From positions 23,362 through 82,295 of the forward strand of contig CAYUSU010000002.1 of the NCBI GenBank assembly GCA_964447525.1: a stretch of DNA of 58,934 bases, in the 5' to 3' direction. The position numbers and the translations under genes are program-made. Under the pieces are notes generated by a model that searched no databases, was not told the DNA's origin, and saw only the letters and a list, made by a program, of their open reading frames with translations. This DNA comes from an uncultured archaeon. Its GTDB lineage: Archaea; Aenigmatarchaeota; Aenigmatarchaeia; QMZP01; QMZT01. The number at the start of each line of letters is the position of its first letter. Position 1 is the stretch's first letter. Shown piece by piece: positions 1-58,934 of this stretch.

Positions 1-53
1 TTTAAAAGAATTCATTCCTATTCTAAACTACCGATAATCTTGGGGTTTTGATC

Positions 54-1553
54 ATGGTGTTCTCGGAAGATGACAGGAAGATTCTGGAAAAGCACGTTAC
101 GAACGTAGACAGCGATATATACGCATTATACAACCTCCCTCCGGAGGTTGTGGCGGTCCTTTTTGCATACGTCTCACGTTCGCCCGCCAGCTTCAAGGAT
201 AACCTTCTCAAACTGATCAAAAACAAGGATCTGGATATGGGCGAGCTAATAACCACGTTCCGTGACAAAGGGAATGAGTTCGAAGAAGCCAGGCGAAAGG
301 CGAAGGAATTCCACGAGAAATGGGTCGTAGGGTACGGCCACTCGAGTGTTGCTGAACACGCTTTTGCAAGCATAGCCATCGAGAACGTCTCCATCCTTGC
401 TACCAAGGTGATCGAGGATAATCGTCTCGCCTCATACACCGAGAAATCAACAAGATATCAGGTATTCGATCGTAATCGCTACTACAAGCCATCCAGGCTC
501 ATGAATTCTGATCAGGGTAAAAGATACGAGGACTTCGTTAATTCTCTATTCGATTTTTACACCGAAAACATGCCTAAAATGATGGAATTCGTGAGATCAA
601 AACATCCGATGCCGGAAGGAATGAGTGAACGTCTTTATGATTCAATTTCAAATGCAAGAGCTTGTGATGTTATGAGATATGCCCTTCCTGCCGCAACGCT
701 GACTAATCTGGGAATGACAATAAACGCACGTGCTCTTGAGCATGCGATACTCAAGCTGTTATCACATCCGCTGGAAGAAATGAACAATATCGGGACCAGT
801 ATGAAAGAGGAGGTCACTAAGATCATTCCTACATTAGTCAAATACGCTGACAGGAACGAATACATCACGGAAACGAACCAATCCATGCAATACCTTTCGA
901 ATAACGGCCATTCGGATGACCAGAAGCCTGTGTCGCTGGTCGAATATGATCAGGAAGCGGAAAACAAGCTGATAGCATCCATACTTTACCGCTATTCAGA
1001 GAAACCTTATGAACAAATAAAGAAGGAAGTCGAATCGATGGGAACCGAGGAGAAAGCGAAGGTAATGGACGGATTCCTCGGAAAGATGGGAAAACATGAC
1101 ATCCCCATGAGGGAACTGGAGCACGTTTATTACACCTTCGATATTCTGGTGGATTATGGAGCGTTCCGTGACATTCAGCGCCATCGCATGTGTACGCAGA
1201 CCAACCAGGATCTTACCACGAGGCTCGGTTATTCGATACCGAAAGAGATGGAAGAAACCGGTCTCAGGGATCAATACGTTGAACTGATGGAGAAAGCGAA
1301 AGAGACGTTCGAGGAGATCTCCAAGGAATTCCCGAAGGAGGCCCAGTATCTGGTCCCTCTCGCCTTTAAGAAGCGTACACTGTTCACATGGAACCTAAGG
1401 GAGTTATTCTGGTTCATTCGCCTGCGTTCGGGGAAGGAGGGACACGAATCCTACCGAAAGATCGCCTGCCAGGTATATGATGAACTAGAGAGAGTGCACC
1501 CACTACTGGCGAAATACATAACGGTAGAAAGAATGGACGGACCGGCGAGATAG
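54..1553 (+). CDS. thyX: ThyX-family FAD-dependent thymidylate synthase, long two-unit form
   Basis: The track ORF 48..1553 opens with TTG and the first ATG is at 54. The C-terminal unit has the ThyX signature (AFRDIQRHRMCTQ, then NLRELFWFIRLRS). The N-terminal unit is a degenerate copy (SSVAEHAFASIAIENVS ... EDNRLASYTEKSTRY, with RHR replaced by DNR). Confidence 0.75.
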   Translation: MVFSEDDRKILEKHVTNVDSDIYALYNLPPEVVAVLFAYVSRSPASFKDNLLKLIKNKDLDMGELITTFRDKGNEFEEARRKAKEFHEKWVVGYGHSSVAEHAFASIAIENVSILATKVIEDNRLASYTEKSTRYQVFDRNRYYKPSRLMNSDQGKRYEDFVNSLFDFYTENMPKMMEFVRSKHPMPEGMSERLYDSISNARACDVMRYALPAATLTNLGMTINARALEHAILKLLSHPLEEMNNIGTSMKEEVTKIIPTLVKYADRNEYITETNQSMQYLSNNGHSDDQKPVSLVEYDQEAENKLIASILYRYSEKPYEQIKKEVESMGTEEKAKVMDGFLGKMGKHDIPMRELEHVYYTFDILVDYGAFRDIQRHRMCTQTNQDLTTRLGYSIPKEMEETGLRDQYVELMEKAKETFEEISKEFPKEAQYLVPLAFKKRTLFTWNLRELFWFIRLRSGKEGHESYRKIACQVYDELERVHPLLAKYITVERMDGPAR

Positions 1554-2204
1554 CTATTTCTCTATTATTTCAATAATCTCTTCCGGACTGTCGGCGAAAT
1601 GGATGAGTCCCATGTCTTTCTCGTCATTTATCAGGAAATCCTCTTTCAGGGGATTGTTTTTCAGCCATTCGAAAAGTCCCTGCCAGTATTTCCTGTTCAC
1701 GCATATTATAGGGACTGTGTCCACGATGCCTGTCTGCATGAGGACGAGATACTCAAAGAGTTCGTTGAGTGCCCCGAAACCACCCGGATAGAATATAAGA
1801 GCTTCACTTTTTATCGACATTATGAATCTCCTCACGAACATGAAATGGAATGACATCTCGTCGGTGAAGATGGGATCATTGACTTTTTCGCCTTTTAGAA
1901 GCTCTGCTTTGAGTCCGATAGAAGGAGCGCCTGCCTCTTTCGCTCCGGAATTTGCGGCGTGCATTATACCTGGACCACCACCGCTGATTATCGCATATCC
2001 TTTCTTTCCGAGTTCTTTCGCGGTCTTTTTACAGTGTTCGTAGTACCTGTTATCCGGTTTTACCCGATGTGAACCGAATATCGTGATTATCTTTTTGTCA
2101 ACCTTGTTCAGAAGCGAAAGGCCATCGTTTATCTCTTCCCTGACCTTGCTGACAGTCCATTCGGTATTAGAGTAATATTCTGTGTTCTTGTGCATATGTG
2201 TCAT
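1554..2204 (-). CDS. LOG / TIGR00730-family Rossmann-fold protein (lysine-decarboxylase-like)
   Basis: GGGPGIMHAANSGA and PGGFGALNELFE motifs are typical of the LOG family. The track start at 2213 is GTG. The ATG at 2204 lies 2 nt after the Rpp29 stop. Confidence 0.85.
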   Translation of the reverse strand: MTHMHKNTEYYSNTEWTVSKVREEINDGLSLLNKVDKKIITIFGSHRVKPDNRYYEHCKKTAKELGKKGYAIISGGGPGIMHAANSGAKEAGAPSIGLKAELLKGEKVNDPIFTDEMSFHFMFVRRFIMSIKSEALIFYPGGFGALNELFEYLVLMQTGIVDTVPIICVNRKYWQGLFEWLKNNPLKEDFLINDEKDMGLIHFADSPEEIIEIIEK

Positions 2205-2206
2205 GT

Positions 2207-2488
2207 TTACCACTTCCTGAATTTCTTCTTGATCCGATCCTCTGGCCGTGAGACGAGGATGTTACCGTCTATTATGACCTTTGTCTTGTCCGGCAGGGTA
2301 AAAACAAACGTACAATCGTCTTTGGATAGGGTGATCTCCTTCTTGTCGGTTTTCTCGATAATGAAGGTGTTCCTGGTCTCGTTGATCACTTTCCCGCGGA
2401 TACCGATTGATTTGGGGTTGGATGATTCTTTCACTTCGATCTTCAGTCCAATCAGTTCATGACGGACTATGTTTTCAGGCGTGATCAT
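2207..2488 (-). CDS. rnp1: RNase P protein component 1 (Rpp29/Pop4)
   Basis: 93 aa. HELIGLKIEVKESSNPKSIGIRGKVINETRNTFIIE matches the Rpp29 barrel. It sits in the conserved archaeal position downstream of rpl29/sui1. Confidence 0.8.
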   Translation of the reverse strand: MITPENIVRHELIGLKIEVKESSNPKSIGIRGKVINETRNTFIIEKTDKKEITLSKDDCTFVFTLPDKTKVIIDGNILVSRPEDRIKKKFRKW

Positions 2489-2545
2489 AGAAATATCTTG
2501 ATAACTGTATTAAAAACGCTTCCTTTCACACTACGGTCCTGAACC

Positions 2546-2851
2546 TCAGAGCACTTCGATGTTCTCTTCCGGGAATCCGAGCTTGACAAGTATGTCTTTG
2601 ATCCTTCTCCTGTGGTCACCCTGAAGTTCGATCACATCGCCTTTAAGGGTTCCACCACACGCAAGCTTGTTTTTCAGCTGTTTCATGATATCTTTCAGGT
2701 CAATTTCCTTGCTGATCCCAGAAATTAGTGTTATGTGTTTTCCGTATCTCTTTCGGTCGTGGCTGACGCGTATCTTTTCCTCTTCTTTAGCGACGATGTC
2801 GCATACGCATATGCTCTTGTCAAGACCGCATTTTTTACAGATTTCGCTCAT
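2546..2851 (-). CDS. sui1: translation initiation factor aSUI1 (eIF1 homologue)
   Basis: 101 aa with an N-terminal Cys knuckle (CKKCGLDKSICVC) and the SUI1 core KLACGGTLKGDVIELQGDHR. Confidence 0.9.
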   Translation of the reverse strand: MSEICKKCGLDKSICVCDIVAKEEEKIRVSHDRKRYGKHITLISGISKEIDLKDIMKQLKNKLACGGTLKGDVIELQGDHRRRIKDILVKLGFPEENIEVL

Positions 2852-2918
2852 CTCTTGAACTCACCCTCCGTTTTAAAAAAAGAATTTCTCTCTCGTGCGG
2901 GAATGGAATATGTCATTT

Positions 2919-3119
2919 TCACTTCTTTTCCCCTTTTACCGTAAGTATCCTCGCTATCGTTCTCCGAATCTCTTTTATCCTTCCCGGAGATATCACAGAA
3001 GCGCCTATGTGGATGTTGGCCTTTTCTTTGCTCATCTCCAGCCTCATCTCTTTCATATGCTTCCCCATCTCCTTCTCGTCCATTTTTCTGATATCCTTCA
3101 TTCGGAGTATGGCCATCAT
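2919..3119 (-). CDS. rpl29: 50S ribosomal protein uL29
   Basis: 66 aa, MAILRMKDIRKMDEKEM...RIKEIRRTIARILTV. There is a 4-nt overlap with the rps3 stop. Confidence 0.9.
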   Translation of the reverse strand: MMAILRMKDIRKMDEKEMGKHMKEMRLEMSKEKANIHIGASVISPGRIKEIRRTIARILTVKGEKK

Positions 3120-3772
3120 TTATCACTTTTTTCTGTTTTATTTTTCGTTTCCTTCTTTTTATCCGTTTTTTTCTCTTCCTGCGGAATGTCCTCGGCGATA
3201 ATAGGCGCTTTCATCATTATTTTTACCTTTATCCCGATCTTTCCCGGTCTCGTGCTCGCTTCCTTGAATCCGTGATTCACGAGTTCCTTTGCCGGTTGTC
3301 CGCAGTGTTTCAGGTAACCATCATTGAATTTTCCCATTCGCCCCTTGGAACCGCCGAGCTTTCCGGCCACTATTATTTCACAGCCAATCGCTCCGGCGCC
3401 CATTACCCTCTTGAGCATCACGTTTCCGATTTTCTTGTAGTTGTATCCGCTTTCCAATGCCGTGGCGATCTTTTTTGCCACTATGTTTGCGTCCAGATCG
3501 GCGGAGCGTATGCTCTTTACATCGATCTGTGGATTTTCAAGCTTGAACTCGGTCTTTAGTACGTCAGTCATTTCGTTTATCTTTCTCCCGCCTGCACCGA
3601 TTATTCTTCCCGGCCTGTCCGTATAAATTACGATTTTCACTCCAAGAGGGGTTCTCTCCAGTTCGATATCGGAATAGTTTTCGTTCGGGAAATTCTTACG
3701 GATGAAATCCTCTATTTGCATTTTCCTTGTGCTGTAATTCACGAAGAAGTTTTTCAGTAACATATCAATCAT
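3116..3772 (-). CDS. rps3: 30S ribosomal protein uS3
   Basis: 218 aa with a KH domain (GVKIVIYTDRPGRIIGAGGRKINEMT) plus the uS3 C-domain and a Lys-rich C-terminal tail. Overlaps the rpl22 stop. Confidence 0.9.
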   Translation of the reverse strand: MIDMLLKNFFVNYSTRKMQIEDFIRKNFPNENYSDIELERTPLGVKIVIYTDRPGRIIGAGGRKINEMTDVLKTEFKLENPQIDVKSIRSADLDANIVAKKIATALESGYNYKKIGNVMLKRVMGAGAIGCEIIVAGKLGGSKGRMGKFNDGYLKHCGQPAKELVNHGFKEASTRPGKIGIKVKIMMKAPIIAEDIPQEEKKTDKKKETKNKTEKSDK

Positions 3773-4152
3773 TTCTGAATGAGGACAACCTGTACGTTGG
3801 TCATCTTCCTTCTCATCCCCCTTAATTTCAGTCTTCTCGGCCTCATGAAACCGAAACCTTTGTGAGCCGAAGCGTAAATAATCATCCTGCTGGTATCCAG
3901 CCCCTTGAATTCAGCATTCGCTTCCGCAGAGCCTAACAATGAAAGGATTTCCTTTGTCGTGTTGGTATAATACTTGCCATTGAGACTCCTTTTCTTTAAC
4001 ATTATATCCTGAAGGAGAATCTTCCCTTTCTGAAGGTTTTTCTTGCTTATCGCCTTGCATACAGTCACTGAACTCTTTGTCGATATTCTAAGGGCTCTCC
4101 CGTAGACCTTTGCCGACTTCTTCGGGTTCAGTTTTAATGCGTATTGATCCAT
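3769..4152 (-). CDS. rpl22: 50S ribosomal protein uL22
   Basis: 127 aa, KSAKVYGRALRISTKSSVTVCKAI. It lies in the conserved slot between rps19 and rps3. Confidence 0.85.
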   Translation of the reverse strand: MDQYALKLNPKKSAKVYGRALRISTKSSVTVCKAISKKNLQKGKILLQDIMLKKRSLNGKYYTNTTKEILSLLGSAEANAEFKGLDTSRMIIYASAHKGFGFMRPRRLKLRGMRRKMTNVQVVLIQK

Positions 4153-4161
4153 TTATCCACC

Positions 4162-4548
4162 TTACTTCAGGGGCACGAACTTGCTTGATCTCGTTGCACC
4201 GAAACCAGGAGATGAATGTTGTACTCTTTTCCTCGTAGCGGCGAACTCGCCAAGCCTGTGCCCGAGCATCTCGGGTGATATTTCGAGAGCCACATATTCC
4301 TTCCCGTTGTGAACCCCGATCCTTTTCCCGAGCATTTCCGGAAGTATGATCATTTCCCTGCACGTGGTCTTGTGGAACTTTTCAGGCTTATCCCTTATTT
4401 TACCGAGGAACTTTTTCTGGGTTTCCGTCAGTCCCCTTGTTAGTGATCTCCTCATCCTGGAAGGGAGCATCTTGGAGAATTCATCTATGCTCATCTCCTT
4501 TATTTCTTCAAGGCCCTTTTTCCTGTAATTGAATTCTGCCATAATCAT
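4162..4548 (-). CDS. rps19: 30S ribosomal protein uS19
   Basis: [28 protein letters not shown] core. The track start at 4551 is GTG. The ATG at 4548 overlaps the rpl2 stop by 1 nt. Confidence 0.9.
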
Positions 4549-5222
4549 CACTTCCTTTTACCCTTTTTATATCCTGTTCTCTTGGCTCCCCATGAACCTA
4601 CCTTTGCTCCGGGTGGAGCGTGCTTGCTTACGGTAGTCGGTTTACCTGGTTTTGTCGGACCTCCGAAAGGATGGTCAACCGCGTTCATGGCCACGCCAGA
4701 TGTTCTTGGGTATAATTTCCCTCTCCTGTGCATGGCTATCCACTTCTTCCCTGCCTTCAGAAATGGTTTTTCTTGCTGTCCCCCACCTGCCGGAATGCCG
4801 ATGCTTGTCCTGCATTCTGCGTGAAGGGTTTTCTTCTGTTTTGAAGGCATCTGTATCACGCATTTCTTGCCGGCCTTGGATATCAGTGTCCCGAATGATC
4901 CGGATGTCCTGCACAATTTGGGGCCTGAATTGGGTGAGGACTCTATCGCAAAGACTGAAGTCCCTACCGGAGTGTTTGCGAGTGTGGATACAAATGATGA
5001 ATCATCACCTGTCTTGATTCCCAGAGGAGCTAATAGATAAGAATTACTACCGTCAGAATAACGGATTTTTGCTACGGGTGTGTTCCTCTTGGGATCGTTT
5101 ATTATGTCGACTACCTTTCCCTGAAGGTTTTTGTAGAGGATACTGATCTTTAGTCGCTTTTTTGGAGACCTGTAAGTAGGAGTTCCTCTTCCCCTTCTCT
5201 GCGATCTTAGTCGTCTTCCCAT
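4548..5222 (-). CDS. rpl2: 50S ribosomal protein uL2
   Basis: 224 aa with the [22 protein letters not shown] motif and an RRGRGT N-terminus. Confidence 0.95.
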
Positions 5223-5237
5223 AATATTTTACCTGTA

Positions 5238-5543
5238 TTATATCATACCGAGTTTCGACGCAACGTCCGCGGCCGAAAACTCTGGGTTTAATTTAACGTA
5301 AGCTTTTTTATATCCTTTCCGGCTGATCTCGGTTTTTACATATTCGACCTTTACTTCGAATTCTTTCTCAACCGCTTCTTTTATTGTTGTCTTCGTTGCT
5401 TTCCTGTTAACTATGAATACGAGTTTGTTCTCCATCTCTACCATGTTCATGGATTTTTCCGTCAGATGGGGATAAACGATAACACTCCACGGATCAATCC
5501 CCTTCGTCTCGGGTTTTGGTTTACTCTTTTTCTTTTCCGTCAT
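5238..5543 (-). CDS. rpl23: 50S ribosomal protein uL23
   Basis: 101 aa, VIVYPHLTEKSMNMVEMENKLVFIV ... KKAYVKL. It lies between rpl4 and rpl2. Confidence 0.85.
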   Translation of the reverse strand: MTEKKKSKPKPETKGIDPWSVIVYPHLTEKSMNMVEMENKLVFIVNRKATKTTIKEAVEKEFEVKVEYVKTEISRKGYKKAYVKLNPEFSAADVASKLGMI

Positions 5544-6339
5544 TCTTTACCTCTTTCTTTTTTCCGAATTCCGTGATTGCGGTTTTGGACCATATCGTCA
5601 TCCTTCCGGGCTGTGTTCCGGGCGCAAGAAGCTCGGCTGTAAGCTCGCTGGCTTTTGCAACATCGATTCCCGGAATTCCCTTAGCGGCTTTTTCTATTCC
5701 TTTATCATCATTAAATATTATCAGAGGACCCTTCCTTTTTTTATACTTCCTTCCCCTCGTTTTCCCCCTTCCTGATCTTACCTTCTTTTCCGAACATCTG
5801 TCCAGTTCGTCTTTTAATCCGATGCTCAAAAGAAGGGAAACCACTTCCTTGGTTTTCTTGATGCCTTCGAACGTATCCTCGAAGACCAGCGGAACAATAA
5901 TGTCTTTTGTTCTGTGCCTTTTCGAAACGAGATCCTTGTCAGCTGAGGCAGCGACGGCCGAATTGAGAGCCTTTTTCCATTCCTTCCTGTTTATCTTGAG
6001 GTCCCATATCTTTTCGGCTTTCGGTGGGTGGGCTTTCCGTCCTTTTCTCGCATAGGGCTCGATCCTTGCGGTAAGATTGAGGAATCCTGAATTATGGATC
6101 CTTCTCATCCTTGACATTTCCCTGTTCATCATGCTGTGCTTTATGCCTCGCCTTCCGTGGTAATGAGCAGAGCTTCTCTGTCCCGCTAACGGATCAGCAC
6201 CATAGCTCTGTCTTTTCCAGCTTCGTTCAGCCAGAACAGCCCTTTTTATCAGGTCTGCCCTGACCTTTTCCTGGAATGCCTTCGGAAGGCTGACCTTGCC
6301 TTTTTCCTTCCCATTCATATCGTATACGTTTACCTGCAT
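5521..6339 (-). CDS. rpl4: 50S ribosomal protein uL4
   Basis: 272 aa, GQRSSAHYHGRRGIKHSMMNREMSRMRRI and SGRGKTRGRKYKKRKGPLII. It heads the collinear r-protein run. Confidence 0.9.
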   Translation of the reverse strand: MQVNVYDMNGKEKGKVSLPKAFQEKVRADLIKRAVLAERSWKRQSYGADPLAGQRSSAHYHGRRGIKHSMMNREMSRMRRIHNSGFLNLTARIEPYARKGRKAHPPKAEKIWDLKINRKEWKKALNSAVAASADKDLVSKRHRTKDIIVPLVFEDTFEGIKKTKEVVSLLLSIGLKDELDRCSEKKVRSGRGKTRGRKYKKRKGPLIIFNDDKGIEKAAKGIPGIDVAKASELTAELLAPGTQPGRMTIWSKTAITEFGKKKEVKNDGKEKE

Positions 6340-6456
6340 TTTGATCGTCCTGTATAGTTAAACGAATTATACTATTAAACTTATTAATATTTAAGCGTTT
6401 TTATAAATCCCTCGCCTGGAAATTGCGTTTATTAATCAATTTCACCAAATCTAAAT

Positions 6457-6696
6457 ATGACTCTTAAAGGGGAAGAGGAATCCCATAAAACCAAGCAACC
6501 GTGGAGGGTGAAAGCCATTGTTCTGATCGGTTTCGCAATAATATTCACCCTTCTGATATATGCAATCTCGTATCTTTTACATACGGGGGATAATCCACTG
6601 TTAATGATAGTCCTGATAATAGTTACAATCGTGCTGATTCCGATCACGATATTTTCGATTGATACTGCATTCTATCATTACGGTTGGAACGGGTGA
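6457..6696 (+). CDS. small two-TM membrane protein (tandem paralogue 1)
   Basis: 79 aa with two hydrophobic spans. The C-terminal IPITIFSIDTAFY motif is mirrored in the next ORF. Confidence 0.45.
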   Translation: MTLKGEEESHKTKQPWRVKAIVLIGFAIIFTLLIYAISYLLHTGDNPLLMIVLIIVTIVLIPITIFSIDTAFYHYGWNG

Positions 6697-6700
6697 TCGA

Positions 6701-6922
6701 ATGAAAACCAACATATGGCCAATGGGAATGAAGTTCGGGTGGAGAACAAGGATGATGGTCACGTTTTCCATACTGATAATATTCATCCTTCTTTTAGCGA
6801 TCCTGTTCCTGGTTACCCAGCAGGAAATCGGAATCCTATTGGCCGGACTGGTCATTCTTCTGATAATCATACTCGTGCCCTTAGCCGCTTTCTCGATGGA
6901 CGCGGTATACCAGCCTAGATAG
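6701..6922 (+). CDS. small two-TM membrane protein (tandem paralogue 2)
   Basis: The ATG at 6701 lies 5 nt after the previous stop. Architecture is the same, with VPLAAFSMDAVYQ at the C-terminus. Confidence 0.45.
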   Translation: MKTNIWPMGMKFGWRTRMMVTFSILIIFILLLAILFLVTQQEIGILLAGLVILLIIILVPLAAFSMDAVYQPR

Positions 6923-6924
6923 AA

Positions 6925-7635
6925 TCAGAATTTTTCGAGATATTCCTCTTCCGAAAAATGGAGATCTCCCGGTATAATGATCACTGCCGGAGGCGGGAGA
7001 TTTGTCTCCTTCCCATAAACAATCATTTCTTTGTCTGATCCCAGTTTCGAGCATATGACCATCTTTTTCCCTTTCAATATGCCACCCTTGTCTCCGTCTA
7101 TCCTCTTCAGGATTTCCATCGCTTTTTTCGTTCCCATCTCAATGTCCAGTAGCAGCAAAGAATGCAATCCATTTTCCAGATTCTTTCTGATCATTTCATA
7201 GAACGAATCCGGGCTGTAGTTCTCCTTCGGCGACGGGATCGTGACCACCCTGCCGAATTTGTAAAGTTGGAGTCCGGTCCTCCCGATAACCGTGAGAATT
7301 GAAGAAGAGTGAACCACTTGGAAGGGAATGCCTTCCCTTTTCGCCTCGTCAAGTAGATGCAGATGGGTCGTCGCAACCAGCGGATCGCCCGGAACCAGAA
7401 GAACGATGTCCTTGGCTTTCGCCTTCTCCAGAAACACGCCGGAATCGTTTTCCACGTCCTTCCTCTCCACTATTCCGATCTCCTTCCCTATCATCTTACC
7501 CAGCTTTCCCAGCGAACCGCCCCATGCCGCTGTATATAATTCGCAGTAAACATCATCCACTTTTTTGCATATCTCTAACCCTTTGACGGAGATGTCTTTC
7601 TCGTCCCATATTCCAAGTCCGATCAGATAAAGCAT
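6925..7635 (-). CDS. dph5: diphthine synthase
   Basis: MLYLIGLGIWDEKDISVKGLE N-terminus and VPGDPLVATTH of the tetrapyrrole-methylase fold. The size of 236 aa is typical. Confidence 0.9.
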   Translation of the reverse strand: MLYLIGLGIWDEKDISVKGLEICKKVDDVYCELYTAAWGGSLGKLGKMIGKEIGIVERKDVENDSGVFLEKAKAKDIVLLVPGDPLVATTHLHLLDEAKREGIPFQVVHSSSILTVIGRTGLQLYKFGRVVTIPSPKENYSPDSFYEMIRKNLENGLHSLLLLDIEMGTKKAMEILKRIDGDKGGILKGKKMVICSKLGSDKEMIVYGKETNLPPPAVIIIPGDLHFSEEEYLEKF

Positions 7636-7689
7636 GAATAAAGATGATTATTCTGGTTTAAATTTAAGTTTTCCATCCAATCCTTTGGT

Positions 7690-8958
7690 ATGGACGACAT
7701 GTTCATGGCCACCGTGGGCGGAGACATGGGCTTCGAGCTGGGAGACTTCGCCAAGAAATCAGAAGGAAAGAAATCCTACCTGACATGGCACATTGAAGAA
7801 GGCGGCGGATCGATCAATTCCACCCCGGTAATTCGCGGACCTCATGTATATATCGCCGCCATGGACGGATATCTCTACAAACTCGACAAAGAGAGTGGTA
7901 AAGAGGTATGGAAATTCAAAGCCGGTGGCATGTTTTCGGATTCTTATCCGGTTTTCAGCAACGGACTCATATTTCTCGGATCATATGATCATAATTTTTA
8001 CGCAATCGATGAGGAGAGTGGAACGGAGGTTTGGAGATTCCAGTCCGGCGGGAAGATAGACGGGTCATCGGGACTTTTGATCGATGGTATGGTCATTTTC
8101 ACATCCAGGGATTACTACGTCTATTCGCTGGATCAGAAAACCGGAAAAATGATTTGGGCTTTCCGCACCGGTGGATGGTCTTGTTCCTGCCCCACTGAAC
8201 ATGACGGAAGAATACTGGTTGGGTCTTCAGACGGAAACATGTACTGCCTTTCTAAAGAAGGGAAGGAGCTATGGAGATTCCAGACAGGAGGCAACATCTT
8301 CTCCCAGAACACATTCTGTATGCATGAAGGGATTGTTTACTTCGGATCCGATGATTCAATAATATACGGGGTCAGGATAACTGACGGGCAGGAGGTCTGG
8401 AGATTCAAAACAGGCGGGTATGTGAATGTTGTACCAATAATTCATGACGGGGCTTTATTCGTTGTTGGTAACGATTCAATCTTTTATTCGATAGATTTGT
8501 TAACAAAAAGAGCTGTTTGGCAATTCAAGACTGGTAGCAAAAAAGATTCCGGATCAACAGCGATAATAATTGGATCCAATGTAATTTTTGGTTCGGCTGA
8601 CAGCAACGTATATTGTCTCGAATCAAAGACAGGAAAGGAGATATGGAGATACAAAACTGATGGTCACATATTCGGAAAGCCTGTACTGGATGACGGTAGA
8701 ATATACGTCGGTTCTTATGATTGCCATTTGCACTGCATAACCACGGACGGAAAACTTCTTTGGTTATTCCAAACATCCACTCTGAACCCGAACAAATACG
8801 AATACGAGAGTGAATCGGTCTTTGAGTTCAAACCCCCAGAGATCAAAGAAACCTTCGAAGAGGAGAAGGAAAAATACTCTTCCCACGAGACCAGCGTCAC
8901 ACACGAATCAACCTATTCGGTTCAGAGTGAATACGTTACGAAAAGCGAATATGCATAG
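7690..8958 (+). CDS. PQQ-like beta-propeller repeat protein
   Basis: Repeated ~40-aa blades of the form G.E.W[RK]F[KQ][TA]GG ... Y[AC][IL][DS]. No obvious signal peptide. Confidence 0.75.
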   Translation: MDDMFMATVGGDMGFELGDFAKKSEGKKSYLTWHIEEGGGSINSTPVIRGPHVYIAAMDGYLYKLDKESGKEVWKFKAGGMFSDSYPVFSNGLIFLGSYDHNFYAIDEESGTEVWRFQSGGKIDGSSGLLIDGMVIFTSRDYYVYSLDQKTGKMIWAFRTGGWSCSCPTEHDGRILVGSSDGNMYCLSKEGKELWRFQTGGNIFSQNTFCMHEGIVYFGSDDSIIYGVRITDGQEVWRFKTGGYVNVVPIIHDGALFVVGNDSIFYSIDLLTKRAVWQFKTGSKKDSGSTAIIIGSNVIFGSADSNVYCLESKTGKEIWRYKTDGHIFGKPVLDDGRIYVGSYDCHLHCITTDGKLLWLFQTSTLNPNKYEYESESVFEFKPPEIKETFEEEKEKYSSHETSVTHESTYSVQSEYVTKSEYA

Positions 8959-9035
8959 AGCTAAAAATCCTTTTTTAGGAACCCTTTAAATAACTTGCAA
9001 ATAATGGTTAGTCATTAAGTTTTATGTGATAAAAT

Positions 9036-9350
9036 ATGCCACAATCAACTCCTCCGCAGGATACGACCGCAACAACAGGTTCTCAGTACTTGCTCAATCC
9101 TCCGGCCGTGGTAAGAGTGATCGAGGATAGCACTCAACATGAACTTCCGGTTTTAACGAGTGTGAAAAAATCAATTGATGTCATTAAAGAAGGTCAGCAA
9201 TGGATGGTCCAGCGGGACGGGGGTTTCGGACAAGGAAGCAGGAGCGCTATAAGACAATTGAACAAATATCTTGATGTGAAATTCCGGACTTATGAAAATG
9301 GCGGATGCTCAGTTCTTTCTGCAGGATTTACATACAGAATAAAAAAGTAA
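9036..9350 (+). CDS. hypothetical protein sharing an N-terminal module with 11286..11978
   Basis: 104 aa. QSTPPQDTTATTGSQYLLNPPAVVRVIEDS aligns by eye with QSPQGTTQQIANQNVNPKYAEVRIIDDV of the 230-aa ORF. Confidence 0.4.
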   Translation: MPQSTPPQDTTATTGSQYLLNPPAVVRVIEDSTQHELPVLTSVKKSIDVIKEGQQWMVQRDGGFGQGSRSAIRQLNKYLDVKFRTYENGGCSVLSAGFTYRIKK

Positions 9351-10907
9351 TTATTTTTTCGCGTTCTTCCAGAGAAAATGGAAATACTTCCTATAATCAT
9401 TCGCAACCTTTAGGTTTTTAGTCATGAAAACTATCTGATCATCCCATAAAACCTGAGCGACGTAATCACTGAATATCCATATAACCATGGGACTGGAGAA
9501 CTCCTCCGGTAGATACCTGACATTCAAATTTTGAAGTTTGCCGAAAGAGGTTTTTCTCGTTTTTTCAATTGCCAGATGATATCTTTTGATCCCTGCGTTC
9601 ATTCTCCTTTCTTCGAATTCATTAAAGAAATCAGGATTGTTTTTCATTAAAATCCCATTGGCTCCGATGAGATACATATCCTTCCCGGTTTTCAGTACCT
9701 CATCACAAAGATCAACTATTCCCCCGTGTCCTTTCAATGTGTAGGTGTCTCTTTCCCACAGTGTGTTGAAATAATTCAAGAAACCTTTGGTTATATTTTT
9801 ATTTTCGATCTCGAAAGCAGCCGGTTCCTTTTCCCATATGAAGATTATAGACTTGTTTTTGTAGATGTTTATCTGCACCGGGTTTTCAAGATTTTCCGGC
9901 ATGAATTTTATCTTGCTCAGTTTGAAGTTTTCATCTCCAGCTTTGCTGATTTCACTGATTATATCCTTCCTTCTTTTCGGATCAAAAAGCAGTTTCACTT
10001 TGACTCCTCTTTCCAGCCTCTTTTTGTGATATTCGATAAACCATTCCTTCATTCCGGAAATCTTTTCATACCCATAATTGGCCCCCAGGACAAAATATTC
10101 TTCACCGTTCCTCATTTTTAGCATTTCCCTCTCGAAAAGTTCAAAAACCTGTTTTGAGCCCTTGTGTACCTTTATGTCTTGGTTCCAGAAAACCTCGAAG
10201 TATTTCCTAAATGAGTCCGCGACATTTTCGTTTTCAATGACAAAAGCAGATGGTTTGTTTCCGTGTACTATTATGGCTGTTTTATCCCCGAATATGTTGA
10301 CTTCAGCCGGTGTCATGTACTCTTTTGGGATGGTTTTGATCGAAGTGTTCGGGATTTTTTTGTAATCATCGATGAATTTTTTTGAGTTCTCGCTGAATAT
10401 TATTTTAAGAGGAATTCCTTTGTTCGCCCTCCTCTTTTCATAATTTCTGAAAAAATTCCTGAAAGACATTGCTTCTTCAGAGGCCCCGAAAACAAGATAA
10501 TCCTCTCCCTTGTTAAGGGTTTTAATTGCATCCTCATAAACAGTTTTGACACCTTTTTTCCCTTCGTATACATGTGCTTCCTGTTTGTTTTTCGAAAGAT
10601 CCTTTTTCTTTTTAAGTCGCGGAAGAATTTCTCTTAATCTTTGTTCCTTTTCCTTCATTGAATCAAGAAATTTCTCCGGATCAGTCGCTTCAAAATACCT
10701 CTTCCCTCCCTTTATCACATAATTGACCATTCCCATTTCCAGAAGCCTTCTTATCATCTCGTATGTAGTGCTCCTGTGAAATTTTATCTTCTTCGCTATC
10801 ATTCCCGCTGTTGTTGAACCCGTCTCAAGAAGGGTCAGATAGACCTTAGCTTCCTTTTCCGTCAGGCCAATGAATTCCAAGACTTCTTTCTCCATTCCCT
10901 CTTCCAT
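9351..10907 (-). CDS. TrmB-family transcriptional regulator with triplicated C-terminal domain
   Basis: N-terminal TrmB wHTH (LTEKEAKVYLTLLETGSTTAGMIAKKIKFHRSTTYEMIRRL). It is followed by three ~135-aa units, each ending F[RL].YF..[FL]W. The track start at 10946 is TTG and ATG candidates lie at 10907 and 10895. Confidence 0.8.
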   Translation of the reverse strand: MEEGMEKEVLEFIGLTEKEAKVYLTLLETGSTTAGMIAKKIKFHRSTTYEMIRRLLEMGMVNYVIKGGKRYFEATDPEKFLDSMKEKEQRLREILPRLKKKKDLSKNKQEAHVYEGKKGVKTVYEDAIKTLNKGEDYLVFGASEEAMSFRNFFRNYEKRRANKGIPLKIIFSENSKKFIDDYKKIPNTSIKTIPKEYMTPAEVNIFGDKTAIIVHGNKPSAFVIENENVADSFRKYFEVFWNQDIKVHKGSKQVFELFEREMLKMRNGEEYFVLGANYGYEKISGMKEWFIEYHKKRLERGVKVKLLFDPKRRKDIISEISKAGDENFKLSKIKFMPENLENPVQINIYKNKSIIFIWEKEPAAFEIENKNITKGFLNYFNTLWERDTYTLKGHGGIVDLCDEVLKTGKDMYLIGANGILMKNNPDFFNEFEERRMNAGIKRYHLAIEKTRKTSFGKLQNLNVRYLPEEFSSPMVIWIFSDYVAQVLWDDQIVFMTKNLKVANDYRKYFHFLWKNAKK

Positions 10908-11010
10908 GATTATTCTTTCACATGAAAACTTAAAAGTGTTGTACAAAATTGGACTACAAATATTTATATGACAAGAAAATAAGGATTAATTACCACTAAA
11001 AAGTAGATAA

Positions 11011-11289
11011 ATGAATGTGGTTGAATATGGAGGTGATTATATGGGAAATAATTTGGGCAGCGGGATATGGTTGGCTGGTATTCACAATAAAGAAGTAAAA
11101 GATTATATCGAGTCAGGACTGAGTAATTATGCTAAATGGACCGAATATATCGGGAGTAATGAATTCCAAGATTTTATTCAAAAAAGCATAACACTGGGCA
11201 TTAACGCAGCAGATAATCGCGGTATTGATGTTACGGAATATAGAGAAAAACTTAATAATTTGATCGAAATGGATAAGGAGATGATATGA
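11011..11289 (+). CDS. hypothetical protein
   Basis: 92-aa ORF whose stop overlaps the next start (ATGA at 11286). No recognisable domain. Confidence 0.35.
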   Translation: MNVVEYGGDYMGNNLGSGIWLAGIHNKEVKDYIESGLSNYAKWTEYIGSNEFQDFIQKSITLGINAADNRGIDVTEYREKLNNLIEMDKEMI

Positions 11290-11978
11290 TGGACGCGCAA
11301 TCACCACAAGGTACAACACAGCAGATAGCAAACCAGAACGTGAATCCCAAATACGCAGAAGTGAGAATAATCGACGACGTAGGAGTTTCAGTAGGGACAG
11401 GATTCAATAGCGATGGTTGGATAAAAGGACCGATAGTAAAAGCAGGTGGTACGAGCAGCGCAATGGGGCTCAGACTTGACCATTATTTAAACGGCAATGA
11501 CATTTCCCCAAATGCCTGGTGGGGAGAGCATGATCTCAGTGTTAGCCAACTCATGGATATGTGCGTTTCCCCGAATGTGAAAGTAGAATGGGATCAGGGA
11601 TCAGGGGACATACTCGCAAGACTTGGTCTCAGAACCAAAAACTTTGAATACGGACCACTGAGCGGAAGCATGTGTTTGTATCCTTGGTCGTCCAATCCAC
11701 AGATGGACGGAGGAACCGATACCGGAAATCCAGAGAACCAGGTTCATGTTAATCTGGGTGTTGATCTTGGGAAGGGTTACATGTTCAATGGGATGTTCCG
11801 TCATCATTCCAGCAGGACGACTGAAGGAAATTTTAAGAATGTGTGGGGGGCTGGTGTGAAAAAGAAGTTCAAAAACGGAATGTCTGCTGAGGTATGCGGA
11901 AGAAAATATCCTGACAAGAGAAAAAACGTATACGTGAACCTGAGTATCCCGGTAAGCAAATATATAGGAAACCGTTGA
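11286..11978 (+). CDS. hypothetical protein (paralogous N-terminus to 9036..9350)
   Basis: 230 aa and Gly/Asn-rich. It is translationally coupled to the upstream ORF and has no recognisable domain. Confidence 0.5.
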   Translation: MMDAQSPQGTTQQIANQNVNPKYAEVRIIDDVGVSVGTGFNSDGWIKGPIVKAGGTSSAMGLRLDHYLNGNDISPNAWWGEHDLSVSQLMDMCVSPNVKVEWDQGSGDILARLGLRTKNFEYGPLSGSMCLYPWSSNPQMDGGTDTGNPENQVHVNLGVDLGKGYMFNGMFRHHSSRTTEGNFKNVWGAGVKKKFKNGMSAEVCGRKYPDKRKNVYVNLSIPVSKYIGNR

Positions 11979-11991
11979 TTTTTTATCCGAT

Positions 11992-13194
11992 TTATTTTCC
12001 AAAAAGAATCTCAACTACCTCTCCATCCGATAGCTGGTAATCCGCACCTATCTTCATTCTTTTCTTGAAGTCTATCCCGCCGATGAACTTGTCGGCCATT
12101 TCAGTGTGGACCTTTCCCGCGAACTCCTTGAGGGTGATCTTGTCCGGGACGAGCAACGCATCTGGAAGGACTTTCCCTTTCTTGTCCGTGAGGTGGTTGA
12201 TGTTTGCGACAGGGTAGGCAACTATATAATTCAGAAGCTTGAACACCGCTGCGTCCAGACATTCTTGGACGCCCGTTGACCCGAATTTATCCAGCACGTT
12301 CTTCTTAACGAAATCGAGGCCCATCTTCTGCTTTTCATTCAGACCGTCCTGGTTCTTTACATCGAAACCCTTCTCACCGGGCGTGTAACCGATCAGTTCG
12401 TGTTGTGCGGCTTCCTTGAGCGCGAGCTCGCTCTCTGCTGAACAAGGAATGATTATGTAATCAGGGAATTTCTCCTTCAATCGCTTCAGATTCTCCTCAG
12501 AACCCGGAACGTCTATCTTGTTTGCCGCAATGATCATTTTCTTCGAGAGCTTCCTGAGTTCGAAAGCGAAACTTCTCAGATCTTCATCCGTCCACTGGGC
12601 CGGAGTCTCTGCGTTCATCCCGGATATTCTTATAGCCTGCGAAACCTGACTTTCCGTGATCTTCAACCCTGAGAACTGGATGGTAAGTGATTCGACCAGC
12701 TTCTTCTTCTGCATCTCAACATCCTTCGAGAACTTTCCCCAGTTCTTCTTCAGAAGTCCGAAGAACCATTCACCTATCTCCGTCTCCAGGAATTCCACGT
12801 CATTCGCCGGGTCATACGTTCCTTTCCCCACTGATTCGCCTTGATCATTGGTTGATCCTGAAACATCAATAACGTGGATGAATGCATCGGCTTGTCTCAG
12901 GTCGTCCAAGAATTGCAGTCCAAGACCTTTCCCTTCATGCGCTCCAGGGACCAGACCAGCGACGTCCAGCATCTCGACTGGAATGAATCTTATTCCATCC
13001 TTGCAATACCCATGATTAGGATTGCATTTCCCTTGAATATTCTTCTCCGGACATTCCGCCTTGACAAATCCGACTGCGTGGTTTGGTTTGATGGTCGTGA
13101 AGACTCGATTTGATATTTCCACGTTTGCTAATGTGGTGGCTTTAAAAAAAGTACTTTTACCAGTATTTGTCTTGCCCACGATTCCTATCAACAT
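11992..13194 (-). CDS. OBG/YchF-type GTPase with C-terminal TGS-like domain
   Basis: P-loop GIVGKTNTGKST, G2 TT, G3 DVAGLV and NKID G4. The C-terminal beta-grasp-like end is DGEVVEILFGK. Confidence 0.85.
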   Translation of the reverse strand: MLIGIVGKTNTGKSTFFKATTLANVEISNRVFTTIKPNHAVGFVKAECPEKNIQGKCNPNHGYCKDGIRFIPVEMLDVAGLVPGAHEGKGLGLQFLDDLRQADAFIHVIDVSGSTNDQGESVGKGTYDPANDVEFLETEIGEWFFGLLKKNWGKFSKDVEMQKKKLVESLTIQFSGLKITESQVSQAIRISGMNAETPAQWTDEDLRSFAFELRKLSKKMIIAANKIDVPGSEENLKRLKEKFPDYIIIPCSAESELALKEAAQHELIGYTPGEKGFDVKNQDGLNEKQKMGLDFVKKNVLDKFGSTGVQECLDAAVFKLLNYIVAYPVANINHLTDKKGKVLPDALLVPDKITLKEFAGKVHTEMADKFIGGIDFKKRMKIGADYQLSDGEVVEILFGK

Positions 13195-13210
13195 GTTATC
13201 ACTTTAATTT

Positions 13211-13819
13211 CTATTCAAAACTTAAAATCTTTACCTGTGCGTCATCATTTCCGGATACTGGGTAATTGCTGAACTCTTTCAGGAGATTTTTTTCTTTCTG
13301 AACCCTGAGTATACCTTCGGCCGTGTATTTCGCTCCCCTCAGAGCGTTGTGAGGATCAGGCTCCGGTGGCATTCCAAGCGAAATCATTATTTCGTTAAGG
13401 CTGAACAAAAGGATGCCTTCATACATCGATTTGTTTATGCCCATCTTTTCGCAGAAAATGTCATGGAGATCCAGAACATCATCGGAAAACGGGAAAGTGA
13501 GCTTGAATCTGTCCGCGGTGGCCTTGAGGAATGAGTAATCGAATCTGGTGTAATAACCTCCGAGCTTTCGGGATTTGATCTTTCCGGCCCAGTCCAAAAA
13601 TTCAGAAAGGAGTTCGCCCGGTGTTTTGGTGTTCTTTTTGATTTGTTCCATCTTGAAACCGTTGATCTTGAGGGCGGTCTTGCTGATGGATGCTCCTTTC
13701 CATATCCCACACTCTCCGTAGAACTGGTTTTCCGGATTTTCGAAGTCAATCGCGCCTATGCTCAAAATAGAATTCCTTATCGGATCAAGTCCCGTGGTTT
13801 CGACGTCCACTATTATCAT
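13211..13819 (-). CDS. DEDDh-type 3'-5' exonuclease (DnaQ-like)
   Basis: ExoI MIIVDVETTGLDP, ExoII GYYTRFDYSFL and ExoIII DPHNALRGAKYTAE. Confidence 0.75.
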   Translation of the reverse strand: MIIVDVETTGLDPIRNSILSIGAIDFENPENQFYGECGIWKGASISKTALKINGFKMEQIKKNTKTPGELLSEFLDWAGKIKSRKLGGYYTRFDYSFLKATADRFKLTFPFSDDVLDLHDIFCEKMGINKSMYEGILLFSLNEIMISLGMPPEPDPHNALRGAKYTAEGILRVQKEKNLLKEFSNYPVSGNDDAQVKILSFE

Positions 13820-16474
13820 TTAACAGACCTTCCCTTCCATACCGTTGTCAACCGTAACATCCCCTTCGGACGTCTTCAGTTTCTTTCCCTTGTAAAAAAC
13901 ACCATCTTTCTTCGCAAGTATTTCGAGGTTCCAGAATTCCTTGATATCTACGACCTTCGAAGGTTTTTTATCGATCCCGTCCGCAAAAACGCTCGTTCCG
14001 GGTTTAGAATCGCTGGTCAGCAGACCTATCTTCCCTCCACCTTCGACCGCGAGAAGCATACCATTAGATTCTTCACCCCGCAAATTCGCAGGTTTTAGAT
14101 TGGAAAGAATAACAAGTTTCTTCCCTTCCAGTTCTTCCTTCTTGTAATAAGGCTTTATGCTGGCAACTATCTGGCGTTTTTCCGAACCGATATCTATCTT
14201 TAGCTTGTACAACTTGTCTGCGTTTGGATGGTCTTCCACCGAAACAATCTTGGCGACTTTCAGGTCTAGCGAGGAGAAAGGTTCTTCGTTCTCTTCCTCC
14301 TTAAGGATTTCGTACGAACCCCCGCAGATTTTCTTTATCAGTTCGCACATAGCCCTGAGGGAATCCTCCAAATATTTGTCGCTCGTTTCCTTGTTTCCTT
14401 GGACGTAAAGGAATATATTCCTGGAACCCTTGTCTATTTTCGTGTGTTCTCCCTGTTTGACTTCGAGTTTGCACATCACGTTCTGATCATCGACAACCAC
14501 GTATTCCCCTTTGTTGATTTTTTCCTTCTCCTTTGTTCCGAGAGGAACGTAATTTTCGCTTCCGTCCGCTATCTTCAGGTGGACGTTGCCCTTGATCTTT
14601 GAAACATCATGAGCTCCTGCCGCTATCGAATGTTTGCATGCGATCATGTTATATGCGTCAACAACAGCATTTATCGTTGGGAATTTCCCGATCTTCTTCA
14701 CTATCTGATGGAGATGCATTATCGGGTTTTCTGCCTTTATTCCGACCTTCGCGTACAGTTCCTCGTATGCCTTTATGATCTTGTCTTTCGAAAGATCTCT
14801 GCTGGCGAACTCCTTGGAAAAGCCATCCTTCATCTTTTCGAGTTCTCCCGCCTTTGATCTAACGTTAATATCTTTCAGTAAAGCGGCACGGAAGTTGATA
14901 CCGAGATTTTTTACGTCAGAAGTAACTTCATAATTTACTTTCTTCACTTCTGTTTTTTCAGGTTCCTTCTTATCGATATTTCTCAACACTATGGCAGGTT
15001 CACCGATTTTATGATCTTTGATTTCCTTCCCCAGATCACTACATCCGAGATCCTTGAGATTCAGCTGCTTCTCGATGGATTCGCAGAAATCCGGGATGAC
15101 AGGCTTAAGAAGAATTATGATGTTCTTGGCTATGTTTGCGGCGAGAGCAAGGACTTCGTCGCATCTTTTCTTGTCATTTCTGGCGAGCACCCATGGCTGG
15201 CTTTCCTGGAAGTATCCGTTCCCTATATCCCCTATCTCCAAAACGGTCCTGAGGGCCTTGTCCAGTTTCAACCCTTCGAAGGCGCTTTCAACTTCCTTTA
15301 CCTTACCCTTGACGAGATCGATCGTTTTCTTATCCTTACTCGCATTGATAGACTTTATCTCAGAACCCGTCTTTTTCACGAACGACAGCGTCCGGTAACA
15401 GAAGTTCGCGATGTTCGAAACAAGCTCGTTGTTCACCCTTTCTATCATTTCATCCACCGAGAAATCTCCGTCATCCCCGAACGGAATATTTCTAATGAGG
15501 AAGTATCTCAATGAGTCCGAGGAATATTCCTTTGCCAAATATATCGGATCAATCACATTACCCAACGATTTGGACATCTTCTGTCCGTTGACCGTAAGGA
15601 AGCCATGGACTATGATCTTTTTCGGAAGCGGTATTCCAGCACCCAATAACATGCCTGGCCATATTCCCGCGTGGAATCTTAGCATATCCTTTCCAACCGC
15701 ATGGATGTTCGCTGGCCAGAACTTCGTATACTTCTTGTCCGGGAATCCGACCCCCGTGAGATAATTGGTCAAAGCATCGCACCAAACATACATTACCTGG
15801 TTCTCATCTCCTGGAACCGGAACACCCCACGGAAGATGCTTCTTGTCCCTCGAAAAGCTCACGTCCGTCAGTCCTTCTTCGATCAGTCCCAAAAAGTCAT
15901 TCTTCCATTTCTCTGGGTAAATTTCCAATTGATCAGATTTGACAAGTTCCCTGATCCTGTCCGAGTATTTGGAAAGCTTGAAAAAATAATTCTCCTCTGC
16001 GATCTTCTGTATCTCCAGACTGGGGTGATTTGGGCACTTCCCATCTTCCAGATCTTTTTCCGTGATGAATCTCTCGCACCCGGAACAGTAAAATCCTTCG
16101 TATTTCTTCTTGTAGATATCCCCTTTATCGGCCAGTGTTTTCCAGATTTCCAGCACTCCCGGCCAGTGGACCTTCTGATCAGTCGTGCGAATAAAGTATG
16201 AACTGGATATGTTCAATGCTTTTGTCAGCTCCCGGAAAAAAGCGGAATTTTTGTCCACAAAAGCTTGGGGTGTTAATCCCTGTTTCTTTGCGGTCTGGTA
16301 ATTCTTGGTTCCGTGTTCATCGGTTCCCGTAAGGAAAAATACATCACTCCCTTTCAGCCTTTCCAATCGCGCTAATACGTCCGCCTGGATTATTTCTAGA
16401 GCAAAGCCTATATGAGGAGGGGCGTTGGCGTAAGGAATGGTCGTGGTTATATAGAATCCTTTTTTCTCGTTCAT
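13820..16474 (-). CDS. metG: methionine--tRNA ligase with inserted B3/4-like domain and C-terminal Trbp111/EMAP tRNA-binding domain
   Basis: Class I motifs PHIGFA (HIGH) and KMSKS, a Zn knuckle CSGCERF...CPNH and a MetRS anticodon-binding helix bundle. aa ~513-725 resemble the PheRS-beta B3/4 domain. aa ~736-840 are an OB tRNA-binding domain (VEDHPNADKLYKLKIDIG). Confidence 0.9.
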   Translation of the reverse strand: MNEKKGFYITTTIPYANAPPHIGFALEIIQADVLARLERLKGSDVFFLTGTDEHGTKNYQTAKKQGLTPQAFVDKNSAFFRELTKALNISSSYFIRTTDQKVHWPGVLEIWKTLADKGDIYKKKYEGFYCSGCERFITEKDLEDGKCPNHPSLEIQKIAEENYFFKLSKYSDRIRELVKSDQLEIYPEKWKNDFLGLIEEGLTDVSFSRDKKHLPWGVPVPGDENQVMYVWCDALTNYLTGVGFPDKKYTKFWPANIHAVGKDMLRFHAGIWPGMLLGAGIPLPKKIIVHGFLTVNGQKMSKSLGNVIDPIYLAKEYSSDSLRYFLIRNIPFGDDGDFSVDEMIERVNNELVSNIANFCYRTLSFVKKTGSEIKSINASKDKKTIDLVKGKVKEVESAFEGLKLDKALRTVLEIGDIGNGYFQESQPWVLARNDKKRCDEVLALAANIAKNIIILLKPVIPDFCESIEKQLNLKDLGCSDLGKEIKDHKIGEPAIVLRNIDKKEPEKTEVKKVNYEVTSDVKNLGINFRAALLKDINVRSKAGELEKMKDGFSKEFASRDLSKDKIIKAYEELYAKVGIKAENPIMHLHQIVKKIGKFPTINAVVDAYNMIACKHSIAAGAHDVSKIKGNVHLKIADGSENYVPLGTKEKEKINKGEYVVVDDQNVMCKLEVKQGEHTKIDKGSRNIFLYVQGNKETSDKYLEDSLRAMCELIKKICGGSYEILKEEENEEPFSSLDLKVAKIVSVEDHPNADKLYKLKIDIGSEKRQIVASIKPYYKKEELEGKKLVILSNLKPANLRGEESNGMLLAVEGGGKIGLLTSDSKPGTSVFADGIDKKPSKVVDIKEFWNLEILAKKDGVFYKGKKLKTSEGDVTVDNGMEGKVC

Positions 16475-16607
16475 TCCAATATTTTGGAATATTATGTTAA
16501 AAATCTATTCTCCGGGAGAACTCCGGAAGAAAATGCATTTTTCTGAACAGATCAATTTTTTAAGAATAACAATTCACTATAAAGATACTTCGAAATCGGG
16601 TGATCTC

Positions 16608-18248
16608 ATGATGGAACAATTACAGGATATGATCAGAAAGGCGACCAGAGCGAAGGAGATTATCGATTCCTGTTCTGACCAGATAAGAGTCGTTTCACAT
16701 TACGACGCTGACGGGATATGTTCGGCTGCGATAATGACTAAGGCGTTGCTTCGGAAGGGAAAGGATTTCCACCTCGCTTTTGTCCAGCAGATAAACGACG
16801 ACATTCTGATGGAGCTGGACGCGGAGAAGAGGAAGGTGATCATATTCCTTGATCTGGGATCGGGATATCTCAATGACATAAAGAACCACATAAAGGATTC
16901 CCGCGTCATCATTTGCGATCATCACCAGCCGGTCGGGGAAGCCGGCGATAACGTTACCGAGATAAATTCCGTATCATCCGGCATCGATGGCAACATTTCC
17001 GGCGCCGGCGTCACTTATCTTCTGGCAAGAACGATGAGCAGCGAGAACATTGATCTCGCCTCGCTGGCGATCGTGGGGGCAATAGGGGATTCCCAGATAG
17101 ATTCCGTGGGGAAGGATTGGAGACTGAACGGGCTTAACATGGAGATTGTCAAGGATGCGGAAAAAAAAGGGAAGCTCAACGTCTCGAAGGGTCTAAGGAT
17201 ATGGGGCAGATACTCGCGGCCGTTACACAAGGCGTTGCAATATTCCATCGATCCGTATATACCGGGAATTTCCGGTTCCGAGTCGGCTTCGGTCCAGTTC
17301 CTCAACGAAATAGGAATTCCTGTAAAGAAGAGCGACGGTGAATGGAACACGATATCTGACCTGACGATTGATCAGCAGAAAAAACTCGCCACAGAAATCA
17401 TAAAAGAGAGGATTCGTGTCAATCACAGTGATCCTGACGTTGTTTTCGGGGATGTGTACGAGCTTCTGGACAAACCCGGAATATTCAGGGACGCCAGCGA
17501 GTTCGCGACCGTACTGAATGCATGCGGGAAGATGGACAACGCAAGCCTAGGGGTTTCCGTCTGCCTGAACAGGCCGGATTCCTTTGAAGAGGTGAAGAAG
17601 GTAGTCGCGAAATACAGAAATGAAATAGGGAAAGCGATATCGTGGATATACCGACAGATAGATGGGAAAACGGACAAGGTAAAGATAATGAAAGGTGTTT
17701 ACATACTCGCCGGTGATGCTATTTCAGAACATTTCATCTCGAATGCCACCTCAACGGTCAGCCATTCCGGAATACTCCCGGACAAGCCGATTTTTGGTCT
17801 TGCTAACGCAGAGAGGGGAATAAAGATATCGGCAAGGATCAGCAAGGAGCTCGTTGATAAAGGAATGCGATTGAACGAGATAATGAACAAGATTGCTTCA
17901 AAATATGGGACGGAAGGCGGAGGTCACATGGCAGCTTCCGGTGCGACCATTCCGGCTGGAAAAGAAGAGGAATTCATACAGATGGCCGAGGAACTGATAC
18001 CCAAACCATCCGAAACGAATGAAGCGAAAGAACCTGAAGAAAAACAGGAAGAGGCTGCGGATAAAGCTAATAAGGATGAGGACGTAATAAAAACAGATAA
18101 CTTTATAATATATGACAACAAAAATAAGGAATTCGAGAGCAGGGAACCTATTGACCTCTCGAAGATAGATATAGAAGGTAATGACAATGGGAATGAAAAG
18201 CAAGCCGAGACTCAAGGAAGAAGAGAAGGTAACGAAGGACACTGCTAA
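16608..18248 (+). CDS. RecJ-like DHH/DHHA1 phosphoesterase (archaeal GAN/Cdc45-like nuclease)
   Basis: DHH motifs VVSHYDADGICSAA, DLG, GDS and DHH (CDHHQP), plus DHHA1 GGGHMAASGA. The start is set at ATG 16608 because the upstream 38 codons cover the divergent promoter region. The C-terminal tail is acidic and low-complexity. Confidence 0.8.
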   Translation: MMEQLQDMIRKATRAKEIIDSCSDQIRVVSHYDADGICSAAIMTKALLRKGKDFHLAFVQQINDDILMELDAEKRKVIIFLDLGSGYLNDIKNHIKDSRVIICDHHQPVGEAGDNVTEINSVSSGIDGNISGAGVTYLLARTMSSENIDLASLAIVGAIGDSQIDSVGKDWRLNGLNMEIVKDAEKKGKLNVSKGLRIWGRYSRPLHKALQYSIDPYIPGISGSESASVQFLNEIGIPVKKSDGEWNTISDLTIDQQKKLATEIIKERIRVNHSDPDVVFGDVYELLDKPGIFRDASEFATVLNACGKMDNASLGVSVCLNRPDSFEEVKKVVAKYRNEIGKAISWIYRQIDGKTDKVKIMKGVYILAGDAISEHFISNATSTVSHSGILPDKPIFGLANAERGIKISARISKELVDKGMRLNEIMNKIASKYGTEGGGHMAASGATIPAGKEEEFIQMAEELIPKPSETNEAKEPEEKQEEAADKANKDEDVIKTDNFIIYDNKNKEFESREPIDLSKIDIEGNDNGNEKQAETQGRREGNEGHC

Positions 18249-19002
18249 AGTAGAAGAAGCCTCGGCCACTGATGTCGAAGAGAAGAAAATAATCATAAAG
18301 AAGTGGAAGGGAAAGGACTGGTTCAACATAATCGCCCCTGAAAACTTCGCTGGAATTTTCCTTGCTCAGACACCCACCACCGATCCAAAAAACATCATGG
18401 GAAGAAATATCGAAGTCTCGGTTTCTGAAATTACCGGCGACAGACACCGGGATAACATGAAGATGAAATTCATGGTTGAAAGGATTGATGGTAAGAACGC
18501 GCACACAAGGTTCAACGGCTTCGAATCGGTAAGGGAACATGTAATGAGAATGATCAGAAAGAGAAACATGAAGGTCCAGATAATTTTCGATTCAACCACT
18601 AAAGACGGGTGGCTCCTTAAGATAACCGCACTTTCGATACTTAACGGGAAAACAACCGCAGACATCCAGAGAAAAGCAAGGAAGATGATGGTCGACATGA
18701 TCAACGAAACCACGGGCGAGGTCACTATTAACGAGTTAATAAGAAAGATAATCAACACCCAGCTCCAGATGCAGATAAAGAAAACCGTGAGCAAGATTTA
18801 TCCTGTCAGGTTCTTTGAGATAGAGAAGATAAGGGTCCTGAAGGCAGGCGAATCAAAAATAGTGGAAGAAAAACCGAAGGAAGTAGTCGAAAAGCCAAAA
18901 GAGATAAAGAAAGAAGAAAAACCAAAAGAAACGAAAGAAAAGAAGGAAACCAAGAAACCGGATAAAAAAGTTGAAAAGAAAACTGCAAAAACAAAGAAAT
19001 GA
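18181..19002 (+). CDS. rps3ae: 30S ribosomal protein eS1 (S3Ae)
   Basis: KKWKGKDWFNIIAPENFAG ... core of S3Ae with a long Lys/Glu-rich C-terminal tail. The start is uncertain because it overlaps the recJ-like 3' end by up to 68 nt. Confidence 0.85.
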   Translation: MTMGMKSKPRLKEEEKVTKDTAKVEEASATDVEEKKIIIKKWKGKDWFNIIAPENFAGIFLAQTPTTDPKNIMGRNIEVSVSEITGDRHRDNMKMKFMVERIDGKNAHTRFNGFESVREHVMRMIRKRNMKVQIIFDSTTKDGWLLKITALSILNGKTTADIQRKARKMMVDMINETTGEVTINELIRKIINTQLQMQIKKTVSKIYPVRFFEIEKIRVLKAGESKIVEEKPKEVVEKPKEIKKEEKPKETKEKKETKKPDKKVEKKTAKTKK

Positions 19003-19030
19003 TTTTATTCTATCAATACAAACGAATAAC

Positions 19031-19801
19031 ATGAGACTTGTTGCTTTAGTAGACAAACCCAGCGGTCCTACATCCTTCGATTGCGTCGAAACACTGACAA
19101 AGAAATTCAAAGTAAAGAAGGCGGGCCACACAGGCACGCTTGACCCGAAAGTGACTGGCCTGATGATAATCGCTCTGGACGAAGCCAGGAAAGCGATACC
19201 TGTTCTTATGGGAATGGACAAGGAATACGAAGGAAAGATGATTCTTCATAAAGACGTTTCTACCGATTCTCTGAAAAAGGCAATGAAAAAATTCATCGGC
19301 AACATAACCCAGATGCCTCCGGTACGTTCCAGAGTAGCAAGAAAACCGAGGAAACGGAAGGTATACTCTTTCGAACTGCTGAAAGAGAACGGAAGAGAGA
19401 TCGGGTTCAGTGTCAGATGCGAGGCGGGAACCTACATACGTAAGTTGGTCCATGACGTTGGAGAACACCTGAAAACAGGCGCTCACATGGCCAATCTCCG
19501 AAGAGTATCAATAGGACCGTTCCAGATCAAGGAATCATTTCCCCTTGAAAAGATCAGGAAAAGTGATCTCGTTCCGCTGGAAAGCGTTCTCGAAAGGATA
19601 CTGCTGAAAAAGGCCGTGGTTAACAGCGATGCCGTAGAAAAGATCAGGAACGGCGTTCCTGTCGGTAAGGAAATGGTAATAAAATCAGAGGAATTTCGAA
19701 GGAATGAAACGTTCGGTATATACGACGAAGAGGGAAACATAATAGCCCTCGGAAAGAAATCAGATGGCAAGATAAAGGCTGACAGGGTTTTCAATAAGTG
19801 A
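19031..19801 (+). CDS. cbf5: H/ACA RNP pseudouridine synthase Cbf5 (TruB family with PUA domain)
   Basis: GPTSFDCV, catalytic GHTGTLDPKVTGLM, and a C-terminal PUA (AVVNSDAVEKIRNGVPV). The start is set at ATG 19031. Confidence 0.85.
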   Translation: MRLVALVDKPSGPTSFDCVETLTKKFKVKKAGHTGTLDPKVTGLMIIALDEARKAIPVLMGMDKEYEGKMILHKDVSTDSLKKAMKKFIGNITQMPPVRSRVARKPRKRKVYSFELLKENGREIGFSVRCEAGTYIRKLVHDVGEHLKTGAHMANLRRVSIGPFQIKESFPLEKIRKSDLVPLESVLERILLKKAVVNSDAVEKIRNGVPVGKEMVIKSEEFRRNETFGIYDEEGNIIALGKKSDGKIKADRVFNK

Positions 19802-19900
19802 AACCTTTTTCTAAATCAAGGAAAACAATAAAAATTCAAGCGGATACTAAATAGTATACAACAGCATATAACAATCAATCGAAACGTCTGATGACTTGCA

Positions 19901-19908
19901 TTTAATAA
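19901..19908 (+). promoter_or_regulatory. TATA-box-like element upstream of tRNA-Thr
   Basis: TTTAATAA lies at -30 to -23 relative to tRNA nucleotide 1, the usual archaeal spacing. Confidence 0.45.
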
Positions 19909-19948
19909 TCAGGTCATCTTTCGTAATACTGCCTCGGTAGCTCAGTGG

Positions 19949-20007
19949 GGAGCCTTTTCCGGACGTTGACACATGTCACAAAAGCCTCCAGGGAAAAGTT
20001 CGCTGAT
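19949..20007 (+). other. predicted tRNA-Thr intron 1 (59 nt, D-loop)
   Basis: BHB with central helix CAGT/GCTG, bulges GGG and ATT, and flanking helix GAGC/GTTC. Cutting after the 2nd bulge nucleotide gives the canonical D arm. Confidence 0.7.
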
Positions 20008-20047
20008 TAGAGCGTTCGCTTGGTAAGCGAAAGGTCGCGAGTTCAAT

Positions 20048-20080
20048 AAGCGTTCACCCTCGAGGGTGCCCGTTTGGAAT
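20048..20080 (+). other. predicted tRNA-Thr intron 2 (33 nt, T-loop 59/60)
   Basis: BHB with central helix TTCA/TGGA, bulges ATA and ATC, and flanking helix AGCG/CGTT. Confidence 0.7.
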
Positions 20081-20150
20081 CCTCGCCCGAGGCTTAAAAC
20101 AGGTCAAAACCCGTAAACAAATATAAATTCATATGCGATAAATGATTACT

Positions 20151-20243
20151 ATGCCTTGTGGAAGAAAACGAAAAAGAAAGAAGATCAAGAAGCACAAACT
20201 CAAGAAGAGAAGGAAGAAGATGAGGCACAGGAAGAAAAAGTAA
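20151..20243 (+). CDS. 30-aa ultra-basic peptide, eL41-like candidate
   Basis: Not in the ORF track (<60 aa). ATG..TAA encodes MPCGRKRKRKKIKKHKLKKRRKKMRHRKKK. The L-x6-M-R-x-R spacing matches the eL41 pattern ..RRLKRKRRKMR.R.. as I recall it. Confidence 0.5.
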   Translation: MPCGRKRKRKKIKKHKLKKRRKKMRHRKKK

Positions 20244-20301
20244 GCAAAATTGACCACTTTTTTATAGTAAAATCATTTAAATACACAAAACAACAATAGT
20301 A

Positions 20302-21075
20302 ATGCGTTCTAAAAGTAGACCAGGGACAAAAAAATACAGAACGGATACAGTATATATTCTTGGATTCGGAAAATACAAAGATAAATCATTATCGCAGATT
20401 CCTTTGCAGAATTGGAATGCCTACTGGTACCTTAAAGAAGGAAATTACAGAGAATTTCTTGCCGCTAATGACGTTGAAAAAATAGATCACGTGGTCAAAG
20501 CTTTTCAGGAATTTCCGGTTCTTATCAAATGCTGCGGAAAATACGGAGATTGTAAAGAAAATGCAGCGAAATTGGCGATACCGTGGGAGAAAAGAATAAG
20601 TGATTATCATAAAGCAGATAAAGGAAGAAGAGTTCAGTTCGAACTCGGGAGCAATCCCTTTTTCTGTGCTCCATGTTATGAAGATTTTGCACATCAACAT
20701 TCAGACGGATCTAGGGGATTGGGTGTGAGGAGTTTTCCGATCAGTTTCGAAATTTTTACTGATAAGAACGGCCATGCCGACTGGAACCTCAACAGAAGCC
20801 AAATTCACGGGCTTTTCAGGAGAATTGCATTTCAATTAAATGGAAGAGACATACATGATGTTATAGATGTTACTAAAATTGACCCCGAACAAAGACCGGT
20901 ATTCAATCGGGAGAACGCGAAAAACGTCGTGAACAAGCTAATGAGCGTGGACGATCTGTTCGGTTTCGAACCAAGCACGATATCCGAATACAATACGAGT
21001 ATTATTTATACCAATTCACAAAAAGCTAAGTTTTTTAGAAAAAAGAAAGAACCAATTGATCCCGGTTTATTTTAG
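20302..21075 (+). CDS. hypothetical Cys-containing protein
   Basis: 257 aa. The N-terminal FGKYKDKSLSQIP resembles the short DUF3820-type motif. No other domain recognised. Confidence 0.5.
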   Translation: MRSKSRPGTKKYRTDTVYILGFGKYKDKSLSQIPLQNWNAYWYLKEGNYREFLAANDVEKIDHVVKAFQEFPVLIKCCGKYGDCKENAAKLAIPWEKRISDYHKADKGRRVQFELGSNPFFCAPCYEDFAHQHSDGSRGLGVRSFPISFEIFTDKNGHADWNLNRSQIHGLFRRIAFQLNGRDIHDVIDVTKIDPEQRPVFNRENAKNVVNKLMSVDDLFGFEPSTISEYNTSIIYTNSQKAKFFRKKKEPIDPGLF

Positions 21076-21111
21076 ACAAACTATAAAAGTCCGCTCTGCA
21101 ATGTTAATATC

Positions 21112-21465
21112 ATGGCGGAAAAACCAAAAGAAAAGCCGAAAGAGACCAAAGAAGAGAAAAAAGAAGAAAAGACCGAGGAAAAGCCGAAAGAAGAAACAAA
21201 GGTCGACGACAGGAAGGAACTGAATCTTTCGAGGATATCCGTCATAATTCACGTTATTATCGGCGTCGTGGCCGGATGGGCTTCCTACCATACGGTGGAT
21301 GCCCTCTACGGGATCGGAATAATGATCGTTTTTCTGATGATCTCCGGTTATGTTTCTGAAAAGGTTGTTAACAAAAAGGGTATAAAATGGTGGCTCGCTA
21401 ACGGCGGGGCCATATTCGTGTTAATCTGGCTGATCAGCTGGATATATTTCCTTAACATGGTTTAG
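21112..21465 (+). CDS. small membrane protein with Lys/Glu-rich N-terminus and three TM spans
   Basis: 117 aa. AEKPKEKPKETKEEKKEEKTEEKPKEETK is followed by 3 hydrophobic helices. The stop TAG is immediately followed by the arsA/get3 ATG. Confidence 0.6.
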   Translation: MAEKPKEKPKETKEEKKEEKTEEKPKEETKVDDRKELNLSRISVIIHVIIGVVAGWASYHTVDALYGIGIMIVFLMISGYVSEKVVNKKGIKWWLANGGAIFVLIWLISWIYFLNMV

Positions 21466-22413
21466 ATGTTCAAGCGGAATAAAGAGACAACCTATCACTT
21501 CTTTTCAGGTAAAGGGGGTGTAGGGAAGACGAGCGTTTCGGCAGCTACCGCTCTTTATTTTGCCAATAGCGGAAAGAAAACCCTGATCATATCCACGGAT
21601 CCTGCCCATTCCCTTTCCGATTCCTTCGAAACGAACATAGGTGGGGAGGTCAAGGAATTGCGAAAGAACCTTTTCGCGGTGGAAATCGATCCCAAGAAGG
21701 CGATGCAGGAATACAAGGAAAGGTTAATGCCGAAAATCGAGAACATGGGCTTCCTCAAGGGACTGGGACTGGACGATACCTTCGACATCGCAGGAATGAC
21801 TCCTGGCATAGACGAGATAGCAGCATTCGACAAGTTCCTCCAGTATATGCAATCGAAAGATTATGATATTATCGTGTTCGATACGGCTCCTACCGGCCAT
21901 ACACTGCGTTTCCTCTCGCTTCCGGACGTTCTGGATTCATGGGTCGGGAAGATGATCAAGATACGGATGCGATTTTCCGGGATAGCGGACACGTTCAAGA
22001 AATTCCTTCCGTTCGGGGAGTCCGGCGAAAGCGATAAAAAAATAGGAACAGAACAGTTGGACATCATGAAGGAACGGATAGCGGAGGCAAAAAAAATCCT
22101 TTCCGATCCTTCAAAAACCCATTACAACGTGGTCACGATAGCAGAGGCTATGAGCATCCTGGAGTCCGAACGTTCAATACAAGTTCTGAAGGAATACAAC
22201 ATTCCCGTGGAATCCGTCATTGTCAATCAGCTCATACCTGAAAATATGGATTGCCCGTTTTGTACAGAAAAACGAAGGATACAGCAGGGAAGGGTGAAGG
22301 AGATCGAAAAGATGTTCTCGGAATTCAATATAAGACACGTCCCATTGCTCAAGGAAGAATTGAAGGGATTTGACATTCTTGACAGGGTAGGAAAAGAATT
22401 ATACGGAAATTAA
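21466..22413 (+). CDS. arsA: ArsA/Get3 (TRC40)-family ATPase
   Basis: Deviant Walker A GKGGVGKTSVSAATA, STDPAHSLSD, and DTAPTGHTLRFL (switch II). Confidence 0.9.
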   Translation: MFKRNKETTYHFFSGKGGVGKTSVSAATALYFANSGKKTLIISTDPAHSLSDSFETNIGGEVKELRKNLFAVEIDPKKAMQEYKERLMPKIENMGFLKGLGLDDTFDIAGMTPGIDEIAAFDKFLQYMQSKDYDIIVFDTAPTGHTLRFLSLPDVLDSWVGKMIKIRMRFSGIADTFKKFLPFGESGESDKKIGTEQLDIMKERIAEAKKILSDPSKTHYNVVTIAEAMSILESERSIQVLKEYNIPVESVIVNQLIPENMDCPFCTEKRRIQQGRVKEIEKMFSEFNIRHVPLLKEELKGFDILDRVGKELYGN

Positions 22414-22516
22414 GCATTCAATTACGGGTTATGTCCTTTATGATGATTCTGGTCTGTTACGGGCACATTGTTTCAAAATTTATATCGTATTTTGAGTTCA
22501 TATACCAATTCTAAAA

Positions 22517-22954
22517 TTAAACGTTTTGAATAAGTTCTTTTGCCTTATTCATGATTTCTAGCCATTCAGGTGGTTTTTGGAACATGTAAGGAATTTCCAA
22601 TTCGGCAAGCTTTTGTATAACCTCTTTGTATGCTTTTTCCTCTGCCTGACCGGTCAGAACGATTATTTTTTTATTTTCGTATAACGGATGACCCTTTTCT
22701 TTCAGACCCAATATCAATTCTTCCCCGCCCATTTCAGGCATGTTCCAGTCCGTAATTAACAATTGGACCGTTAAAGGGTTTTTCAGGCAGAATTCCAGAG
22801 ATTCCTTCCCATTAGCACATGCTTCGGTCTGGCCTTCTCCGAACAATTCTAATCTCTGAAGATATCTTCCGCCCAAATTTGCGATTACCGGTTCATCATC
22901 AGCGACAACAGCGTATTTTGATTGACCGGGGGTTGATTTAGTGTAATCACTCAT
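22517..22954 (-). CDS. single-domain response regulator (CheY-like receiver)
   Basis: VVADDE, phospho-acceptor context LLITDWNMP, VLTG and FQKP. All canonical receiver positions are present. Confidence 0.85.
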   Translation of the reverse strand: MSDYTKSTPGQSKYAVVADDEPVIANLGGRYLQRLELFGEGQTEACANGKESLEFCLKNPLTVQLLITDWNMPEMGGEELILGLKEKGHPLYENKKIIVLTGQAEEKAYKEVIQKLAELEIPYMFQKPPEWLEIMNKAKELIQNV

Positions 22955-23005
22955 TAATAATAATTAATCACATGTTTTATAAAGTTTCTTTATCCAGAAA
23001 ACTAC

Positions 23006-23401
23006 CTAGTTGTCCATTGTAACTGCGTTTTTGAAATTTCCGAACAGATCATAAGGCTTGGAAAGCACTTCCCATTCCAGCTCTGTGCCGACCCCGAGTT
23101 CCGTTACCTTTCTTCTTGTCATTTCTTGATCCATGCCGCTGATAACGACTACTTTTCCGGTATATCCTTCTTTTTTCAGTCCTATTAGAAGCTGTTCTCC
23201 GTCCATTCTTGCCATAGGCATTCTCATGTCGGTTATTATGAGTTTTACTGTTTCCGGTTCGTTTCGATAACTATTCAGAGCATCGCTGCCGTCAGTAAAA
23301 TCATCCACCGGACAATAACCGAATCTAAGCAAGGCCATTTTGGTAGATTCCCTCACACAAGGCTCATCATCAACAAGAATAGCCCTATATTTACTACTCA
23401 T
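23006..23401 (-). CDS. single-domain response regulator (CheY-like receiver)
   Basis: The start is set at ATG 23401 (MSSKYRAILVDDEP). IITDMRMP, VISG and LSKP are present. The 220-aa track ORF is an upstream extension into ahcY. Confidence 0.85.
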   Translation of the reverse strand: MSSKYRAILVDDEPCVRESTKMALLRFGYCPVDDFTDGSDALNSYRNEPETVKLIITDMRMPMARMDGEQLLIGLKKEGYTGKVVVISGMDQEMTRRKVTELGVGTELEWEVLSKPYDLFGNFKNAVTMDN

Positions 23402-23436
23402 TAATAAAAAATAATTAGAAGGTTTAAAAAGGTTCC

Positions 23437-24696
23437 TCAGGTCCCTTCCTGCCATCCGGTCAGATAAGCCTTCTGTTCTTTTGTGAGAGTGTCTATCTGA
23501 ACACCGAGCGATTTCAGTTTCATCCTGGCAACGGTCATGTCTATCTCCTTGGGAACGACATGGACCTTCACTTTCAGCTTTCCCTTGTTCTTGATTATGT
23601 GATCCGCCGAAAGCGCCTGTAAACAGAAGGAATTGTCCATCACCTCGCTTGGATGACCTTCTGCGCATGCCAGGTTAACGAGCCTCCCTTCTCCCAGAAG
23701 GAACAGTTTCTTCCCGTTTTTAAGCGTTATTTCCTCGACACATCCGCTTACCTTTTTGATGGATTTGGCCATGCTCTTCAGCCCCTTCACATCGACCTCG
23801 GTGTCGAAATGGCCGGCATTCGAAAGTATGGCGCCCGATTTCATTTTGGAAAAATGCTCTTTCTTTATCACGTTCTTGCACCCGGTTACCGTGACGTATA
23901 TGTCACCGTATTTTGCGGCATCGCCCATCGGCATCACGTCGTGTCCGTCATAATACGCTTTCAGCGCCAGTACCGGATCAACCTCCGTCACGATGGTATG
24001 GGCTCCCATCCCCTTTGACATGGCTGCGACTCCCTGGCCGCAATGTCCGTAACCGCCCACGACGACGGTCTTTCCCGGAATAAGGATATTCGTGGCCCTT
24101 ATTATCGAATGGAGCGAACTCTCTCCGGTGCCGTAGAAATTATCGAACATGTTCTTGCATTGCGCGTCATTGACCGCGATAATGGGATACTTCAGTACGC
24201 CGTCTTTCTCCATCGCGCGGAACCGGATGACTCCGGTCGTCGTTTCTTCCGTCCCCCCGATTACCTTCTTGATGAGATCCTTTCTTTTCGTTTGTATTCT
24301 GGTGACAAGATCTCCGCCGTCGTCCATGGTGATATCGGGTCTGGATTTCAGGACCTGATCAACACACCAGTAATATTCCTTGTTGTTTACGCCTCTCCAT
24401 GCGAAGACGTTTATCCCTTCGCTGACGAGGCCTGCCGCTATGTCGTCCTGCGTGCTCAGCGGGTTGGAACCGCACAAATATACGTTCGCCCCCCCTGCTT
24501 TCAGCGTCTTCATGAGAACCGCGGTTTCCTTGGTAACGTGTAAACAGCATGCGATTGTGTAACCTTTCAGCGGCTTTGATTTCGAAAAACGACTCTTAAT
24601 ATTCATAAGAACCGGCATGTGGTTTTCAGCCCACTCGATCTTAAGCTTGCCCTGTGAAGCAAGTTTCATGTCCTTTACTTTGCCCATAAATATCAC
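23437..24696 (-). CDS. ahcY: adenosylhomocysteinase
   Basis: 419 aa. KIEWAENHMPVL, NAD-binding GYGHCGQG and a C-terminal YLTGWQEGT-type end. Confidence 0.95.
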   Translation of the reverse strand: MIFMGKVKDMKLASQGKLKIEWAENHMPVLMNIKSRFSKSKPLKGYTIACCLHVTKETAVLMKTLKAGGANVYLCGSNPLSTQDDIAAGLVSEGINVFAWRGVNNKEYYWCVDQVLKSRPDITMDDGGDLVTRIQTKRKDLIKKVIGGTEETTTGVIRFRAMEKDGVLKYPIIAVNDAQCKNMFDNFYGTGESSLHSIIRATNILIPGKTVVVGGYGHCGQGVAAMSKGMGAHTIVTEVDPVLALKAYYDGHDVMPMGDAAKYGDIYVTVTGCKNVIKKEHFSKMKSGAILSNAGHFDTEVDVKGLKSMAKSIKKVSGCVEEITLKNGKKLFLLGEGRLVNLACAEGHPSEVMDNSFCLQALSADHIIKNKGKLKVKVHVVPKEIDMTVARMKLKSLGVQIDTLTKEQKAYLTGWQEGT

Positions 24697-24722
24697 TCCT
24701 CAACACATAATCATTTTAGGTT

Positions 24723-25760
24723 ATGATATTAATGTTTTTTGATATAAATAATATTATGAAAAATGAAGTGATCGAGGCAATGAAGAAGCCGGACACATAC
24801 GACGAGCCGGTAAACCACATAGATATGATCCAGACCCATATTTCATGGGTGTTCCTTACCGGAAAATATGCTTATAAGATAAAAAAACCGGTAGACTTCG
24901 GCTTCCTGGATTTCTCTACTCTGGACAAAAGGAAGATGTTCTGCAACAAGGAGCTGGGAATCAATAAACTCTTCTCCCCGGACCTCTACCTCGGGGTATT
25001 GCCTGTCAACAGGTTCAACCATGATCTGAAGATAAACGGGCCTGGAGAAACCGTGGAAGTACTGATAAAGATGAAACAACTGCCTCAGGACAGGCTGATG
25101 GACGTTCTCCTCGAGAGGAACGAAATCGGAAATGAAGTGATAGACCAGATAATAGATATCCTCGAGAAGTTCTATTCGAAAACAACCGCATTTAGAGATC
25201 CATGGTCGCAAGGGGGGATAGATACGGTCAAGTTCAACTGGAACGAAAACTTCAAGCAGACATCCAAATACATCGGCATCCTTCTCGAAAGGAAAGAATT
25301 CAATGAGATAAAGAGCAAAGTGGAAATGTTCATGAAAGGAAAGAAAGAGATGATACAAAAAAGACAAAGGGACGGATTCGTGAAATGGTGTCATGGTGAC
25401 CTCCATTCAGGAAACATATTCGTGACCGACAAGGTCAACATATTCGACGCGATCGAGTTCAACGAACGCTTCGCCATCTCCGATGTTGCGAATGACATTG
25501 CGTTTCTCGCTATGGATCTGGATTTCAGAGGCAAGAAGAATCTTGCTGATCATTTCGTTAATAAATACATAGAGAAGAGCGGGGACACAGATCTTACCAC
25601 ACTGCTTGGCTTCTATATGTGTTACAGAGCGTATGTCCGCGGGAAGGTTACCGGATTCCGGCTGGACGATCAGAACATTTCGAACGAGGAAAAAGAAAAG
25701 GCAAGAAGAATCGCGAAAAGATATTTCGAGTATGCGTACCAGTATTCGAAGGAATTTTAA
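24723..25760 (+). CDS. APH-like phosphotransferase (kinase-fold) protein
   Basis: Catalytic loop HGDLHSGNIF and metal-binding IFDAIEF. An alternative ATG lies at 24756. Confidence 0.7.
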   Translation: MILMFFDINNIMKNEVIEAMKKPDTYDEPVNHIDMIQTHISWVFLTGKYAYKIKKPVDFGFLDFSTLDKRKMFCNKELGINKLFSPDLYLGVLPVNRFNHDLKINGPGETVEVLIKMKQLPQDRLMDVLLERNEIGNEVIDQIIDILEKFYSKTTAFRDPWSQGGIDTVKFNWNENFKQTSKYIGILLERKEFNEIKSKVEMFMKGKKEMIQKRQRDGFVKWCHGDLHSGNIFVTDKVNIFDAIEFNERFAISDVANDIAFLAMDLDFRGKKNLADHFVNKYIEKSGDTDLTTLLGFYMCYRAYVRGKVTGFRLDDQNISNEEKEKARRIAKRYFEYAYQYSKEF

Positions 25761-25791
25761 CAAATAAAAAGCTTATTTTTCTATTCAAGCA

Positions 25792-26127
25792 ATGAAAAAA
25801 ATACTTTACACTGGTGACGTTTTAATAATTCCGTATGGACTAAACAAAGCTTTCACCGAATTTTCAAAAAGCCCGGATAAATATAAAATTTGGAGGGCAC
25901 CCTTCCCGCCTGATAGGGAAACCATAGAAAATTTCGATTTAACCATTGTGCATTTCAGAGAATATCCTTCTATTATTCAAGTTATGAACAGACTCGATAA
26001 AGACAATGAAAGTCCCGTTGTTTTCACGAGACCTGGCATTGAGGGAAGCGATATTAATACCAAGCCAAATTGTTATATTGTTGACGATGATTTACTTATG
26101 GAAAAAATTAATGAAATCCTTGGTTAA
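25792..26127 (+). CDS. hypothetical protein
   Basis: 111-aa ORF between the two kinase-like genes. No recognisable motif. Confidence 0.4.
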   Translation: MKKILYTGDVLIIPYGLNKAFTEFSKSPDKYKIWRAPFPPDRETIENFDLTIVHFREYPSIIQVMNRLDKDNESPVVFTRPGIEGSDINTKPNCYIVDDDLLMEKINEILG

Positions 26128-26600
26128 AAAATTTCATCCAGTTTTTCTTTCCATTTTCCCGTCGTATCCAGAACTATGTGATCTTCTTCGATGGGTTCCC
26201 ATTGGTCCTTTATTTTCTCGTAAACCAAAAAGTCCGCGTCTGATTCGTCACCCCTACCGTTACTGATCCTTTTCATGATCACTTCTTCCGGTGAGACGCA
26301 TTCGATAATCTTTAGCTCACTTCCGGTTTCCTTAGATATCCGGATAATCCTTTCCCTGAGCGACTTCCTGAAGAACGTCCCGTCAATGATCACGTTCTTC
26401 CCTTGACCCAAAGCCTCTTCAGCCATTACGAACAGTTCTCCATACACTTTCTTTTTTTCTTCTTCGGAATACTCTGGATATTTTATGATCTCTTTCCTGA
26501 TCACGTCCGTCCTCAGAACCAGTGCATTGATCTTGTCCTGGATATACCTTGCGGTGGTGCTTTTTCCCGTCCCCGGCAACCCGCAGATTAGAATCAACAT
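26124..26600 (-). CDS. P-loop kinase (AAA_33-like)
   Basis: MLILICGLPGTGKSTTARYI Walker A. At 158 aa the size and layout fit small nucleotide/sugar kinases. Confidence 0.75.
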   Translation of the reverse strand: MLILICGLPGTGKSTTARYIQDKINALVLRTDVIRKEIIKYPEYSEEEKKKVYGELFVMAEEALGQGKNVIIDGTFFRKSLRERIIRISKETGSELKIIECVSPEEVIMKRISNGRGDESDADFLVYEKIKDQWEPIEEDHIVLDTTGKWKEKLDEIF

Positions 26601-26634
26601 GAATTATAATTGAAAGCATGAAATAAAAATTGTT

Positions 26635-26919
26635 TCATTCAAGAAGCGAACCTTCCAGAATCTCCGGATGCTCAACAATTATCTGGTTGGAATCCATTCT
26701 GTGGGTGACGTTGAACATATAAGCCTTCTGATCATAGTCGAACCTTTTTTCAATGATTCCTCTTTGCTCAAGAAAATTCAGCCCCGCTCTCACGTTTTCC
26801 GGGACAACAAAATACTTCCTTGAGACCTGTTCCATTATCTCCTCGACATTTACAGGTCTGCCCTTGTTGTCCAGAGCTTTCAATAGAAGATTGTACGTAA
26901 ATACAGGAATACCAGACAC
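26635..26919 (-). CDS. hypothetical protein, possible winged-helix
   Basis: 94 aa. The NVEEIMEQVSRKYFVVPENVRAGLNFLEQRGIIEK pattern suggests wHTH. This is a weak inference. Confidence 0.4.
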   Translation of the reverse strand: MSGIPVFTYNLLLKALDNKGRPVNVEEIMEQVSRKYFVVPENVRAGLNFLEQRGIIEKRFDYDQKAYMFNVTHRMDSNQIIVEHPEILEGSLLE

Positions 26920-27059
26920 CCCACAGCGAGTTTTACACCCAATAATTCATGAGAATGATGCTTTAAATAAATAATTTTATTCGGGAGCAATATTATCATT
27001 TCTCATCTTCGATGTCGCTTCGCTGAAATGATATAATGCACCCTCATTAATTATCAAAC

Positions 27060-27821
27060 ATGAAATTAAATTTCCTTTCAGAAATTGAATTGAGCAAAAA
27101 GGATAAAGAGAAAGGTTTGGTGCTGCCTGATCAATTATCTGAAGATTTAGCTTACTTGTGTGGTGTGTTGGCTGGAGATGGTAATATCAATATCAGAAAA
27201 TGGAAATATGATTATGTAATTAAGTGTGTAGGAAACCCAAAAGATGAGGTTGAATATTATGATAAAATCATTAAAGATAAATTCTTGAAAGTTTTTGGAA
27301 TTCAAATTAATCCTAAATTACATGACAAAGGAACTACTTATGGTTTTAGTACATGGTCAAGAGCTTTGGTAAGATTTCTAACTGAAATTATAGGACTTCC
27401 TTCAGGAAAGAAATACGGAAAATTGAAAATCCCATCATTGTTTAAAGATAATGATTTATTCGTTGCATCATTTATCAGAGGTCTTGCTGATACTGATTTT
27501 AGTCTAATGTTCAAAAAAGGAAGTAAAAAGAATCCATATTATCCAGTGATTGTTGGAGTTTCTAAAAGTGAATCTTTTATGAGAGAGGTTATGAATCAAT
27601 TGAAAATCTTTGGTTTTTCCATGTATTTTGAGAAAAGAACATATTATGATAAAAGAGTTGAAAAAAACATTACAACCTATAGAATTTATCTGAATGGAGA
27701 AAAACAACTTGCTCTCTGGAATTCAAAAATTGGATTTGAACACCCAAAAAATCTGAATAAATTAAATATTCATGAGAAAAGAAAAAAAACAAAAATAGCG
27801 AGGGATGGAATTCCAGAATGA
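27060..27821 (+). CDS. double-motif LAGLIDADG homing endonuclease (free-standing)
   Basis: Two LAGLIDADG motifs are present, LAYLCGVLAGDGNI and FIRGLADTDFS. The ORF is visibly AT-rich relative to its flanks. Its last ~26 nt (27796..27821) overlap the tRNA-Met gene antisense. Confidence 0.85.
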   Translation: MKLNFLSEIELSKKDKEKGLVLPDQLSEDLAYLCGVLAGDGNINIRKWKYDYVIKCVGNPKDEVEYYDKIIKDKFLKVFGIQINPKLHDKGTTYGFSTWSRALVRFLTEIIGLPSGKKYGKLKIPSLFKDNDLFVASFIRGLADTDFSLMFKKGSKKNPYYPVIVGVSKSESFMREVMNQLKIFGFSMYFEKRTYYDKRVEKNITTYRIYLNGEKQLALWNSKIGFEHPKNLNKLNIHEKRKKTKIARDGIPE

Positions 27822-27845
27822 AACAGATTTTTTCTGTTTCAAGCC
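27810..27845 (-). other. predicted tRNA-Met intron D (36 nt, T-loop 59/60)
   Basis: Central helix TTCA/TGGA with bulges AAG and ATT. Internal 8-bp hairpin GAAACAGA/TCTGTTTC. It contains the LAGLIDADG stop codon on the other strand. Confidence 0.65.
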
Positions 27846-27861
27846 TTTGAACCATCGACCT

Positions 27862-27891
27862 TTCACCGAAACTGGCTTTCGCCAAATTTCT
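27862..27891 (-). other. predicted tRNA-Met intron C (30 nt, anticodon-stem/variable-loop junction)
   Basis: Removal restores CCCAG-AGGTC-GATGG. It is flanked by a 4-bp helix CACC/GGTG and inner GAAA/TTTC, with a TGGC-GAAA-GCCA hairpin. The 5' bulge is 4 nt, so the BHB is relaxed. Confidence 0.5.
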
Positions 27892-27897
27892 CTGGGT

Positions 27898-27932
27898 GTC
27901 CCACCGGAATAAGTCCGGTTACCTAGAGCCGC
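27898..27932 (-). other. predicted tRNA-Met intron B (35 nt, canonical 37/38)
   Basis: The central helix CCCA/TGGG reaches 4 bp only after intron A is removed. Bulges are TAG and ACA. There is an internal hairpin ACCGGA/TCCGGT. Confidence 0.55.
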
Positions 27933-27937
27933 TATGG

Positions 27938-27960
27938 TTCTGGTTTTGCATCCGCAAAAT
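27938..27960 (-). other. predicted tRNA-Met intron A (23 nt, 32/33)
   Basis: Textbook BHB: CTGG-[GCA]-TTTTGC(GGAT)GCAAAA-CCAG-[AAC]. Confidence 0.65.
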
Positions 27961-28020
27961 GCCCAGCGAGCACTCCAGGCTGCTCCACCTCGCTATGCTA
28001 TTCTAAATAGTGAATTGTGA

Positions 28021-28030
28021 TATTTATAAA
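28021..28030 (-). promoter_or_regulatory. TATA-box-like element upstream of tRNA-Met
   Basis: TTTATAAATA on the minus strand, -27 to -36 from tRNA nucleotide 1. Confidence 0.45.
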
Positions 28031-28053
28031 TTGATTCTGACAAAACCCTCAAT

Positions 28054-28743
28054 ATGAGAGTATTTGTTATTCAGAATTGTGAGACGGAAGGCATTGGTTA
28101 TTATGAAAATTATCTGAAAGAAAACGGAATAAATTATCAAATATTTCATGCGTACAAAGGAGACGAATTCCCTCCCGTAGAAAAATTTGATGTTTTCATA
28201 GTCGGTGGTACTCCGGTTTCCGCTTACGAATTCCCTAATCATCAAATTCTGAAAAAAGAGTGGGAATATCTTAAAAGAGTTGTTGAAATGAACAAACCTT
28301 ATTTTGGAATATGTTGTGGAGGACAATTATTGGCAATGCTTTTGGGAGCAAAGGTTAAAAAAAATCCTGTGATGGAGATCGGTGGTTATGACGTTAAACT
28401 GACCCCTGAAGGAAAGAAAGATCCATTTTTCAAAGGATTCCATGAAACATTCCCGGTATTCCATTGGCATGGGGACACTTTCGGTATTCCGAACGGAGCA
28501 AAACTGCTTGTTGAAGGAAATGATTGCAAAAACCAGGTTTTCAGATACAATAATTCGATTGCCATTCAGTTCCATCTGGAGATTGGTTCCAACGAAGCAA
28601 TCAAATGGGCGAAGAAATATCCGAATGAGCCTAGAATGATAAATAAAAGTGTTGAACAGGTCGTGGAAGAATGTAGAAACAGGGAAAATGAAATGAAAAA
28701 ATTATCATTCAATTTGATGGAAAACTTTTTCAACAAAGCCTAA
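28054..28743 (+). CDS. class I glutamine amidotransferase (stand-alone GATase1)
   Basis: Nucleophile elbow FGICCGGQLL and the His-Glu pair in IQFHLE. Confidence 0.85.
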   Translation: MRVFVIQNCETEGIGYYENYLKENGINYQIFHAYKGDEFPPVEKFDVFIVGGTPVSAYEFPNHQILKKEWEYLKRVVEMNKPYFGICCGGQLLAMLLGAKVKKNPVMEIGGYDVKLTPEGKKDPFFKGFHETFPVFHWHGDTFGIPNGAKLLVEGNDCKNQVFRYNNSIAIQFHLEIGSNEAIKWAKKYPNEPRMINKSVEQVVEECRNRENEMKKLSFNLMENFFNKA

Positions 28744-29255
28744 TACTTCTCCCAGTGCAGAACGCTTTCCAGTGGTTTCTTTCCATGTGGTTCAGGATTG
28801 TTTTCAAAGTATCCGAGCGGAAGAAGAACGACTATGTTCATCCCTTCAGGAATCCTAAGCATCTCCTTGATTGGTTCTATGTATCCCTTGTCCACTCCGG
28901 CGACCCAGCAAGATCCGATCCCGAAGGATTTTGCCGCGAGAATCACGTTCTCAGCCGCAGCGGAGCAGTCCTGTACATATCTTTTGTTTTCGGTTGATCC
29001 GCATACTACAACGCATGCTCCGGCATCCTTGATGAATGGCATGGAGATCTCTGCGATTTTAGAAAGCATCTCTTTGTCAGTGACCACAACGAAATCCCAC
29101 AACTGGACGTTTCTTGCGGACGGCGCGAGCCGACCAGCATCTATGATATCTTCCAGAACTTCCTTTGGAATTGGCTTGTCAATGTAAGAACGAACACTTC
29201 TCCTGTTCTTTATCATTTCAAGAAATTCATTTTTTGTGGTGTCCGAATTTATCAT
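28740..29255 (-). CDS. nitroreductase-family protein
   Basis: MIKNRRSVRSYIDKPIPKEVLEDIIDAGRLAPSARNVQLWDFVVV. The start is uncertain (ATG at 29255 or 29216). The track start at 29285 overlaps the upstream gene. Confidence 0.85.
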   Translation of the reverse strand: MINSDTTKNEFLEMIKNRRSVRSYIDKPIPKEVLEDIIDAGRLAPSARNVQLWDFVVVTDKEMLSKIAEISMPFIKDAGACVVVCGSTENKRYVQDCSAAAENVILAAKSFGIGSCWVAGVDKGYIEPIKEMLRIPEGMNIVVLLPLGYFENNPEPHGKKPLESVLHWEKY

Positions 29256-29739
29256 AGAACATCCCCAGAAGGTATCCGTACGCAAGGAAGAATATCACTC
29301 CCAGCGCAAGTGAAGGAAGGAAGTTCGAATTCAGCAATATTAATCCAGCGGAAAGTCTTGGTGCTGCCATCTCTCCGATCCCTACTGCAATAAGTATGAG
29401 CACGGAAAAGCATAATCCTTTTATCATTGAGTTCTTTCCGATAAGTTCGTTGTAAAGGACGGCGAATACGAATGCGAGAATTATTCCTACTATAAGACCG
29501 TTTATCAGGCCGCCGGGTATCGCTCCCATGAGCGCCATGGGATATATGTCTTCAGCCGTGATAGGGAGATTGCCGTAACCGGAAAGAGCCGTTCGGATGG
29601 AGGAAATGACTTCCTCCCTCATCATCACCATGTAGACCATGCCGGCGATTGCTGTCAAGAATCCGTAAATCACACCAGCAACAGCCCCGGCTTTGGCTAT
29701 CCTTCCTTTATCCATGATAAGAATATGTTGAGGAATCAT
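29227..29739 (-). CDS. integral membrane protein, unknown function
   Basis: 170 aa with 4-5 hydrophobic spans. No motif recognised. Confidence 0.6.
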   Translation of the reverse strand: MIPQHILIMDKGRIAKAGAVAGVIYGFLTAIAGMVYMVMMREEVISSIRTALSGYGNLPITAEDIYPMALMGAIPGGLINGLIVGIILAFVFAVLYNELIGKNSMIKGLCFSVLILIAVGIGEMAAPRLSAGLILLNSNFLPSLALGVIFFLAYGYLLGMFYDKFGHHKK

Positions 29740-29799
29740 TTATAATTTTGCTTTTTGGGAAACAGATAAAGATATTAATTTTTTCCCCAATATTGAAAC

Positions 29800-30039
29800 A
29801 TGGGACTAGATTACAAATTAAAAGATGGTGATTCGTTTTACCGTAATCCTCACGGTGAAACAGATGTTATTTTTATTAGAATTGGAAGCGGAAATGAAAT
29901 TCATCAAGCAAATGGAACTGATGTTCAAAAATTACTTTGTGGGAAAACAGTTCGTTTAACCCGATATGGTGATTTGGGTGGAGACGCTTCTTTATTTGAA
30001 AATATCGAATGGAAAAAATGGAAAGGATTGTTAATCTAG
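29800..30039 (+). CDS. hypothetical protein
   Basis: 79-aa ORF ending exactly where pcn ends. No motif recognised. Confidence 0.35.
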   Translation: MGLDYKLKDGDSFYRNPHGETDVIFIRIGSGNEIHQANGTDVQKLLCGKTVRLTRYGDLGGDASLFENIEWKKWKGLLI

Positions 30040-30789
30040 TTACTCCTCAACTCTAGGCGCCAGAATGAACGAAAGGTTCACTTTATCTATGTCCTTGAAG
30101 TTCAGCCTCATCGGATAATCCGTTCCAAACTCCACGCTGACCTGGTTAGCGAGCTTGGCCGCCTTGATCATCTTCTTGAGGTATTCCAGCGGATATCTCG
30201 CGCGTACGCTTTCGACGGCGTCAAGCTTTAGCAGTCCGCTCTCGCCTTTCTTCAGTTCGAGCTGCGTCGAGCTTACATCACCCTTCGCCCACATCTTGAA
30301 TCCTTCGCTTCCTGCTTCCAAAACGACGGAATCGTCAACGATGTCTGCATCGGAGATACCTTCTTCCAAAACATTGGAATCCAGTTCGATCATTCCCTTG
30401 AATTCGAGTTGGTCAACAGGAGGCTTCTCACTGGAGATGTCAAGCAATGGAACCTCGAAGCTCCTTCTCCCCTTTCCTTCAAGAATTATTTTCAGAGAGT
30501 TGCTGTCGTCTTCCTTGGATAGCCTGACCTTGTCTTCCGGTCTTATTCTTTTCAGTATTGCAACAAGATTAGCGAGATTCAGTCCGAGAAGATTCTCCCC
30601 GGTAGCGTTGAACTCGTCAAACGCTGAAGCAAGCAACTGGAAATTCACGACAGCTATCATGCTCCTGTCAGGGGAAAGTAAACTCATACCGTTAGAATCC
30701 ACCTTGAATATTCCTTCATCAAGTATCTCAGCTATTATCGGTACTGAATTCTTTATCAGATCAGTATTGCTTAAAGTTAGATTGAACAT
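30040..30789 (-). CDS. pcn: DNA polymerase sliding clamp PCNA
   Basis: 249 aa with a PCNA two-domain pattern (IIAEILDEGIFKVDSNGMSLLSPDRSMIAVVNFQL ... YPMRLNF). Confidence 0.9.
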   Translation of the reverse strand: MFNLTLSNTDLIKNSVPIIAEILDEGIFKVDSNGMSLLSPDRSMIAVVNFQLLASAFDEFNATGENLLGLNLANLVAILKRIRPEDKVRLSKEDDSNSLKIILEGKGRRSFEVPLLDISSEKPPVDQLEFKGMIELDSNVLEEGISDADIVDDSVVLEAGSEGFKMWAKGDVSSTQLELKKGESGLLKLDAVESVRARYPLEYLKKMIKAAKLANQVSVEFGTDYPMRLNFKDIDKVNLSFILAPRVEE

Positions 30790-31054
30790 ATATTTGGCAC
30801 CTCCACGTTACCACGTATTGTATTAATTATCTTATGTATGTTAATTTTATAACCTTTTCAGATTACTGTCTTTTTTAACAATGTGTTTGTCTTTGTATAC
30901 GCACATTGAGTGTAATCCATTACAAGGGACCTCGTTTCTTGATAAAGTGCATAAACCTATCATCCCGCCCTCTTCAATTCTCGGATTAGTGTATTTTTCA
31001 CATAAACTTGTTTTTGTCATTTGAAATATTGTGAGAATAAATGTTATAACCTTT

Positions 31055-31393
31055 TCATATTCCTGCCTTCTTTTCGATTTCTCTGATTTTTTTGTAGGCT
31101 TCCAAGTCAACCCCTTCCATTCCCTGTATGATCTCTCCCTGCAACTCGAATTCTTCCTCGTTTGGAATGACCCTTCCGAACACCCTAACGAGTTTTTGCG
31201 CCTCGAATGGAACCGGTTCCGTGAACGAGGCCTGTATCTTCCCCGAACCGTCGTCTATCATTATCGTGTTGTTTTTCTTGTCTATGATAATACCCGTGAT
31301 CCTCACACGGACGCTGTTACCGTCGATTTCGGATATCATTTTTTCAACTGCGGGCAGCCTTCTCTGAGTTACCATCCCGTCTTGATCAGCCAT
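31055..31393 (-). CDS. OB-fold nucleic-acid-binding protein (RPA small-subunit-like)
   Basis: The start is set at ATG 31393 (MADQDG), with TATA-like TATATAAATTATATAA upstream. VRVRITGIIIDKKNNTIMIDDGSGKIQASF is a typical OB anticodon-type barrel. Confidence 0.6.
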   Translation of the reverse strand: MADQDGMVTQRRLPAVEKMISEIDGNSVRVRITGIIIDKKNNTIMIDDGSGKIQASFTEPVPFEAQKLVRVFGRVIPNEEEFELQGEIIQGMEGVDLEAYKKIREIEKKAGI

Positions 31394-31453
31394 AATAGTT
31401 GATACACAATAAGACTTATATAATTTATATTGGAGGGATGACAAATTTTAACT

Positions 31454-32911
31454 ATGAGAAGAATCGTTCTTTGGCTGTTGATATTACTGCTTGTTTTACC
31501 TGTCGTTTCAGCCATTGAGAACAACCAGTATTTTACGATTGATCCAAACGAGACTGTGAAATGCATTAGCATAAATCTTCCGCAGGATCTCGGTATAAGC
31601 TTGGTGAACGAAACAAAGCAGGCAATAATCGAGGCCGAATCGTCCTGGCTGAGAATATCATATAACAAGGTAACCATACACCCGGGGGTGATCAACAAGA
31701 ATCCTTTATGTTTCTATCCCCCTTCGTCGGAAGAAGGGCAACACACCTTCTACAGGATAAAGGTTTATTCGCCGGATTTGGACCTTATGAACGATGTCAA
31801 GGGAGGGTTCTGCGTATCCAGATATGAAGACGTTGATTCAGGTGTGGAAGCGGACGAGACGACTAATATTTGCAGGATGATGGGTTCCAATTCCGATATT
31901 TTCGATATACAGTTCAAGGAAGATATCTCATTCGTTAAGCCCGGTGAAAGGCTTTCCAAGACAATTTATGTGACCTCTTACGCTAATACCAGCATAAACC
32001 TCAGATTGGTTACGAATCTCCAGACCGACTTCTCCTCGGAGACAATCACTACGTCATCCGAACATCCAACATCAATGAAAAGATTCAAGGTTCTCATTCC
32101 AGAAGGCGAGGGGAACTACACAATCAAGGTCATAGGTGAAATCGTAGGATGCCAGTCCGAATTCTGCAGGAAGGAGGCCGAGACGATAATAAAAGTAAGG
32201 GAAAATTACACACGTTCAGGATTTTCCGCGTCCGTCATTCCGAGAAACATAAACATAAAGAAGACGCAATCTGCCGATTTCAGGGTGCTGGTAACAAACT
32301 ATGATGCGGATAAAGAGTTTAGGATCGGTGTAACGAGTGATCCTTCGATTCCCGTTAGCCCTTCCAACACTTCGGTCATGATCGGGGAGGAAGAGGAAAA
32401 AACAATAAGATTTACCTCAACGATCGGTTCGGAAGAAAAGGGGCTTTACAAGATATATTTCAACATAAAGACAGAGGATGGAGAGCGATTGCTTACGGCT
32501 TATCTTTCTGTCGGGGAATTCCTTTCGGATTCCTTGAGGGACATTGACAATATAAATGAGAATTCCAATCAGAATACGCGAAACGAAATAGAAAACGCTT
32601 TCAATCAATGGAAGAATTCGTATAATAATTCCGGTTACGGGGACGACATTGATGAATACGAAAAATTCAGGAATGAAATAAAGAACGCACAGGGAGACGG
32701 TGGAAACGGAGGAGATAACAATGGAAACACAAGTGGTAATACAGGGGGGAACAATAATTATACTCCTTCGCCAAGTTCAGGGGGATTCGATTGGACACTG
32801 GTGATTATTCCGATTATCATTGCGGTTGTTGTGGTTGTGTTTTTCATATACAAGAAATCCCATGTAACCGAGGATGACGGATACGCCGAATCATATTCCG
32901 GCTTCCAGTGA
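31454..32911 (+). CDS. secreted/surface-anchored protein
   Basis: N-terminal signal-like helix, a Gly/Asn-rich linker (GGNGGDNNGNTSGNTGGNNN) and a C-terminal TM anchor. Confidence 0.65.
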   Translation: MRRIVLWLLILLLVLPVVSAIENNQYFTIDPNETVKCISINLPQDLGISLVNETKQAIIEAESSWLRISYNKVTIHPGVINKNPLCFYPPSSEEGQHTFYRIKVYSPDLDLMNDVKGGFCVSRYEDVDSGVEADETTNICRMMGSNSDIFDIQFKEDISFVKPGERLSKTIYVTSYANTSINLRLVTNLQTDFSSETITTSSEHPTSMKRFKVLIPEGEGNYTIKVIGEIVGCQSEFCRKEAETIIKVRENYTRSGFSASVIPRNINIKKTQSADFRVLVTNYDADKEFRIGVTSDPSIPVSPSNTSVMIGEEEEKTIRFTSTIGSEEKGLYKIYFNIKTEDGERLLTAYLSVGEFLSDSLRDIDNINENSNQNTRNEIENAFNQWKNSYNNSGYGDDIDEYEKFRNEIKNAQGDGGNGGDNNGNTSGNTGGNNNYTPSPSSGGFDWTLVIIPIIIAVVVVVFFIYKKSHVTEDDGYAESYSGFQ

Positions 32912-32940
32912 TTTTTAAACATTGTGATTAATTCTTTTTC

Positions 32941-33957
32941 ATGAAGGCTTTCATGTTCGTATTGTCCGGAATGCATAAGACCCTTCCCGTCGCTGAACTG
33001 GAATCAGTGCTGGGAAACCTGACGGAATTCGAGATGCTCGCCAGCGAAGGGAACTTCTGCGTATACGTAACGAAGAGATCCGGAGGAAGATTTCTGAAGG
33101 ATATTCAGAAGCGTTTATCAATGACCCGTTCGATACTCCGGTTTGTCGGGTCTTCGGAAGACGGGAAAATATCAAAACTCGTTAATTCCATCCCGCTGAA
33201 TTTCGAAAGACCCTACAGGGTGAGGGTTCACTTTCACGAGAAAAAGAAGACTGAATCCCTCGAAAAAGAGATTGGGGGGATGATCTGGAAAAGATTCGAA
33301 AAGACTGGAAAGAAACCAAAGGTCGACATGAAAAACCCTAAAACATCTCTGGAATTCTTCTTTTCTGACGGAATGGTTTTCTGCGGAATCCATCTAATTG
33401 ATATCGATAACAAGCAGTTCGAGGATTCCAAGCCGCTCAACCGTCCTTACTTCAAACCGGTTTCAATGGACCCGCGGATTGCGAGAACAATGGTCAATCT
33501 TTCAAGGAAGACCAGAGGAAGGATGCTTGATCCATTCTGCGGAACCGGTGGTATCCTCATAGAGGCCGGAAGGATGGGATTCAGGGTGTACGGTTCGGAT
33601 ACAAACAAAGAGATGGTGGACGGTACTAAAAGGAATCTTAAACACTTCCGGATAAACGGCGATGTCAGGGAGGGTGACGCAACGAAGCTCGAAAAGCAGT
33701 TCGGAAAAAGATTCATGGACTGCGTTGTTACAGCCCCGCCTTATGGGAGACTGTCATCGCTCAATGGAATGAAAATTCAGGATATTTACCAGAAGAGTGT
33801 CGAATCAATGGAGAAAATACTCAAAAAGGGTGGTTATGCCGTTATAGCCGCACCAACAAATATTAATATAAAGACAAATATGCAATTAATAGAAATTCAT
33901 AAAGAAAGAGTGAACAGGAGTCTCATCCGGAATATAATAGTGTATAAAAACGGATAA
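32941..33957 (+). CDS. THUMP-domain tRNA (guanine-N2)-methyltransferase (Trm11/Trm-G10 family)
   Basis: SAM motif I DPFCGTGGILIEAG and catalytic VTAPPYG. An N-terminal THUMP-like region is present. Confidence 0.8.
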   Translation: MKAFMFVLSGMHKTLPVAELESVLGNLTEFEMLASEGNFCVYVTKRSGGRFLKDIQKRLSMTRSILRFVGSSEDGKISKLVNSIPLNFERPYRVRVHFHEKKKTESLEKEIGGMIWKRFEKTGKKPKVDMKNPKTSLEFFFSDGMVFCGIHLIDIDNKQFEDSKPLNRPYFKPVSMDPRIARTMVNLSRKTRGRMLDPFCGTGGILIEAGRMGFRVYGSDTNKEMVDGTKRNLKHFRINGDVREGDATKLEKQFGKRFMDCVVTAPPYGRLSSLNGMKIQDIYQKSVESMEKILKKGGYAVIAAPTNINIKTNMQLIEIHKERVNRSLIRNIIVYKNG

Positions 33958-33968
33958 GGAGTGATCAT

Positions 33969-34265
33969 ATGAAGGCATTGTTTTTCCTGCCATCGGAAAA
34001 TTATTCGAATGTAAAAAACAAGGTTTCAGAAGATGATGTTGTTTCAAGGCAGTCTCTGAACTTCAGAGAAGGTAAAGCCTTGGGTTTCGACAAGGAAGGA
34101 TATTATCTTGAGATTGACGGTAGCGAGGAATCGATAGTCAAAGCGAAAGAACTTATCGGTGACCTCGGAAAAGAGGTCAGCGGTAAAGAGAAGGAAGATG
34201 TTTTGGCGAAGATATCAGAACAGCAAGAGAACGCTGCCGCCGGTTTCGGAAGCATATTCGGATAA
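33969..34265 (+). CDS. hypothetical acidic protein with ribosomal-stalk-like C-terminal tail
   Basis: 98 aa ending EQQENAAAGFGSIFG. Confidence 0.5.
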   Translation: MKALFFLPSENYSNVKNKVSEDDVVSRQSLNFREGKALGFDKEGYYLEIDGSEESIVKAKELIGDLGKEVSGKEKEDVLAKISEQQENAAAGFGSIFG

Positions 34266-34282
34266 ACGAAATTTCAATATTC

Positions 34283-34374
34283 GCGCTGGTAGTCTAGTCT
34301 GGTAGGACACAGACATTAATGGATGGTGTATGCTTGCCAAGCCTGTAACCCGGGTTCAAATCCCGGCCAGCGCA
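34283..34374 (+). tRNA. tRNA-Gly (anticodon GCC at 34336..34338) with one intron in the anticodon stem
   Basis: Acceptor GCGCTGG/CCAGCGC. D arm GTCT/GGAC. T arm CCGGG-TTCAAAT-CCCGG. Removing 34313..34331 joins CAG+GC to give stem CAGGC/GCCTG and loop TTGCCAA. Confidence 0.85.
34313..34331 (+). other. predicted tRNA-Gly intron (19 nt, 29/30)
   Basis: BHB with central helix ACAC/GTGT (perfect), bulges AGA and ATG, and inner helix CAT/ATG. Confidence 0.75.
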
Positions 34375-34487
34375 TGAATTCTAAATAAAGTTTTTTATAG
34401 TAACTTGGAGTAAATATTAACATATAGAGTGCAAGACGACTTGAAACGAATAAATAAAGTCGTCATTCGAAAAATATTGATTTAGGG

Positions 34488-35060
34488 ATGACTGCTATGG
34501 GACTTTTTAGAAAAGACGAAAAAAACAAAATGCCGCCGATGCCTCGGATACCGGCAAAATCTTTGCCGCCGATGCCCGTACCATCCAACCATCCTCCGAT
34601 AGCAATGCCTCCGCCGGGAATACCCAGAGGATATCAATCAAGACCTGTACCTGCGCCGATTGCAGAACCTCCTACAATGGCTCCTCCTTCACCTGTTTCC
34701 GGTTCTCCTCCTCTTTTCATAAAGATAGAGAAATACAGGGAGGTCGTCAAGAATCTTATGGAGGCAAAATCATTCGTACTTAATCTTCGTGATGCGCTTG
34801 ATGCTTTGAGTGACGTTCAGAAAGAGATATCCAACGGTGTTCAGGTTGCCCACAAGACACTGGACGAATTGAACGAGAATCTTTCCAGTCTGGATTCATT
34901 TTTCATAAAACCTGGCAAGGTTCAGGGAGCTGTTCCTCCTGGCCCATCAGCGGAAAAACCTGAAGACGCTGGTCCGCAAAAGCCTCCCGTAGACAACTAT
35001 GTTAAGGATGTTTACGGCCAGCTTGAGAGGTTGCGAAGCCAGTTGAAATCCCTTCAATAG
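34488..35060 (+). CDS. hypothetical Pro-rich / coiled-coil protein
   Basis: 190 aa. The N-terminal ~75 aa are Pro-rich (PPMPRIPAKSLPPMPVP...), followed by heptad-like helices. Confidence 0.55.
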   Translation: MTAMGLFRKDEKNKMPPMPRIPAKSLPPMPVPSNHPPIAMPPPGIPRGYQSRPVPAPIAEPPTMAPPSPVSGSPPLFIKIEKYREVVKNLMEAKSFVLNLRDALDALSDVQKEISNGVQVAHKTLDELNENLSSLDSFFIKPGKVQGAVPPGPSAEKPEDAGPQKPPVDNYVKDVYGQLERLRSQLKSLQ

Positions 35061-35153
35061 ATATATAAAATATTTCCTTAATTCTATTATACAAACGAAC
35101 AACGCAGGTGTAAGCTGCGTTTCCAAGATACGCGGGGGTAGCCAAGTGGTCAA

Positions 35154-35188
35154 GTGTCTTCGTGCGTTCTAACGCACAGAGGGGCTAA
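35154..35188 (+). other. predicted tRNA-Leu intron 1 (35 nt, D-loop)
   Basis: Central helix GGTC/GGCT (two G:U) with bulge AAG on the 5' side and AAA on the 3' side. Internal hairpin GTGCG/CGCAC. The BHB is relaxed. Confidence 0.55.
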
Positions 35189-35197
35189 AGGCGATAG

Positions 35198-35232
35198 AAT
35201 GGTTTTGAACGCTGATTCAAGATGATGTCGTT
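35198..35232 (+). other. predicted tRNA-Leu intron 2 (35 nt, 30/31)
   Basis: Central helix CGAT/GTCG with bulges AGA and TTG. Splicing joins ATAG+G. Internal hairpin TTGAA/TTCAA. Confidence 0.7.
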
Positions 35233-35253
35233 GCTCAAGACCTATTCACTTAG

Positions 35254-35284
35254 AGCTTTTTGCCGTGAGGCGGATGGCAAGGAA
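35254..35284 (+). other. possible tRNA-Leu intron 3 (31 nt, variable-arm loop)
   Basis: Removal would leave a 15-nt variable arm T-CAC-TTAGT-GTG-TTC. The supporting helix CTT/AAG is only 3 bp plus a mismatch, so this is tentative. Confidence 0.35.
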
Positions 35285-35317
35285 TGTGTTCGCGGGTTCG
35301 AATCCCACCCCCCGCAT

Positions 35318-35665
35318 ATGAACGAAGGGGTAAAGGTATATATCAACAAACAAAAAAATCCCCAGAAAGAAATATTATTGAATGTTAGGGAAATATTTTT
35401 CAAAACCATAAAAAACTGTAAAGAAAAGGTTGGATGGGGTGTGGTGGTTTTTGCCGATGATCGTTTTTACGTGGCCGCTATGAAGGAGAGAGTGCATGTT
35501 GGATTTGCCATAAACGGACTAACCAAAGAAGAAATCGCACAGTTTGAAGGAAGCGGCAAAACGATGCGACATATAAAAATCAGATCACTTGAGGACATCA
35601 ATGAGAAAAAATTAGTGAAATTGATCAAATTGGTAAAAAAGAAAGCGGTTTGTAAACATTGCTAG
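35318..35665 (+). CDS. DUF1801 (YdhG-like) domain protein
   Basis: The start is set at ATG 35318, 2 nt after the tRNA-Leu discriminator. The first 32 codons of the track ORF lie inside the tRNA. Core is FYVAAMKERVHVGFAINGLTKEE. Confidence 0.7.
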   Translation: MNEGVKVYINKQKNPQKEILLNVREIFFKTIKNCKEKVGWGVVVFADDRFYVAAMKERVHVGFAINGLTKEEIAQFEGSGKTMRHIKIRSLEDINEKKLVKLIKLVKKKAVCKHC

Positions 35666-35727
35666 TGGAGTACCATTTCGTTATTTCTGCACGATAATCT
35701 TTTTAGTCGATATTTCATAATTTATTC

Positions 35728-35985
35728 ATGGCTGAAAAGAAGCTAATCGGGAAGATAACCCATTATTTCGAGAAGATCGGGGTGGCCGTGATCGAGCTTT
35801 CGGATGATCTGAAGGTCGGGGACAACATATCCGTGGAAGGATCCACGACGAACTTCCAGCAGAACGTTGATTCCATGCAGGTGGAGCACCAGAACATAGA
35901 CAAAGCCAAGGCCGGGGATGCGGTTGGAATGAAGGTCACCGACAGGGTCAGGGAGCAGGATCAGGTCTTCCGGGTAATCGAGTGA
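35728..35985 (+). CDS. small EF-Tu-domain-2-like beta-barrel protein
   Basis: 85 aa. GKITHYFEKIGVAVIELSDDLKVGDNISVEG ... AGDAVGMKV is typical of translation-factor domain II-like barrels. Confidence 0.7.
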   Translation: MAEKKLIGKITHYFEKIGVAVIELSDDLKVGDNISVEGSTTNFQQNVDSMQVEHQNIDKAKAGDAVGMKVTDRVREQDQVFRVIE

Positions 35986-36124
35986 TTCTTGAAAAACCGC
36001 GAAATCGATTGACTTTGTTATGTATTTTTCCATATGTTATACTGTATGTAATATAATAAACAAGCAGACGCTGAGCCAGCGACCCAACGGATATTTAAAC
36101 CTGCGGCTGTTTAATTTGTTAAAT

Positions 36125-38260
36125 ATGTACTCACTGATCATAACCGAAAAACCCAACGCCGCCAAGAGGGTGGCATTCTCGCTTGCCGAAGGAACACCTA
36201 AAACCGTTAAGGTGGGGAAGACGTACTGGTTCGAGTTCACCCGCAAGGGGAAGGAATACAAAGTCGTTCCTGCGGTTGGTCATTTATTCGTTCTCTCTGC
36301 CCGCGAATCCGGGGCGAAATGGAAATATCCCGTTTTCGAGACGGCCTGGAAACCTGTTTTCGAAGCTAGCCGTGGAGGGAAATTCACTAAGCAATATTAC
36401 GAAAACATAAAGAAGCTCGCCAAGGGTGCGAAGGAATTCTACAGTGCGACCGACTTCGATATAGAAGGAGAGGTAATATTCTATAACATTCTCAAGCACA
36501 TAATCGGGAGGGAAGATGCGAAGAGGATGAAATTCTCCACGCTTACGAAATCTGATCTGGAGGAGGCGTTCGACAACGCTTCAGACCATCTGGTATTCCC
36601 GATGCTGGAAGCGGGTCTGGCCAGGCATAACATGGATTTCCTGTGGGGCATAAACCTATCCCGCGCCCTGACGCTTGGACTGGAACACGTCGGAGGATAC
36701 TGGACGCTTTCGACGGGAAGGGTGCAGGGACCCACGCTTAAGATAATTTACGACAGGGAAAAAGATATAGAGAAATTCGTATCGAAGCCGTTCTGGGAAA
36801 TCAACCTTAACGGAGAGATTTCCGGAGAGAAGATAGAAGCTAACCACGCAGAAGACAAGTTCTGGGAAAAAAGCAAAGCCAATGAGGTATTAAAGAAATG
36901 CGAAGACAAAAAAGCGATTGTGGAATCCTTTGACGTCTCCCGGCATAAGCAGAATCCACCGTTTCCGTTCGATCTCACGACCCTTCAGAGGGAATCATAT
37001 TCATTATTCGGCTATTCACCTAAGATGACGCTGGAAATCGCTCAGGGTCTTTATGAAGCCGCGCTGATTTCGTATCCAAGAACATCAAGCCAGAAGCTTC
37101 CGGCGAAGCTTGGGCTGAAGAAGATAATCGAGAACATAGGAAAACAGCTAGAATACAGTGACCTGTGCAAGAAACTTCTTGATAAGCCTAAACTTAAGCC
37201 AAACGAAGGAAAAAAAGACGATCCGGCCCATCCTTCTATATTCCCGACTGGAAACAAGCCAAGCAAGATCAGTGCATACCAGAAGAAGCTTTATGATCTC
37301 ATAGTCAGACGATTTTTATCAGTGTTCAGTGAAGCTGCTGTCAGGGAGCAGATACGCGTAAAGATTGACGTTAACGGTGAGAAGTTCAGGACATCCGGCA
37401 CGAGGACAGTCGTTCCGAACTGGATAGAATTTTATGGCAAACATGCCAAATTCAGCGAACAGACACTTCCAAAGATGGTGAAGGGAGATGAAATTTCTAA
37501 AACTAAAATAACCATGGAAAGCAAGAAAACAAACCCTCCCAATAGATACAGCCAGGCTTCAGTTCTCAAAATAATGGAGGATCTCAATCTCGGAACAAAG
37601 GCAACCAGGGCGGCAATATTGAATACGCTTTACGAAAGAGATTATATCCGCGAGAATTCGATACAGGTAACCGCTCTCGGTTCAGCCGTGATAAAAGCGC
37701 TGGAAAAGAACTGCCCCGAAATCATTTCCGTGGATCTTACCAACAGGTTCGAGGACTACATGGAGGAGATCAGGAAAGGGGAAAGGAAATGGAAGGACGT
37801 TGTAAAAGAAGCGGAGACGGAGCTCGGTAAGATACTGGATCATTTCAAGAATAAAGAAAAGCAAATAGGCGACGAACTCAAGAAGGGCGTTCAGGAATTC
37901 GAGAAATCGATTACGCTTGTTGGTAAATGTGACAAATGCGATGGTGAGTTAAGGATCATCCATTCCAAGACAACCGGTAAGAAATTCGTGGGATGCACCA
38001 ATTATCCCGAATGCAATAACGGCTTCTCTCTTCCTCAGAGAGGCGAAACCAAAGCAATCTCGAAGAAATGCCCGAACTGCGGCCTGTTTTTCGTCAATGT
38101 CAAACAGTGGGGCAGGAGGCCATGGAAGCTCTGCGTACGCTGCGGCTTCGCAACGAAGATCAAACCCAAGGAATTCGTTGACACGCTCGAAGCGAAGGGA
38201 ATAGACATAGCGAAGGTCAATCATGTCCACGTGGACAAAAAACTCGATAAAAGGGACTGA
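36125..38260 (+). CDS. topA: DNA topoisomerase IA with C-terminal zinc ribbons
   Basis: Toprim N-terminus MYSLIITEKPNAAKRVA, active-site region ISYPRTSSQ and C-terminal CxxC pairs (CDKCDG, CTNYPEC, CPNCG, CVRCG). The start is set at ATG 36125. Confidence 0.9.
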   Translation: MYSLIITEKPNAAKRVAFSLAEGTPKTVKVGKTYWFEFTRKGKEYKVVPAVGHLFVLSARESGAKWKYPVFETAWKPVFEASRGGKFTKQYYENIKKLAKGAKEFYSATDFDIEGEVIFYNILKHIIGREDAKRMKFSTLTKSDLEEAFDNASDHLVFPMLEAGLARHNMDFLWGINLSRALTLGLEHVGGYWTLSTGRVQGPTLKIIYDREKDIEKFVSKPFWEINLNGEISGEKIEANHAEDKFWEKSKANEVLKKCEDKKAIVESFDVSRHKQNPPFPFDLTTLQRESYSLFGYSPKMTLEIAQGLYEAALISYPRTSSQKLPAKLGLKKIIENIGKQLEYSDLCKKLLDKPKLKPNEGKKDDPAHPSIFPTGNKPSKISAYQKKLYDLIVRRFLSVFSEAAVREQIRVKIDVNGEKFRTSGTRTVVPNWIEFYGKHAKFSEQTLPKMVKGDEISKTKITMESKKTNPPNRYSQASVLKIMEDLNLGTKATRAAILNTLYERDYIRENSIQVTALGSAVIKALEKNCPEIISVDLTNRFEDYMEEIRKGERKWKDVVKEAETELGKILDHFKNKEKQIGDELKKGVQEFEKSITLVGKCDKCDGELRIIHSKTTGKKFVGCTNYPECNNGFSLPQRGETKAISKKCPNCGLFFVNVKQWGRRPWKLCVRCGFATKIKPKEFVDTLEAKGIDIAKVNHVHVDKKLDKRD

Positions 38261-38262
38261 TT

Positions 38263-38949
38263 CTAGAATATCTTGAAACCGGACGGTTTGATACCGTCTT
38301 CAACCAGCATGAATTTGACTGACTTTCCTTCGGCGATAGATCGGTGCTTCACTACCGAGGCTTTCCTCTCGCTCATTTTACCGGTGTGTTCTATCAGGAC
38401 GATCGATTTGGACCAGTATTTGATCGAGTCCCCGCCTATTATGTGGTTTTCCCCGGTGTCCCTCTTTTTGTACAAATGGGACGTTATGATCACCGGGATG
38501 TTTTTCTTTCTGGCTATATTCGAAAGGATAGATAGCTGGATGGAAAGCTCCTTGTTTAATTCCAGCGCTTCCTTGGTGGGGTCAGCGCATTCCAGCCGGT
38601 ATAGCGCGACAGCGGAATCCAGTATGAGCATGTCCGGTATTTCGTCCCCGAACGATCGGATGAGCTTGCTCTGATCACTGAAGTCCTTCGGCTCCATGAG
38701 TATGATTTTCTTGAATATGTCCTCGTCTTTTGTGAGCTGTTTTATACGTTCTGACGAAAGTCCGCCTTCCGTATCTATGTAAAGCACCCTCCCGTTGTTC
38801 TTTATGCATTCCAAAGCAGCGAGAATGCATATGTTGGTCTTTCCCACTCCAGGAGGTCCGTAGAAATTGGTGAGCGCTCCTTTCTCTATTCCGCCCACTA
38901 GTGAAAGCAATGGTTCGGGCAGAGGGATAGTGTTTTCGCTCATAGTCAT
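38263..38949 (-). CDS. radB: RecA-superfamily recombinase paralogue RadB
   Basis: 228 aa with Walker A GPPGVGKTN, YIDTEGG and Walker B MLILDS. There is no N-terminal HhH domain, consistent with RadB. Confidence 0.85.
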   Translation of the reverse strand: MTMSENTIPLPEPLLSLVGGIEKGALTNFYGPPGVGKTNICILAALECIKNNGRVLYIDTEGGLSSERIKQLTKDEDIFKKIILMEPKDFSDQSKLIRSFGDEIPDMLILDSAVALYRLECADPTKEALELNKELSIQLSILSNIARKKNIPVIITSHLYKKRDTGENHIIGGDSIKYWSKSIVLIEHTGKMSERKASVVKHRSIAEGKSVKFMLVEDGIKPSGFKIF

Positions 38950-38971
38950 AATTAAATCTATTTTTTTTAAA

Positions 38972-39054
38972 CGCCGAGACAGGGATTCGAACCCTGAACC
39001 CCGAGAGGGGACTAGCTTTCCAGGCTAGCGCCTTAACCGTTCAGCCATCTCGGC
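38972..39054 (-). tRNA. tRNA-Ser (anticodon GGA), class II, intron-less
   Basis: Minus strand reads GCCGAGATGGCTGAACGGTTAAGGCGCTAGCCTGGAAAGCTAGTCCCCTCTCGGGGTTCAGGGTTCGAATCCCTGTCTCGGCG. Anticodon loop CTGGAAA, long variable arm, T arm CAGGG/CCCTG. Confidence 0.9.
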
Positions 39055-39081
39055 AGATATAGAATTATCTTAAAACAATCC

Positions 39082-39231
39082 TTATAACTGTTTACCCTTG
39101 GATTTGCAGTTAACACATAACCCGGTTTCCTGATCAAAACATTTTCTGCATACTATTGCTCCGCATAAATGACATGAAAACGCAGGCATTGCGACGCCAT
39201 TGCATGCCCTGCAGAGACTTGATAACTCCAT
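39082..39231 (-). CDS. 49-aa eight-cysteine zinc-ribbon protein
   Basis: Not in the ORF track. MELSSLCRACNGVAMPAFSCHLCGAIVCRKCFDQETGLCVNCKSKGKQL has four CxxC pairs. The ATG lies 4 nt after the map stop. Confidence 0.55.
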   Translation of the reverse strand: MELSSLCRACNGVAMPAFSCHLCGAIVCRKCFDQETGLCVNCKSKGKQL

Positions 39232-39235
39232 TGGA

Positions 39236-40123
39236 TCACCTCGTCGTTACGATAGAAGGATTCCCGACTATGACAGTGTGTTCCGCCTGAGCCACCGGCT
39301 TGCCTCTGTTTTCCCTGAGAACCGGATATCCTCTCAAAGCCTCGACGGTTTCCAGCTGTTTTATGGCGAATGATGTCTTGAAAGGAGAAAACCCTTTCTT
39401 TATTATCCATCTCTTGCAGAACGGCATCCCGTTGTATTCGTCTGCGGAAAGCTCCATTATTTGTCTGGCCTCCTGAAGGCGGACGGGTCTTGGTTGCATG
39501 AATGAGAATATCTCGACGGGTTCCGAATCCTTTACCGTACCGTTGCTCTCGAGAACGAAAGGTTCAAGAGCTACGACCATCCCCTCGTCTAATATATCGC
39601 CGGAATCATGGTCCACGTTAGGTATCTTGGGAGGTCCGTGTATTACGTATTGGTCCAGACCATGGCCGGTGAGGTTGATCACGACCCCCAGTCCTGCTTT
39701 TTCCACGACTTCGTTGATGGCCTTGCTTATTTCCGTCACCCTTACTCCGGGTTTTATCACCTTTATTCCGGCTTCCAGCGCCTCTTCCGCTACCTTGACC
39801 ATTCCGTTCTTTTCCGAACAGTATGTGTATGCGTGATCTGATACGTAACCGTCAATCTGAACTCCGACGTCTATCTTGACAACATCACCAGGCTTGATTT
39901 CGGTCTGGTCGTTCGAGGAAGGCGTGTAATGAGCTGTTATGTCGTTTATTCCGATGTTCACAGGGAATGCGGGTTTCCCGCCGAGTTCCTCTATCTTCTT
40001 CTCTATGAACTCTGCCAGATCAAGTATCTTCATTCCCGGTTTAATTGTTTTGAGAACTTCCTCCCTTACCTGGGAGTTTATCTTTCCCGCTTTTTTGTAG
40101 CTTTCCAGAACCTTTGAATCCAT
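39236..40123 (-). CDS. map: type 2 methionine aminopeptidase
   Basis: 295 aa. AFPVNIGINDITAHYTP, DVGVQIDGY and the MAP2 insertion pattern. Confidence 0.95.
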   Translation of the reverse strand: MDSKVLESYKKAGKINSQVREEVLKTIKPGMKILDLAEFIEKKIEELGGKPAFPVNIGINDITAHYTPSSNDQTEIKPGDVVKIDVGVQIDGYVSDHAYTYCSEKNGMVKVAEEALEAGIKVIKPGVRVTEISKAINEVVEKAGLGVVINLTGHGLDQYVIHGPPKIPNVDHDSGDILDEGMVVALEPFVLESNGTVKDSEPVEIFSFMQPRPVRLQEARQIMELSADEYNGMPFCKRWIIKKGFSPFKTSFAIKQLETVEALRGYPVLRENRGKPVAQAEHTVIVGNPSIVTTR

Positions 40124-40156
40124 ATTATTTGTATAGAAGCCGATATAATAAAAAGA

Positions 40157-40738
40157 TCACGTTGATATCCTGAAAATCCCAAGGACCTTCCTGTACAGGT
40201 ACATGAGCTTGATCGAAGAGAACATCCCTATGAGGGAGAATATGAACATTATCACAAACAGCGACCGGAACCCGAATACAGAAGCCACGATACCCCCGAA
40301 TATCGCCGCGAATGCCGTCATTATATAATACATGGCTTCCCAGTCGGCCCATTCCGATGCTTCCTTCCCTTTATCCAGGAATCTCGTGTACATTGAATCG
40401 TAGGCGGGGATGTTCAGAGCTCCTCCTAACCCCAATATAAACTGTACGACCAGAAGTGATGGCTGGTTGTAAACGAAAACGTATCCAAGATAACCCAGAG
40501 CTCTTATGGCATAGCCCAGTATGATTATCCTTTCCTTGTGCTTGAGCCTGTCTTCCCACCTTCCGATCAGGAACACTATTATTCCCATGGTGAGCATGAA
40601 CACCGCCCATGCGGAGCTGGCGTCAAGCAGGTTCCCGCCTATCTCATCCACGAAAACCGCATATATGGGTCCAAGCATCCCTGCCGCTATCGTGAAGCAC
40701 GCTTCTGCAAAAAGAAGAACTTTCAGTCCGGCCTTCAT
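40157..40738 (-). CDS. MFS-like half-size (6-TM) membrane protein
   Basis: The start is set at ATG 40738, downstream of the metK stop. Six hydrophobic spans, with a GRWEDRLKHKER loop resembling the MFS 2-3 loop. Confidence 0.55.
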   Translation of the reverse strand: MKAGLKVLLFAEACFTIAAGMLGPIYAVFVDEIGGNLLDASSAWAVFMLTMGIIVFLIGRWEDRLKHKERIIILGYAIRALGYLGYVFVYNQPSLLVVQFILGLGGALNIPAYDSMYTRFLDKGKEASEWADWEAMYYIMTAFAAIFGGIVASVFGFRSLFVIMFIFSLIGMFSSIKLMYLYRKVLGIFRIST

Positions 40739-40794
40739 AATAATATCTTGTCTGATCGAATAAAAAAGAAAAATAGAAAAAAAATGGAAGGGGT

Positions 40795-42000
40795 TTATAC
40801 TCCCGCTTCCTGACGAAGCGTCTCTGCTTTGTCCGTCTTTTCCCATGTGAACTCAGGTTCGTTCCTTCCGAAATGACCGAATGCCGCTGTCTTCCTGTAG
40901 ATCGGTCTCCTGAGATCCAGATGGTTTATTATTCCTGAAGGTGTCAAAGGGAAATTCTTTCTGATCAACTGAATTATCTTCTCATCGGATACCTTTCCCG
41001 TTCCGAAAGTATTGACGTTGACGGAAACCGGTTCCGGGTATCCTATCGCGTAAGCCAATTGTATTTCACACTTGTTCGCAAGTCCTGCCGAAACAATGTT
41101 CTTGGCTATGTATCTTGACATGTATGCTGCTGATCTGTCCACTTTGGAAGGATCTTTTCCGGAGAACGCTCCTCCTCCGTGCCTTCCGATCCCTCCGTAT
41201 GTGTCCACTATTATCTTCCTTCCGGTCAGACCGGCGTCAGCGTAAGGACCTCCACGGACGAATGAACCGGTTGGATTGACGTAGAATTTCGTTTCGTTGT
41301 CTATCCACTGGCCGCAAATGGGTCTTATGACTTTTTCAATAATATCGTTTTTGATGTTTTCGTGTTCTATCCCTTCGTCATGCTGAGACGAAACGACCAC
41401 GGCGTCTACCCTTAGCGGTTTGCCTTCTTTGTCATACTCGACCGTTACCTGACTCTTTCCGTCAGGCCTGAGATAATTTATAATTTTCTGTTCCCTTGCT
41501 TCAGTGAGCTTTTTGCAGAGCTTGTGTGCAAGTACGATCGTGAGAGGCATTAATTCAGGGCACTCGTCACTCGCGTATCCGAACATCATTCCCTGATCAC
41601 CTGCACCTTGTTCTTTGTGAAGTCCCTGCCCTTCGGAGACCCCCTGCGATATGTCAGGGGACTGTTCTGTTATTTGTGTCCATACGGTGCATGTCTCGTG
41701 TTCTATGCCGTATTCCGATTTAGTATAACCTATATCCCGGATGGTTTCTCTTATCACCAGTGGTATGTCAACGTATGCATCCGTCGTGATCTCCCCGAAA
41801 ACCATTACCCCTCCGTTTTTAGTTCCGCATTCGCACGCGACCCTAGCATTAGGATCTTTCGCGTATATCGCATCCAGTATTGCGTCGCTTATGCAATCAC
41901 ACATCTTATCAGGATGCCCTGCCGTAACAGATTCGGATGTAAGCAGAATCTTTTCTTTATGAGCCTTTTGCTCAACTTCGTTTTCGTCCAACACCGCCAT
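40795..42000 (-). CDS. metK: S-adenosylmethionine synthetase, bacterial/eukaryotic MetK type
   Basis: [45 protein letters not shown] and [19 protein letters not shown]. Confidence 0.95.
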
Positions 42001-42156
42001 AGTAAAACCTCCTACACCTTATGGTCATATAATTGATTTAGTTAGACAACTTGTATCTTTATCATCAAATTGTCAATCATATAATAGTCAAAATTGGTTG
42101 AAATTATATATATAACTATTTATATATTATTTGATAAAATTATAACTGTGAGGAAT

Positions 42157-42690
42157 ATGTTGATAACAGGAGAAATGATAAAAAAAACGAGAATTGAGGC
42201 AGGGCTTTCCCAGACCGAGCTGGCGAAACTTGCCGGCGTCTCTCAGGCGCACGTTGCCAAGATAGAGAACGGGAATGTTGATCCCAGACTATCGACGGTG
42301 AACAAGATAATGTTCGTCCTGAGCAAGAACAAGCGTACGATTCTGTGCGGCGAGATAATGAACGAGCACATAATCCACGCGAGCCCCGAAGATCAGCTCA
42401 CAAAGATCATCTCAGTGATGAAGTCTTCCGGTATATCTCAGATGCCGGTCATGAAGGGCAAAACGCAGATAGGTAGCATACGCGAGCATACGCTGATACA
42501 CAACGCCCATCGGAACCTGAGGATGCTGAAAGTGAATGATATAATGGACAAACCTTTCCCTATTGTTGATGTGAATGATCCCATTGAGATCCTCATGCCT
42601 TTGTTGGATTTCCACCCTGCGATACTCGTGGAAGACGCAGGCAAGACAAAAGGGATCATCACGAAATCCGATTTATTGGAAGTTAAATGA
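42157..42690 (+). CDS. XRE-type HTH plus CBS-pair regulator
   Basis: HTH_3 (IKKTRIEAGLSQTELAKLAGVSQAHVAKIENG) followed by two CBS motifs. The start is set at ATG 42157, preceded by GAGG. Confidence 0.85.
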   Translation: MLITGEMIKKTRIEAGLSQTELAKLAGVSQAHVAKIENGNVDPRLSTVNKIMFVLSKNKRTILCGEIMNEHIIHASPEDQLTKIISVMKSSGISQMPVMKGKTQIGSIREHTLIHNAHRNLRMLKVNDIMDKPFPIVDVNDPIEILMPLLDFHPAILVEDAGKTKGIITKSDLLEVK

Positions 42691-43073
42691 GGATAAAAAA
42701 TTTAACAACTTGTTTTTTTCATGCTGAACATAATCATGGATTATACAAACATGGATAGATCATTTACTGGAATGGATCAGGCGTTAAAAAGGGATAGACA
42801 AAGAATTGCTCACATCAAACACAACAATAGACCCGCAGATACGGATTCATTGATAATAACTGCATATAACGGAATATTCACTGATTCTATTATTTATTAT
42901 CTCCAATACGGAAAAAAGCTAGATGTTGGAATACTTCCCATAGGACCCGAAAAAAGATATTGTCACGAAGCCCTTCCCCTTTTGAATCATTCCTTATAAC
43001 TTTTTAATCTTCGTGTATGTTATATATAGCGCCGAAGGTACGAAGCTATATCCCGCGTTTTGGACGTGTTATA

Positions 43074-45920
43074 ATGGTATGGAAATTATTTTCGAAGGAA
43101 ATGCAGGACGCCATTAAAGAGAGAGGATTCGATAAACCCACGTCCATCCAGAGTCAGGGTATACCTCCAATCATTAAAGGCGAAAATACGCTGCTGATCG
43201 CTCCGACCGGTGTGGGGAAGACGGAAAGCGTTATGTTCCCGATTTTTGACGAGTTCGTAAAGGACAGAAAGAAAAGGGAGCTGAAGCCGATTTCCATCCT
43301 TTACATCACTCCTTTGAAATCCCTCAACCGCGATTTGCTGAAAAGGATAATGTGGTGGTCTGAAAGGCTGGATTTTGACGTATCAGTAAGGCACGGGGAT
43401 ACCTCGCAGTACGAAAGGACGATGCAGGCAGCCAACCCCGCTGATATGTTCATTACCACACCCGAAACACTGCAGGCGATACTCGTGGGAAGCAAAATGA
43501 GAGAGCACCTAAGGAACGTGAGATGGATCGTGATCGATGAAGTCCACGAACTTGTTAGCAGCAAGAGGGGCGTTCAGCTATCAACAGGGATGGAACGGCT
43601 CAAGAATCTGATCTCACCGAATAACAAGCGGGGACTGCAAATAGTGGGATTATCCGCGACAGTGGGATCTCCGGAAAAAGTGGCTGAATTCATAACCGCC
43701 GGGGGTAAGTGCAGGATAATAAATGCGGAAGAGAACAAAAAAGTGGACATAAAAGTCGAATCACCGAGACCCGTTACCAATGACAGGAAGGTTTCCGATA
43801 ACATATTCGTACCAACTGAGACAGTCGCCCGCCTGAGGAGGATAAACGACCTCATACAAAAAAATAGCAGCGTTCTCACATTCACGAATACCCGCCAGTT
43901 TGCCGAGGTACTTTCGTCCCGGTTAAAAGTCATGGACAAATCGCTTTCGATAGAAACTCACCATTCTTCCCTTTCCAAGCATGTCAGGATAGAGGCAGAA
44001 GACAGATTCAAGAATCAGAAGCTGAAATCGCTGGTGTGCACAAGTTCTCTGGAACTAGGGATAGACATAGGTTCGATTGATCTCGTTCTCCAGTACATGT
44101 CGCCGAGGCAGGTTTCCAAACTTTTGCAGAGGGTCGGAAGGTCCGGCCACACGATAACGAAGGAAACCAACGGTATAATCATATCAACGGACAGCGAGGA
44201 CTGTTTCGAGAGCACGATAGTAGCGAAACTGGGGAAGGAACGTAAGATAGAGAATACCGATATTTACGGCAAATCTCTCGACGTTCTGGGGCATCAGATA
44301 GTTGGACTCGCGCTGGAAGAATACAACATCCCTCTGGACAAAGCATACAATATCATAAAGAAAGCCATACCGTTCAGGAACCTTACCAGAGACGAATTCA
44401 TAAACGTTGCCAGACTCATGCAGAAGCTGGGATATATTTGGGTCGGATCAAAATTCGACGATTGCGTCACGCTCCGCAGAAGGAAGGACTCCTGGATTTA
44501 CTATTACCAGAACCTTTCCACAATCCCTGACGTCAAGAACTACAGGATAATCGACATAGTAACCAACAAGCCGGTCGGGACGCTGGACGCAGAATTCATC
44601 GCATTGCACGGAGTTCCCGGGACGTCTTTCATAGTGAAGGGCCAGTCATGGAAAATAATTGATGTCGGAGAAAGGGACATCATGGTGGAACCTGAAAGCA
44701 ACATACAGGCCGCCATACCGGCATGGGAAGGAGAGTTGATTCCGGTACCTTTCGATGTCGCGCAGGGAGTTGGAAGGCTGAGGAAAGAGATTGCAGACAT
44801 GATCACTTCAAAAGAAGAACAGAAAAATATCATCAAAAGAATAACGGAAGACTACCCTGTAACCAGCGACGTTGCTCTCAAGATGTACAAATCCATTGCG
44901 AAGCAGCTCAAGTTCGGATTAGTGCCGGATCACAGAAACGTGCTGGCGGAATACTGGGAGGACCATGTCGTCCTTCATACGCATTTCGGGTCACTGGTAA
45001 ACGAGACTATCGGAAGGGTGTTGGCAATGTTGCTTACCAATAAAATAGGCTCGGTAGGTCTGCAAACTGATCCGTACAGAATAATGATAAAGGTCCCGGG
45101 ATACCAGTACAAGGAAGTGGTAAATACCTTCATGGGGATGGGTCCTTCCGAGATTCGGGGACTTCTCGAAATTTCTCTTCCGAACGAGGAGATATTCACA
45201 TGGCGTTTCATCCACGTTTCCCAGAGACTGGGTATTATAGCTAGGAATGCTGATTACGGGAAGGCTTATTTCAGGAAGATCATAGAGGTCTATTTTAAGC
45301 AGCCTCCTTACTTAGAAGCGCTGCACGAGATATTTCAGGAGAAGCTGGACGTCGAAAAATCGATGGAAATCATGGAAATGATCTACGATGGTAAGATAAA
45401 GATAAAAACAATGCAGGGTCTTTCCCCTCTGGGTGAAGCCGGATTGTCCAGAAAATTCGAAATAGTCGCCCCAAAAAAACCAGACAGGGAAATATTCGAT
45501 CTCTTCAAGAAACGCCTCCTATCCACAAAAATGGGCCTGGTTTGCATGAACTGCGGAGAAATCTTTTCTTCTTATTCCATAGAAAACATTCCGGATGAAA
45601 TAAAATGCAGACAATGCGCCGCAAAACTGATAGGATACGCCCCGCAGAGATACGTCAGGGAAGCGAGCAAGATGGTTAAGAAATTCCTAAAAGGAGGGGA
45701 TTTGGACAAGGAAGAGAAAAAACATCACAAGATGATGATGGACTCCGCTTCGATGGTACTCAATCACGGGAAGGACGCCGTGCTCGTCCTAGCAGGGAGA
45801 GGCGTTGGTCCAAAGACCGCTGGAAGAATAATCAGGAAGAACGTCAAAGACGATGATCTGCTGGCGGCGATACTGGAAGAGGAAAAAAGATTCGCCAGAA
45901 CGAAGAGGTTCTGGAAATAA
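43074..45920 (+). CDS. lhr: Lhr-type large SF2 helicase
   Basis: Motif I APTGVGKTE, motif II DEVHEL and motif VI QRVGRSGH. A long C-terminal Lhr/DEAD-associated region includes a CxxC..CxxC ribbon. The start is set at ATG 43074. Confidence 0.85.
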   Translation: MVWKLFSKEMQDAIKERGFDKPTSIQSQGIPPIIKGENTLLIAPTGVGKTESVMFPIFDEFVKDRKKRELKPISILYITPLKSLNRDLLKRIMWWSERLDFDVSVRHGDTSQYERTMQAANPADMFITTPETLQAILVGSKMREHLRNVRWIVIDEVHELVSSKRGVQLSTGMERLKNLISPNNKRGLQIVGLSATVGSPEKVAEFITAGGKCRIINAEENKKVDIKVESPRPVTNDRKVSDNIFVPTETVARLRRINDLIQKNSSVLTFTNTRQFAEVLSSRLKVMDKSLSIETHHSSLSKHVRIEAEDRFKNQKLKSLVCTSSLELGIDIGSIDLVLQYMSPRQVSKLLQRVGRSGHTITKETNGIIISTDSEDCFESTIVAKLGKERKIENTDIYGKSLDVLGHQIVGLALEEYNIPLDKAYNIIKKAIPFRNLTRDEFINVARLMQKLGYIWVGSKFDDCVTLRRRKDSWIYYYQNLSTIPDVKNYRIIDIVTNKPVGTLDAEFIALHGVPGTSFIVKGQSWKIIDVGERDIMVEPESNIQAAIPAWEGELIPVPFDVAQGVGRLRKEIADMITSKEEQKNIIKRITEDYPVTSDVALKMYKSIAKQLKFGLVPDHRNVLAEYWEDHVVLHTHFGSLVNETIGRVLAMLLTNKIGSVGLQTDPYRIMIKVPGYQYKEVVNTFMGMGPSEIRGLLEISLPNEEIFTWRFIHVSQRLGIIARNADYGKAYFRKIIEVYFKQPPYLEALHEIFQEKLDVEKSMEIMEMIYDGKIKIKTMQGLSPLGEAGLSRKFEIVAPKKPDREIFDLFKKRLLSTKMGLVCMNCGEIFSSYSIENIPDEIKCRQCAAKLIGYAPQRYVREASKMVKKFLKGGDLDKEEKKHHKMMMDSASMVLNHGKDAVLVLAGRGVGPKTAGRIIRKNVKDDDLLAAILEEEKRFARTKRFWK

Positions 45921-45922
45921 AC

Positions 45923-47224
45923 TTATCCCGCCATTAAGTCCTTTACGAATTTCTCCGGATCAAATAATTCTATATCTTCGTATTTCTGCCCGCTTCCTAT
46001 GAACAGGATCGGTTTCTTGATCACATGGCAGGCCGAAAGCAGTGAACCGCCTTTTTTGTTGACGTCAACCTTGGTGAAAACCATGCAGTCCACCCCTACC
46101 GCCTCGTCGAATTGCTTTGCCTGCTCCACGACATCGTTCCCGGTGAGGGAATCTATGACCATTATCTTGAGATCGGGTTTGTTCACCCTGATTACCTTCT
46201 TCAGTTCGTCCATGAGATTCTTGTCCTGATGGGAACGTCCGGCGGTGTCGGCAAGAACGAAATCCATACCCTTCGAATCCGCGTGTTTTATCGCATCGAA
46301 CACGACCGCTGCCGCGTCAGCCCCGTAATCATGCTTTACTACCCTGATTCCCAGTTTGTTTCCGTGAACTTCCAGTTGGTCTATCGCCGCCGCACGGAAC
46401 GTGTCCCCTGCAGCCAGCACGACACCGTGTTTGTTCTTCATCAGGTATTTGGCCAGCTTCGCAATAGATGTTGTTTTCCCGGACCCGTTGAAACCGAGAA
46501 AAACCATGCACAACGGTTTCTTTTTCTTGAGCATCCCTTCCAGATCTATCCTTCCCTGGTCGAATATCTCCTTTAGAATGGTTTTGAAAGTATCCCTGAT
46601 CATTTCCTCCGTGCTTCCTCTTTTTACCTGATGCTGGATAAGATGATCTTTCATCCTTTTCTTGAGGAAATCCACGACCTCCAGAGCGACGTTCGCTTCC
46701 ATCAGACCCAGTTCCATCTCGTCAAAAAGTGAATCGATATCCTTTTCGGTTATCTTCCTCTCCAAAACCCTTCCGCTTACCCTTTCCCTGAACCCGGCCT
46801 TCTTTTTCTCTGGCTTGGTTTCTTCCGTTGGAGGTTCCATTTCGGCAGTGACTTCTTCCTTTTTCTTTTTGAATCTTGAAAGGAATCCTTTCTTTTCATC
46901 GGGTTTCTGGAGTTTTTTAGGCTCCTCATTTACCTCAGGTTCTTTCGTTTTAGTGATCTCTGACGGGGTTTCGACTTTATGTTCTTCTTTGACTTCCTTT
47001 TTCGGTTCAGGTTTCTTTTCTATCCTTTTTTCCTTCTTTCGTTCAGGCTTTACTTCTTTTTTTTGTTCAACAACCTTAGGCGGTATTTCCTTCTTTGCCT
47101 CAGGTTTAATTTCCAGAGATTTCTCTGCATTTTCCTTTGGTTCTTCGCCATCCTTCGAAATCTTCACCTTATCCGTGAGCTTATCCACTGATTCAGAGAG
47201 TTTTTTCTTGAGGAAACCAAACAT
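45923..47224 (-). CDS. ftsY: signal recognition particle receptor FtsY
   Basis: NG domain with GFNGSGKTTS, DTAGR and TKVD. The N-terminal region is long and Lys/Glu-rich. Confidence 0.9.
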   Translation of the reverse strand: MFGFLKKKLSESVDKLTDKVKISKDGEEPKENAEKSLEIKPEAKKEIPPKVVEQKKEVKPERKKEKRIEKKPEPKKEVKEEHKVETPSEITKTKEPEVNEEPKKLQKPDEKKGFLSRFKKKKEEVTAEMEPPTEETKPEKKKAGFRERVSGRVLERKITEKDIDSLFDEMELGLMEANVALEVVDFLKKRMKDHLIQHQVKRGSTEEMIRDTFKTILKEIFDQGRIDLEGMLKKKKPLCMVFLGFNGSGKTTSIAKLAKYLMKNKHGVVLAAGDTFRAAAIDQLEVHGNKLGIRVVKHDYGADAAAVVFDAIKHADSKGMDFVLADTAGRSHQDKNLMDELKKVIRVNKPDLKIMVIDSLTGNDVVEQAKQFDEAVGVDCMVFTKVDVNKKGGSLLSACHVIKKPILFIGSGQKYEDIELFDPEKFVKDLMAG

Positions 47225-47248
47225 TATTCACCTCGCTTTAATAAAATC

Positions 47249-47578
47249 TTATTTGGCTTTATTATTTTTAACCTTCTTCCCTTTCCACTCGTCAGTCTTT
47301 ACTTCCGGTTTTACGCCTGATATGTAAGCCGCCTTTGTGATAGCATGTGTTCCAACGGGGGAAGTTATGAAGATTAATATGATCAGAAATACCATCTTGA
47401 CAGAGAAAAACATTTCGAGCTGGTCTATCATGGCGCCGATCAGAATAAGGCAGACCCCTCCGACGTTCATGACCGTCTGAGCGTGGGATCTGGAATAAAC
47501 GTCAGGAAATCGTATGAGTCCTATCGAACCTATTACCGATACGATTCCCCCGATAATCATTAGAGCGTTTCCTATCAT
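47249..47578 (-). CDS. mnhG: Mrp/Mnh-type antiporter subunit G
   Basis: 109 aa. IGLIRFPDVYSRSHAQT is the hallmark of MnhG/PhaG. Confidence 0.8.
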   Translation of the reverse strand: MIGNALMIIGGIVSVIGSIGLIRFPDVYSRSHAQTVMNVGGVCLILIGAMIDQLEMFFSVKMVFLIILIFITSPVGTHAITKAAYISGVKPEVKTDEWKGKKVKNNKAK

Positions 47579-47579
47579 T

Positions 47580-47840
47580 TTATTCCTCCGACATCTTCTC
47601 CCCCATCATGTATTTGGAGATTGCTATGGTCCCGGTGAACGATATGAGAGCATACACTATCGCTATGTCAATCAGCATGTGATTAGAGAAAACCACGGAC
47701 ATGACCACTATAGCCGCCACGACCAGAGAACCGATTGCATCCAGCGATATGATCCTGTCGGAAAATGTCGGCCCAAGCACCAGCCTGACCGCTGATATAA
47801 TACCTGCAGCCACCAGCAGAATTATGATTATTTCATACAT
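47580..47840 (-). CDS. mnhF: Mrp/Mnh-type antiporter subunit F
   Basis: 86 aa. RLVLGPTFSDRIISLDAIG is typical of MnhF. Confidence 0.8.
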   Translation of the reverse strand: MYEIIIILLVAAGIISAVRLVLGPTFSDRIISLDAIGSLVVAAIVVMSVVFSNHMLIDIAIVYALISFTGTIAISKYMMGEKMSEE

Positions 47841-47841
47841 G

Positions 47842-48303
47842 CTAATCCCATATCCTTTTTAACATCCTTTCGAATTTCCTCACTACCTGATTCTTGTTCT
47901 TTGGTGAATTGAGACAATGAACATACAGCTTCTCCGGTTCAGCCTCCAGTGTGAGCGTTCCGGGTGTCATGGTTATCGAATTCGAGAGCATGGTTATTCC
48001 CCATTCGTGCGTGTGCGAATGAGGGACCTCGAAAATTCCGGGATTTATCCTTCCCGTCAATATGGAGAACATCACCTGCAAGTTGGATGTCACTTCCTGA
48101 TACAGGTAATATGGTATGTATAGCATGAAGAAAAGGAAGCCTTTCACGTATCTGGCTTTGTGTTCCCTCAGGAAGCCGTAACCCACGACTATCGATATAA
48201 CCGCTGATACAACAATTCCCGCTATGATTTCCTCCGGATTGAATCCCGTCAGAAGGGTCCAGAACAACCAGAGCATCAAAAATAACAGTAATGATCCTTT
48301 CAT
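47842..48303 (-). CDS. mnhE: Mrp/Mnh-type antiporter subunit E
   Basis: 153 aa with two N-terminal TM spans, then SNSITMTPGTLTLE typical of MnhE. Confidence 0.8.
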   Translation of the reverse strand: MKGSLLLFLMLWLFWTLLTGFNPEEIIAGIVVSAVISIVVGYGFLREHKARYVKGFLFFMLYIPYYLYQEVTSNLQVMFSILTGRINPGIFEVPHSHTHEWGITMLSNSITMTPGTLTLEAEPEKLYVHCLNSPKNKNQVVRKFERMLKRIWD

Positions 48304-48335
48304 GTTATATTTTTTGGTCTAATTGGTATAAGAAA

Positions 48336-48980
48336 TCATTTCTTCGCAGGAGCCTTGACCTGCTTTTTTGGCGCTGTCTTTGCTTTGGCTTTCACCGGAC
48401 CGGCACTTATCTTTTTCTTCGTTTCCTCAAAAAGCTTTTGGATGTTCTCCGGTTCTATCTTGTTTTTGATGTATGCGGAAAAGACTTTTTTGTATTTCTC
48501 CGGTTCGTTCTTTTTCAGTAACTGTGCAAAATTAGCTATGTGCGTTCCCGAGAACCTTTCCGGTTTTGGAAGGATTTCGTCAGAATGCGGAACATTGAGC
48601 CCTCCGTCAATCGCTCCCTTAAGAGCCGAAAACAGCCTGTTTCCCTGCGTAGAAGAGTAAAGTCCCATGTCAAGTATTGCTTCCTTTACTCCGTTTTCCT
48701 TTGCTTTCACCCCGCACAGGAATCCTGTCAGATAGGCCGAAGGAAGATTTCCGCAGTGTGCTTTCCATCCGTATCTTGGAAGTTCCTTGGAATCCGATGT
48801 AACAATGACCTTGTCACCATTCGTTTCGTAGTTGATTATCTGGCAGATTATGTTATTGTTTGATCTCCTCACGACTAACCTGTGTTTTCCAGATTTCAGA
48901 AGACTCAACCTCTGCCTGTAATCGGTTTTCCCTTCTCTTTTCCTTCTGTGAGGAATCACTCTGGTTCTACTTCTTTTCAT
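48336..48980 (-). CDS. rpl18: 50S ribosomal protein uL18
   Basis: RRKREGKTDYRQRLSLLKSGKHRLVVRRSNNNIICQI with a Lys/Ala-rich C-terminal tail. Confidence 0.9.
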   Translation of the reverse strand: MKRSRTRVIPHRRKREGKTDYRQRLSLLKSGKHRLVVRRSNNNIICQIINYETNGDKVIVTSDSKELPRYGWKAHCGNLPSAYLTGFLCGVKAKENGVKEAILDMGLYSSTQGNRLFSALKGAIDGGLNVPHSDEILPKPERFSGTHIANFAQLLKKNEPEKYKKVFSAYIKNKIEPENIQKLFEETKKKISAGPVKAKAKTAPKKQVKAPAKK

Positions 48981-49542
48981 TTTTTTCTACCTTCTTCGTC
49001 GTTTTCTTGGGAGCCGCCTTCTTCTCGGCAGCCTTTTTGACCGGTTTTTTAGTTTCTTTTTTCTTGATCGTTTCTACTTTATTCGCTTCCGGTTTATCGT
49101 CGGTCTTTAACAGTTCGTGTTCTTTCAGATAGTACAATAAATGTTTCTTGTTCCTGAAGAAACCGCCCTTTGCCATTAAATATAATTTCCTGTATTTACC
49201 TTCGGCAAGCTTGTCCTTTTCTTTCATGTCCCTCAGAAGTTTCCTCAAAGGACGAATCTTTTCCATCCATATCGTCTTCTTGGGCTTTCTGGAATGCAGC
49301 TTACCTTTTTTTCTCCCTTCTCCCTTTCTCCTGCCTCTTTTCTTTTGCTTTTTTTTGTGTTCAGCATCTATCCGTGTTATTCCCTTCTTTTTTTTCTTGT
49401 AGATAACACCCCTGGTTATCAGGGTTCTGATGTCGTTCCTTGTTATTGCCTCTTCAACTTCCTTTTCGCTTCTGATTTTGACTCTGGAAACGCCTATCTT
49501 CATTACCTTCGAAGCAAGATGTTTCTGGGATCTTACGTTCAT
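48967..49542 (-). CDS. rpl19e: 50S ribosomal protein eL19
   Basis: MNVRSQKHLASKVMKIGVSRVKI. The track start at 49551 is GTG and the ATG at 49542 lies 5 nt after the rps2 stop. The C-terminal tail is long and Lys-rich. Confidence 0.9.
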   Translation of the reverse strand: MNVRSQKHLASKVMKIGVSRVKIRSEKEVEEAITRNDIRTLITRGVIYKKKKKGITRIDAEHKKKQKKRGRRKGEGRKKGKLHSRKPKKTIWMEKIRPLRKLLRDMKEKDKLAEGKYRKLYLMAKGGFFRNKKHLLYYLKEHELLKTDDKPEANKVETIKKKETKKPVKKAAEKKAAPKKTTKKVEKNEKK

Positions 49543-49547
49543 AAAAA

Positions 49548-50162
49548 TCACTCACCACCGAAATCCTTCAGTGTGTACTTGAATTCCTCGTTTTTCGTTA
49601 TCTTTTTCCTGTTCTTGAGAATCTCCCTCGCCATAAGCATGAAAACAATGGCAATCGCCTTTTTCCCGTTGTTGTTTATCGGAATCGCATAATCAACATT
49701 AACTGCGTCGTTGAACGTGTCACACAAAGCAATCACCGGAATCCTCTTCTTCTTTGCCTCTTCCACAGCCTGCCTGTCTATCAGGGGATCAACAACGATT
49801 ATTATATCAGGTTCGTAGAACTTCCTGAATGAAGGATTCGTTAGGGTACCCGGGCTGAACCTTCCACCCACGGCCACTCCCCCGACAACTTCGGAGAACT
49901 TTTCTATTGCCCTTCTCCCGTTGTTTTTTCTGGAAACGACCATTATCTTGTCGAATCTTGACACGAAATCGCTGGCTGTCTTTATCCTTTCGTCAACCTT
50001 CTGGATATTGAATACCGAAAGACCGTCATCCCTGACCTTGTATATGAACCTTTTCATATATTTTGTGCACATCTTCATCCCTATGTGCACGCCTGATGTC
50101 AGGTATTCCGTCCTGCTGGCGAGCATGTCCTTCTCTTCCGGCTTTGTCTCTTTTACATTCAT
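49548..50162 (-). CDS. rps2: 30S ribosomal protein uS2
   Basis: YLTSGVHIGMKMCTKYMKRFIYKVRDDGLSVFNIQKVDERI and IIVVDP...IPVIALCDT. Confidence 0.9.
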   Translation of the reverse strand: MNVKETKPEEKDMLASRTEYLTSGVHIGMKMCTKYMKRFIYKVRDDGLSVFNIQKVDERIKTASDFVSRFDKIMVVSRKNNGRRAIEKFSEVVGGVAVGGRFSPGTLTNPSFRKFYEPDIIIVVDPLIDRQAVEEAKKKRIPVIALCDTFNDAVNVDYAIPINNNGKKAIAIVFMLMAREILKNRKKITKNEEFKYTLKDFGGE

Positions 50163-50529
50163 TATATCTAACCAATGAGTATACGGTAATCCATATTATT
50201 TATCCCTTATATTTAAATATATACTTAATTACGAAGGTTTGTCTCTATGCCTTGATTGAAGATATACAGTTATAAGATTTATTTTTTTATTATTTGTTAT
50301 GGATGATGTATTAATGGTCGGGTTCAAGATCAACCCTGACAGTTTGCTTTTAGACGTAGGGATCGTCACCGGAAAATATCCGGTTTGGGCAATCAGAAAA
50401 CGCAATAGTTGTGCCCCAATAGATGTCGTTACAAAAAAAGGAACCTATATCAGAACTCCGAAAACGCTCGAGATTATTTATTAATCATGGCAATTCGGCT
50501 ATGTTGTTATATAAAACAGAAACCGGATT

Positions 50530-50922
50530 TTAGACATTGGAAGCAGCCAAGTGGCTTTGTTGGTCAATGTACGCCTTTCTTGCGAGTTTCATGACTCCAA
50601 GGGTTTTTCTGACGTCAGCAATGTCACTCGTGAATGTGTCCGGATTGTATTCATCAAAAATCATTCTTCTTATGGATTCGTCCGTCTCTGAACCGTCTCC
50701 TATCAGGGCAACTGCGCAAAGATTAATAACGTTTCTGATGAAGTTTTTCTTCTTTCTGACAGCACAGTCCTCGTTTCCGTCGGAAAGTTTGTTCATGGCA
50801 TGTACCATGTCAACTTCTCTCAGCGTAAAAACAGGACGATTCTCGTACGGCTTGGGTACCAGTGTACAGTATCTTTCTCCCGAGTCAAACTCGATCTTCT
50901 TCCCGTTTATGTATACTTGCAT
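50530..50922 (-). CDS. hypothetical protein
   Basis: 130-aa ORF between eno and rps2 on the same strand. No motif recognised. Confidence 0.5.
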   Translation of the reverse strand: MQVYINGKKIEFDSGERYCTLVPKPYENRPVFTLREVDMVHAMNKLSDGNEDCAVRKKKNFIRNVINLCAVALIGDGSETDESIRRMIFDEYNPDTFTSDIADVRKTLGVMKLARKAYIDQQSHLAASNV

Positions 50923-50964
50923 GTTACCACTTTATTTAACTTTCAGAAGCAAGCTTTATAATTT

Positions 50965-52140
50965 TTACGGTAACTCTGCCATGCTGTTATGGGGGATGTC
51001 GTGCCATAATTCTATCAACCTGTTATGTTTCATCGTGTCGGGCCCGAGGTTTCCTATCTTGATCAGCGGGCTTTTCCATAATAATGAGAGGTCTGAAAGC
51101 CAGTCATCATACGTTTCCCTTGACCTGTGGGAGGCGATAGTGTGAATGCCGTTCTGCCTGGCCATTTCCGCTGTCTGGAACGCCTGTGAAAGCGTGCCGA
51201 TCTGATTGGGTTTGATTATTATCCCGTTGGCCGAGCCTTTTACAATCCCCTTCCTCAGCCGTTCCGCGTTCGTGCAGAACAGATCGTCACCCACTACCAG
51301 CGTTTTCGGCAGGGACTGTCGGAGATCCGCGAAATTCCTGAAATCGTTCTCGTGGAACGGATCCTCAAGAAAGTAGAGCTTGTACTGTTCCGCGACCTGG
51401 AGTATGGTGTCGAAATGCTCCTCCGGGCTTATTTTCTTCCCCAGGTCTTTGTAGACGTAATTCTTCCCGTCCCAGAAAGAGGAAGCCGCGAAATCTATAC
51501 CTATCTTCGCATCCCAGTCTTCCACCATGTTCGAGAGGAAGTCCAGCGTCTTTATGCAGTCTAACCTGCACATCCAGGCGTTTTCTATGTTCTTTCCCGT
51601 AAGAATGCCCTTCCTTTTCAGCTCGTCGCCTATGGTATGCCACATCTCGAAATTCATCCTTGTCGCATGCTCCGGGTCTCTGGCTTTTTGTGGTATGATC
51701 AGGAATTCCTGCCACGTCGATTTTCCGCCGTGCTTCGCCCCGCCAATGACATTACCTAATGGATAGGGGAAGGCCATCCTTGATTTCGGGCCTTCCAGTC
51801 TCCATAATTCGCCATCGCTCGATGCCCTCGCAACGGCCAGTGAAGTGGCGAGAGCGAGGTTCCCTCCGATGTTTTGAAAATCGTTGGAATTGTCCAATTG
51901 AAGTAGAATCTTGTCGATGGTCACCCAGTCCGTCTCGTCCAGTCCTATCAGCGAATTGCGGATCTTTGGGAAGACCTTCGTGACCTCGTTGTACCTGAGG
52001 CTTTTCGCTTCGTTCTCTCCCTTGGATGTTCCTGCTGTGGCGCATGCAGTGAAAAATCCTTTAACGGTCCATACCTTCACCTTTATTGTGATCTCTCCGG
52101 TAGAATCGTAGATGGGATATAGCTTGACATTTCTTATCAT
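50965..52140 (-). CDS. eno: enolase-family protein (short, divergent)
   Basis: GDDLFCTNAERL and ASHRSRETYDDWLSDLSL correspond to the enolase GDDLxVTN and SHRSGETED blocks. It sits in the conserved archaeal rpoK-eno-rps2 context. Confidence 0.75.
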   Translation of the reverse strand: MIRNVKLYPIYDSTGEITIKVKVWTVKGFFTACATAGTSKGENEAKSLRYNEVTKVFPKIRNSLIGLDETDWVTIDKILLQLDNSNDFQNIGGNLALATSLAVARASSDGELWRLEGPKSRMAFPYPLGNVIGGAKHGGKSTWQEFLIIPQKARDPEHATRMNFEMWHTIGDELKRKGILTGKNIENAWMCRLDCIKTLDFLSNMVEDWDAKIGIDFAASSFWDGKNYVYKDLGKKISPEEHFDTILQVAEQYKLYFLEDPFHENDFRNFADLRQSLPKTLVVGDDLFCTNAERLRKGIVKGSANGIIIKPNQIGTLSQAFQTAEMARQNGIHTIASHRSRETYDDWLSDLSLLWKSPLIKIGNLGPDTMKHNRLIELWHDIPHNSMAELP

Positions 52141-52172
52141 GATTTATTCTATTGTTCTGCAGAATAAATAAA

Positions 52173-52355
52173 TCAGCACTTTTCCTTCTTAATTTCGATC
52201 GGAATGACTTCTTTTTCCCATTCCATCTCAGCGATCTTCTGGGGATCGGTCATCCCCTTCGGAAGGTTGACCAGAACAGGCGCTCCCTGCGCTATCTGAA
52301 GTGCCCTTGTGGAGATTATTCGTGCCTTTTCGTATCTCGTATATCCTTTATCCAT
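52173..52355 (-). CDS. rpoK: DNA-directed RNA polymerase subunit K (Rpo6)
   Basis: 60 aa, TRYEKARIISTRALQIAQGAPVLV. Confidence 0.85.
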   Translation of the reverse strand: MDKGYTRYEKARIISTRALQIAQGAPVLVNLPKGMTDPQKIAEMEWEKEVIPIEIKKEKC

Positions 52356-52361
52356 AATAAT

Positions 52362-53159
52362 TCACCCTATGTATCTTAGCTGCTCGTCTCCCTTGGTTCC
52401 CTTCTGTTGGGTGCTCTTGGTTATGTCCATGAGCGCGCGCTTCTGGAGAGCCTCCACCTTCCTGATGAAGTTCTCCATCTCTTTCACCTTCTTCTCCAGT
52501 TTTGTCATGTCAATATCGAGTTTGAGTATCTTCATGACGGTTCCAAGAACATGTTCTGCCGCCTTCGGGTCGGTGACAATAGGAAAACCGGTGGTCTGCC
52601 CTAACAGGCATATCCCGTTCTTGTCCCTCTCCTTCCACAAACCAAGTAACAGCCCCGCCGCTCCGACAATGTATCCTACCTTCTCGCCCGCCTTGAAGTC
52701 TATCCCGAGATCCCCGTATTTTTTCATGATACTCTTGTCAGTCACGGCCCCGATCACCTTTTTCTTCCCTTCAAGCTCACCGGTCGCAAGACCGCCTATG
52801 GTCATGATTTCCTTTACGCCGATCTCCTCTGAAAAATCAAGTATTTTTTCGCAGACCTCGTAATGGCCCTGCGGACTAAGCGATTGGCAGTCTCCTACCA
52901 GAAAGACGATGTCTCTTTGTCCCTTTTTCTTTGCCTTGACGTAATAGAATTCGTTCTTCAGCAAATGCACCTTGTAATTGTCGTGAAGCATGACGAACGG
53001 GAAGAACCACTTGGAATACAAATCAGCGCATTTTTTCGCTCCAAGTTCCTCCAGTAAATATCCCACTGCCACTCTTCCGATATTTCCGACTCCCGGAAGA
53101 CCCTCGATCAGAATGGCGTTGTTCAGTTTTACTTTCTCAATGACCTTGATAGTTGTCAT
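52362..53159 (-). CDS. PAC2-family proteasome assembly chaperone
   Basis: LIEGLPGVGNIGRVAVGYLLEEL N-terminus and a coiled C-terminal tail, as in archaeal PbaA/PbaB. Confidence 0.8.
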   Translation of the reverse strand: MTTIKVIEKVKLNNAILIEGLPGVGNIGRVAVGYLLEELGAKKCADLYSKWFFPFVMLHDNYKVHLLKNEFYYVKAKKKGQRDIVFLVGDCQSLSPQGHYEVCEKILDFSEEIGVKEIMTIGGLATGELEGKKKVIGAVTDKSIMKKYGDLGIDFKAGEKVGYIVGAAGLLLGLWKERDKNGICLLGQTTGFPIVTDPKAAEHVLGTVMKILKLDIDMTKLEKKVKEMENFIRKVEALQKRALMDITKSTQQKGTKGDEQLRYIG

Positions 53160-53236
53160 AAAAATGCCTCAGATTAATATTATTACTTACTTCTTTTCGA
53201 TATTTATATATAAAAAGATATCTGGCAAATTACAAT

Positions 53237-53491
53237 CTATTCTAAACCCTTTTTTACAACGGCTTTGAAAAATCCATCCGATTCATCTTCAAATTCACTC
53301 ACATTATCTTTCAGTTTTTTCCTGTCCCCGGCTGAGAGCGGCTTTTCGAAATGATATATGGTTTTGTCATTCCCCATGTTCATGGAAGAAACGCGATATC
53401 CGAGATCTCCGAATCGCTCTATGAAATATTTGGACAATATTTCCCCGTTGCTTGACTTCCAGTTTATTTTTAAATTATTCCGCCATGACAT
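53237..53491 (-). CDS. hypothetical protein
   Basis: 84-aa ORF with no motif. Confidence 0.4.
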   Translation of the reverse strand: MSWRNNLKINWKSSNGEILSKYFIERFGDLGYRVSSMNMGNDKTIYHFEKPLSAGDRKKLKDNVSEFEDESDGFFKAVVKKGLE

Positions 53492-53540
53492 GATAAAAAG
53501 TTGAAAATAAACCTTTTATTCCTTTCCGTGTCCATTTTTA

Positions 53541-53550
53541 TTTAAAAATA
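53541..53550 (+). promoter_or_regulatory. TATA-box-like element upstream of tRNA-Glu
   Basis: TTTAAAAATA at -32 to -23 from tRNA nucleotide 1. Confidence 0.45.
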
Positions 53551-53595
53551 CCGCATACATTATTGTAACATTGCCCCTGTAGTCTAGCTGGCCAA

Positions 53596-53617
53596 AGTCG
53601 CGAAAGCGAGCGGCTAT
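53596..53617 (+). other. predicted tRNA-Glu intron 1 (22 nt, D-loop/D-stem junction)
   Basis: BHB with central helix GGCC/GGCT and bulges AAA and ATG. The inner hairpin GTCGC-GAAA-GCGA(G)C has a GNRA loop. Confidence 0.65.
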
Positions 53618-53654
53618 GGATACCGGCCTCTCGAGCCGGTGACCCGGGTTCAAA

Positions 53655-53726
53655 ATCAGCCCTTTTCTTCCCGAAGAAAAGGTTTGAGATCCCAAAAGAA
53701 GGGATTTACAGATTCGCTGATGAAAC
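53655..53726 (+). other. predicted tRNA-Glu intron 2 (72 nt, T-loop 59/60)
   Basis: BHB with central helix TTCA/TGAA (perfect), bulges AAA and ACT, and inner helix TCAGC/GCTGA (perfect). There are two internal hairpins. Confidence 0.75.
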
Positions 53727-53773
53727 TCCCGGCGGGGGCATATTTATTTTCTGACAGATAAATTTCAACTAAT

Positions 53774-54886
53774 ATGAAAATATATTTTGTCTTTATACTC
53801 ATTCTGATTATTCTCATGAGTGGCTGTGTAAGTCAGGAAAAATCTTTTGATAATGAATCTGGATATGAAAATAACAACATAACCGGAGTTGTCAATAACG
53901 ATGGAAACTCTTTTGAGGAAAACAATGGAGATTCTAACAATGAGAAAATAGAAAAAACAAATTGTCCTCCCATATTTACTAATGAATTCACTGATTTTTC
54001 AAAAATAAATGCATTCGGGTCGATTGGATCAATTACGGGAGCATCACGTGGTAGAAGTTATATCGAAATAAAAGAAGGAGAGAATGTACCTGTTTATGCT
54101 CCAGTGGATGCTACATTGATTTCAGTTATTTATGCATATCGCGGACCTGAAGCTGATCATGGAGAATACGGGTTCCTTTTCGATGCCGGGTGCGGTGTGT
54201 CATTCCTACTCGACCATCTGGACTCGGTATCTGAAGAACTGAAAGAATACGCTCCCGAAGAACCGTCAAGGTCGACCGCCACAAGCGATCGTATTTCTGT
54301 TCCGATCAAAGGAGGAACTTTGCTGGGCTATACGGACGGCACTCCCGGTGCAAGGACTTTCGACTTCCTCGTACTTGACGAAGAAAACGAGAATTTCTAC
54401 ATCAACCCGCAAAGATGGGAATGGGAGCAGTCTCTCTACTCGGTCTGCCCGTATGACTTTTACGAAGATGACCTGAAGGAGAAATATTACCAGAAGATCG
54501 GGATAGTGAATGCCGGAGAATTGGTAAAGGCGGATGACTGCGGGCATATATCTTATGACGTGGAAAACACGATATCCGGCGGATGGTTCAGGGACGATGA
54601 TTCCACTGATCTCAATGGCGAATACGCGCTGATCGGGGAACGAGTGGGATTCGTCGACGTCGTGGTCAAAACAGAGAGGGAGGGCGTATTATTGCGGATA
54701 ACTGATTATGAGCCCGGCCGCCTTCCAGTGGACGTCGGCATCGGGGAATCGGTCTGCTATGAGGGCTTTTCCGATGACTGGGTGTATCTTCATCTGGTCG
54801 ACGGCAATACTATCGAGATAAGCAGCGGCAATGGAGAATGCCCAGAAAGTCTCCCGGAAGATGGCTGGACGAGGTATTACAGGTAA
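53774..54886 (+). CDS. putative lipoprotein / secreted protein
   Basis: Signal helix followed by a lipobox-like LMSGC and an Asn-rich linker. No catalytic motif recognised. Confidence 0.6.
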   Translation: MKIYFVFILILIILMSGCVSQEKSFDNESGYENNNITGVVNNDGNSFEENNGDSNNEKIEKTNCPPIFTNEFTDFSKINAFGSIGSITGASRGRSYIEIKEGENVPVYAPVDATLISVIYAYRGPEADHGEYGFLFDAGCGVSFLLDHLDSVSEELKEYAPEEPSRSTATSDRISVPIKGGTLLGYTDGTPGARTFDFLVLDEENENFYINPQRWEWEQSLYSVCPYDFYEDDLKEKYYQKIGIVNAGELVKADDCGHISYDVENTISGGWFRDDDSTDLNGEYALIGERVGFVDVVVKTEREGVLLRITDYEPGRLPVDVGIGESVCYEGFSDDWVYLHLVDGNTIEISSGNGECPESLPEDGWTRYYR

Positions 54887-55456
54887 TTAAGTTCCGAACT
54901 TTATGTTATTCCTCATACGTCTTACGATATCTTTTACTCGCTTATTTTTGGTTTCTTCCCTGACAGCCCTCTCAATAGAATAAATAAAATGTCTCCTGTA
55001 GGATGGTGCCATTTTCTCGAAGTTTCCCTTTGCCTTCTTGTCCTTGGATAGAGCCTTTTCTAGTATGTCTGGAATCTTTGGATTTCTGGGAAGTCCGTGA
55101 TCTATGGTGGACTTTTTCAGACCCTCTCTGTACATCTTCAATCCTTCCGGAGTCATTTTACCTTCCTTTATGAGTCTCCGGGCATATTTCTGTGTGTTGT
55201 TGCTCCATCTGCTATTTTCATTCCTTCTGACAAAACACTGTGCGTATCTCTCATCATCTATCCTATTCACAGTGGTATCTATCCATCCAAAACAAATAGC
55301 TTCTTCCATTGCTTCTTTAGGGGTTATTGTAGGCTTTCCGGTGTGTTTTTTGTATCTAATAAGATAAACCTTATTCTCCTTATTGTGGTTTTTTTCCAGC
55401 CATGCTCTCCATTCTTCCCGGCTATTAGCGTGGAAAGTCTTCCTTTCGGACATCAA
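54887..55456 (-). CDS. YdeI/OmpD-associated family protein
   Basis: WRAWLEKNHNKENKVYLIRYKK...EEAICFGWIDT matches the YdeI/OmdA family pattern. Confidence 0.8.
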   Translation of the reverse strand: MMSERKTFHANSREEWRAWLEKNHNKENKVYLIRYKKHTGKPTITPKEAMEEAICFGWIDTTVNRIDDERYAQCFVRRNENSRWSNNTQKYARRLIKEGKMTPEGLKMYREGLKKSTIDHGLPRNPKIPDILEKALSKDKKAKGNFEKMAPSYRRHFIYSIERAVREETKNKRVKDIVRRMRNNIKFGT

Positions 55457-55578
55457 AATTACCCACTTAACTAATGATATTCATACTAATTATTTTTTAC
55501 TGAAATAATCGATAGAATTTAAACATTGAAATATACTGGCGGGGGCATATCTTTCCGTCTGATTCATGCGAATGAGCG

Positions 55579-57135
55579 TTAATCCGATTTTACATCCGTT
55601 CTGACCACCGGTGTCAGGCCCCCATCACCGGTACCTTCATCCGTTCTAATTTCCGGTTTCAATCCTCCGTCGCCAGTACCTATTTCATTTTTAACTTCCG
55701 GTTTAAGTCCGCCATCTCCGGTACCTTCGACTGTTCTAACCTCGGTGGTCAGGTTTCCGTTACCCCCGTCCACCACATTATCATTCCTGACTTCCCGTGT
55801 AACATTTGCAAAAGTCCTTTCCTTAATTTGTACCTCCATCCCTTCTATCTCCTCTTTCATCACTTCAACCATCGTTTGTCCCTCTGTCCCGTTAATATCA
55901 ACCGTGTTTTGCCCGGAGCTGTTTTCAAAATTTTCCACGATCGCATCTATCTCCTTTCCAATGATGTAATTCACCAGTCCCTCTTCATCCCTGACGATCG
56001 TGATCTTTCCGCATTTTTCTTCCATGAAACTGTTGTTTTCGTCATAACACTGAGGAATAGACTCCTGCATCGTCGGTTCTTTATCACCGGAACCTCCGCA
56101 TTCATCTTCCAAAAAATTACCTTCATCGTCCCAGCATTTCGAACTTCCTTCTTTCAGGTAATTGTACTGCTCGCATTCGGGTTTGTCATTTTCATTATAA
56201 CATTCGGGCGGGACATCGGATTTTTCTATGTCGTAATCTATCATGTCAGATTTCTGTTCGAATAAATTTCTTAAGAAATCCGGAACGAAACTCTCCGCAA
56301 CGGGTTTCATGGAACTTAATTCACCGCACGCTCCTTCATCCTCCCCGTATTCGCACCTTACCGCCAGGGCAACCATTTTCCGGCATTTAGACCTTTCGGA
56401 TTCGTCGGAAACGTCGTCGCAGTTGCACGTCCCGGGGTCATCGATGCAGCTCCTTATGTCGAGCATTAACCGGTTGAATGACTTTTCCTGTATGCTTTTC
56501 AGCTCCTTCAGCTCGTTCTGCAGTCCCAGAGGCGCTGTCTCAGGGTTGCATTTCTCTTCCCGCAACATCAAGGCATAATCCTCCTTGGCGAGCTCTTTGC
56601 AGAAAATAAATATCTTCCCGGTGAGTTCCGCCGTAAGCTGCGTCCCCTCCTCCTCCAGAATATAATCATCGAACTGTTCGGGGAGGCCGGTTTCATTATT
56701 GATCAGTCCGATGGTCTCTTCGACATTGCTTTTGACCTCCTCGATCATGTCCAAAGAGACCGTTTCCCTGACCGACTGGAGCCTTTTCTTCGCATTTTCA
56801 AGATTCCGGACAGCCTCATCCAGATTATCGTTTTTCGCGTTCGCTATAGCCGAATTCAGTTCTTTCCCCCTGATCTCAAGGTTAAGGCTCGTCCTGTCGT
56901 CCCCGTAAGTGAAGAACAGCCTGATCTCATCCAGAAAACCTTCAAACATGGAATACGTCTGCATCCGAGGCTGATCAGGCTGGGATTGTGAATCAACAAG
57001 GGGTGATGCGATCAGCATGCCCAAAAAAACGCCCAAAACCAGAAGCGATGCCATAGCGGCATCCCTGCATCCATTCCTTTTCATACTATGATATAATTGA
57101 TCTTGGTAATAGAATAGATTTATCATTAAGGTCAT
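55579..57135 (-). CDS. secreted Cys-rich protein with C-terminal 15-aa tandem repeats
   Basis: N-terminal TM/signal (MASLLVLGVFLGMLIASPLV) and many Cys in the middle part. The C-terminus repeats E[VI][RK].....GTGDGGL[KT]P. Confidence 0.65.
   Translation of the reverse strand: MTLMINLFYYQDQLYHSMKRNGCRDAAMASLLVLGVFLGMLIASPLVDSQSQPDQPRMQTYSMFEGFLDEIRLFFTYGDDRTSLNLEIRGKELNSAIANAKNDNLDEAVRNLENAKKRLQSVRETVSLDMIEEVKSNVEETIGLINNETGLPEQFDDYILEEEGTQLTAELTGKIFIFCKELAKEDYALMLREEKCNPETAPLGLQNELKELKSIQEKSFNRLMLDIRSCIDDPGTCNCDDVSDESERSKCRKMVALAVRCEYGEDEGACGELSSMKPVAESFVPDFLRNLFEQKSDMIDYDIEKSDVPPECYNENDKPECEQYNYLKEGSSKCWDDEGNFLEDECGGSGDKEPTMQESIPQCYDENNSFMEEKCGKITIVRDEEGLVNYIIGKEIDAIVENFENSSGQNTVDINGTEGQTMVEVMKEEIEGMEVQIKERTFANVTREVRNDNVVDGGNGNLTTEVRTVEGTGDGGLKPEVKNEIGTGDGGLKPEIRTDEGTGDGGLTPVVRTDVKSD
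55596..55775 (-). repeat. about four tandem 45-nt coding repeats
   Basis: Units of the type ccgttct..ccggt.t.a.gcc.cc.tc.ccggtacc recur with 45-nt period and encode the GTGDGGLKP repeats. Confidence 0.7.
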
Positions 57136-57248
57136 ACGGGTTCAAATGACGACGGGGACACTAAACTGTTTAAACATTTGTTTTTAAAACTAAGTTGAAA
57201 TCTCTAAATATGAGTAAATTAGAAGAAATAAAATCTTTGATTTCTATG

Positions 57249-58226
57249 TTACAAATCCACATCAGTAATTTTTCCTATAATTATCCTATAGATGGCTTTT
57301 TGTTCACTTTTCTTTGATTTTGACTCGGCATAAGTCCCTTTGAATTTTGAAATGTATCTTTGTTTTTTATGATATTTTTTAATATTTTTAATAATTAGAT
57401 TTATCGTTTTATAGATTTGAATTAACTCCTTACAATCGCTTATTGTTGATGATACTAACTCTAACCCACCAAATTCATTAAAAAATACAATTATGTCAAT
57501 AAATGAGCCCTCTTGAATAACGGAAATTTTAAAATCAAAATAACCATCAATTTTTCTTGATAATTCAAAATGATTTTTTGATTTTATTTTCATTGTGAAT
57601 TTCTTTTCATTTGTAAATTGGTCACGTAAGGTTTGATAAGTAGCTTTAACACCTTCTCCAAGTATTTCAATTTTTATGTTACCAACATGCCAATATTCCA
57701 TTGTGGTAGAATAAGATTTTACTATCCACGCTTTCGGTATAAGTCCTAATGTGACTTTTATCAGTGAATAATTGTTATTTTCCTCTTTATAATTTTCTTT
57801 AAATTTTGATAAGAACTCTTTGGATAACTCGATAAGATCTTTTTTTGTTGAAGAAAAAACAATTTGTTTTGTATTGTTTAAATCACCCACATCAACTCTT
57901 TTTCTGAAGAATCTAATTTTATTTCCATAAGAATTCAATAAAAAATATAAAAAATCATACATTTTTTTATTTGCTAATGACAAAAAGACATTCTCTTGAT
58001 CTTTTTCCGAATAATAAGTAAGTATAATATTATAAATTTTTAGGATTGGGATGTTGAAAAGTTCACTGAGAATAACATATAATATTGGTATTAAGATTAT
58101 TATTAAAGAAATGGACAATAACGGATTTATTTGAAAAGTGAAACCTATTATGAGACCTAAAATAAATAATATAAGATCTTTAATTATGATTGCTTTCATT
58201 CTCCCACTCTCGCATATGAACGCCAA
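57249..58226 (-). CDS. hypothetical membrane-anchored protein in AT-rich island
   Basis: The track ORF starts at TTG, and an internal ATG (MKAIIIKDL) is the likely true start. There are 2-3 N-terminal TM spans, then a Lys/Ile/Asn-rich soluble part. I could not exactly reconcile my base counting with the track coordinates here (discrepancies of 1-2 nt), so track coordinates are used. Confidence 0.5.
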   Translation of the reverse strand: MAFICESGRMKAIIIKDLILFILGLIIGFTFQINPLLSISLIIILIPILYVILSELFNIPILKIYNIILTYYSEKDQENVFLSLANKKMYDFLYFLLNSYGNKIRFFRKRVDVGDLNNTKQIVFSSTKKDLIELSKEFLSKFKENYKEENNNYSLIKVTLGLIPKAWIVKSYSTTMEYWHVGNIKIEILGEGVKATYQTLRDQFTNEKKFTMKIKSKNHFELSRKIDGYFDFKISVIQEGSFIDIIVFFNEFGGLELVSSTISDCKELIQIYKTINLIIKNIKKYHKKQRYISKFKGTYAESKSKKSEQKAIYRIIIGKITDVDL

Positions 58227-58390
58227 TTATAAATAAAAATATAAATAAAAGACATAAAAACAAAGTTTAAACATAAAATCTGTACAATTCTATGTTCCCG
58301 CGACCATTTACACTGAATTCGAAATTTCCCCAGATTTAATAATGAGAATTAGATGATCAGCAGGAATCCTCTCCCATCACCGCAATCTTT

Positions 58391-58410
58391 TGTAACACTA
58401 TGTAACACTA
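58391..58410 (+). promoter_or_regulatory. perfect tandem 10-bp direct repeat upstream of the last gene
   Basis: tgtaacacta tgtaacacta is immediately followed by the AT-rich TATA-like ttattttatatttatag, ~35-55 nt upstream of the ATG at 58445. Confidence 0.3.
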
Positions 58411-58444
58411 TTATTTTATATTTATAGATATTGAATTCTACTAA

Positions 58445-58934
58445 ATGAAAGATTCTGGTACAGAAGTATTTGATTTTCTTTGTGAAGAGTTCCTTGTAAA
58501 AGAGAATGAAAACCCGGTGAATTTGAAAGATCTTGAGGTTGGTTGGATAAAACCAGAAAAATATTCAATCCATCACAAAAACACAGTGAAAGTGTCTCAT
58601 GACATAATTCTGGAATATGATGGAGGGGCTTTACTGGTTGTTAGAAAAAAGTATCCCGCTAAAGATATGTTATGGCCTCTTGGTGGAGCAATTTCGAGGG
58701 GGGTACCAATGATAGAATCATTAAAAAAGAGGGTGTACAGTGAATCAAATATTGAACTAGTTCATGTAAAACCTGTTGGTTTGGGAAGAACATTCTTCAG
58801 TACAGATCCACATTTTCATGGTAAGGGATCAGATACATTTAACGTTATGTTTTTCGGTAGAGGTGAGGGAGAACTGCAACTGGATGATGACCACGGGGAT
58901 CCGGTCATAGTAAAACCTGATAATTATAAAGATT
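58445..58934 (+). CDS. partial CDS running off the window, NUDIX-like hydrolase candidate
   Basis: Open from ATG 58445 to the window end. LWPLGGAISRGVPMIESLKKRVYSESNI loosely fits the Nudix box G-x5-E-x7-R-E-x2-E-E. This is a weak call. Confidence 0.4.
   Translation, partial: MKDSGTEVFDFLCEEFLVKENENPVNLKDLEVGWIKPEKYSIHHKNTVKVSHDIILEYDGGALLVVRKKYPAKDMLWPLGGAISRGVPMIESLKKRVYSESNIELVHVKPVGLGRTFFSTDPHFHGKGSDTFNVMFFGRGEGELQLDDDHGDPVIVKPDNYKD

Follow-up and report, generated by a model that had tools for sequence, protein, structure and literature searches.

A window of 58,934 nt from an uncultured archaeon (GCA_964447525.1, CAYUSU010000002.1:23362-82295) raises the question whether five of its six tRNA genes are truly interrupted by introns and, if so, how these introns are recognised and how they spread. 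The preliminary description of this DNA had predicted 12 introns and named Thermoproteales and a few ultrasmall archaea as groups with comparable density; the host is indeed an ultrasmall archaeon, of the Aenigmatarchaeota (DPANN). All six genes were located as described, with position 19931 as the first base of tRNA-Thr and 53740 as the last base of tRNA-Glu. The positions and lengths of the 12 inserts, which are an upper count, also agreed; they lie in five genes, and tRNA-Ser is the sole uninterrupted one. The 11-12 short predicted introns in five of six tRNA genes are real and unusually dense, and such tRNA gene disruption has precedents in a few other archaeal groups. The genes are in all probability ordinary, functional Aenigmatarchaeota tRNA genes interrupted by 11-12 short introns of the archaeal (BHB) type.

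ARAGORN and the Rfam tRNA model found tRNA-Ser alone, and tRNA-Gly was added once introns were allowed. Four of the six genes, that of the initiator tRNA-Met included, are invisible to the Rfam model and default ARAGORN, and tRNA-Gly escapes Rfam and is labelled tRNA-Pro by ARAGORN in its default mode. In-silico removal of the 12 inserts gave six cloverleafs with correct anticodons, all of them intron-free calls in ARAGORN, with spliced lengths of 72 nt for Thr(GGT), 75 for Met(CAT), 73 for Gly(GCC), 91 or 84 for Leu(CAA), 83 for Ser(GGA), and 74 for Glu(CTC). Twelve orthologues from related loci were likewise intron-free tRNAs in ARAGORN after in-silico splicing. A heuristic search of the window yielded no interrupted tRNA genes beyond the six.

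Besides the spliced cloverleafs, the claim of multiple non-canonical BHB-type introns is carried by the junctions themselves. In the motif, an exon 4-mer that ends 2 nt ahead of the 5' cut is paired with an intron 4-mer ending 2 nt ahead of the 3' cut, so that both cuts fall in 3-nt bulges. All 4 bp of this central helix form in precisely the register required for cleavage at 10 of the 12 junction pairs; prior removal of the Met 32/33 intron raises the count to 11. A random window site has a complete helix with p = 0.0196 (2%), which gives a probability of about 5e-16 for at least 10 of 12. Some boundaries were picked among sequence-equivalent placements for maximal pairing, a slight inflation that is covered by allowing three equivalent placements per intron, and the probability is then about 3e-11. 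Helix cells were paired at 96% in the predicted register, versus 25-50% with the partner slid by 1-3 nt. Five introns (both in Thr, the one in Gly, Leu 30/31, and Glu 59/60) have the strict hBHBh' motif with both flanking helices; the other seven motifs are relaxed, with one flank weak or absent or with a 4-nt bulge.

The tRNA-Thr(GGT) gene (19931-20094, plus strand, 164 nt) contains two introns, and its ARAGORN cloverleaf of 72 nt after in-silico splicing is identical at 72/72 positions to that of the relative L009 and at 71/72 to those of L011, L015, and L019. The D-loop intron after G19 (19949-20007, plus strand, 59 nt) has the central helix CAGT/GCTG with h=2 and h'=4; L009 carries an identical intron, and the site is empty in L011 and L015. 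The 59/60 intron (20048-20080, plus strand, 33 nt) forms a strict hBHBh' motif of TTCA with TGGA, in which h=5 is the T stem itself and h'=4. In the orthologous introns of L009, L011, and L014 the 3' strand of the helix is preserved (TGGA, or TGCA in L014) but the hairpin sequences differ widely; L015 and L019 have no intron here.

The tRNA-Glu(CTC) gene (53573-53740, plus strand, 168 nt) gives a spliced cloverleaf after removal of two introns, and 71 of the 74 mature positions are identical to tRNA-Glu of L013 (Rfam 50.7 bits). The D-loop intron at 21/22 (53596-53617, plus strand, 22 nt) has a relaxed motif, GGCC/GGCT with h=1 and h'=2, and the 59/60 intron (53655-53726, plus strand, 72 nt) a strict BHB motif, TTCA/TGAA with h=5 and h'=5. 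Both sites are empty in L013, which has a 37/38 intron instead. In the tRNA-Gly(GCC) gene (34283-34374, plus strand, 92 nt), called by ARAGORN with introns allowed and folding into a cloverleaf once spliced, the only intron is at 29/30 (34313-34331, plus strand, 19 nt) and has a strict motif, ACAC/GTGT with h=7 and h'=4. It is 17/19 identical in L002, whose tRNA-Gly has an additional 65-nt intron at 59/60. The uninterrupted tRNA-Ser(GGA) gene (38972-39054, minus strand) scored 61.1 bits with the Rfam tRNA model; its orthologues are interrupted, by an 11-nt 37/38 intron in L001 and by D-loop and 59/60 introns in L002.

The initiator tRNA-Met(CAT) gene (27796-27994, minus strand, 199 nt) is predicted to carry four introns. 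The mature 75-nt tRNA has A1:U72, G29-31:C39-41, and an unusual C33, and is 73/75 identical to that of L015, where positions 8-73 are contiguous. The 32/33 intron (27938-27960, minus strand, 23 nt) has an HBh'-type motif, CTGG/CCAG with h'=7; it is 22/23 identical in L002, and L014, L015, and L019 have an uninterrupted 32/33 site. It splits the central helix of the motif at the canonical 37/38 position (intron 27898-27932, minus strand, 35 nt), so that the helix CCCA/TGGG of the latter is 3/4 with the 32/33 intron in place and complete after its removal. Because it lies inside this helix, the 32/33 intron is probably removed first, upon which the 37/38 helix would form. The 37/38 intron is present in L002 and absent from L014, L015, and L019. 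The 59/60 intron (27810-27845, minus strand, 36 nt) pairs TTCA with TGGA (h=5, h'=1, then an 8-bp hairpin); an intron is also found there in L002, L014, and L019, and the L015 site is empty. The remaining insert at 43/44 (27862-27891, minus strand, 30 nt) misses the strict register (2/4 helix), and a repeated AG allows placement at 43/44, 44/45, or 45/46. Its local fold provides a relaxed HBh' motif with a helix CACC/GGUG that takes in the last base of the adjoining intron, a 4-nt 5' bulge, and a 9-bp hairpin. The insert is absent in all four relatives (L002, L014, L015, and L019), all of which read CCCAGAGGTCG. With one intron nested in the recognition helix of another, this four-intron initiator tRNA is a substrate for the study of splicing order and DPANN EndA specificity.

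The tRNA-Leu(CAA) gene (35132-35316, plus strand, 185 nt) has a C50-A64 mismatch in the T stem and three inserts. The D-loop intron (35154-35188, plus strand, 35 nt) has a relaxed motif, GGTC/GGCT with weak flanking helices, and occurs at the same site in L002 in a 13-nt version. The 30/31 intron (35198-35232, plus strand, 35 nt; CGAT/GTCG, h=2, h'=2) has a 37-nt orthologue with an identical helix in L002. The boundaries of the variable-arm insert (35254-35286, plus strand, 24 or 31 nt) are ambiguous: removal of 35263-35286 (24 nt) uses a complete 4/4 helix, TTTT/GGAA, and leaves a 12-nt arm loop, and removal of 35254-35284 (31 nt) uses a 3/4 helix and produces an arm of standard size, 15 nt, with the same sequence in the window as in L002. 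No choice is made here because several boundaries common to both genomes score alike, and the word "tentative", by which this intron had been qualified in the preliminary description, is apt. The insert is also present in L002, where the substitutions in its hairpin preserve pairing. For Gly 29/30 and the three Leu inserts, no empty-site orthologue was found among the relatives examined.

The weak points of the intron assignment are thus the two variable-region inserts, Met 43/44 with a relaxed motif only and the Leu variable arm with its ambiguous boundaries. This leads to the question whether these two, unlike the other ten, escape splicing and form an extra or enlarged arm of the mature tRNA. 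Both lack a convincing strict BHB, both form stable hairpins, and both are located where class II tRNAs already bear an extra arm; the pairing-preserving substitutions of the L002 Leu insert also fit retention. Nevertheless such retention is unlikely. The Met insert is missing from four out of four relatives and does permit a relaxed HBh' motif that places the cuts at the correct bonds; its retention would give the initiator tRNA a variable region of 35 nt, for which we know of no precedent. ARAGORN fails to recognise either tRNA with the variable-region insert retained, and removal of 31 nt from tRNA-Leu gives the same standard arm in both genomes. Still less credible, to the point of being very improbable, is that insertions have turned the interrupted genes into pseudogenes, with functional copies elsewhere. 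That they are unseen by covariance-model and standard tRNA finders, and that one T-stem pair of the Leu gene is mismatched, would fit such decay, but the exons are strongly conserved and near-identical to their orthologues, the inserts are in exact BHB register, and five further genomes of the clade, two of them complete (about 0.85 and 1.1 Mb), carry other interruptions in these genes. The initiator tRNA is moreover essential and normally single-copy in DPANN genomes, which speaks against a pseudogene. Splicing of functional genes hence remains the preferred reading for both variable-region inserts as for the rest.

Two further identities were considered and rejected. No Intron_gpI or Intron_gpII Rfam match was obtained in the window even at E <= 10, nor any match of group I/II ribozyme models at the gathering score in seven related loci, and inserts of 19-72 nt are too short for a self-splicing ribozyme. 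A role as hosts of C/D-box guide RNAs was dismissed after inspection by eye, as CTGA and TGATG strings are scattered and not conserved in orthologues.

In the 59/60 introns of Thr, Met, and Glu the partners of the T-loop TTCA are TGGA, TGGA, and TGAA, exactly as had been claimed. These three introns do not form a sequence family: pairwise Smith-Waterman scores are 11-12, compared with a shuffle 95th percentile of 14. Their common helix arises because the conserved T-loop TTCA serves as one of its strands. The pairing partner of any intron at 59/60 has to be T54-T55-C56-R57, and the T stem doubles as its outer helix; since T-loop TTCR and T stem are thereby supplied, an insert needs only a matching 4-mer near its own 3' end. 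The 59/60 position would accordingly be a hot spot at which the TTCR gives one central-helix strand and the T stem the whole outer helix. Common descent of the three as a single family spread within the genome, as the term "recurrent class" might imply, could account for the shared position and central helix strand and for the similar 3' ends (TGGAAT, TGGAAT, and TGAAAC), but is improbable given that the local alignments do not exceed the shuffle threshold, that the shared 4-mer is dictated by pairing with the invariant T loop, and that the Glu 59/60 intron has its relatives at other positions, for instance in the D loop of L002 tRNA-Leu.

Empty sites occur in relatives for Met 32/33, 37/38, 43/44, and 59/60, for the Glu D loop and 59/60, and for the Thr D loop and 59/60, and different introns elsewhere in these relatives therefore point to fast turnover. 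Mature tRNAs are 89-100% identical between genomes and orthologous introns 33-96%; introns such as Thr 59/60 retain the helix-forming 4-mer and a hairpin, not the sequence. Against a Smith-Waterman null with a maximum of 20 over 3000 shuffles, the L015 Thr 37/38 intron scored 44 with the L002 Gly 59/60 intron and 42 with the L014 Thr D-loop intron, and the Glu 59/60 intron of the window scored 28 with L002 Leu D-loop intron 1. In addition, a 22-nt hairpin is common, in reverse complement, to the L019 Thr D-loop and L014 Thr 59/60 introns. Intron families are thus real but cross both positions and tRNAs. This clear homology points to transposition, and we infer that introns are quickly gained and lost and that at least some have spread by transposition between positions and tRNAs. 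Free intron copies outside tRNA genes were not found in 237 kb, searches for the tRNA exon patterns in viral contigs gave unrelated coding sequence or no match, and a metagenome scan with topoisomerase returned only short or distant contigs without tRNAs. With six related genomes that have different introns in the same genes, clean gain and loss events together with cross-position homology can inform how BHB introns spread.

In the splicing model, EndA would cut both bulges, an RtcB-type ligase would join the exons, and the excised introns would probably be released as circles. A relaxed-recognition endonuclease of the (alpha-beta)2 or epsilon2 type had been postulated, and broad specificity is indeed implied by the seven relaxed motifs out of 12, since these call for an enzyme that accepts weak flanking helices and a 4-nt bulge. 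The five strict 3-4-3 motifs with both flanking helices could be cleaved by any EndA type under the published rule. A tblastn search of the window and of 237 kb of related loci with Methanocaldococcus jannaschii EndA detected no EndA gene, and none was among 40 window ORFs scanned with Pfam; the EndA and ligase genes were not found because they are outside the available sequence. A database search with the M. jannaschii protein matched Methanococcales and unlabelled or other DPANN sequences and no Aenigmatarchaeota-labelled EndA, and a DPANN EndA profile search was dominated by two-unit Methanosarcinales-type proteins, again with no match labelled Aenigmatarchaeota; a cluster look-up of ten NCBI-sourced matches likewise tied none to this phylum. 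Single-unit EndAs of 170-205 aa were found in other DPANN. In several DPANN lineages whose tRNA genes are heavily disrupted, Kaneta et al. 2018 described EndAs of the single-unit alpha4 type that carry an "L3" insert, and they judged subunit type the least contributor to substrate range (PMC5829648). This suggests that the EndA subunit type is not decisive in DPANN, and because of that study the earlier view that a homotetrameric or homodimeric EndA in the genome would speak against the introns was too strict.

The closest known system is found in the DPANN archaeon ARMAN-2 (Candidatus Micrarchaeum acidiphilum), which has 59/60 introns and a broad-specificity EndA (Fujishima et al. 2011, PMC3239211). 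Both genomes have introns at many non-canonical positions including 59/60 (in ARMAN-2, tRNA-Cys and tRNA-Pro, the latter at 53/54 and 59/60), mix strict and relaxed BHB motifs, and have genes that escape standard tRNA finders (PMC3239211). The present genome differs in its phylum, Aenigmatarchaeota, and in one gene with four introns, and its load is higher, with 12 introns in six genes, a small sample, versus 56% of genes disrupted in ARMAN-2 (PMC3239211). The ARMAN-2 EndA is of the epsilon2 type (PMC3239211). Thermoproteales, as summarised in PMC3239211 and PMC8450103 (citing Sugahara 2008 and Fujishima 2010), likewise show several introns per gene at scattered positions, introns that must be removed before the next BHB forms, and related introns at different positions that imply transposition; they are described as TACK-lineage hyperthermophiles with an (alpha-beta)2 EndA. 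Their average is 0.84 introns per gene and their maximum 71 introns in 46 genes (PMC8450103), compared with about two per gene in the window and about 2.8 in the relative L002/L011, both small samples. For the Asgard Atabeyarchaeia and Freyarchaeia, the available account reports interruptions, often at non-canonical positions, in 92-95% of tRNA genes, with several introns in more than half of the genes and up to four per gene in a supplementary table (Valentin-Alvarado et al. 2024, PMC11291895). Those archaea, unlike the host here, have large genomes, and the account includes no analysis across relatives of uninterrupted sites or intron families such as the present set of genomes permits (PMC11291895).

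Most window tRNA genes are missed by standard finders, so that, unless intron-aware, iterative methods are applied, tRNAs will be under-counted in annotations of DPANN metagenome-assembled genomes and in the completeness and auxotrophy inferences drawn for them. A joint reading of the above, rather speculative as a whole, is a clade with the heaviest tRNA-intron load yet seen (about 2-2.8 per gene), kept up by an actively moving family of small hairpin introns that a single-unit (alpha4-like) EndA of broad specificity would process. The moving introns would then integrate into the DNA, in one orientation or the other, at any tRNA site able to complete a BHB. If true, this clade would be a natural system in which BHB-intron gain and loss can be watched between near-identical genomes. 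LAGLIDADG endonuclease genes repeatedly adjoin tRNA genes in the clade, and may aid intron movement.

In default mode, ARAGORN called the tRNA-Ser(GGA) gene of the window at 38971-39055 and gave a second gene, at 34283-34374, the wrong label. The Rfam tRNA model matched the Ser gene as its sole hit (61.1 bits) and, at permissive thresholds, nothing beyond it in the window. With introns permitted, ARAGORN recognized tRNA-Gly(GCC) with a 19-nt intron and mistook the Leu locus for a tRNA-Lys; the remaining tRNA genes were detected by neither tool. The intergenic stretches were read, the tRNA genes were parsed by hand, and each was then scanned for bulge-helix-bulge (BHB) geometry, in which the four exon bases that stop 2 nt short of the 5′ cut pair with the four intron bases that stop 2 nt short of the 3′ cut. 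The parse confirmed that five of the six tRNA genes are riddled with introns. Twelve inserts were placed, in Thr (D-loop, 59/60), Met (32/33, 37/38, 43/44, 59/60), Gly (29/30), Leu (D-loop, 30/31, variable arm), and Glu (D-loop, 59/60). Their coordinates, positions, and lengths match those of the preliminary description, as do the 59/60 introns of 33, 36, and 72 nt, with TTCA paired to TGGA, TGGA, and TGAA. After removal of the inserts in silico, ARAGORN drew six intron-free cloverleafs: Thr(GGT), 72 nt; Met(CAT), 75 nt; Gly(GCC), 73 nt; Leu(CAA), 91 nt; Ser(GGA), 83 nt; and Glu(CTC), 74 nt. Two features mark the Met gene as an initiator tRNA (iMet) by established criteria: an A1:U72 pair, and three G:C pairs at the base of its anticodon stem. 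A heuristic scan of the window for acceptor and T-arm pairs with inserts turned up no tRNA genes other than these six.

With G-U permitted, the central helix is complete (4/4) at 10 of the 12 sites in unspliced RNA and at 11 once the Met 32/33 intron is removed. Random window sites with the same insert lengths gave 4/4 at p = 0.0196, and the probability of at least 10 of 12 is ~5e-16, or ~3e-11 allowing three equivalent placements per intron. In the predicted register 96% of the helix cells are paired, versus 25-50% with the partner strand slid by 1-3 nt. Five motifs are strict (flanking helices h and h′ both at least 2), namely both in Thr and those at Gly, Leu 30/31, and Glu 59/60; seven are relaxed.

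The window, which belongs to a contig of 82,295 nt, carries archaeal housekeeping genes (Cbf5, RadB, PCNA, FtsY, ribosomal proteins, MetRS, topoisomerase). Its topoisomerase is 86% identical to that of GCA_016932215, a genome labeled Candidatus Aenigmatarchaeota, and 74% to that of a second uncultured archaeon, and the best Cbf5 matches with NCBI names are also Aenigmarchaeota. Orthologous tRNA loci were recovered and parsed from five related genomes. In L015, a locus from a 1.1-Mb genome, Met is unbroken from nucleotide 8 to 73 and agrees with the spliced window Met at 73 of 75 positions, C33 included; this contiguity supports all four Met introns together. The 43/44 insert is also absent from Met in the related loci L002, L014, and L019. 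The Glu gene of GCA_016932215 is without both window introns and has a 45-nt canonical 37/38 intron; it scores 50.7 bits with Rfam and is identical to the spliced window Glu at 71 of 74 positions. The Thr gene carries two introns both in the window and in L009, and two at another combination of positions (37/38 and 59/60) in L011; L014 has three, and L015 and L019 have a single one each. Ser, uninterrupted in the window, is broken in L001 by a 37/38 intron of 11 nt and in L002 by D-loop and 59/60 introns. Also in L002, Gly has an additional 59/60 intron compared with the window and Leu has two D-loop introns. Tallied from small samples per genome, the intron load is 12 in six genes for the window, 14 in five for L002 and L011 jointly, four in three for GCA_016932215, five in two for L014, and two in two for each of L015 and L019. 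Across genomes, mature tRNAs are 89-100% identical and orthologous introns 33-96%; some introns, Thr 59/60 among them, keep the helix-forming 4-mer and a hairpin but not the sequence.

The Met 32/33 intron divides the C32|C33-C34-A35 strand of the 37/38 helix, which has three of four pairs before its removal and four after, the anticodon stem then forming a 5-bp outer helix. As one intron thus interrupts the helix of another, the iMet introns are likely spliced in an order, and a dependency of such kind is known in other archaea (PMC8450103).

For two of the inserts, Met 43/44 and that in the Leu variable arm, we considered whether one or both might be kept in the tRNA as an extra arm, which is unlikely. 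Met 43/44 has two of four pairs in the strict register. In the minimum-energy fold of the unspliced region, a CACC/GGUG helix borrows its first C from the 37/38 intron, whose final base it is. Next come a 5′ bulge of 4 nt, which contains the 43|44 bond, and a hairpin of 9 bp; the 3′ cut falls 2 nt past GGUG. As modeled, this is a relaxed HBh′-like motif, a type known for broad-specificity enzymes (PMC3239211). The Leu insert is also found in L002, with substitutions that keep pairing, and no empty-site relative was among the orthologous loci recovered. If it is an intron, its boundaries can be placed in two ways, neither preferred: a 24-nt placement has a perfect TTTT/GGAA helix and leaves a 12-nt arm loop, and a 31-nt placement (35254-35284) has a 3/4 helix and leaves a standard 15-nt arm, the same in the window and L002. 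The T arm of this tRNA-Leu(CAA) (35294-35310) contains a C50-A64 mismatch (GCGGG/CCCAC); the L002 T stem is fully paired (CAGGG/CCCTG).

At 59/60, the central helix would have T54-T55-C56-A57 as its 5′ strand, and the outer helix would be the T stem, a role taken at 37/38 by the anticodon stem. The position accounts for 10 of 37 compiled introns, plus one of two further introns parsed in L019, and its recurrence would follow from T-loop bases and T stem supplying helix strand and outer helix. The preliminary description had proposed a recurrent 59/60 class; the common position and helix hold, but sequence kinship does not, with pairwise local scores among the three window introns of 11-12 versus a shuffle 95th percentile of 14. 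They have a common helix without kinship because T54-T55-C56-A57 is one of its strands.

Intron families, sought by local alignment of the 37 introns against shuffled controls (null maximum 20), extend across positions and tRNAs. Judged by alignment, the homology is clear: L015 Thr 37/38 scored 44 with L002 Gly 59/60 and 42 with L014 Thr D-loop, to which L011 Thr 37/38 aligned at 32, and the first D-loop intron of L002 Leu scored 28 with window Glu 59/60 and 23 with window Thr D-loop. Related introns follow a design of a GCCTTT...AAAGGC hairpin, an A-rich AATCGAAAAC or GGGAAAAG, and a second hairpin. A 22-nt hairpin of the L019 Thr D-loop intron (10836-10875), GAAGCAGAT-GAA-ATCTGCTTC, is an exact reverse complement (22/22) of one in L014 Thr 59/60 (12520-12558). 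A palindromic module appears common to differing positions in opposite orientation, a hint that introns move as DNA. A search of 237 kb for free intron copies beyond the tRNA genes was negative. The pattern resembles the transposition inferred for Thermoproteales (cited in PMC3239211).

Behind the BHB register, restored cloverleafs, and empty sites observed here, established archaeal tRNA splicing would have the endonuclease EndA cut both bulges and an RtcB-type ligase join the exons. Neither the window nor the related loci contain an endA gene, and sequence-database searches returned no EndA attributable to Aenigmatarchaeota; the matches included single-unit EndAs (170-205 aa) of other DPANN phyla. 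An (αβ)2 or ε2 enzyme had been predicted in the preliminary description. This prediction is weakened by Kaneta et al. 2018 (PMC5829648), who describe alpha4-type EndAs with an L3 insert from several DPANN lineages whose tRNA genes are heavily disrupted, and who conclude that subunit type contributes least to substrate recognition.

Multiple non-canonical BHB introns are themselves already known in archaea. They are established in Thermoproteales, where genes average 0.84 of them and P. calidifontis has 71 in its 46 genes (PMC8450103), and likewise in ARMAN-2, where 59/60 introns are cut in vitro by its own ε2 enzyme (PMC3239211). Among Asgard archaea, Atabeyarchaeia and Freyarchaeia were recently reported to have 92-95% of their tRNA genes interrupted and, over three genomes, 228 introns (PMC11291895). 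Three introns per gene is an often-quoted maximum (PMC3239211, PMC8450103); a table in PMC11291895 has columns for a fourth intron, so the maximum has already been passed outside this clade. The literature searched contained no account of tRNA introns in Aenigmatarchaeota. Noteworthy here are the intron density, the four-intron iMet, and the clean gain/loss series among close relatives.

Several further features were observed around the tRNA genes. The iMet has C33 (27937) in place of the near-universal U33, within the anticodon loop CCCAUAA; C33 is kept in all five genomes sampled (window, L002, L014, L015, L019), also in the uninterrupted anticodon loops of the last three. Convergent with the iMet gene (3′ end 27796) and covering its last ~26 nt is a 253-aa ORF (27060-27821, + strand) with two LAGLIDADG motifs (LAGDG ... 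GLADTD) and a Pfam LAGLIDADG_3 match just under the cutoff (E = 1.8e-4). Absent at the equivalent spot in L011, it looks like a free-standing homing-endonuclease gene inserted beside the tRNA gene. A different LAGLIDADG gene immediately precedes iMet, in the same orientation, in L015 (16820-17500, −) and L014 (19507-20250, −), with 51% mutual identity. Ahead of the ORF in L015 are a promoter of tRNA type and a 12-nt repeat of the tRNA 5′ end (AGCGGGGTGGAG), and a second AGCGGGG and a perfect 22-nt BHB intron at 7/8 precede the tRNA body. L014 has two additional upstream copies of GCGGGGTGGAG, and the ORF ends 30 nt within the tRNA. The gene would lie within a ~600-nt intron or within a long leader, neither being preferred. 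L014 also has a 338-aa LAGLIDADG_2 ORF directly after its three-intron Thr gene.

Just downstream of the window tRNA-Thr, a 30-codon Lys/Arg-rich ORF (20151-20243, +; MPCGRKRKRKKIKKHKLKKRRKKMRHRKKK) recurs nearly verbatim at the equivalent place in L009, L011, L014, and L019; it has no Pfam match and is presumably similar to ribosomal protein eL41. About 100 nt upstream of the Thr gene, a conserved block (AAAACAATAAAAATTCAANCGGAYACTAAWTAGTA) followed by a 9-bp hairpin (19815-19930, +) is found in L009 and L011 as well, the position of the hairpin being constant but not its sequence; a small RNA beside cbf5 is one possible reading, and a distant promoter followed by a long, structured leader is another. 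Within the 368-nt gap 50163-50529, an element at 50300-50345 (+) has C-box-like GATGATGT (50302-50309) and D-box-like CTGA (50336-50339) sequences ~27 nt apart; it has no Rfam match and may be a C/D-box guide RNA. The methionyl-tRNA synthetase is shorter in L014 and L015 (658-694 aa), where B3/4 is not among the Pfam matches. The 884-aa enzyme of the window (13820-16474, −) carries between its anticodon-binding and C-terminal tRNA-binding domains, as in L009 and L011, a B3/4 domain, the usual home of which is PheRS beta.

Follow-up and report, generated by a model that had tools for sequence, protein, structure and literature searches.

The largest number of introns published for a single tRNA gene is three, a figure given both by reviews and by the tRNAscan-SE 2.0 paper (PMC4033280, PMC8450103). 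As far as the work of Sugahara et al. 2008 is related in these two sources, such genes occur in Thermoproteales (Pyrobaculum calidifontis, Thermofilum pendens), where several short, protein-spliced introns with bulge-helix-bulge motifs occupy canonical and non-canonical sites of one gene, and where some neighbouring introns form their motif only after the removal of another (PMC4033280, PMC8450103). In the nuclear tRNA-Ile(UAU) gene of the eukaryote Cyanidioschyzon merolae, three introns interrupt the D-stem, the 37/38 site and the T-loop, and the order of their removal, followed by RT-PCR, ends with the canonical 37/38 intron (PMC3728597). Disrupted tRNA genes with relaxed motifs and non-canonical sites are also known from ARMAN-2 and other DPANN archaea, together with broad-specificity endonucleases (PMC3239211, PMC5829648). 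An additional loop in the endonucleases of DPANN archaea has been linked to a larger number of disrupted tRNA genes (PMC5829648), and the incomplete tRNA sets that standard predictors return for DPANN genomes have been attributed by the authors to undetected disrupted genes (PMC3239211, PMC5829648).

Within the 58,934-nt stretch of DNA analysed here (the window), the minus strand carries what, judged from its sequence, is very probably a functional gene for the initiator tRNA-Met of an Aenigmatarchaeota-like DPANN archaeon, spliced from a single precursor (Table 1). The gene occupies 199 nt and comprises five exons (34+5+6+16+14 nt) and four inserts, which are 23, 35, 30 and 36 nt long and lie at tRNA positions 32/33, 37/38, 43/44 and 59/60.

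Table 1. Features of the initiator tRNA-Met locus and other genes of the window; carets mark exon-intron boundaries, and positions in the last column are tRNA positions unless stated otherwise.
Feature	Coordinates	Strand	Description
TATA-box-like element TTTATAAATA	28021..28030	-	27-36 nt upstream of tRNA position 1; sequence reading
Initiator tRNA-Met gene	27994..27796	-	five exons, four inserts
Exon 1	27961..27994	-	positions 1-32: acceptor 5' strand AGCGAGG, D arm, anticodon-stem 5' strand CTGGG, C32
Intron A, 23 nt, 32/33	27938..27960	-	CTGG-GC^A-hairpin-CCAG-AA^C
Exon 2 (CCATA)	27933..27937	-	positions 33-37: C33, anticodon CAT, A37
Intron B, 35 nt, canonical 37/38 site	27898..27932	-	TA^G ... 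hairpin CCGGA/TCCGG - TGGG - AC^A
Exon 3 (ACCCAG)	27892..27897	-	positions 38-43: A38 and anticodon-stem 3' strand CCCAG
Intron C, 30 nt, 43/44	27862..27891	-	AG^A - hairpin GAAATTTGGC GAAA GCCAGTTTC - GGTG - AA^A
Exon 4	27846..27861	-	positions 44-59: variable loop AGGTC, T-stem 5' strand GATGG, T-loop TTCAAA
Intron D, 36 nt, 59/60 in T-loop	27810..27845	-	GATGG-TTCA-AA^G-hairpin-TGGA-AT^T-CCATC
Exon 5	27796..27809	-	positions 60-73: T60, T-stem 3' strand CCATC, acceptor 3' strand CCTCGCT, discriminator A
T-rich run TTTTTGTTTTTTTTCTTTTC, archaeal terminator-like	27776..27795	-	directly 3' of discriminator base; sequence reading
LAGLIDADG homing-endonuclease-like gene	27060-27821		conserved; directly adjoins the initiator tRNA gene
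tRNA-Leu gene	35132-35316		partly parsed

An earlier note on this DNA had proposed an initiator tRNA-Met gene from which four inserts must be removed to obtain a 75-nt cloverleaf. Independently of that model, a spliced-alignment template made of the first 34 nt and generic initiator features alone recovered the same four inserts, with the sites and sizes that had been claimed. With the 75-mer itself as template, the locus scored 122, the possible maximum, compared with 20 for the best of 300 shuffles and 29 for the next-best site in the window. ARAGORN, which the earlier note had named as a check, gave a divided result: it makes no tRNA call on the unspliced locus in either default or intron mode, but reads the spliced 75-mer as tRNA-Met(cat), a normal cloverleaf with all four arms and the CAU anticodon in a 7-nt loop. 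Rfam likewise makes no tRNA call on the unspliced locus, at the gathering threshold or at E up to 10. Missing calls of this kind are expected for a gene with multiple non-canonical introns, and are not evidence against it. All exon stems of the spliced product are perfectly paired, among them the acceptor stem (AGCGAGG/CCTCGCT), the D stem (GAGC/GCTC) and the anticodon stem (CTGGG/CCCAG). Archaeal initiator tRNAs are marked by A1:U72, a purine11:pyrimidine24 pair and three consecutive G:C pairs at 29-31:39-41. The gene reads A1:U72, A11:U24 and G29-31:C39-41, and these pairs are present in all 95 DPANN initiator genes that match its exon pattern. The fold of the 199-nt transcript has a z-score of -4.8. 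The exons are neither permuted nor spread over separate loci, as all five are colinear on one strand within the 199 nt, and Rfam matches in the region at E up to 10 consist of one chance-level snoRNA match, with none to a group I or group II catalytic intron family.

In the standard splice motif, two 3-nt bulges on opposite strands are separated by a 4-bp helix, and the cuts fall after the second bulge nucleotide. All four junctions predicted by this rule are exactly the sequence found in orthologues without the respective intron. Ensemble modelling puts the cost of forming the motifs in the primary transcript at 0.4 kcal/mol for intron A, 3.2 for D, 3.6 for C and 11.4 for B. Intron A, previously described as a textbook motif, does have a complete central helix (CTGG/CCAG, 4/4) and two 3-nt bulges, and its motif is present in the minimum-energy fold, but the closing outer helix 3' of the second bulge is missing. 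Intron D forms the full helix-bulge-helix-bulge-helix, with a 4/4 central helix (TTCA/TGGA) and 3-nt bulges. The 5' bulge of intron B is enlarged; the intron has a 13-nt unpaired 5' tail, and its 5' cut site falls inside a 16-nt unpaired stretch, not a 3-nt bulge. This tail, GCGGCTCTAGG, is kept in four orthologues (L037, L104, L100 and L101).

In the minimum-energy folds of the window gene and of L104, the D arm (nt 15-26) is the pairing partner of the intron B tail. The pairing is weakly unusual compared with mononucleotide shuffles, 13-72 of 500 of which equal it, and as a candidate for the missing outer helix of intron A it was set aside as a lead.

The cut rule had also been said to restore canonical arms in the Thr, Gly, Leu and Glu tRNA genes of the window. 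It holds for the Gly gene, which is interrupted at the non-canonical site 29/30, and for the T-loop intron of the Thr gene, which is interrupted in the D-loop and at 59/60. The Glu gene was located as disrupted, in the D-loop and T-loop and likewise at non-canonical sites, and the Leu gene was partly parsed, two introns being assigned by eye because automatic motif enumeration was too noisy.

The central helix of intron C, ACCC/GGTG, pairs at just 2/4 when its register follows the cut rule. In the alternative register CACC/GGTG, which was the earlier proposal and which makes use of the last base of intron B, 4 bp do form and the modelled cost is lower (1.3 vs 3.6 kcal/mol), but the bulge grows to 4 nt and the rule would remove G43. 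These features lend something to a reading with fewer true introns, in which the 43/44 insert would be kept as a long variable-region arm or cut in the other register, one base earlier, to leave a tRNA without G43; the insert is, moreover, a stable hairpin where class II tRNAs have their long arm. We nevertheless consider this very unlikely. Initiator tRNAs belong to class I, and orthologues without insert C (L039, L037, L100 and L107) read ACCCAGAGGTC, a normal 5-nt variable loop. Furthermore, the inserts at the same site in L104, L074, L105 and L106 combine regular 3-nt bulges with helices that pair at 3/4 or 4/4, and their removal restores exactly ACCCAGAGGTC. We favour removal of all four introns, with an intron C boundary that can slide by 0-2 nt (AG^AG repeat) and leave the product unchanged.

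Comparison with relatives also bears on whether the locus works at all. It might be a decaying or non-functional copy whose work is done by another initiator tRNA gene, one free of interruptions and located elsewhere in the genome, as our view is limited to 59 kb of the genome, standard tRNA finders give no call, and three of the four introns have imperfect motifs. However, the locus lies where conserved synteny places the initiator gene, flanked in L037, L039 and L107, as in the window, by PCNA, nitroreductase, KTI12-like kinase and AdoHcy hydrolase. Among seven orthologues, the mature sequences that are predicted differ solely at position 9 and in the stem pairs 5:68, 50:64 and 7:66, in each of which both sides change together. 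Pair 5:68 is A:T in the window gene and G:C in the orthologues, a change compensated across 190 nt, and there is no mispairing in any exon stem. The promoter-like and terminator-like elements are intact, and A/T-rich TATA-like boxes lie at an equal distance upstream in L037, L039, L101, L103, L105, L107 and L109. Relatives with 3-4 introns retain the same perfect mature sequence. Within the window, which is the range searched, no second initiator-like anticodon arm is found. A decaying copy is, in our judgement, very unlikely, much like the reading with fewer introns. The nearest uninterrupted genes, whose 5 differences fall mostly in compensated pairs, reach 55.3-63.2 bits with the Rfam tRNA model (threshold 29), values that belong to those genes and are not the 75-mer's own score. 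Although the source is metagenomic, an assembly or chimera artefact is extremely unlikely, as three assemblies that are independent of one another, two from JGI samples and one from a Logan run, contain an identical 401-nt region and diverged orthologues share the architecture.

The introns themselves recur among relatives, each of whose genes was parsed with a template anchored on its own 3' end, the results being checked by hand. Introns occur at site A in 6 genes, at site B in at least 5, at site C in 6 and at site D in 6, with inner hairpins that are fully paired and unrelated to one another. The architecture of intron A is shared by 6 orthologues, among which the inner hairpin takes 4 different forms. 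Introns with different hairpins occupy the intron C site in L101, L104, L074, L105 and L106, and the site and cut rule of intron D are found again in L037, L039, L076, L109 and L116 as well as in the Thr gene of the window. Across the family, initiator genes have 1-4 introns at no fewer than 12 different insertion sites in a 75-nt gene.

For a functional gene of this structure, the following pathway appears plausible. A single precursor of ~200 nt would be transcribed from the TATA promoter and end at the T-run. The archaeal RNA-splicing endonuclease EndA, here presumably the broad-specificity form described for DPANN, would then make eight cuts in bulge-helix-bulge motifs, each two nucleotides 3' of the short central helix, and an RtcB-type ligase would join the five exons into the 75-nt tRNA. 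The order of these steps may be constrained by overlap of the motifs. Intron B would require an intact anticodon stem (27-31/39-43) and C32 joined to C33; since the central helix of intron A would occupy nucleotides 27-30, A should be removed before B. This agrees with the order proposed in the earlier note: the central helix of intron B (CCCA/TGGG) goes from 3/4 with intron A present to 4/4 with intron A out, and its modelled cost falls from 11.4 to ~7 kcal/mol, although it is still ~7 kcal/mol when B is the last intron left. If intron B goes first, the modelled cost of the intron A motif becomes 5-5.7 kcal/mol. The motifs of introns C and B would be mutually exclusive, because the central helix of C would use nucleotides 38-41, part of the stem that B needs. 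Intron D would be independent of the other three. The overlaps thus imply that cutting and joining would have to take place in no fewer than two rounds. A further proposal, that intron C depends on intron B, agrees with base counting (4 vs 3 pairs), but the modelled costs are equal (1.3 vs 1.1 kcal/mol), and an energetic dependence is not supported.

Position 33 of the gene is C, and the predicted mature loop reads CCCAUAA without U33, a near-universal feature of tRNAs. This base had been reported correctly, but as a peculiarity of the gene, which it is not: GGGC-CCATAA is encoded contiguously, with no intron at the site, in 41 of the 95 related DPANN initiator genes, among them that of the syntenic orthologue L039. 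It follows that C33 is not a splicing artefact, and it is a trait of many DPANN lineages and not a defect. The arm of the human initiator tRNA-Met, GCUGGGCCCAUAACCCAGAGGUCGAUGG, is presumably identical to that of the window gene. In multicellular eukaryotes C33 is the normal state of the initiator tRNA, which shares the loop CCCAUAA (PMC8887486). In contrast to the eukaryotic initiator, the window tRNA is archaeal, with T54-T55-C56 and A1:U72.

The LAGLIDADG gene beside the initiator gene has homologues that likewise adjoin one at every homologue locus where an initiator gene was found (L101, L104, L105, L106, L107/L108, L109, L111, L112 and L116/L117); at one further homologue locus, L114, no initiator gene was called. 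In Iainarchaeum, a LAGLIDADG gene lies inside the 37/38 intron of the initiator tRNA. Pairwise comparison of the window protein with the intron-encoded one of L005 gave no similarity (E 0.35), and the two have the family alone in common. Heavy interruption of the tRNA gene might be tied to the adjoining gene, if the endonuclease targeted the uninterrupted gene and introns accumulated by breaking the target, thereby conferring immunity, or by being carried along. The carried-along variant has a model in phages, in the "collaborative homing" seen with group I introns and free-standing endonucleases. We regard this connection as unlikely; if true, it would for the first time tie homing endonucleases to the way in which protein-spliced tRNA introns spread.

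Four introns in one tRNA gene would mean that eight precise cuts and four ligations are needed to make the one essential initiator tRNA of archaea with tiny genomes. Because ARAGORN and Rfam miss the gene entirely, it also helps to explain why the tRNA sets of DPANN genomes have been reported as "incomplete". The overlap of the A and C motifs with that of B offers a compact natural test case for folding-dependent, ordered tRNA splicing, and the gene represents a demanding set of substrates for the little-studied DPANN endonucleases. The many insertion sites within 75 nt (at least 12) are unusual material on how tRNA introns arise and move.

With four introns, the gene exceeds the maximum of three stated in the literature searched (PMC4033280, PMC8450103) and raises the documented ceiling to four. 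Its description as exceptional stands to that extent, but the gene is not the sole case, as three relatives (L105, L106 and L109) also have four. It resembles the multi-intron genes of Thermoproteales in its short bulge-helix-bulge introns at canonical and non-canonical sites and in a motif that forms after removal of a neighbouring intron; as related in PMC4033280 and PMC8450103, those genes reach three introns and belong to Thermoproteota, whereas the window gene has four and belongs to an Aenigmatarchaeota-like DPANN lineage. The disrupted genes of ARMAN-2 and other DPANN come from the same superphylum, and PMC3239211 and PMC5829648 report no four-intron gene such as the one in the window. 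The tRNA-Ile(UAU) gene of C. merolae is eukaryotic and nuclear and has three introns, compared with the four of the archaeal gene, but in both genes several arms are interrupted, including the T-loop, and the removal of its canonical 37/38 intron as the last of the three (PMC3728597) matches the B-last order that our modelling predicts.

The initiator tRNA-Met gene on the minus strand was not called as a tRNA in its unspliced form, either by ARAGORN (with or without intron mode) or by Rfam. Once its five exons are joined, ARAGORN calls the resulting 75-mer as tRNA-Met(cat) with a normal cloverleaf. An earlier note had proposed four bulge-helix-bulge (BHB) introns here, and a spliced alignment whose template held only the first 34 nt and generic initiator features, and was thus independent of that model, returned all four at the same sizes and sites. 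Aligned to its own spliced sequence, the locus scored 122, the maximum, compared with 20 for the best of 300 shuffles and 29 for the runner-up site in the window. The 199-nt transcript has a folding z of -4.8, and three metagenome assemblies made independently carry the identical 401 nt. A TATA-like element, TTTATAAATA, precedes the gene by 27-36 nt, and the discriminator base is followed by a T-run. The finding is real, and its original interpretation was largely correct.

Features of the window and intron content of related initiator tRNA genes (L-numbers denote loci in other genomes or metagenomes)
Feature	Position	Strand	Description
Exon 1	from 27994	-	AGCGAGGTGGAGCAGCCTGGAGTGCTCGCTGGGC
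Intron A	32/33	-	23 nt, ATTTTGCGGATGCAAAACCAGAA
Exon 2		-	CCATA
Intron B	37/38	-	35 nt, GCGGCTCTAGGTAACCGGACTTATTCCGGTGGGAC
Exon 3		-	ACCCAG
Intron C	43/44	-	30 nt, AGAAATTTGGCGAAAGCCAGTTTCGGTGAA
Exon 4		-	AGGTCGATGGTTCAAA
Intron D	59/60	-	36 nt, GGCTTGAAACAGAAAAAATCTGTTTCATTCTGGAAT
Exon 5	to 27796	-	TCCATCCCTCGCTA
LAGLIDADG-like ORF	27060-27821	+	253 aa, resembles double-motif LAGLIDADG homing endonucleases
tRNA-Thr(GGT)	19931-20094	+	D-loop intron and 33-nt intron at 59/60
tRNA-Gly(GCC)	34283-34374	+	19-nt intron at 29/30
tRNA-Leu(CAA)-like	35132-35316	+	185 nt, at least 2 introns, partly parsed
tRNA-Ser	38972-39054		intact
tRNA-Glu(CTC)	53573-53740	+	D-loop intron and 72-nt T-loop intron
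Window gene, orthologue series			introns A, B, C, D
L039, orthologue series			intron D only
L037, orthologue series			introns A, B, D
L101, L104, orthologue series			introns A, B, C
L100, orthologue series			introns A, B and one at 53/54
L102, orthologue series			one at 11/12 and intron A
L105 (JGI 3300009105)			introns 29/30, 37/38, 43/44, 53/54
L106 (JGI 3300041085)			introns 7/8, 29/30, 37/38, 43/44
L109 (NCBI GCA_053531215.1)			introns 29/30, 37/38, 45/46, 59/60

Judging from its genes for PCNA and S-adenosylhomocysteine hydrolase, the window is archaeal. A GTDB scan with a degenerate 5'-exon pattern, one genome per species, yielded 95 initiator genes, of which almost all belong to DPANN archaea; 63 are uninterrupted, 29 have one intron, 1 has two, 2 have three and none has four, counts in which genes interrupted early are under-represented because the search needed an intact 5' exon. 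A metagenome scan for inserts at 32/33 added L100, L101, L102 and L103/L104. Because L037 (uncultured archaeon) and L039 (Candidatus Aenigmatarchaeota) have PCNA and further neighbouring genes in common with the window, these loci are orthologous to it. The seven genes of the orthologue series are predicted to yield mature sequences that differ only at position 9 and at the stem pairs 5:68, 50:64 and 7:66, where both sides change together. The window has A5:T68 where its orthologues have G5:C68, and since these partners are 190 nt of DNA apart, a dead gene would hardly be expected to show such a compensated change. With the Rfam tRNA model, whose threshold is 29 bits, the closest relatives without introns reach 55-63 bits. 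The proposed C33 anticodon loop also proved to be real: GGGC-CCATAA runs on without an intron at 32/33 in 41 of the 95 related initiator genes, L039 among them, so C33 truly characterizes the initiator tRNAs of many DPANN archaea and is not the product of a wrong splice site. Initiator tRNA of multicellular eukaryotes normally has C33 (PMC8887486).

The gene had been thought exceptional in having four introns. It does exceed the published number, given in a 2014 review as "a maximum of three introns" per tRNA gene (PMC4033280), and our full-text literature search turned up no description of a tRNA gene with four. However, it is not unique. Among contigs carrying homologues of the neighbouring LAGLIDADG-like protein, three-intron initiator genes are common (L111, L112, L116), and L105, L106 and L109 each have four, with central helices of 4/4 nearly throughout. 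Spliced L105 and L109 are called tRNA-Met(cat) by ARAGORN; L106 was parsed by hand and by spliced alignment only. Taking the family as a whole, at least 12 positions of this 75-nt gene carry introns. On the sequences compared, the window gene belongs to a clade within DPANN whose initiator tRNA gene is an intron hot spot. Some sites are rarely reported ones, found in L102 (Ga0172363_10006062), L106, L112 and L116: 7/8 (acceptor stem/position 8), 11/12 (D stem), and 15/16 and 20a/21 (D loop). Central helices are 4/4 at 7/8, 15/16 and 20a/21; the L102 intron at 11/12 was assigned only by visual inspection.

The cut rule, by which both strands of a 4-bp central helix are followed after two nucleotides by a predicted cut, holds when checked against uninterrupted orthologues. 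Each of the six genes with intron A reads CTGG-GC^N-hairpin-CCAG-WA^C (^, predicted cut); their inner hairpins are of four unrelated kinds, every one fully paired, and past the 3' bulge there is no closing helix. Intron D lies between the T-stem strands as TTCA-AA^N-hairpin-TGRA-AW^T; the motif is complete in four genes, and the Thr gene of the window has a T-loop intron built on the same plan. Intron B uses the anticodon stem as its outer helix, CCCA/TGGG as its central helix and AC^A as its 3' bulge. As the earlier note had recognized, the central helix is incomplete (3/4) until intron A is removed (4/4), because its first pair involves C32, upstream of intron A. The 5' cut is separated from the inner hairpin by a 13-15-nt tail, which is conserved among orthologues. 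Intron B begins with 11 nt (GCGGCTCTAGG, 27922-27932) that are conserved even between orthologues with otherwise unrelated intron hairpins. These 11 nt are complementary to the D-loop/D-stem segment CCTGGAGTGCT (27969-27980); the resulting 12-bp helix is part of the minimum-energy fold but only weakly unusual relative to shuffles.

Intron C (AG^N-hairpin-GGNN-AW^A) has a central helix formed with A38-C41, which reaches 2/4 in the window, 3/4 in L101, L104 and L074 (another initiator locus), and 4/4 in L105 and L106. The register first suggested, CACC/GGTG, which uses the last base of intron B, does pair 4/4 at a lower modelled cost (1.3 vs. 3.6 kcal/mol), but it has a 4-nt bulge, and the cut rule would then delete G43, which every relative keeps. 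Intron C is thus the weakest of the four.

The motifs compete for nucleotides. The helix of A uses 27-30 and that of C 38-41, and B requires the anticodon stem (27-31/39-43) and the C32-C33 junction; therefore, the B motif is incompatible with those of A and C, and D is independent. Ensemble calculations agree: the motif costs in the primary transcript are 0.4 (A), 3.2 (D), 3.6 (C) and 11.4 kcal/mol (B), that of B falling to about 7 kcal/mol once A is gone, and A costing 5-5.7 if B goes first. The pathway would thus take two or more cycles of cutting and ligation, with intron B probably removed last.

The LAGLIDADG-like ORF and the tRNA gene converge and overlap over the final 26 nt of the latter. 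It matches Pfam LAGLIDADG_3 (E 1.8e-4) and PDB 2dch, a putative homing endonuclease (E 1.3e-4), and contains the motifs GVLAGDGN and GLADTDF. The protein has at least 163 DPANN homologues (45-75% identity), and a homologue adjoins the initiator tRNA gene wherever the latter was found (L101, L104, L105, L106, L107/L108, L109, L111, L112, L116/L117), often with RNase HII on the other side; at L114, the initiator tRNA search gave no call. L107 has the neighbourhood of the window: AdoHcy hydrolase, a KTI12-like kinase, the LAGLIDADG-like gene, the tRNA, nitroreductase and PCNA. In an otherwise identical contig (L001/L099, JGI Ga0315536_1028604) the ORF lies in two frames, called as 90 and 151 aa, which points either to a frameshift variant or to misassembly of one of the two sequences. 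In L005 (Ca. Iainarchaeum, JAADDC010000050.1) and L095, the canonical 37/38 intron of the initiator gene is 639-657 nt long and contains the coding sequence of a protein with a LAGLIDADG_3 domain (L005: Pfam E 6.5e-10), by its sequence a homing-endonuclease-type ORF within a protein-spliced tRNA intron. L035 and L071 (Ca. Aenigmatarchaeota) have a 284-nt 37/38 intron with a conserved ORF of ~70-105 aa (…EEGWEI.SPTVVCDRIG.K.G.VF.IEFKKPGQKL…) for which Pfam gave no match.

No new mechanism is needed for the four-intron gene. It is best explained by ordinary archaeal protein-dependent tRNA splicing, which would act on an unusually fragmented, essential gene, the cutting presumably being done by a broad-specificity endonuclease, consistent with published work on DPANN enzymes (PMC5829648). 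The Thr, Gly (miscalled tRNA-Pro by plain ARAGORN), Glu and Leu genes of the window are also interrupted; therefore, intron richness appears to be genome-wide, as it is in Thermoproteales, where such interdependence between intron motifs has already been described (PMC8450103). In a red alga, splicing dependence was shown experimentally and the 37/38 intron is removed last (PMC3728597), the same position in the order that motifs and modelling suggest for intron B here.

What the first reader, a model, noticed from the sequence alone, without database searches (positions are those of the whole stretch)
27060..27994. AT-rich free-standing LAGLIDADG endonuclease gene converging on and overlapping the multi-intron tRNA-Met
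The 253-aa double-LAGLIDADG ORF is visibly more AT-rich than its neighbours. It ends inside the tRNA-Met gene on the opposite strand. Its stop codon (27819..27821) lies in T-loop intron D, and its last codons are antisense to the tRNA 3' exon (27796..27809). In archaea LAGLIDADG enzymes are classically carried inside BHB-type rRNA introns, and tRNA introns have been proposed to be mobile. Physical coupling of a homing endonuclease to the most intron-laden tRNA in the window therefore suggests one of two scenarios. The enzyme may target tRNA genes, or it may be a remnant of an intron-borne element. The 8-bp hairpin GAAACAGA/TCTGTTTC in intron D lies just downstream of the ORF stop on the ORF strand.
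Basis: partly seen in the sequence, partly recalled or inferred. Interest (0 to 1): 0.65.

Follow-up and report, generated by a model that had tools for sequence, protein, structure and literature searches.

The report
Homing endonuclease gene parked beside initiator tRNA
A selfish DNA-cutting enzyme gene sits tail-to-tail against a four-intron initiator tRNA gene, and in about 60 other tiny-archaeon genomes its relatives sit beside the same tRNA gene, which then nearly always carries unusual introns. This gives a testable idea of why archaeal tRNA genes collect introns.

Summary
ORF 27060-27821 (+) encodes a 253-aa two-motif LAGLIDADG enzyme. Both catalytic Asp are kept, the AF2 model has pLDDT 92.9, and the best structural matches are intein nuclease domains, I-Tsp061I and I-DmoI. 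Its GC is 0.29 against 0.43 for the window. Its last 26 nt overlap, antisense, a 199-nt gene (27994-27796, -). Removing four introns from that gene gives a perfect 75-nt archaeal initiator tRNA-Met. ARAGORN and Rfam miss it.

The coupling is not chance. In 56 of 57 evaluable genome loci that encode this family, mostly DPANN archaea, the initiator tRNA gene lies next to the ORF (47 convergent, 9 other layouts). Paralogues sit beside tRNA-His, Phe, Ser and Lys genes.

The gene is sporadic. Only 12 of 61 tRNA-anchored metagenome loci carry it, and syntenic empty sites and frameshifted copies exist.

Linked initiator tRNA genes almost always have an intron between positions ~43/44 and 53/54 (45/48, against 4/85 unlinked).

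Best reading: a free-standing homing endonuclease that homes at the initiator tRNA gene, with the introns splitting its target site. This is inferred; cleavage is untested. The "intron-borne remnant" idea is not supported.

The parts
27060..27821 (+). Free-standing LAGLIDADG homing endonuclease gene, 253 aa
   Evidence: ORF list. Profile against PDB hits an intein nuclease domain, I-DmoI and I-Tsp061I at E about 1e-7. AF2 pLDDT 92.9. Foldseek hits TliVMA intein, I-Tsp061I and I-DmoI. 163 homologues at 45-75% identity.
27147..27182 (+). LAGLIDADG motif 1 (LAYLCGVLAGDG), catalytic D40
   Evidence: Invariant G39-D40-G41; D in 93/95 aligned family members.
27462..27500 (+). LAGLIDADG motif 2 (VASFIRGLADTDF), catalytic D146
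   Evidence: Invariant D144-T145-D146; D/E in 98/98.
27030..27037 (+). Possible TATA box (GATATAAT) about 26 nt before the ATG, which would give a leaderless mRNA. Inference only.
   Evidence: Read from the sequence; not tested.
27796..27994 (-). Initiator tRNA-Met gene with four introns (199 nt; mature tRNA 75 nt)
   Evidence: Spliced alignment. ARAGORN calls the spliced product tRNA-Met(CAT). Precursor fold z = -4.47. Homologous gene in L001.
27961..27994 (-). tRNA exon 1 (positions 1-32)
27938..27960 (-). Intron A, 23 nt, at 32/33
   Evidence: 4/4 central helix and 4/4 inner helix in BHB register; conserved in L001.
27933..27937 (-). tRNA exon 2 (C33-A37, includes anticodon CAT)
27898..27932 (-). 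Intron B, 35 nt, canonical 37/38
   Evidence: Central helix is 4/4 once intron A is removed (plus hand check on the sequence); compensatory hairpin changes against L001.
27892..27897 (-). tRNA exon 3 (A38-G43)
   Evidence: Boundary set by requiring the C27:G43 pair and a 5-nt variable loop.
27862..27891 (-). Intron C, 30 nt, at 43/44. Relaxed BHB; boundary uncertain by about 2 nt.
   Evidence: GAAA-tetraloop hairpin kept in L001 through compensatory changes.
27846..27861 (-). tRNA exon 4 (A44-A59)
27810..27845 (-). Intron D, 36 nt, T-loop 59/60. Contains the ORF's last three codons and stop codon in antisense. Absent from L001.
   Evidence: 4/4 central and 4/4 outer helix.
27796..27809 (-). 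tRNA exon 5 (U60-A73), antisense to ORF codons I246-G250
27796..27821 (.). 26-nt convergent overlap of ORF and tRNA gene
   Evidence: The same kind of overlap occurs in 38 of 48 convergent loci, median -19 nt.
27820..27840 (.). 8-bp hairpin GAAACAGA/TCTGTTTC, the inner helix of intron D. On the + strand its loop and 3' arm supply a T6 run (27828-27833) right after the ORF stop codon, a possible terminator for the ORF transcript.
   Evidence: Sequence; stem present in the MFE fold. The terminator role is inferred.
27770..27795 (-). T-rich tract directly after the tRNA 3' end (archaeal-type terminator). Its antisense encodes the Lys-rich ORF tail EKRKKTK.
   Evidence: Sequence; function inferred.
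28021..28030 (-). TTTATAAATA, TATA box 27-36 nt upstream of the tRNA 5' end
   Evidence: Sequence; a similar element is upstream of the L001 tRNA.

Best explanation
The ORF is a free-standing, probably active, monomeric two-domain LAGLIDADG homing endonuclease gene. Its home is the flank of the initiator tRNA-Met gene.

Shown:
- The fold, both motifs and both catalytic Asp.
- Near-obligate adjacency of this family to the initiator tRNA gene, in three different layouts.
- Paralogues beside other tRNA genes.
- Sporadic presence among related loci, with syntenic empty sites.
- Lower GC than the host.
- A few frameshifted copies.
- A strong association with introns in the variable-loop / 5' T-stem segment of the linked tRNA.

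Inferred:
- The enzyme recognises about 20 bp of the uninterrupted, highly conserved initiator tRNA gene, probably around positions 38-57, and cuts alleles that lack the endonuclease gene.
- Repair from a carrier allele copies the endonuclease gene into the flank, together with the adjoining part of the tRNA gene.
- The resident tRNA gene is immune because bulge-helix-bulge introns split the recognition sequence in the DNA. The splicing endonuclease removes them from the RNA, so the tRNA stays functional.

The convergent overlap is a by-product of tight packing. The ORF's last 16 or so codons, its stop codon and a T6 run are the antisense of the tRNA terminator, the 3' exon and intron D.
For: Enzyme.

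Adjacency: the protein-pattern genome scan did not use tRNAs as a search criterion, and it found 255 species with a relative. Of 57 evaluable main-family loci, 56 have the initiator tRNA adjacent:
- 47 convergent
- 3 ORF->tRNA->
- 5 tRNA->ORF->
- 1 with an ORF in between
47 of 51 spliced products were confirmed as tRNA-Met.

Paralogues: beside tRNA-His, Phe, Ser-GCT and Lys-CTT.

Sporadic distribution: in 120 metagenome loci retrieved with a tRNA 5' pattern alone, 12 carry the gene next to the tRNA and 49 with at least 800 nt on both sides do not.

Empty sites: L009 against L149 (without) share flanking genes at 63-84% identity. RNase HII directly abuts the tRNA in L163, L165, L181 and L157, whereas carriers have the ORF in between. 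12 of 24 non-carrier loci have a carrier as nearest RNase HII relative.

Decay: frameshifted copies in L070 (a complete genome), L060 and L081.

Composition: GC is lower than the flanks in 72/77 loci (0.303 vs 0.366).

Decoupling from host: ORF identity is uncorrelated with RNase HII identity (rho 0.09).

Introns:
- 45/48 convergent carriers have an intron in Q42-55 against 4/85 non-carriers.
- Metagenome set alone: 11/12 against 9/49 have a non-canonical intron, p = 4e-6.
- RNase HII-syntenic subset: 22/24 against 3/24, p = 4e-8.
- The introns fit BHB register far above a displaced control, 79/168 against 4/168.
Against: - No cleavage, expression or population-level polymorphism data exist. 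No RNA runs were found, and four salt-marsh DNA runs showed no variant alleles.
- Three intact carriers (L006, L010, L031) sit beside intron-less initiator tRNA genes.
- The tRNA-His, Phe, Ser and Lys genes beside the paralogues are intron-less. Intron immunity therefore cannot be the general rule.
- ORF similarity does not track intron pattern (rho 0.05, p = 0.12).
- Most copies are intact and deeply diverged (about 45% identity). This also fits long vertical persistence with losses.
- The family was not found on viral contigs.
- The window holds another multi-intron tRNA (35132-35316) with no endonuclease gene beside it, so this lineage gains tRNA introns anyway.
- The Fisher tests are not corrected for shared ancestry.
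Confidence: 0.6

Rival explanations
1. A domesticated LAGLIDADG protein with a host function tied to the intron-rich initiator tRNA. It could be a maturase-like chaperone that helps the multi-intron precursor fold for splicing, or a DNA-binding factor acting on the tRNA gene.
For: - Strong purifying selection, and almost all copies are intact.
- The protein is present where the tRNA has non-canonical introns.
- Structural matches include the LAGLIDADG maturases bI3 and I-AniI.
Against: - Both catalytic Asp are kept; in known pure maturases or regulators they are often lost (own knowledge).
- tRNA genes with the same T-arm introns exist with no adjacent ORF: L147, L148, L123, L133.
- Orientation relative to the tRNA varies.
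- Paralogues sit next to intron-less tRNAs.
- Composition is AT-skewed.
- Frameshifted copies lie next to apparently intact tRNA genes.
Confidence: 0.15
2. An old insertion kept by synteny and now neutral or inactive as a mobile element. The link with introns reflects shared ancestry: lineages with a broad-specificity splicing endonuclease have both.
For: - Pairwise identities are all about 45%, star-like.
- There is some clustering of carriers in RNase HII similarity: 25 of 27 carriers have a carrier as nearest neighbour.
- DPANN and Hadesarchaea are already known for disrupted tRNA genes (PMC5829648).
- The window has another multi-intron tRNA with no ORF beside it.
Against: - Within the RNase HII-syntenic group the intron contrast persists, 22/24 against 3/24.
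- Close pairs differ in both ORF and T-arm intron: L009/L149, and L081/L148 with about 90% DNA identity upstream.
- The three layouts and the paralogues beside different tRNAs argue for repeated insertion.
- Catalytic residues are under selection.
Confidence: 0.15
3. A remnant of an intron-borne endonuclease gene, meaning the ORF once lay inside a tRNA or rRNA bulge-helix-bulge intron.
For: The closest characterised relatives, I-Tsp061I and I-DmoI, are encoded in archaeal rRNA introns.
Against: - In every locus the ORF is outside the tRNA gene, and in 48 loci it is on the opposite strand.
- No exon lies beyond it.
- The best sequence matches are equally to intein nuclease domains.
Confidence: 0.03
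4. Chance juxtaposition in a compact genome.
For: Genes are tightly packed and overlaps are common.
Against: 56 of 57 evaluable loci from many lineages show the same partner tRNA.
Confidence: 0.01

Closest known systems
I-DmoI / I-Tsp061I / I-PorI: archaeal rRNA-intron-encoded monomeric LAGLIDADG homing endonucleases
   Same: Two-motif single-chain LAGLIDADG fold with an acidic residue in each motif. Best characterised sequence and structure matches.
   Different: Those enzymes are encoded inside bulge-helix-bulge introns of rRNA genes and home into the intron-less rDNA site. This ORF is free-standing, outside and mostly antisense to a tRNA gene. Sequence identity is only 14-19%.
Intein-associated LAGLIDADG nuclease domains (TliVMA, PI-PfuI, PI-SceI)
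   Same: Top profile and Foldseek hits; weak NCBIfam hits to intein-containing proteins.
   Different: There is no Hint/splicing domain and no host protein. The ORF is an independent 253-aa protein.
Free-standing homing endonucleases with 'collaborative' (trans) homing: F-CphI with the psbA group I intron, and mobE (reviewed in PMC3984707)
   Same: The endonuclease gene lies outside the intron and next to the gene it is proposed to cut. The neighbouring gene carries an ORF-less intron that would interrupt the target and give immunity.
   Different: Those are phage systems with self-splicing group I introns and other nuclease families. Here the introns are protein-spliced archaeal BHB introns in a tRNA gene of a cellular genome. 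Intron positions vary, and the cleavage site is unknown.
Phage T4 SegB, a free-standing GIY-YIG endonuclease in the tRNA gene cluster (own knowledge)
   Same: A free-standing homing endonuclease whose gene sits among tRNA genes and which cuts in a tRNA gene region of a competitor genome.
   Different: Different nuclease family, a phage context, and no introns involved.
Randau-Soll hypothesis: tRNA introns and split tRNA genes protect against integrating elements, for example SSV attB sites (PMC4090602)
   Same: Introns in tRNA genes are seen as protection of a conserved DNA target against a selfish element.
   Different: That idea concerns integrase-mediated virus or plasmid integration. The review does not contain the word 'homing'. 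Here the proposed attacker is a LAGLIDADG endonuclease encoded right next to the tRNA.

Membership tests
LAGLIDADG homing endonucleases (single-chain, two-motif) | Two LAGLIDADG motifs, each with a catalytic acidic residue | tested here: met
   D40 and D146 are invariant in A1; D in 93/95 and D/E in 98/98 across 100 family ORFs.
LAGLIDADG homing endonucleases (single-chain, two-motif) | Tandem alpha-beta-beta-alpha-beta-beta-alpha domains | tested here: met
   AF2 pLDDT 92.9 with that order of elements. Foldseek E from 6e-10 to 1e-7 to TliVMA, I-Tsp061I, I-DmoI and I-AniI.
LAGLIDADG homing endonucleases (single-chain, two-motif) | Passes the curated sequence model (Pfam PF14528 LAGLIDADG_3) | tested here: inconclusive
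   The window protein scores 22.1 bits against a cut-off of 22.5. Many homologues and paralogues pass. The family profile hits LAGLIDADG enzymes in PDB at about 1e-7.
LAGLIDADG homing endonucleases (single-chain, two-motif) | Site-specific double-strand DNA cleavage | not testable with these tools
   Needs protein expression and an in vitro assay.
LAGLIDADG homing endonucleases (single-chain, two-motif) | Mobility signature: sporadic presence at a fixed site, empty sites, decaying copies | tested here: met
   12 carriers against 49 non-carriers in tRNA-anchored loci. Syntenic empty sites. Frameshifted copies. GC lower than flanks in 72/77 loci.
Archaeal intron-encoded homing endonucleases | ORF lies inside a bulge-helix-bulge intron, on the sense strand | tested here: not met
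   The ORF is outside the tRNA gene in all loci and antisense in 48.
Collaborative (trans) homing systems | Free-standing endonuclease gene next to an intron-containing target gene | tested here: met
Collaborative (trans) homing systems | Endonuclease cleavage site coincides with the intron insertion site, so the intron confers immunity | tested here: inconclusive
   45/48 linked tRNAs have an intron within about 43/44-53/54 against 4/85 unlinked. However, the cleavage site is unknown, three carriers have intron-less tRNAs, and the paralogues' tRNAs are intron-less.
Archaeal initiator tRNA-Met (the partner gene) | CAU anticodon, A1:U72, three G:C pairs at the base of the anticodon stem, cloverleaf | tested here: met
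   The spliced product AGCGAGG...CTGGGCCCATAACCCAG...CCTCGCTA is called tRNA-Met by ARAGORN.
Archaeal BHB tRNA introns | Two 3-nt bulges separated by a 4-bp helix at the splice sites | tested here: met
   Introns A, B and D have a 4/4 central helix (and hand check). Intron C is relaxed. Family-wide, 79/168 against 4/168 in the displaced control.

The most novel reading that the evidence does not exclude
tRNA-targeting homing endonucleases are a selective force behind non-canonical tRNA introns in DPANN and Hadarchaeota archaea. Any insertion that splits the enzyme's site in the tRNA gene, and can still be removed by a broad-specificity splicing endonuclease, is favoured in carrier genomes and is co-converted into new genomes with the endonuclease gene. 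This would be a DNA-level arms race that explains the rapid gain, loss and shifting of introns in the 3' half of the initiator tRNA gene. It would give Randau and Soll's 'introns as protection' idea a concrete attacker.
Probability: 0.3. Interest if true: 0.9.

Novelty: new variant of a known kind. Interest (0 to 1): 0.78.

Why it matters
How archaeal tRNA genes acquire, move and keep introns at non-canonical positions is an old open question, as is why tRNA genes are disrupted at all. Here a large family turns out to be tied to specific tRNA genes and to introns in one short segment of the initiator tRNA. The family comprises 390 clusters at 50% identity at E<=1e-30 and is annotated only as 'hypothetical' or as generic LAGLIDADG.

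That gives a simple experiment: cleavage of intron-less against intron-containing alleles. The result could connect selfish DNA endonucleases with tRNA intron evolution.

It also provides enzymes with a probably very conserved natural target. And it flags multi-intron initiator tRNAs that standard tRNA finders miss in DPANN genomes.

I found no paper describing this association in the held library.

Tried and rejected
- ARAGORN and Rfam, at both gathering and E-value thresholds, do not detect the window tRNA or other multi-intron tRNAs. I replaced them with a spliced-alignment script, whose products I checked with ARAGORN.
- RNA-seq: no runs listed.
- Population variants: contigs of four salt-marsh DNA runs show only the window allele. 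The loose ends at 27961 belong to other organisms' initiator tRNAs.
- Viral contigs: no relative found.
- Search for ORF remnants in non-carrier loci: this gave only artefacts, because one query ORF (L030) reads antisense through a whole tRNA.
- Test of whether ORF similarity tracks the intron pattern, which would indicate co-transfer as a unit: not significant (rho 0.05, p = 0.12).
- Specificity-determining positions between the iMet-type and His-type proteins, and strand against helix conservation: uninformative.
- Exact BHB register for the '43' class of introns: not found (0/19). The boundaries there are ambiguous or the motifs are relaxed.
- A tRNA-Ser(GCT) internal control was abandoned, because the consensus is too degenerate for the spliced aligner.
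- NCBIfam gives no specific family name.
Full report
**1. The observation**

The ORF at 27060-27821 (+) is real and encodes 253 aa.

- It carries two LAGLIDADG motifs: LAYLCGVLAGDG at aa 30-41 and VASFIRGLADTDF at aa 135-147.
- Pfam alone is borderline (LAGLIDADG_3, 22.1 bits against a cut-off of 22.5).
- A profile of 30 homologues hits the nuclease domain of the Thermococcus VMA intein, I-DmoI, I-Tsp061I and PI-PfuI at E from 1e-7 to 1e-3.
- An AlphaFold model built on that alignment is confident (pLDDT 92.9, pTM 0.90). It shows two alpha-beta-beta-alpha-beta-beta-alpha halves.
- Foldseek places the model among single-chain LAGLIDADG enzymes.
- The ORF's GC is 0.291 against 0.434 for the window. 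That is the second lowest of 55 ORFs of at least 150 aa.

**2. The tRNA**

ARAGORN and Rfam do not call anything at 27796-27994. The minus strand starts AGCGAGG and ends CCTCGCTA.

A spliced alignment to an initiator tRNA consensus gives five exons and four introns:

- intron A, 32/33: 27960-27938
- intron B, 37/38: 27932-27898
- intron C, 43/44: 27891-27862
- intron D, 59/60: 27845-27810

The 75-nt product is called tRNA-Met(CAT) by ARAGORN. It has the archaeal initiator marks A1:U72 and a GGG/CCC anticodon stem. It has C33 instead of U33, as do many relatives.

Introns A, B and D have a perfect 4-bp central helix in bulge-helix-bulge register. Intron C is relaxed and its boundary is inferred. 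The precursor folds better than shuffles (z = -4.47).

The closest relative is L001, a Ca. Aenigmatarchaeota MAG whose ORF is 73% identical. Introns A-C are homologous there, with compensatory changes in their hairpins. L001 has an extra D-loop intron and lacks intron D.

A TATA box (TTTATAAATA, 28030-28021) lies upstream of the gene and a T-run (27795-27770) follows it.

- The stop codon lies in intron D.
- Codons 246-250 are antisense to the 3' exon.
- The 8-bp hairpin (27820-27827 / 27833-27840) is the inner helix of intron D.
- On the + strand this hairpin supplies a T6 run just after the stop codon.

**3. The coupling is conserved**

The protein has 163 homologues at 45-75% identity in the word-indexed search, mostly from Woese-, Pace-, Aenigm- and Nanoarchaeota. 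A full profile search finds 390 clusters at 50% identity at E<=1e-30.

A genome scan based on protein patterns, which knows nothing about tRNAs, found relatives in 255 species and returned 80 loci. I aligned the initiator consensus, allowing introns, to the flanks of each ORF. Background scores were 10-45 and hits scored 68-120.

Of the 62 main-family loci, 5 end too close to the ORF to judge. The other 57 break down as follows:

| Layout | Loci |
|---|---|
| Convergent, ORF-> <-tRNA, as in the window | 47 |
| ORF-> tRNA-> | 3 |
| tRNA-> ORF->, within 340 nt | 5 |
| tRNA 834 nt upstream with a small ORF between | 1 |
| No initiator tRNA adjacent (L021) | 1 |

- 47 of 51 spliced products are called tRNA-Met by ARAGORN.
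- In the convergent class, the ORF's reading frame overlaps the tRNA gene in 38 of 48 cases, with a median of -19 nt.
- Several homologues end in ...IAEGGVP-like tails, which are simply the antisense of the acceptor stem.

More distant paralogues (35-40% identity) sit directly upstream of other tRNA genes:

- tRNA-His: seven loci
- tRNA-Phe: L075, L080
- tRNA-Ser(GCT): L053, second copy
- tRNA-Lys(CTT): L090, L122

Some genomes have two types (L003/L080, L004/L071).

**4. It behaves like a mobile gene**

I retrieved 120 metagenome loci with a pattern from the 5' 28 nt of the initiator tRNA only.

- Only 12 have a family member next to the tRNA. 49 with at least 800 nt on both sides have none.
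- The only recurrent neighbour is RNase HII, found in 26 of the 80 genome loci.
- In 24 metagenome loci with the same RNase HII-tRNA neighbourhood the ORF is absent. RNase HII often abuts the tRNA at 7-180 nt, exactly where carriers have the ORF.
- Half of these non-carriers have a carrier as their nearest RNase HII relative.

Two close pairs are informative.

- L009 (carrier) and L149 (non-carrier) share flanking genes at 63-84% identity. DNA homology stops inside the tRNA and resumes at RNase HII.
- L081 (frameshifted carrier, intron at 53/54) and L148 (non-carrier, intron at 59/60) are about 90% identical from the promoter to tRNA position ~53. They differ in intron and downstream flank.

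Further signs of mobility:

- Frameshifted copies occur in L070 (a complete genome), L060 and L081.
- The ORF is AT-richer than its flanks in 72 of 77 loci.
- ORF identity does not track RNase HII identity (rho 0.09).

**5. Link with introns**

| Set | Intron in Q42-55 (about 43/44 to 53/54: variable loop and 5' T-stem) |
|---|---|
| Convergent carriers | 45/48 |
| Metagenome non-carriers | 4/85 |

- Linked initiator tRNA genes carry 2.25 introns on average, against 0.34 for unlinked ones.
- Within the metagenome sample alone, non-canonical introns occur in 11/12 carriers against 9/49 non-carriers (p = 4e-6).
- Within the RNase HII-syntenic group, the figures are 22/24 against 3/24 (p = 4e-8).
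- The called introns fit bulge-helix-bulge geometry far more often than a displaced control, 79/168 against 4/168.

These tests are not corrected for shared ancestry. The tRNA-anchored sample cannot contain tRNAs with introns in the first 28 nt.

**6. Interpretation**

The simplest account is a free-standing homing endonuclease whose target lies in the highly conserved initiator tRNA gene. The gene cannot sit inside the tRNA, so it sits against it.

Carrier alleles would be immune because introns split the site, most likely around the variable loop and T-stem. Repair of cut alleles would copy the ORF and the adjacent, intron-bearing part of the tRNA.

This mirrors intron-less and 'collaborative' homing of free-standing phage endonucleases (PMC3984707). 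It gives a concrete attacker for the idea that tRNA introns protect conserved tRNA genes from selfish elements (PMC4090602). It also fits the fact that DPANN and Hadesarchaea have splicing endonucleases linked to heavy tRNA disruption (PMC5829648).

Weak points:

- No cleavage or expression data exist.
- Three carriers have intron-less tRNAs.
- The paralogues' tRNAs are intron-less.
- ORF similarity does not follow intron pattern.
- The family is old and mostly intact.
- The window has another multi-intron tRNA (35132-35316) without such a neighbour.

Rivals I keep open are a domesticated maturase-like or regulatory role, and vertical persistence with lineage-confounded introns. The 'remnant of an intron-borne element' reading is contradicted by the layout in every locus.

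**7. Novelty**

The enzyme class is known, and so is the free-standing lifestyle. Three things appear to be new:

- the near-obligate parking next to specific tRNA genes in archaea;
- the diversification of paralogues onto different tRNAs;
- the association with protein-spliced tRNA introns.

I found no description of this in the held literature. I rate it a new variant of a known kind, of high interest because one cleavage assay would test it.

Noticed in passing
L061, L063, L069, L071, L074, L076, L079 (about 3560-4770 in each): A paralogous subfamily (35-40% identity) lies directly upstream of an intron-less tRNA-His gene on the same strand. These ORFs are 343-407 aa with an N-terminal extension of about 120 aa that has no Pfam match. 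The open frame often reads through the whole tRNA-His gene.
   Followed up: partly
L053 2279-2914 and tRNA-Ser(GCT) 2920-3004; L164 4547-5152; L075/L080 (tRNA-Phe); L090/L122 (tRNA-Lys CTT); L049 6989-7699; L038 33-671; L044 6519-7166: Further paralogues sit within a few nt of other tRNA genes, sometimes as a second copy in the same locus as the iMet-type gene. L153 has the ORF sandwiched between two tRNA genes.
   Followed up: partly
window 35132-35316 (+) and 34283-34374 (+): Two more disrupted tRNA genes. The first is a 185-nt gene with GCGGGGG...CCCCCGCA ends and several insertions. The second is a 92-nt gene that ARAGORN types differently with and without intron mode (Pro-TGG or Gly-GCC). 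Neither has a LAGLIDADG gene beside it.
   Followed up: no
window 57249-58199 (-): A 316-aa ORF with the lowest GC in the window (0.244) and no Pfam match. It is possibly another foreign gene.
   Followed up: no
window 27937-27933 (anticodon loop), L002, L004, L007, L010, L013, L014, L032 and many of L083-L196: These initiator tRNAs have C33 instead of the near-universal U33 (loop CCCAUAA). From my own knowledge this recalls some eukaryotic initiators.
   Followed up: no
L149 about 1268-1400: A tRNA-Leu(TAA)-like gene with an insertion in the T-loop lies between the initiator tRNA and RNase HII in the non-carrier allele. It is absent from the carrier relative L009, which instead has a 199-aa membrane-like ORF (3207-3806) plus the endonuclease gene.
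   Followed up: partly
L030 3992-4807: The open frame of this homologue runs antisense through the entire initiator tRNA gene (4701-4803). This produces spurious protein 'hits' to every initiator tRNA gene in translated searches.
   Followed up: yes
L017, L025, L036 (Hadarchaeota bins); L008 (Omnitrophota bin, 2.9-kb contig): Family members with the same four-intron initiator tRNA occur in bins labelled Hadarchaeota, outside DPANN. One short contig is binned with a bacterium and is probably misbinned.
   Followed up: no
window 26124-26600 (-): The gene two genes upstream of the ORF is a small P-loop kinase of the AAA_33 / KTI12-like type. KTI12 relatives act on tRNA. No link to the finding was tested.
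   Followed up: no
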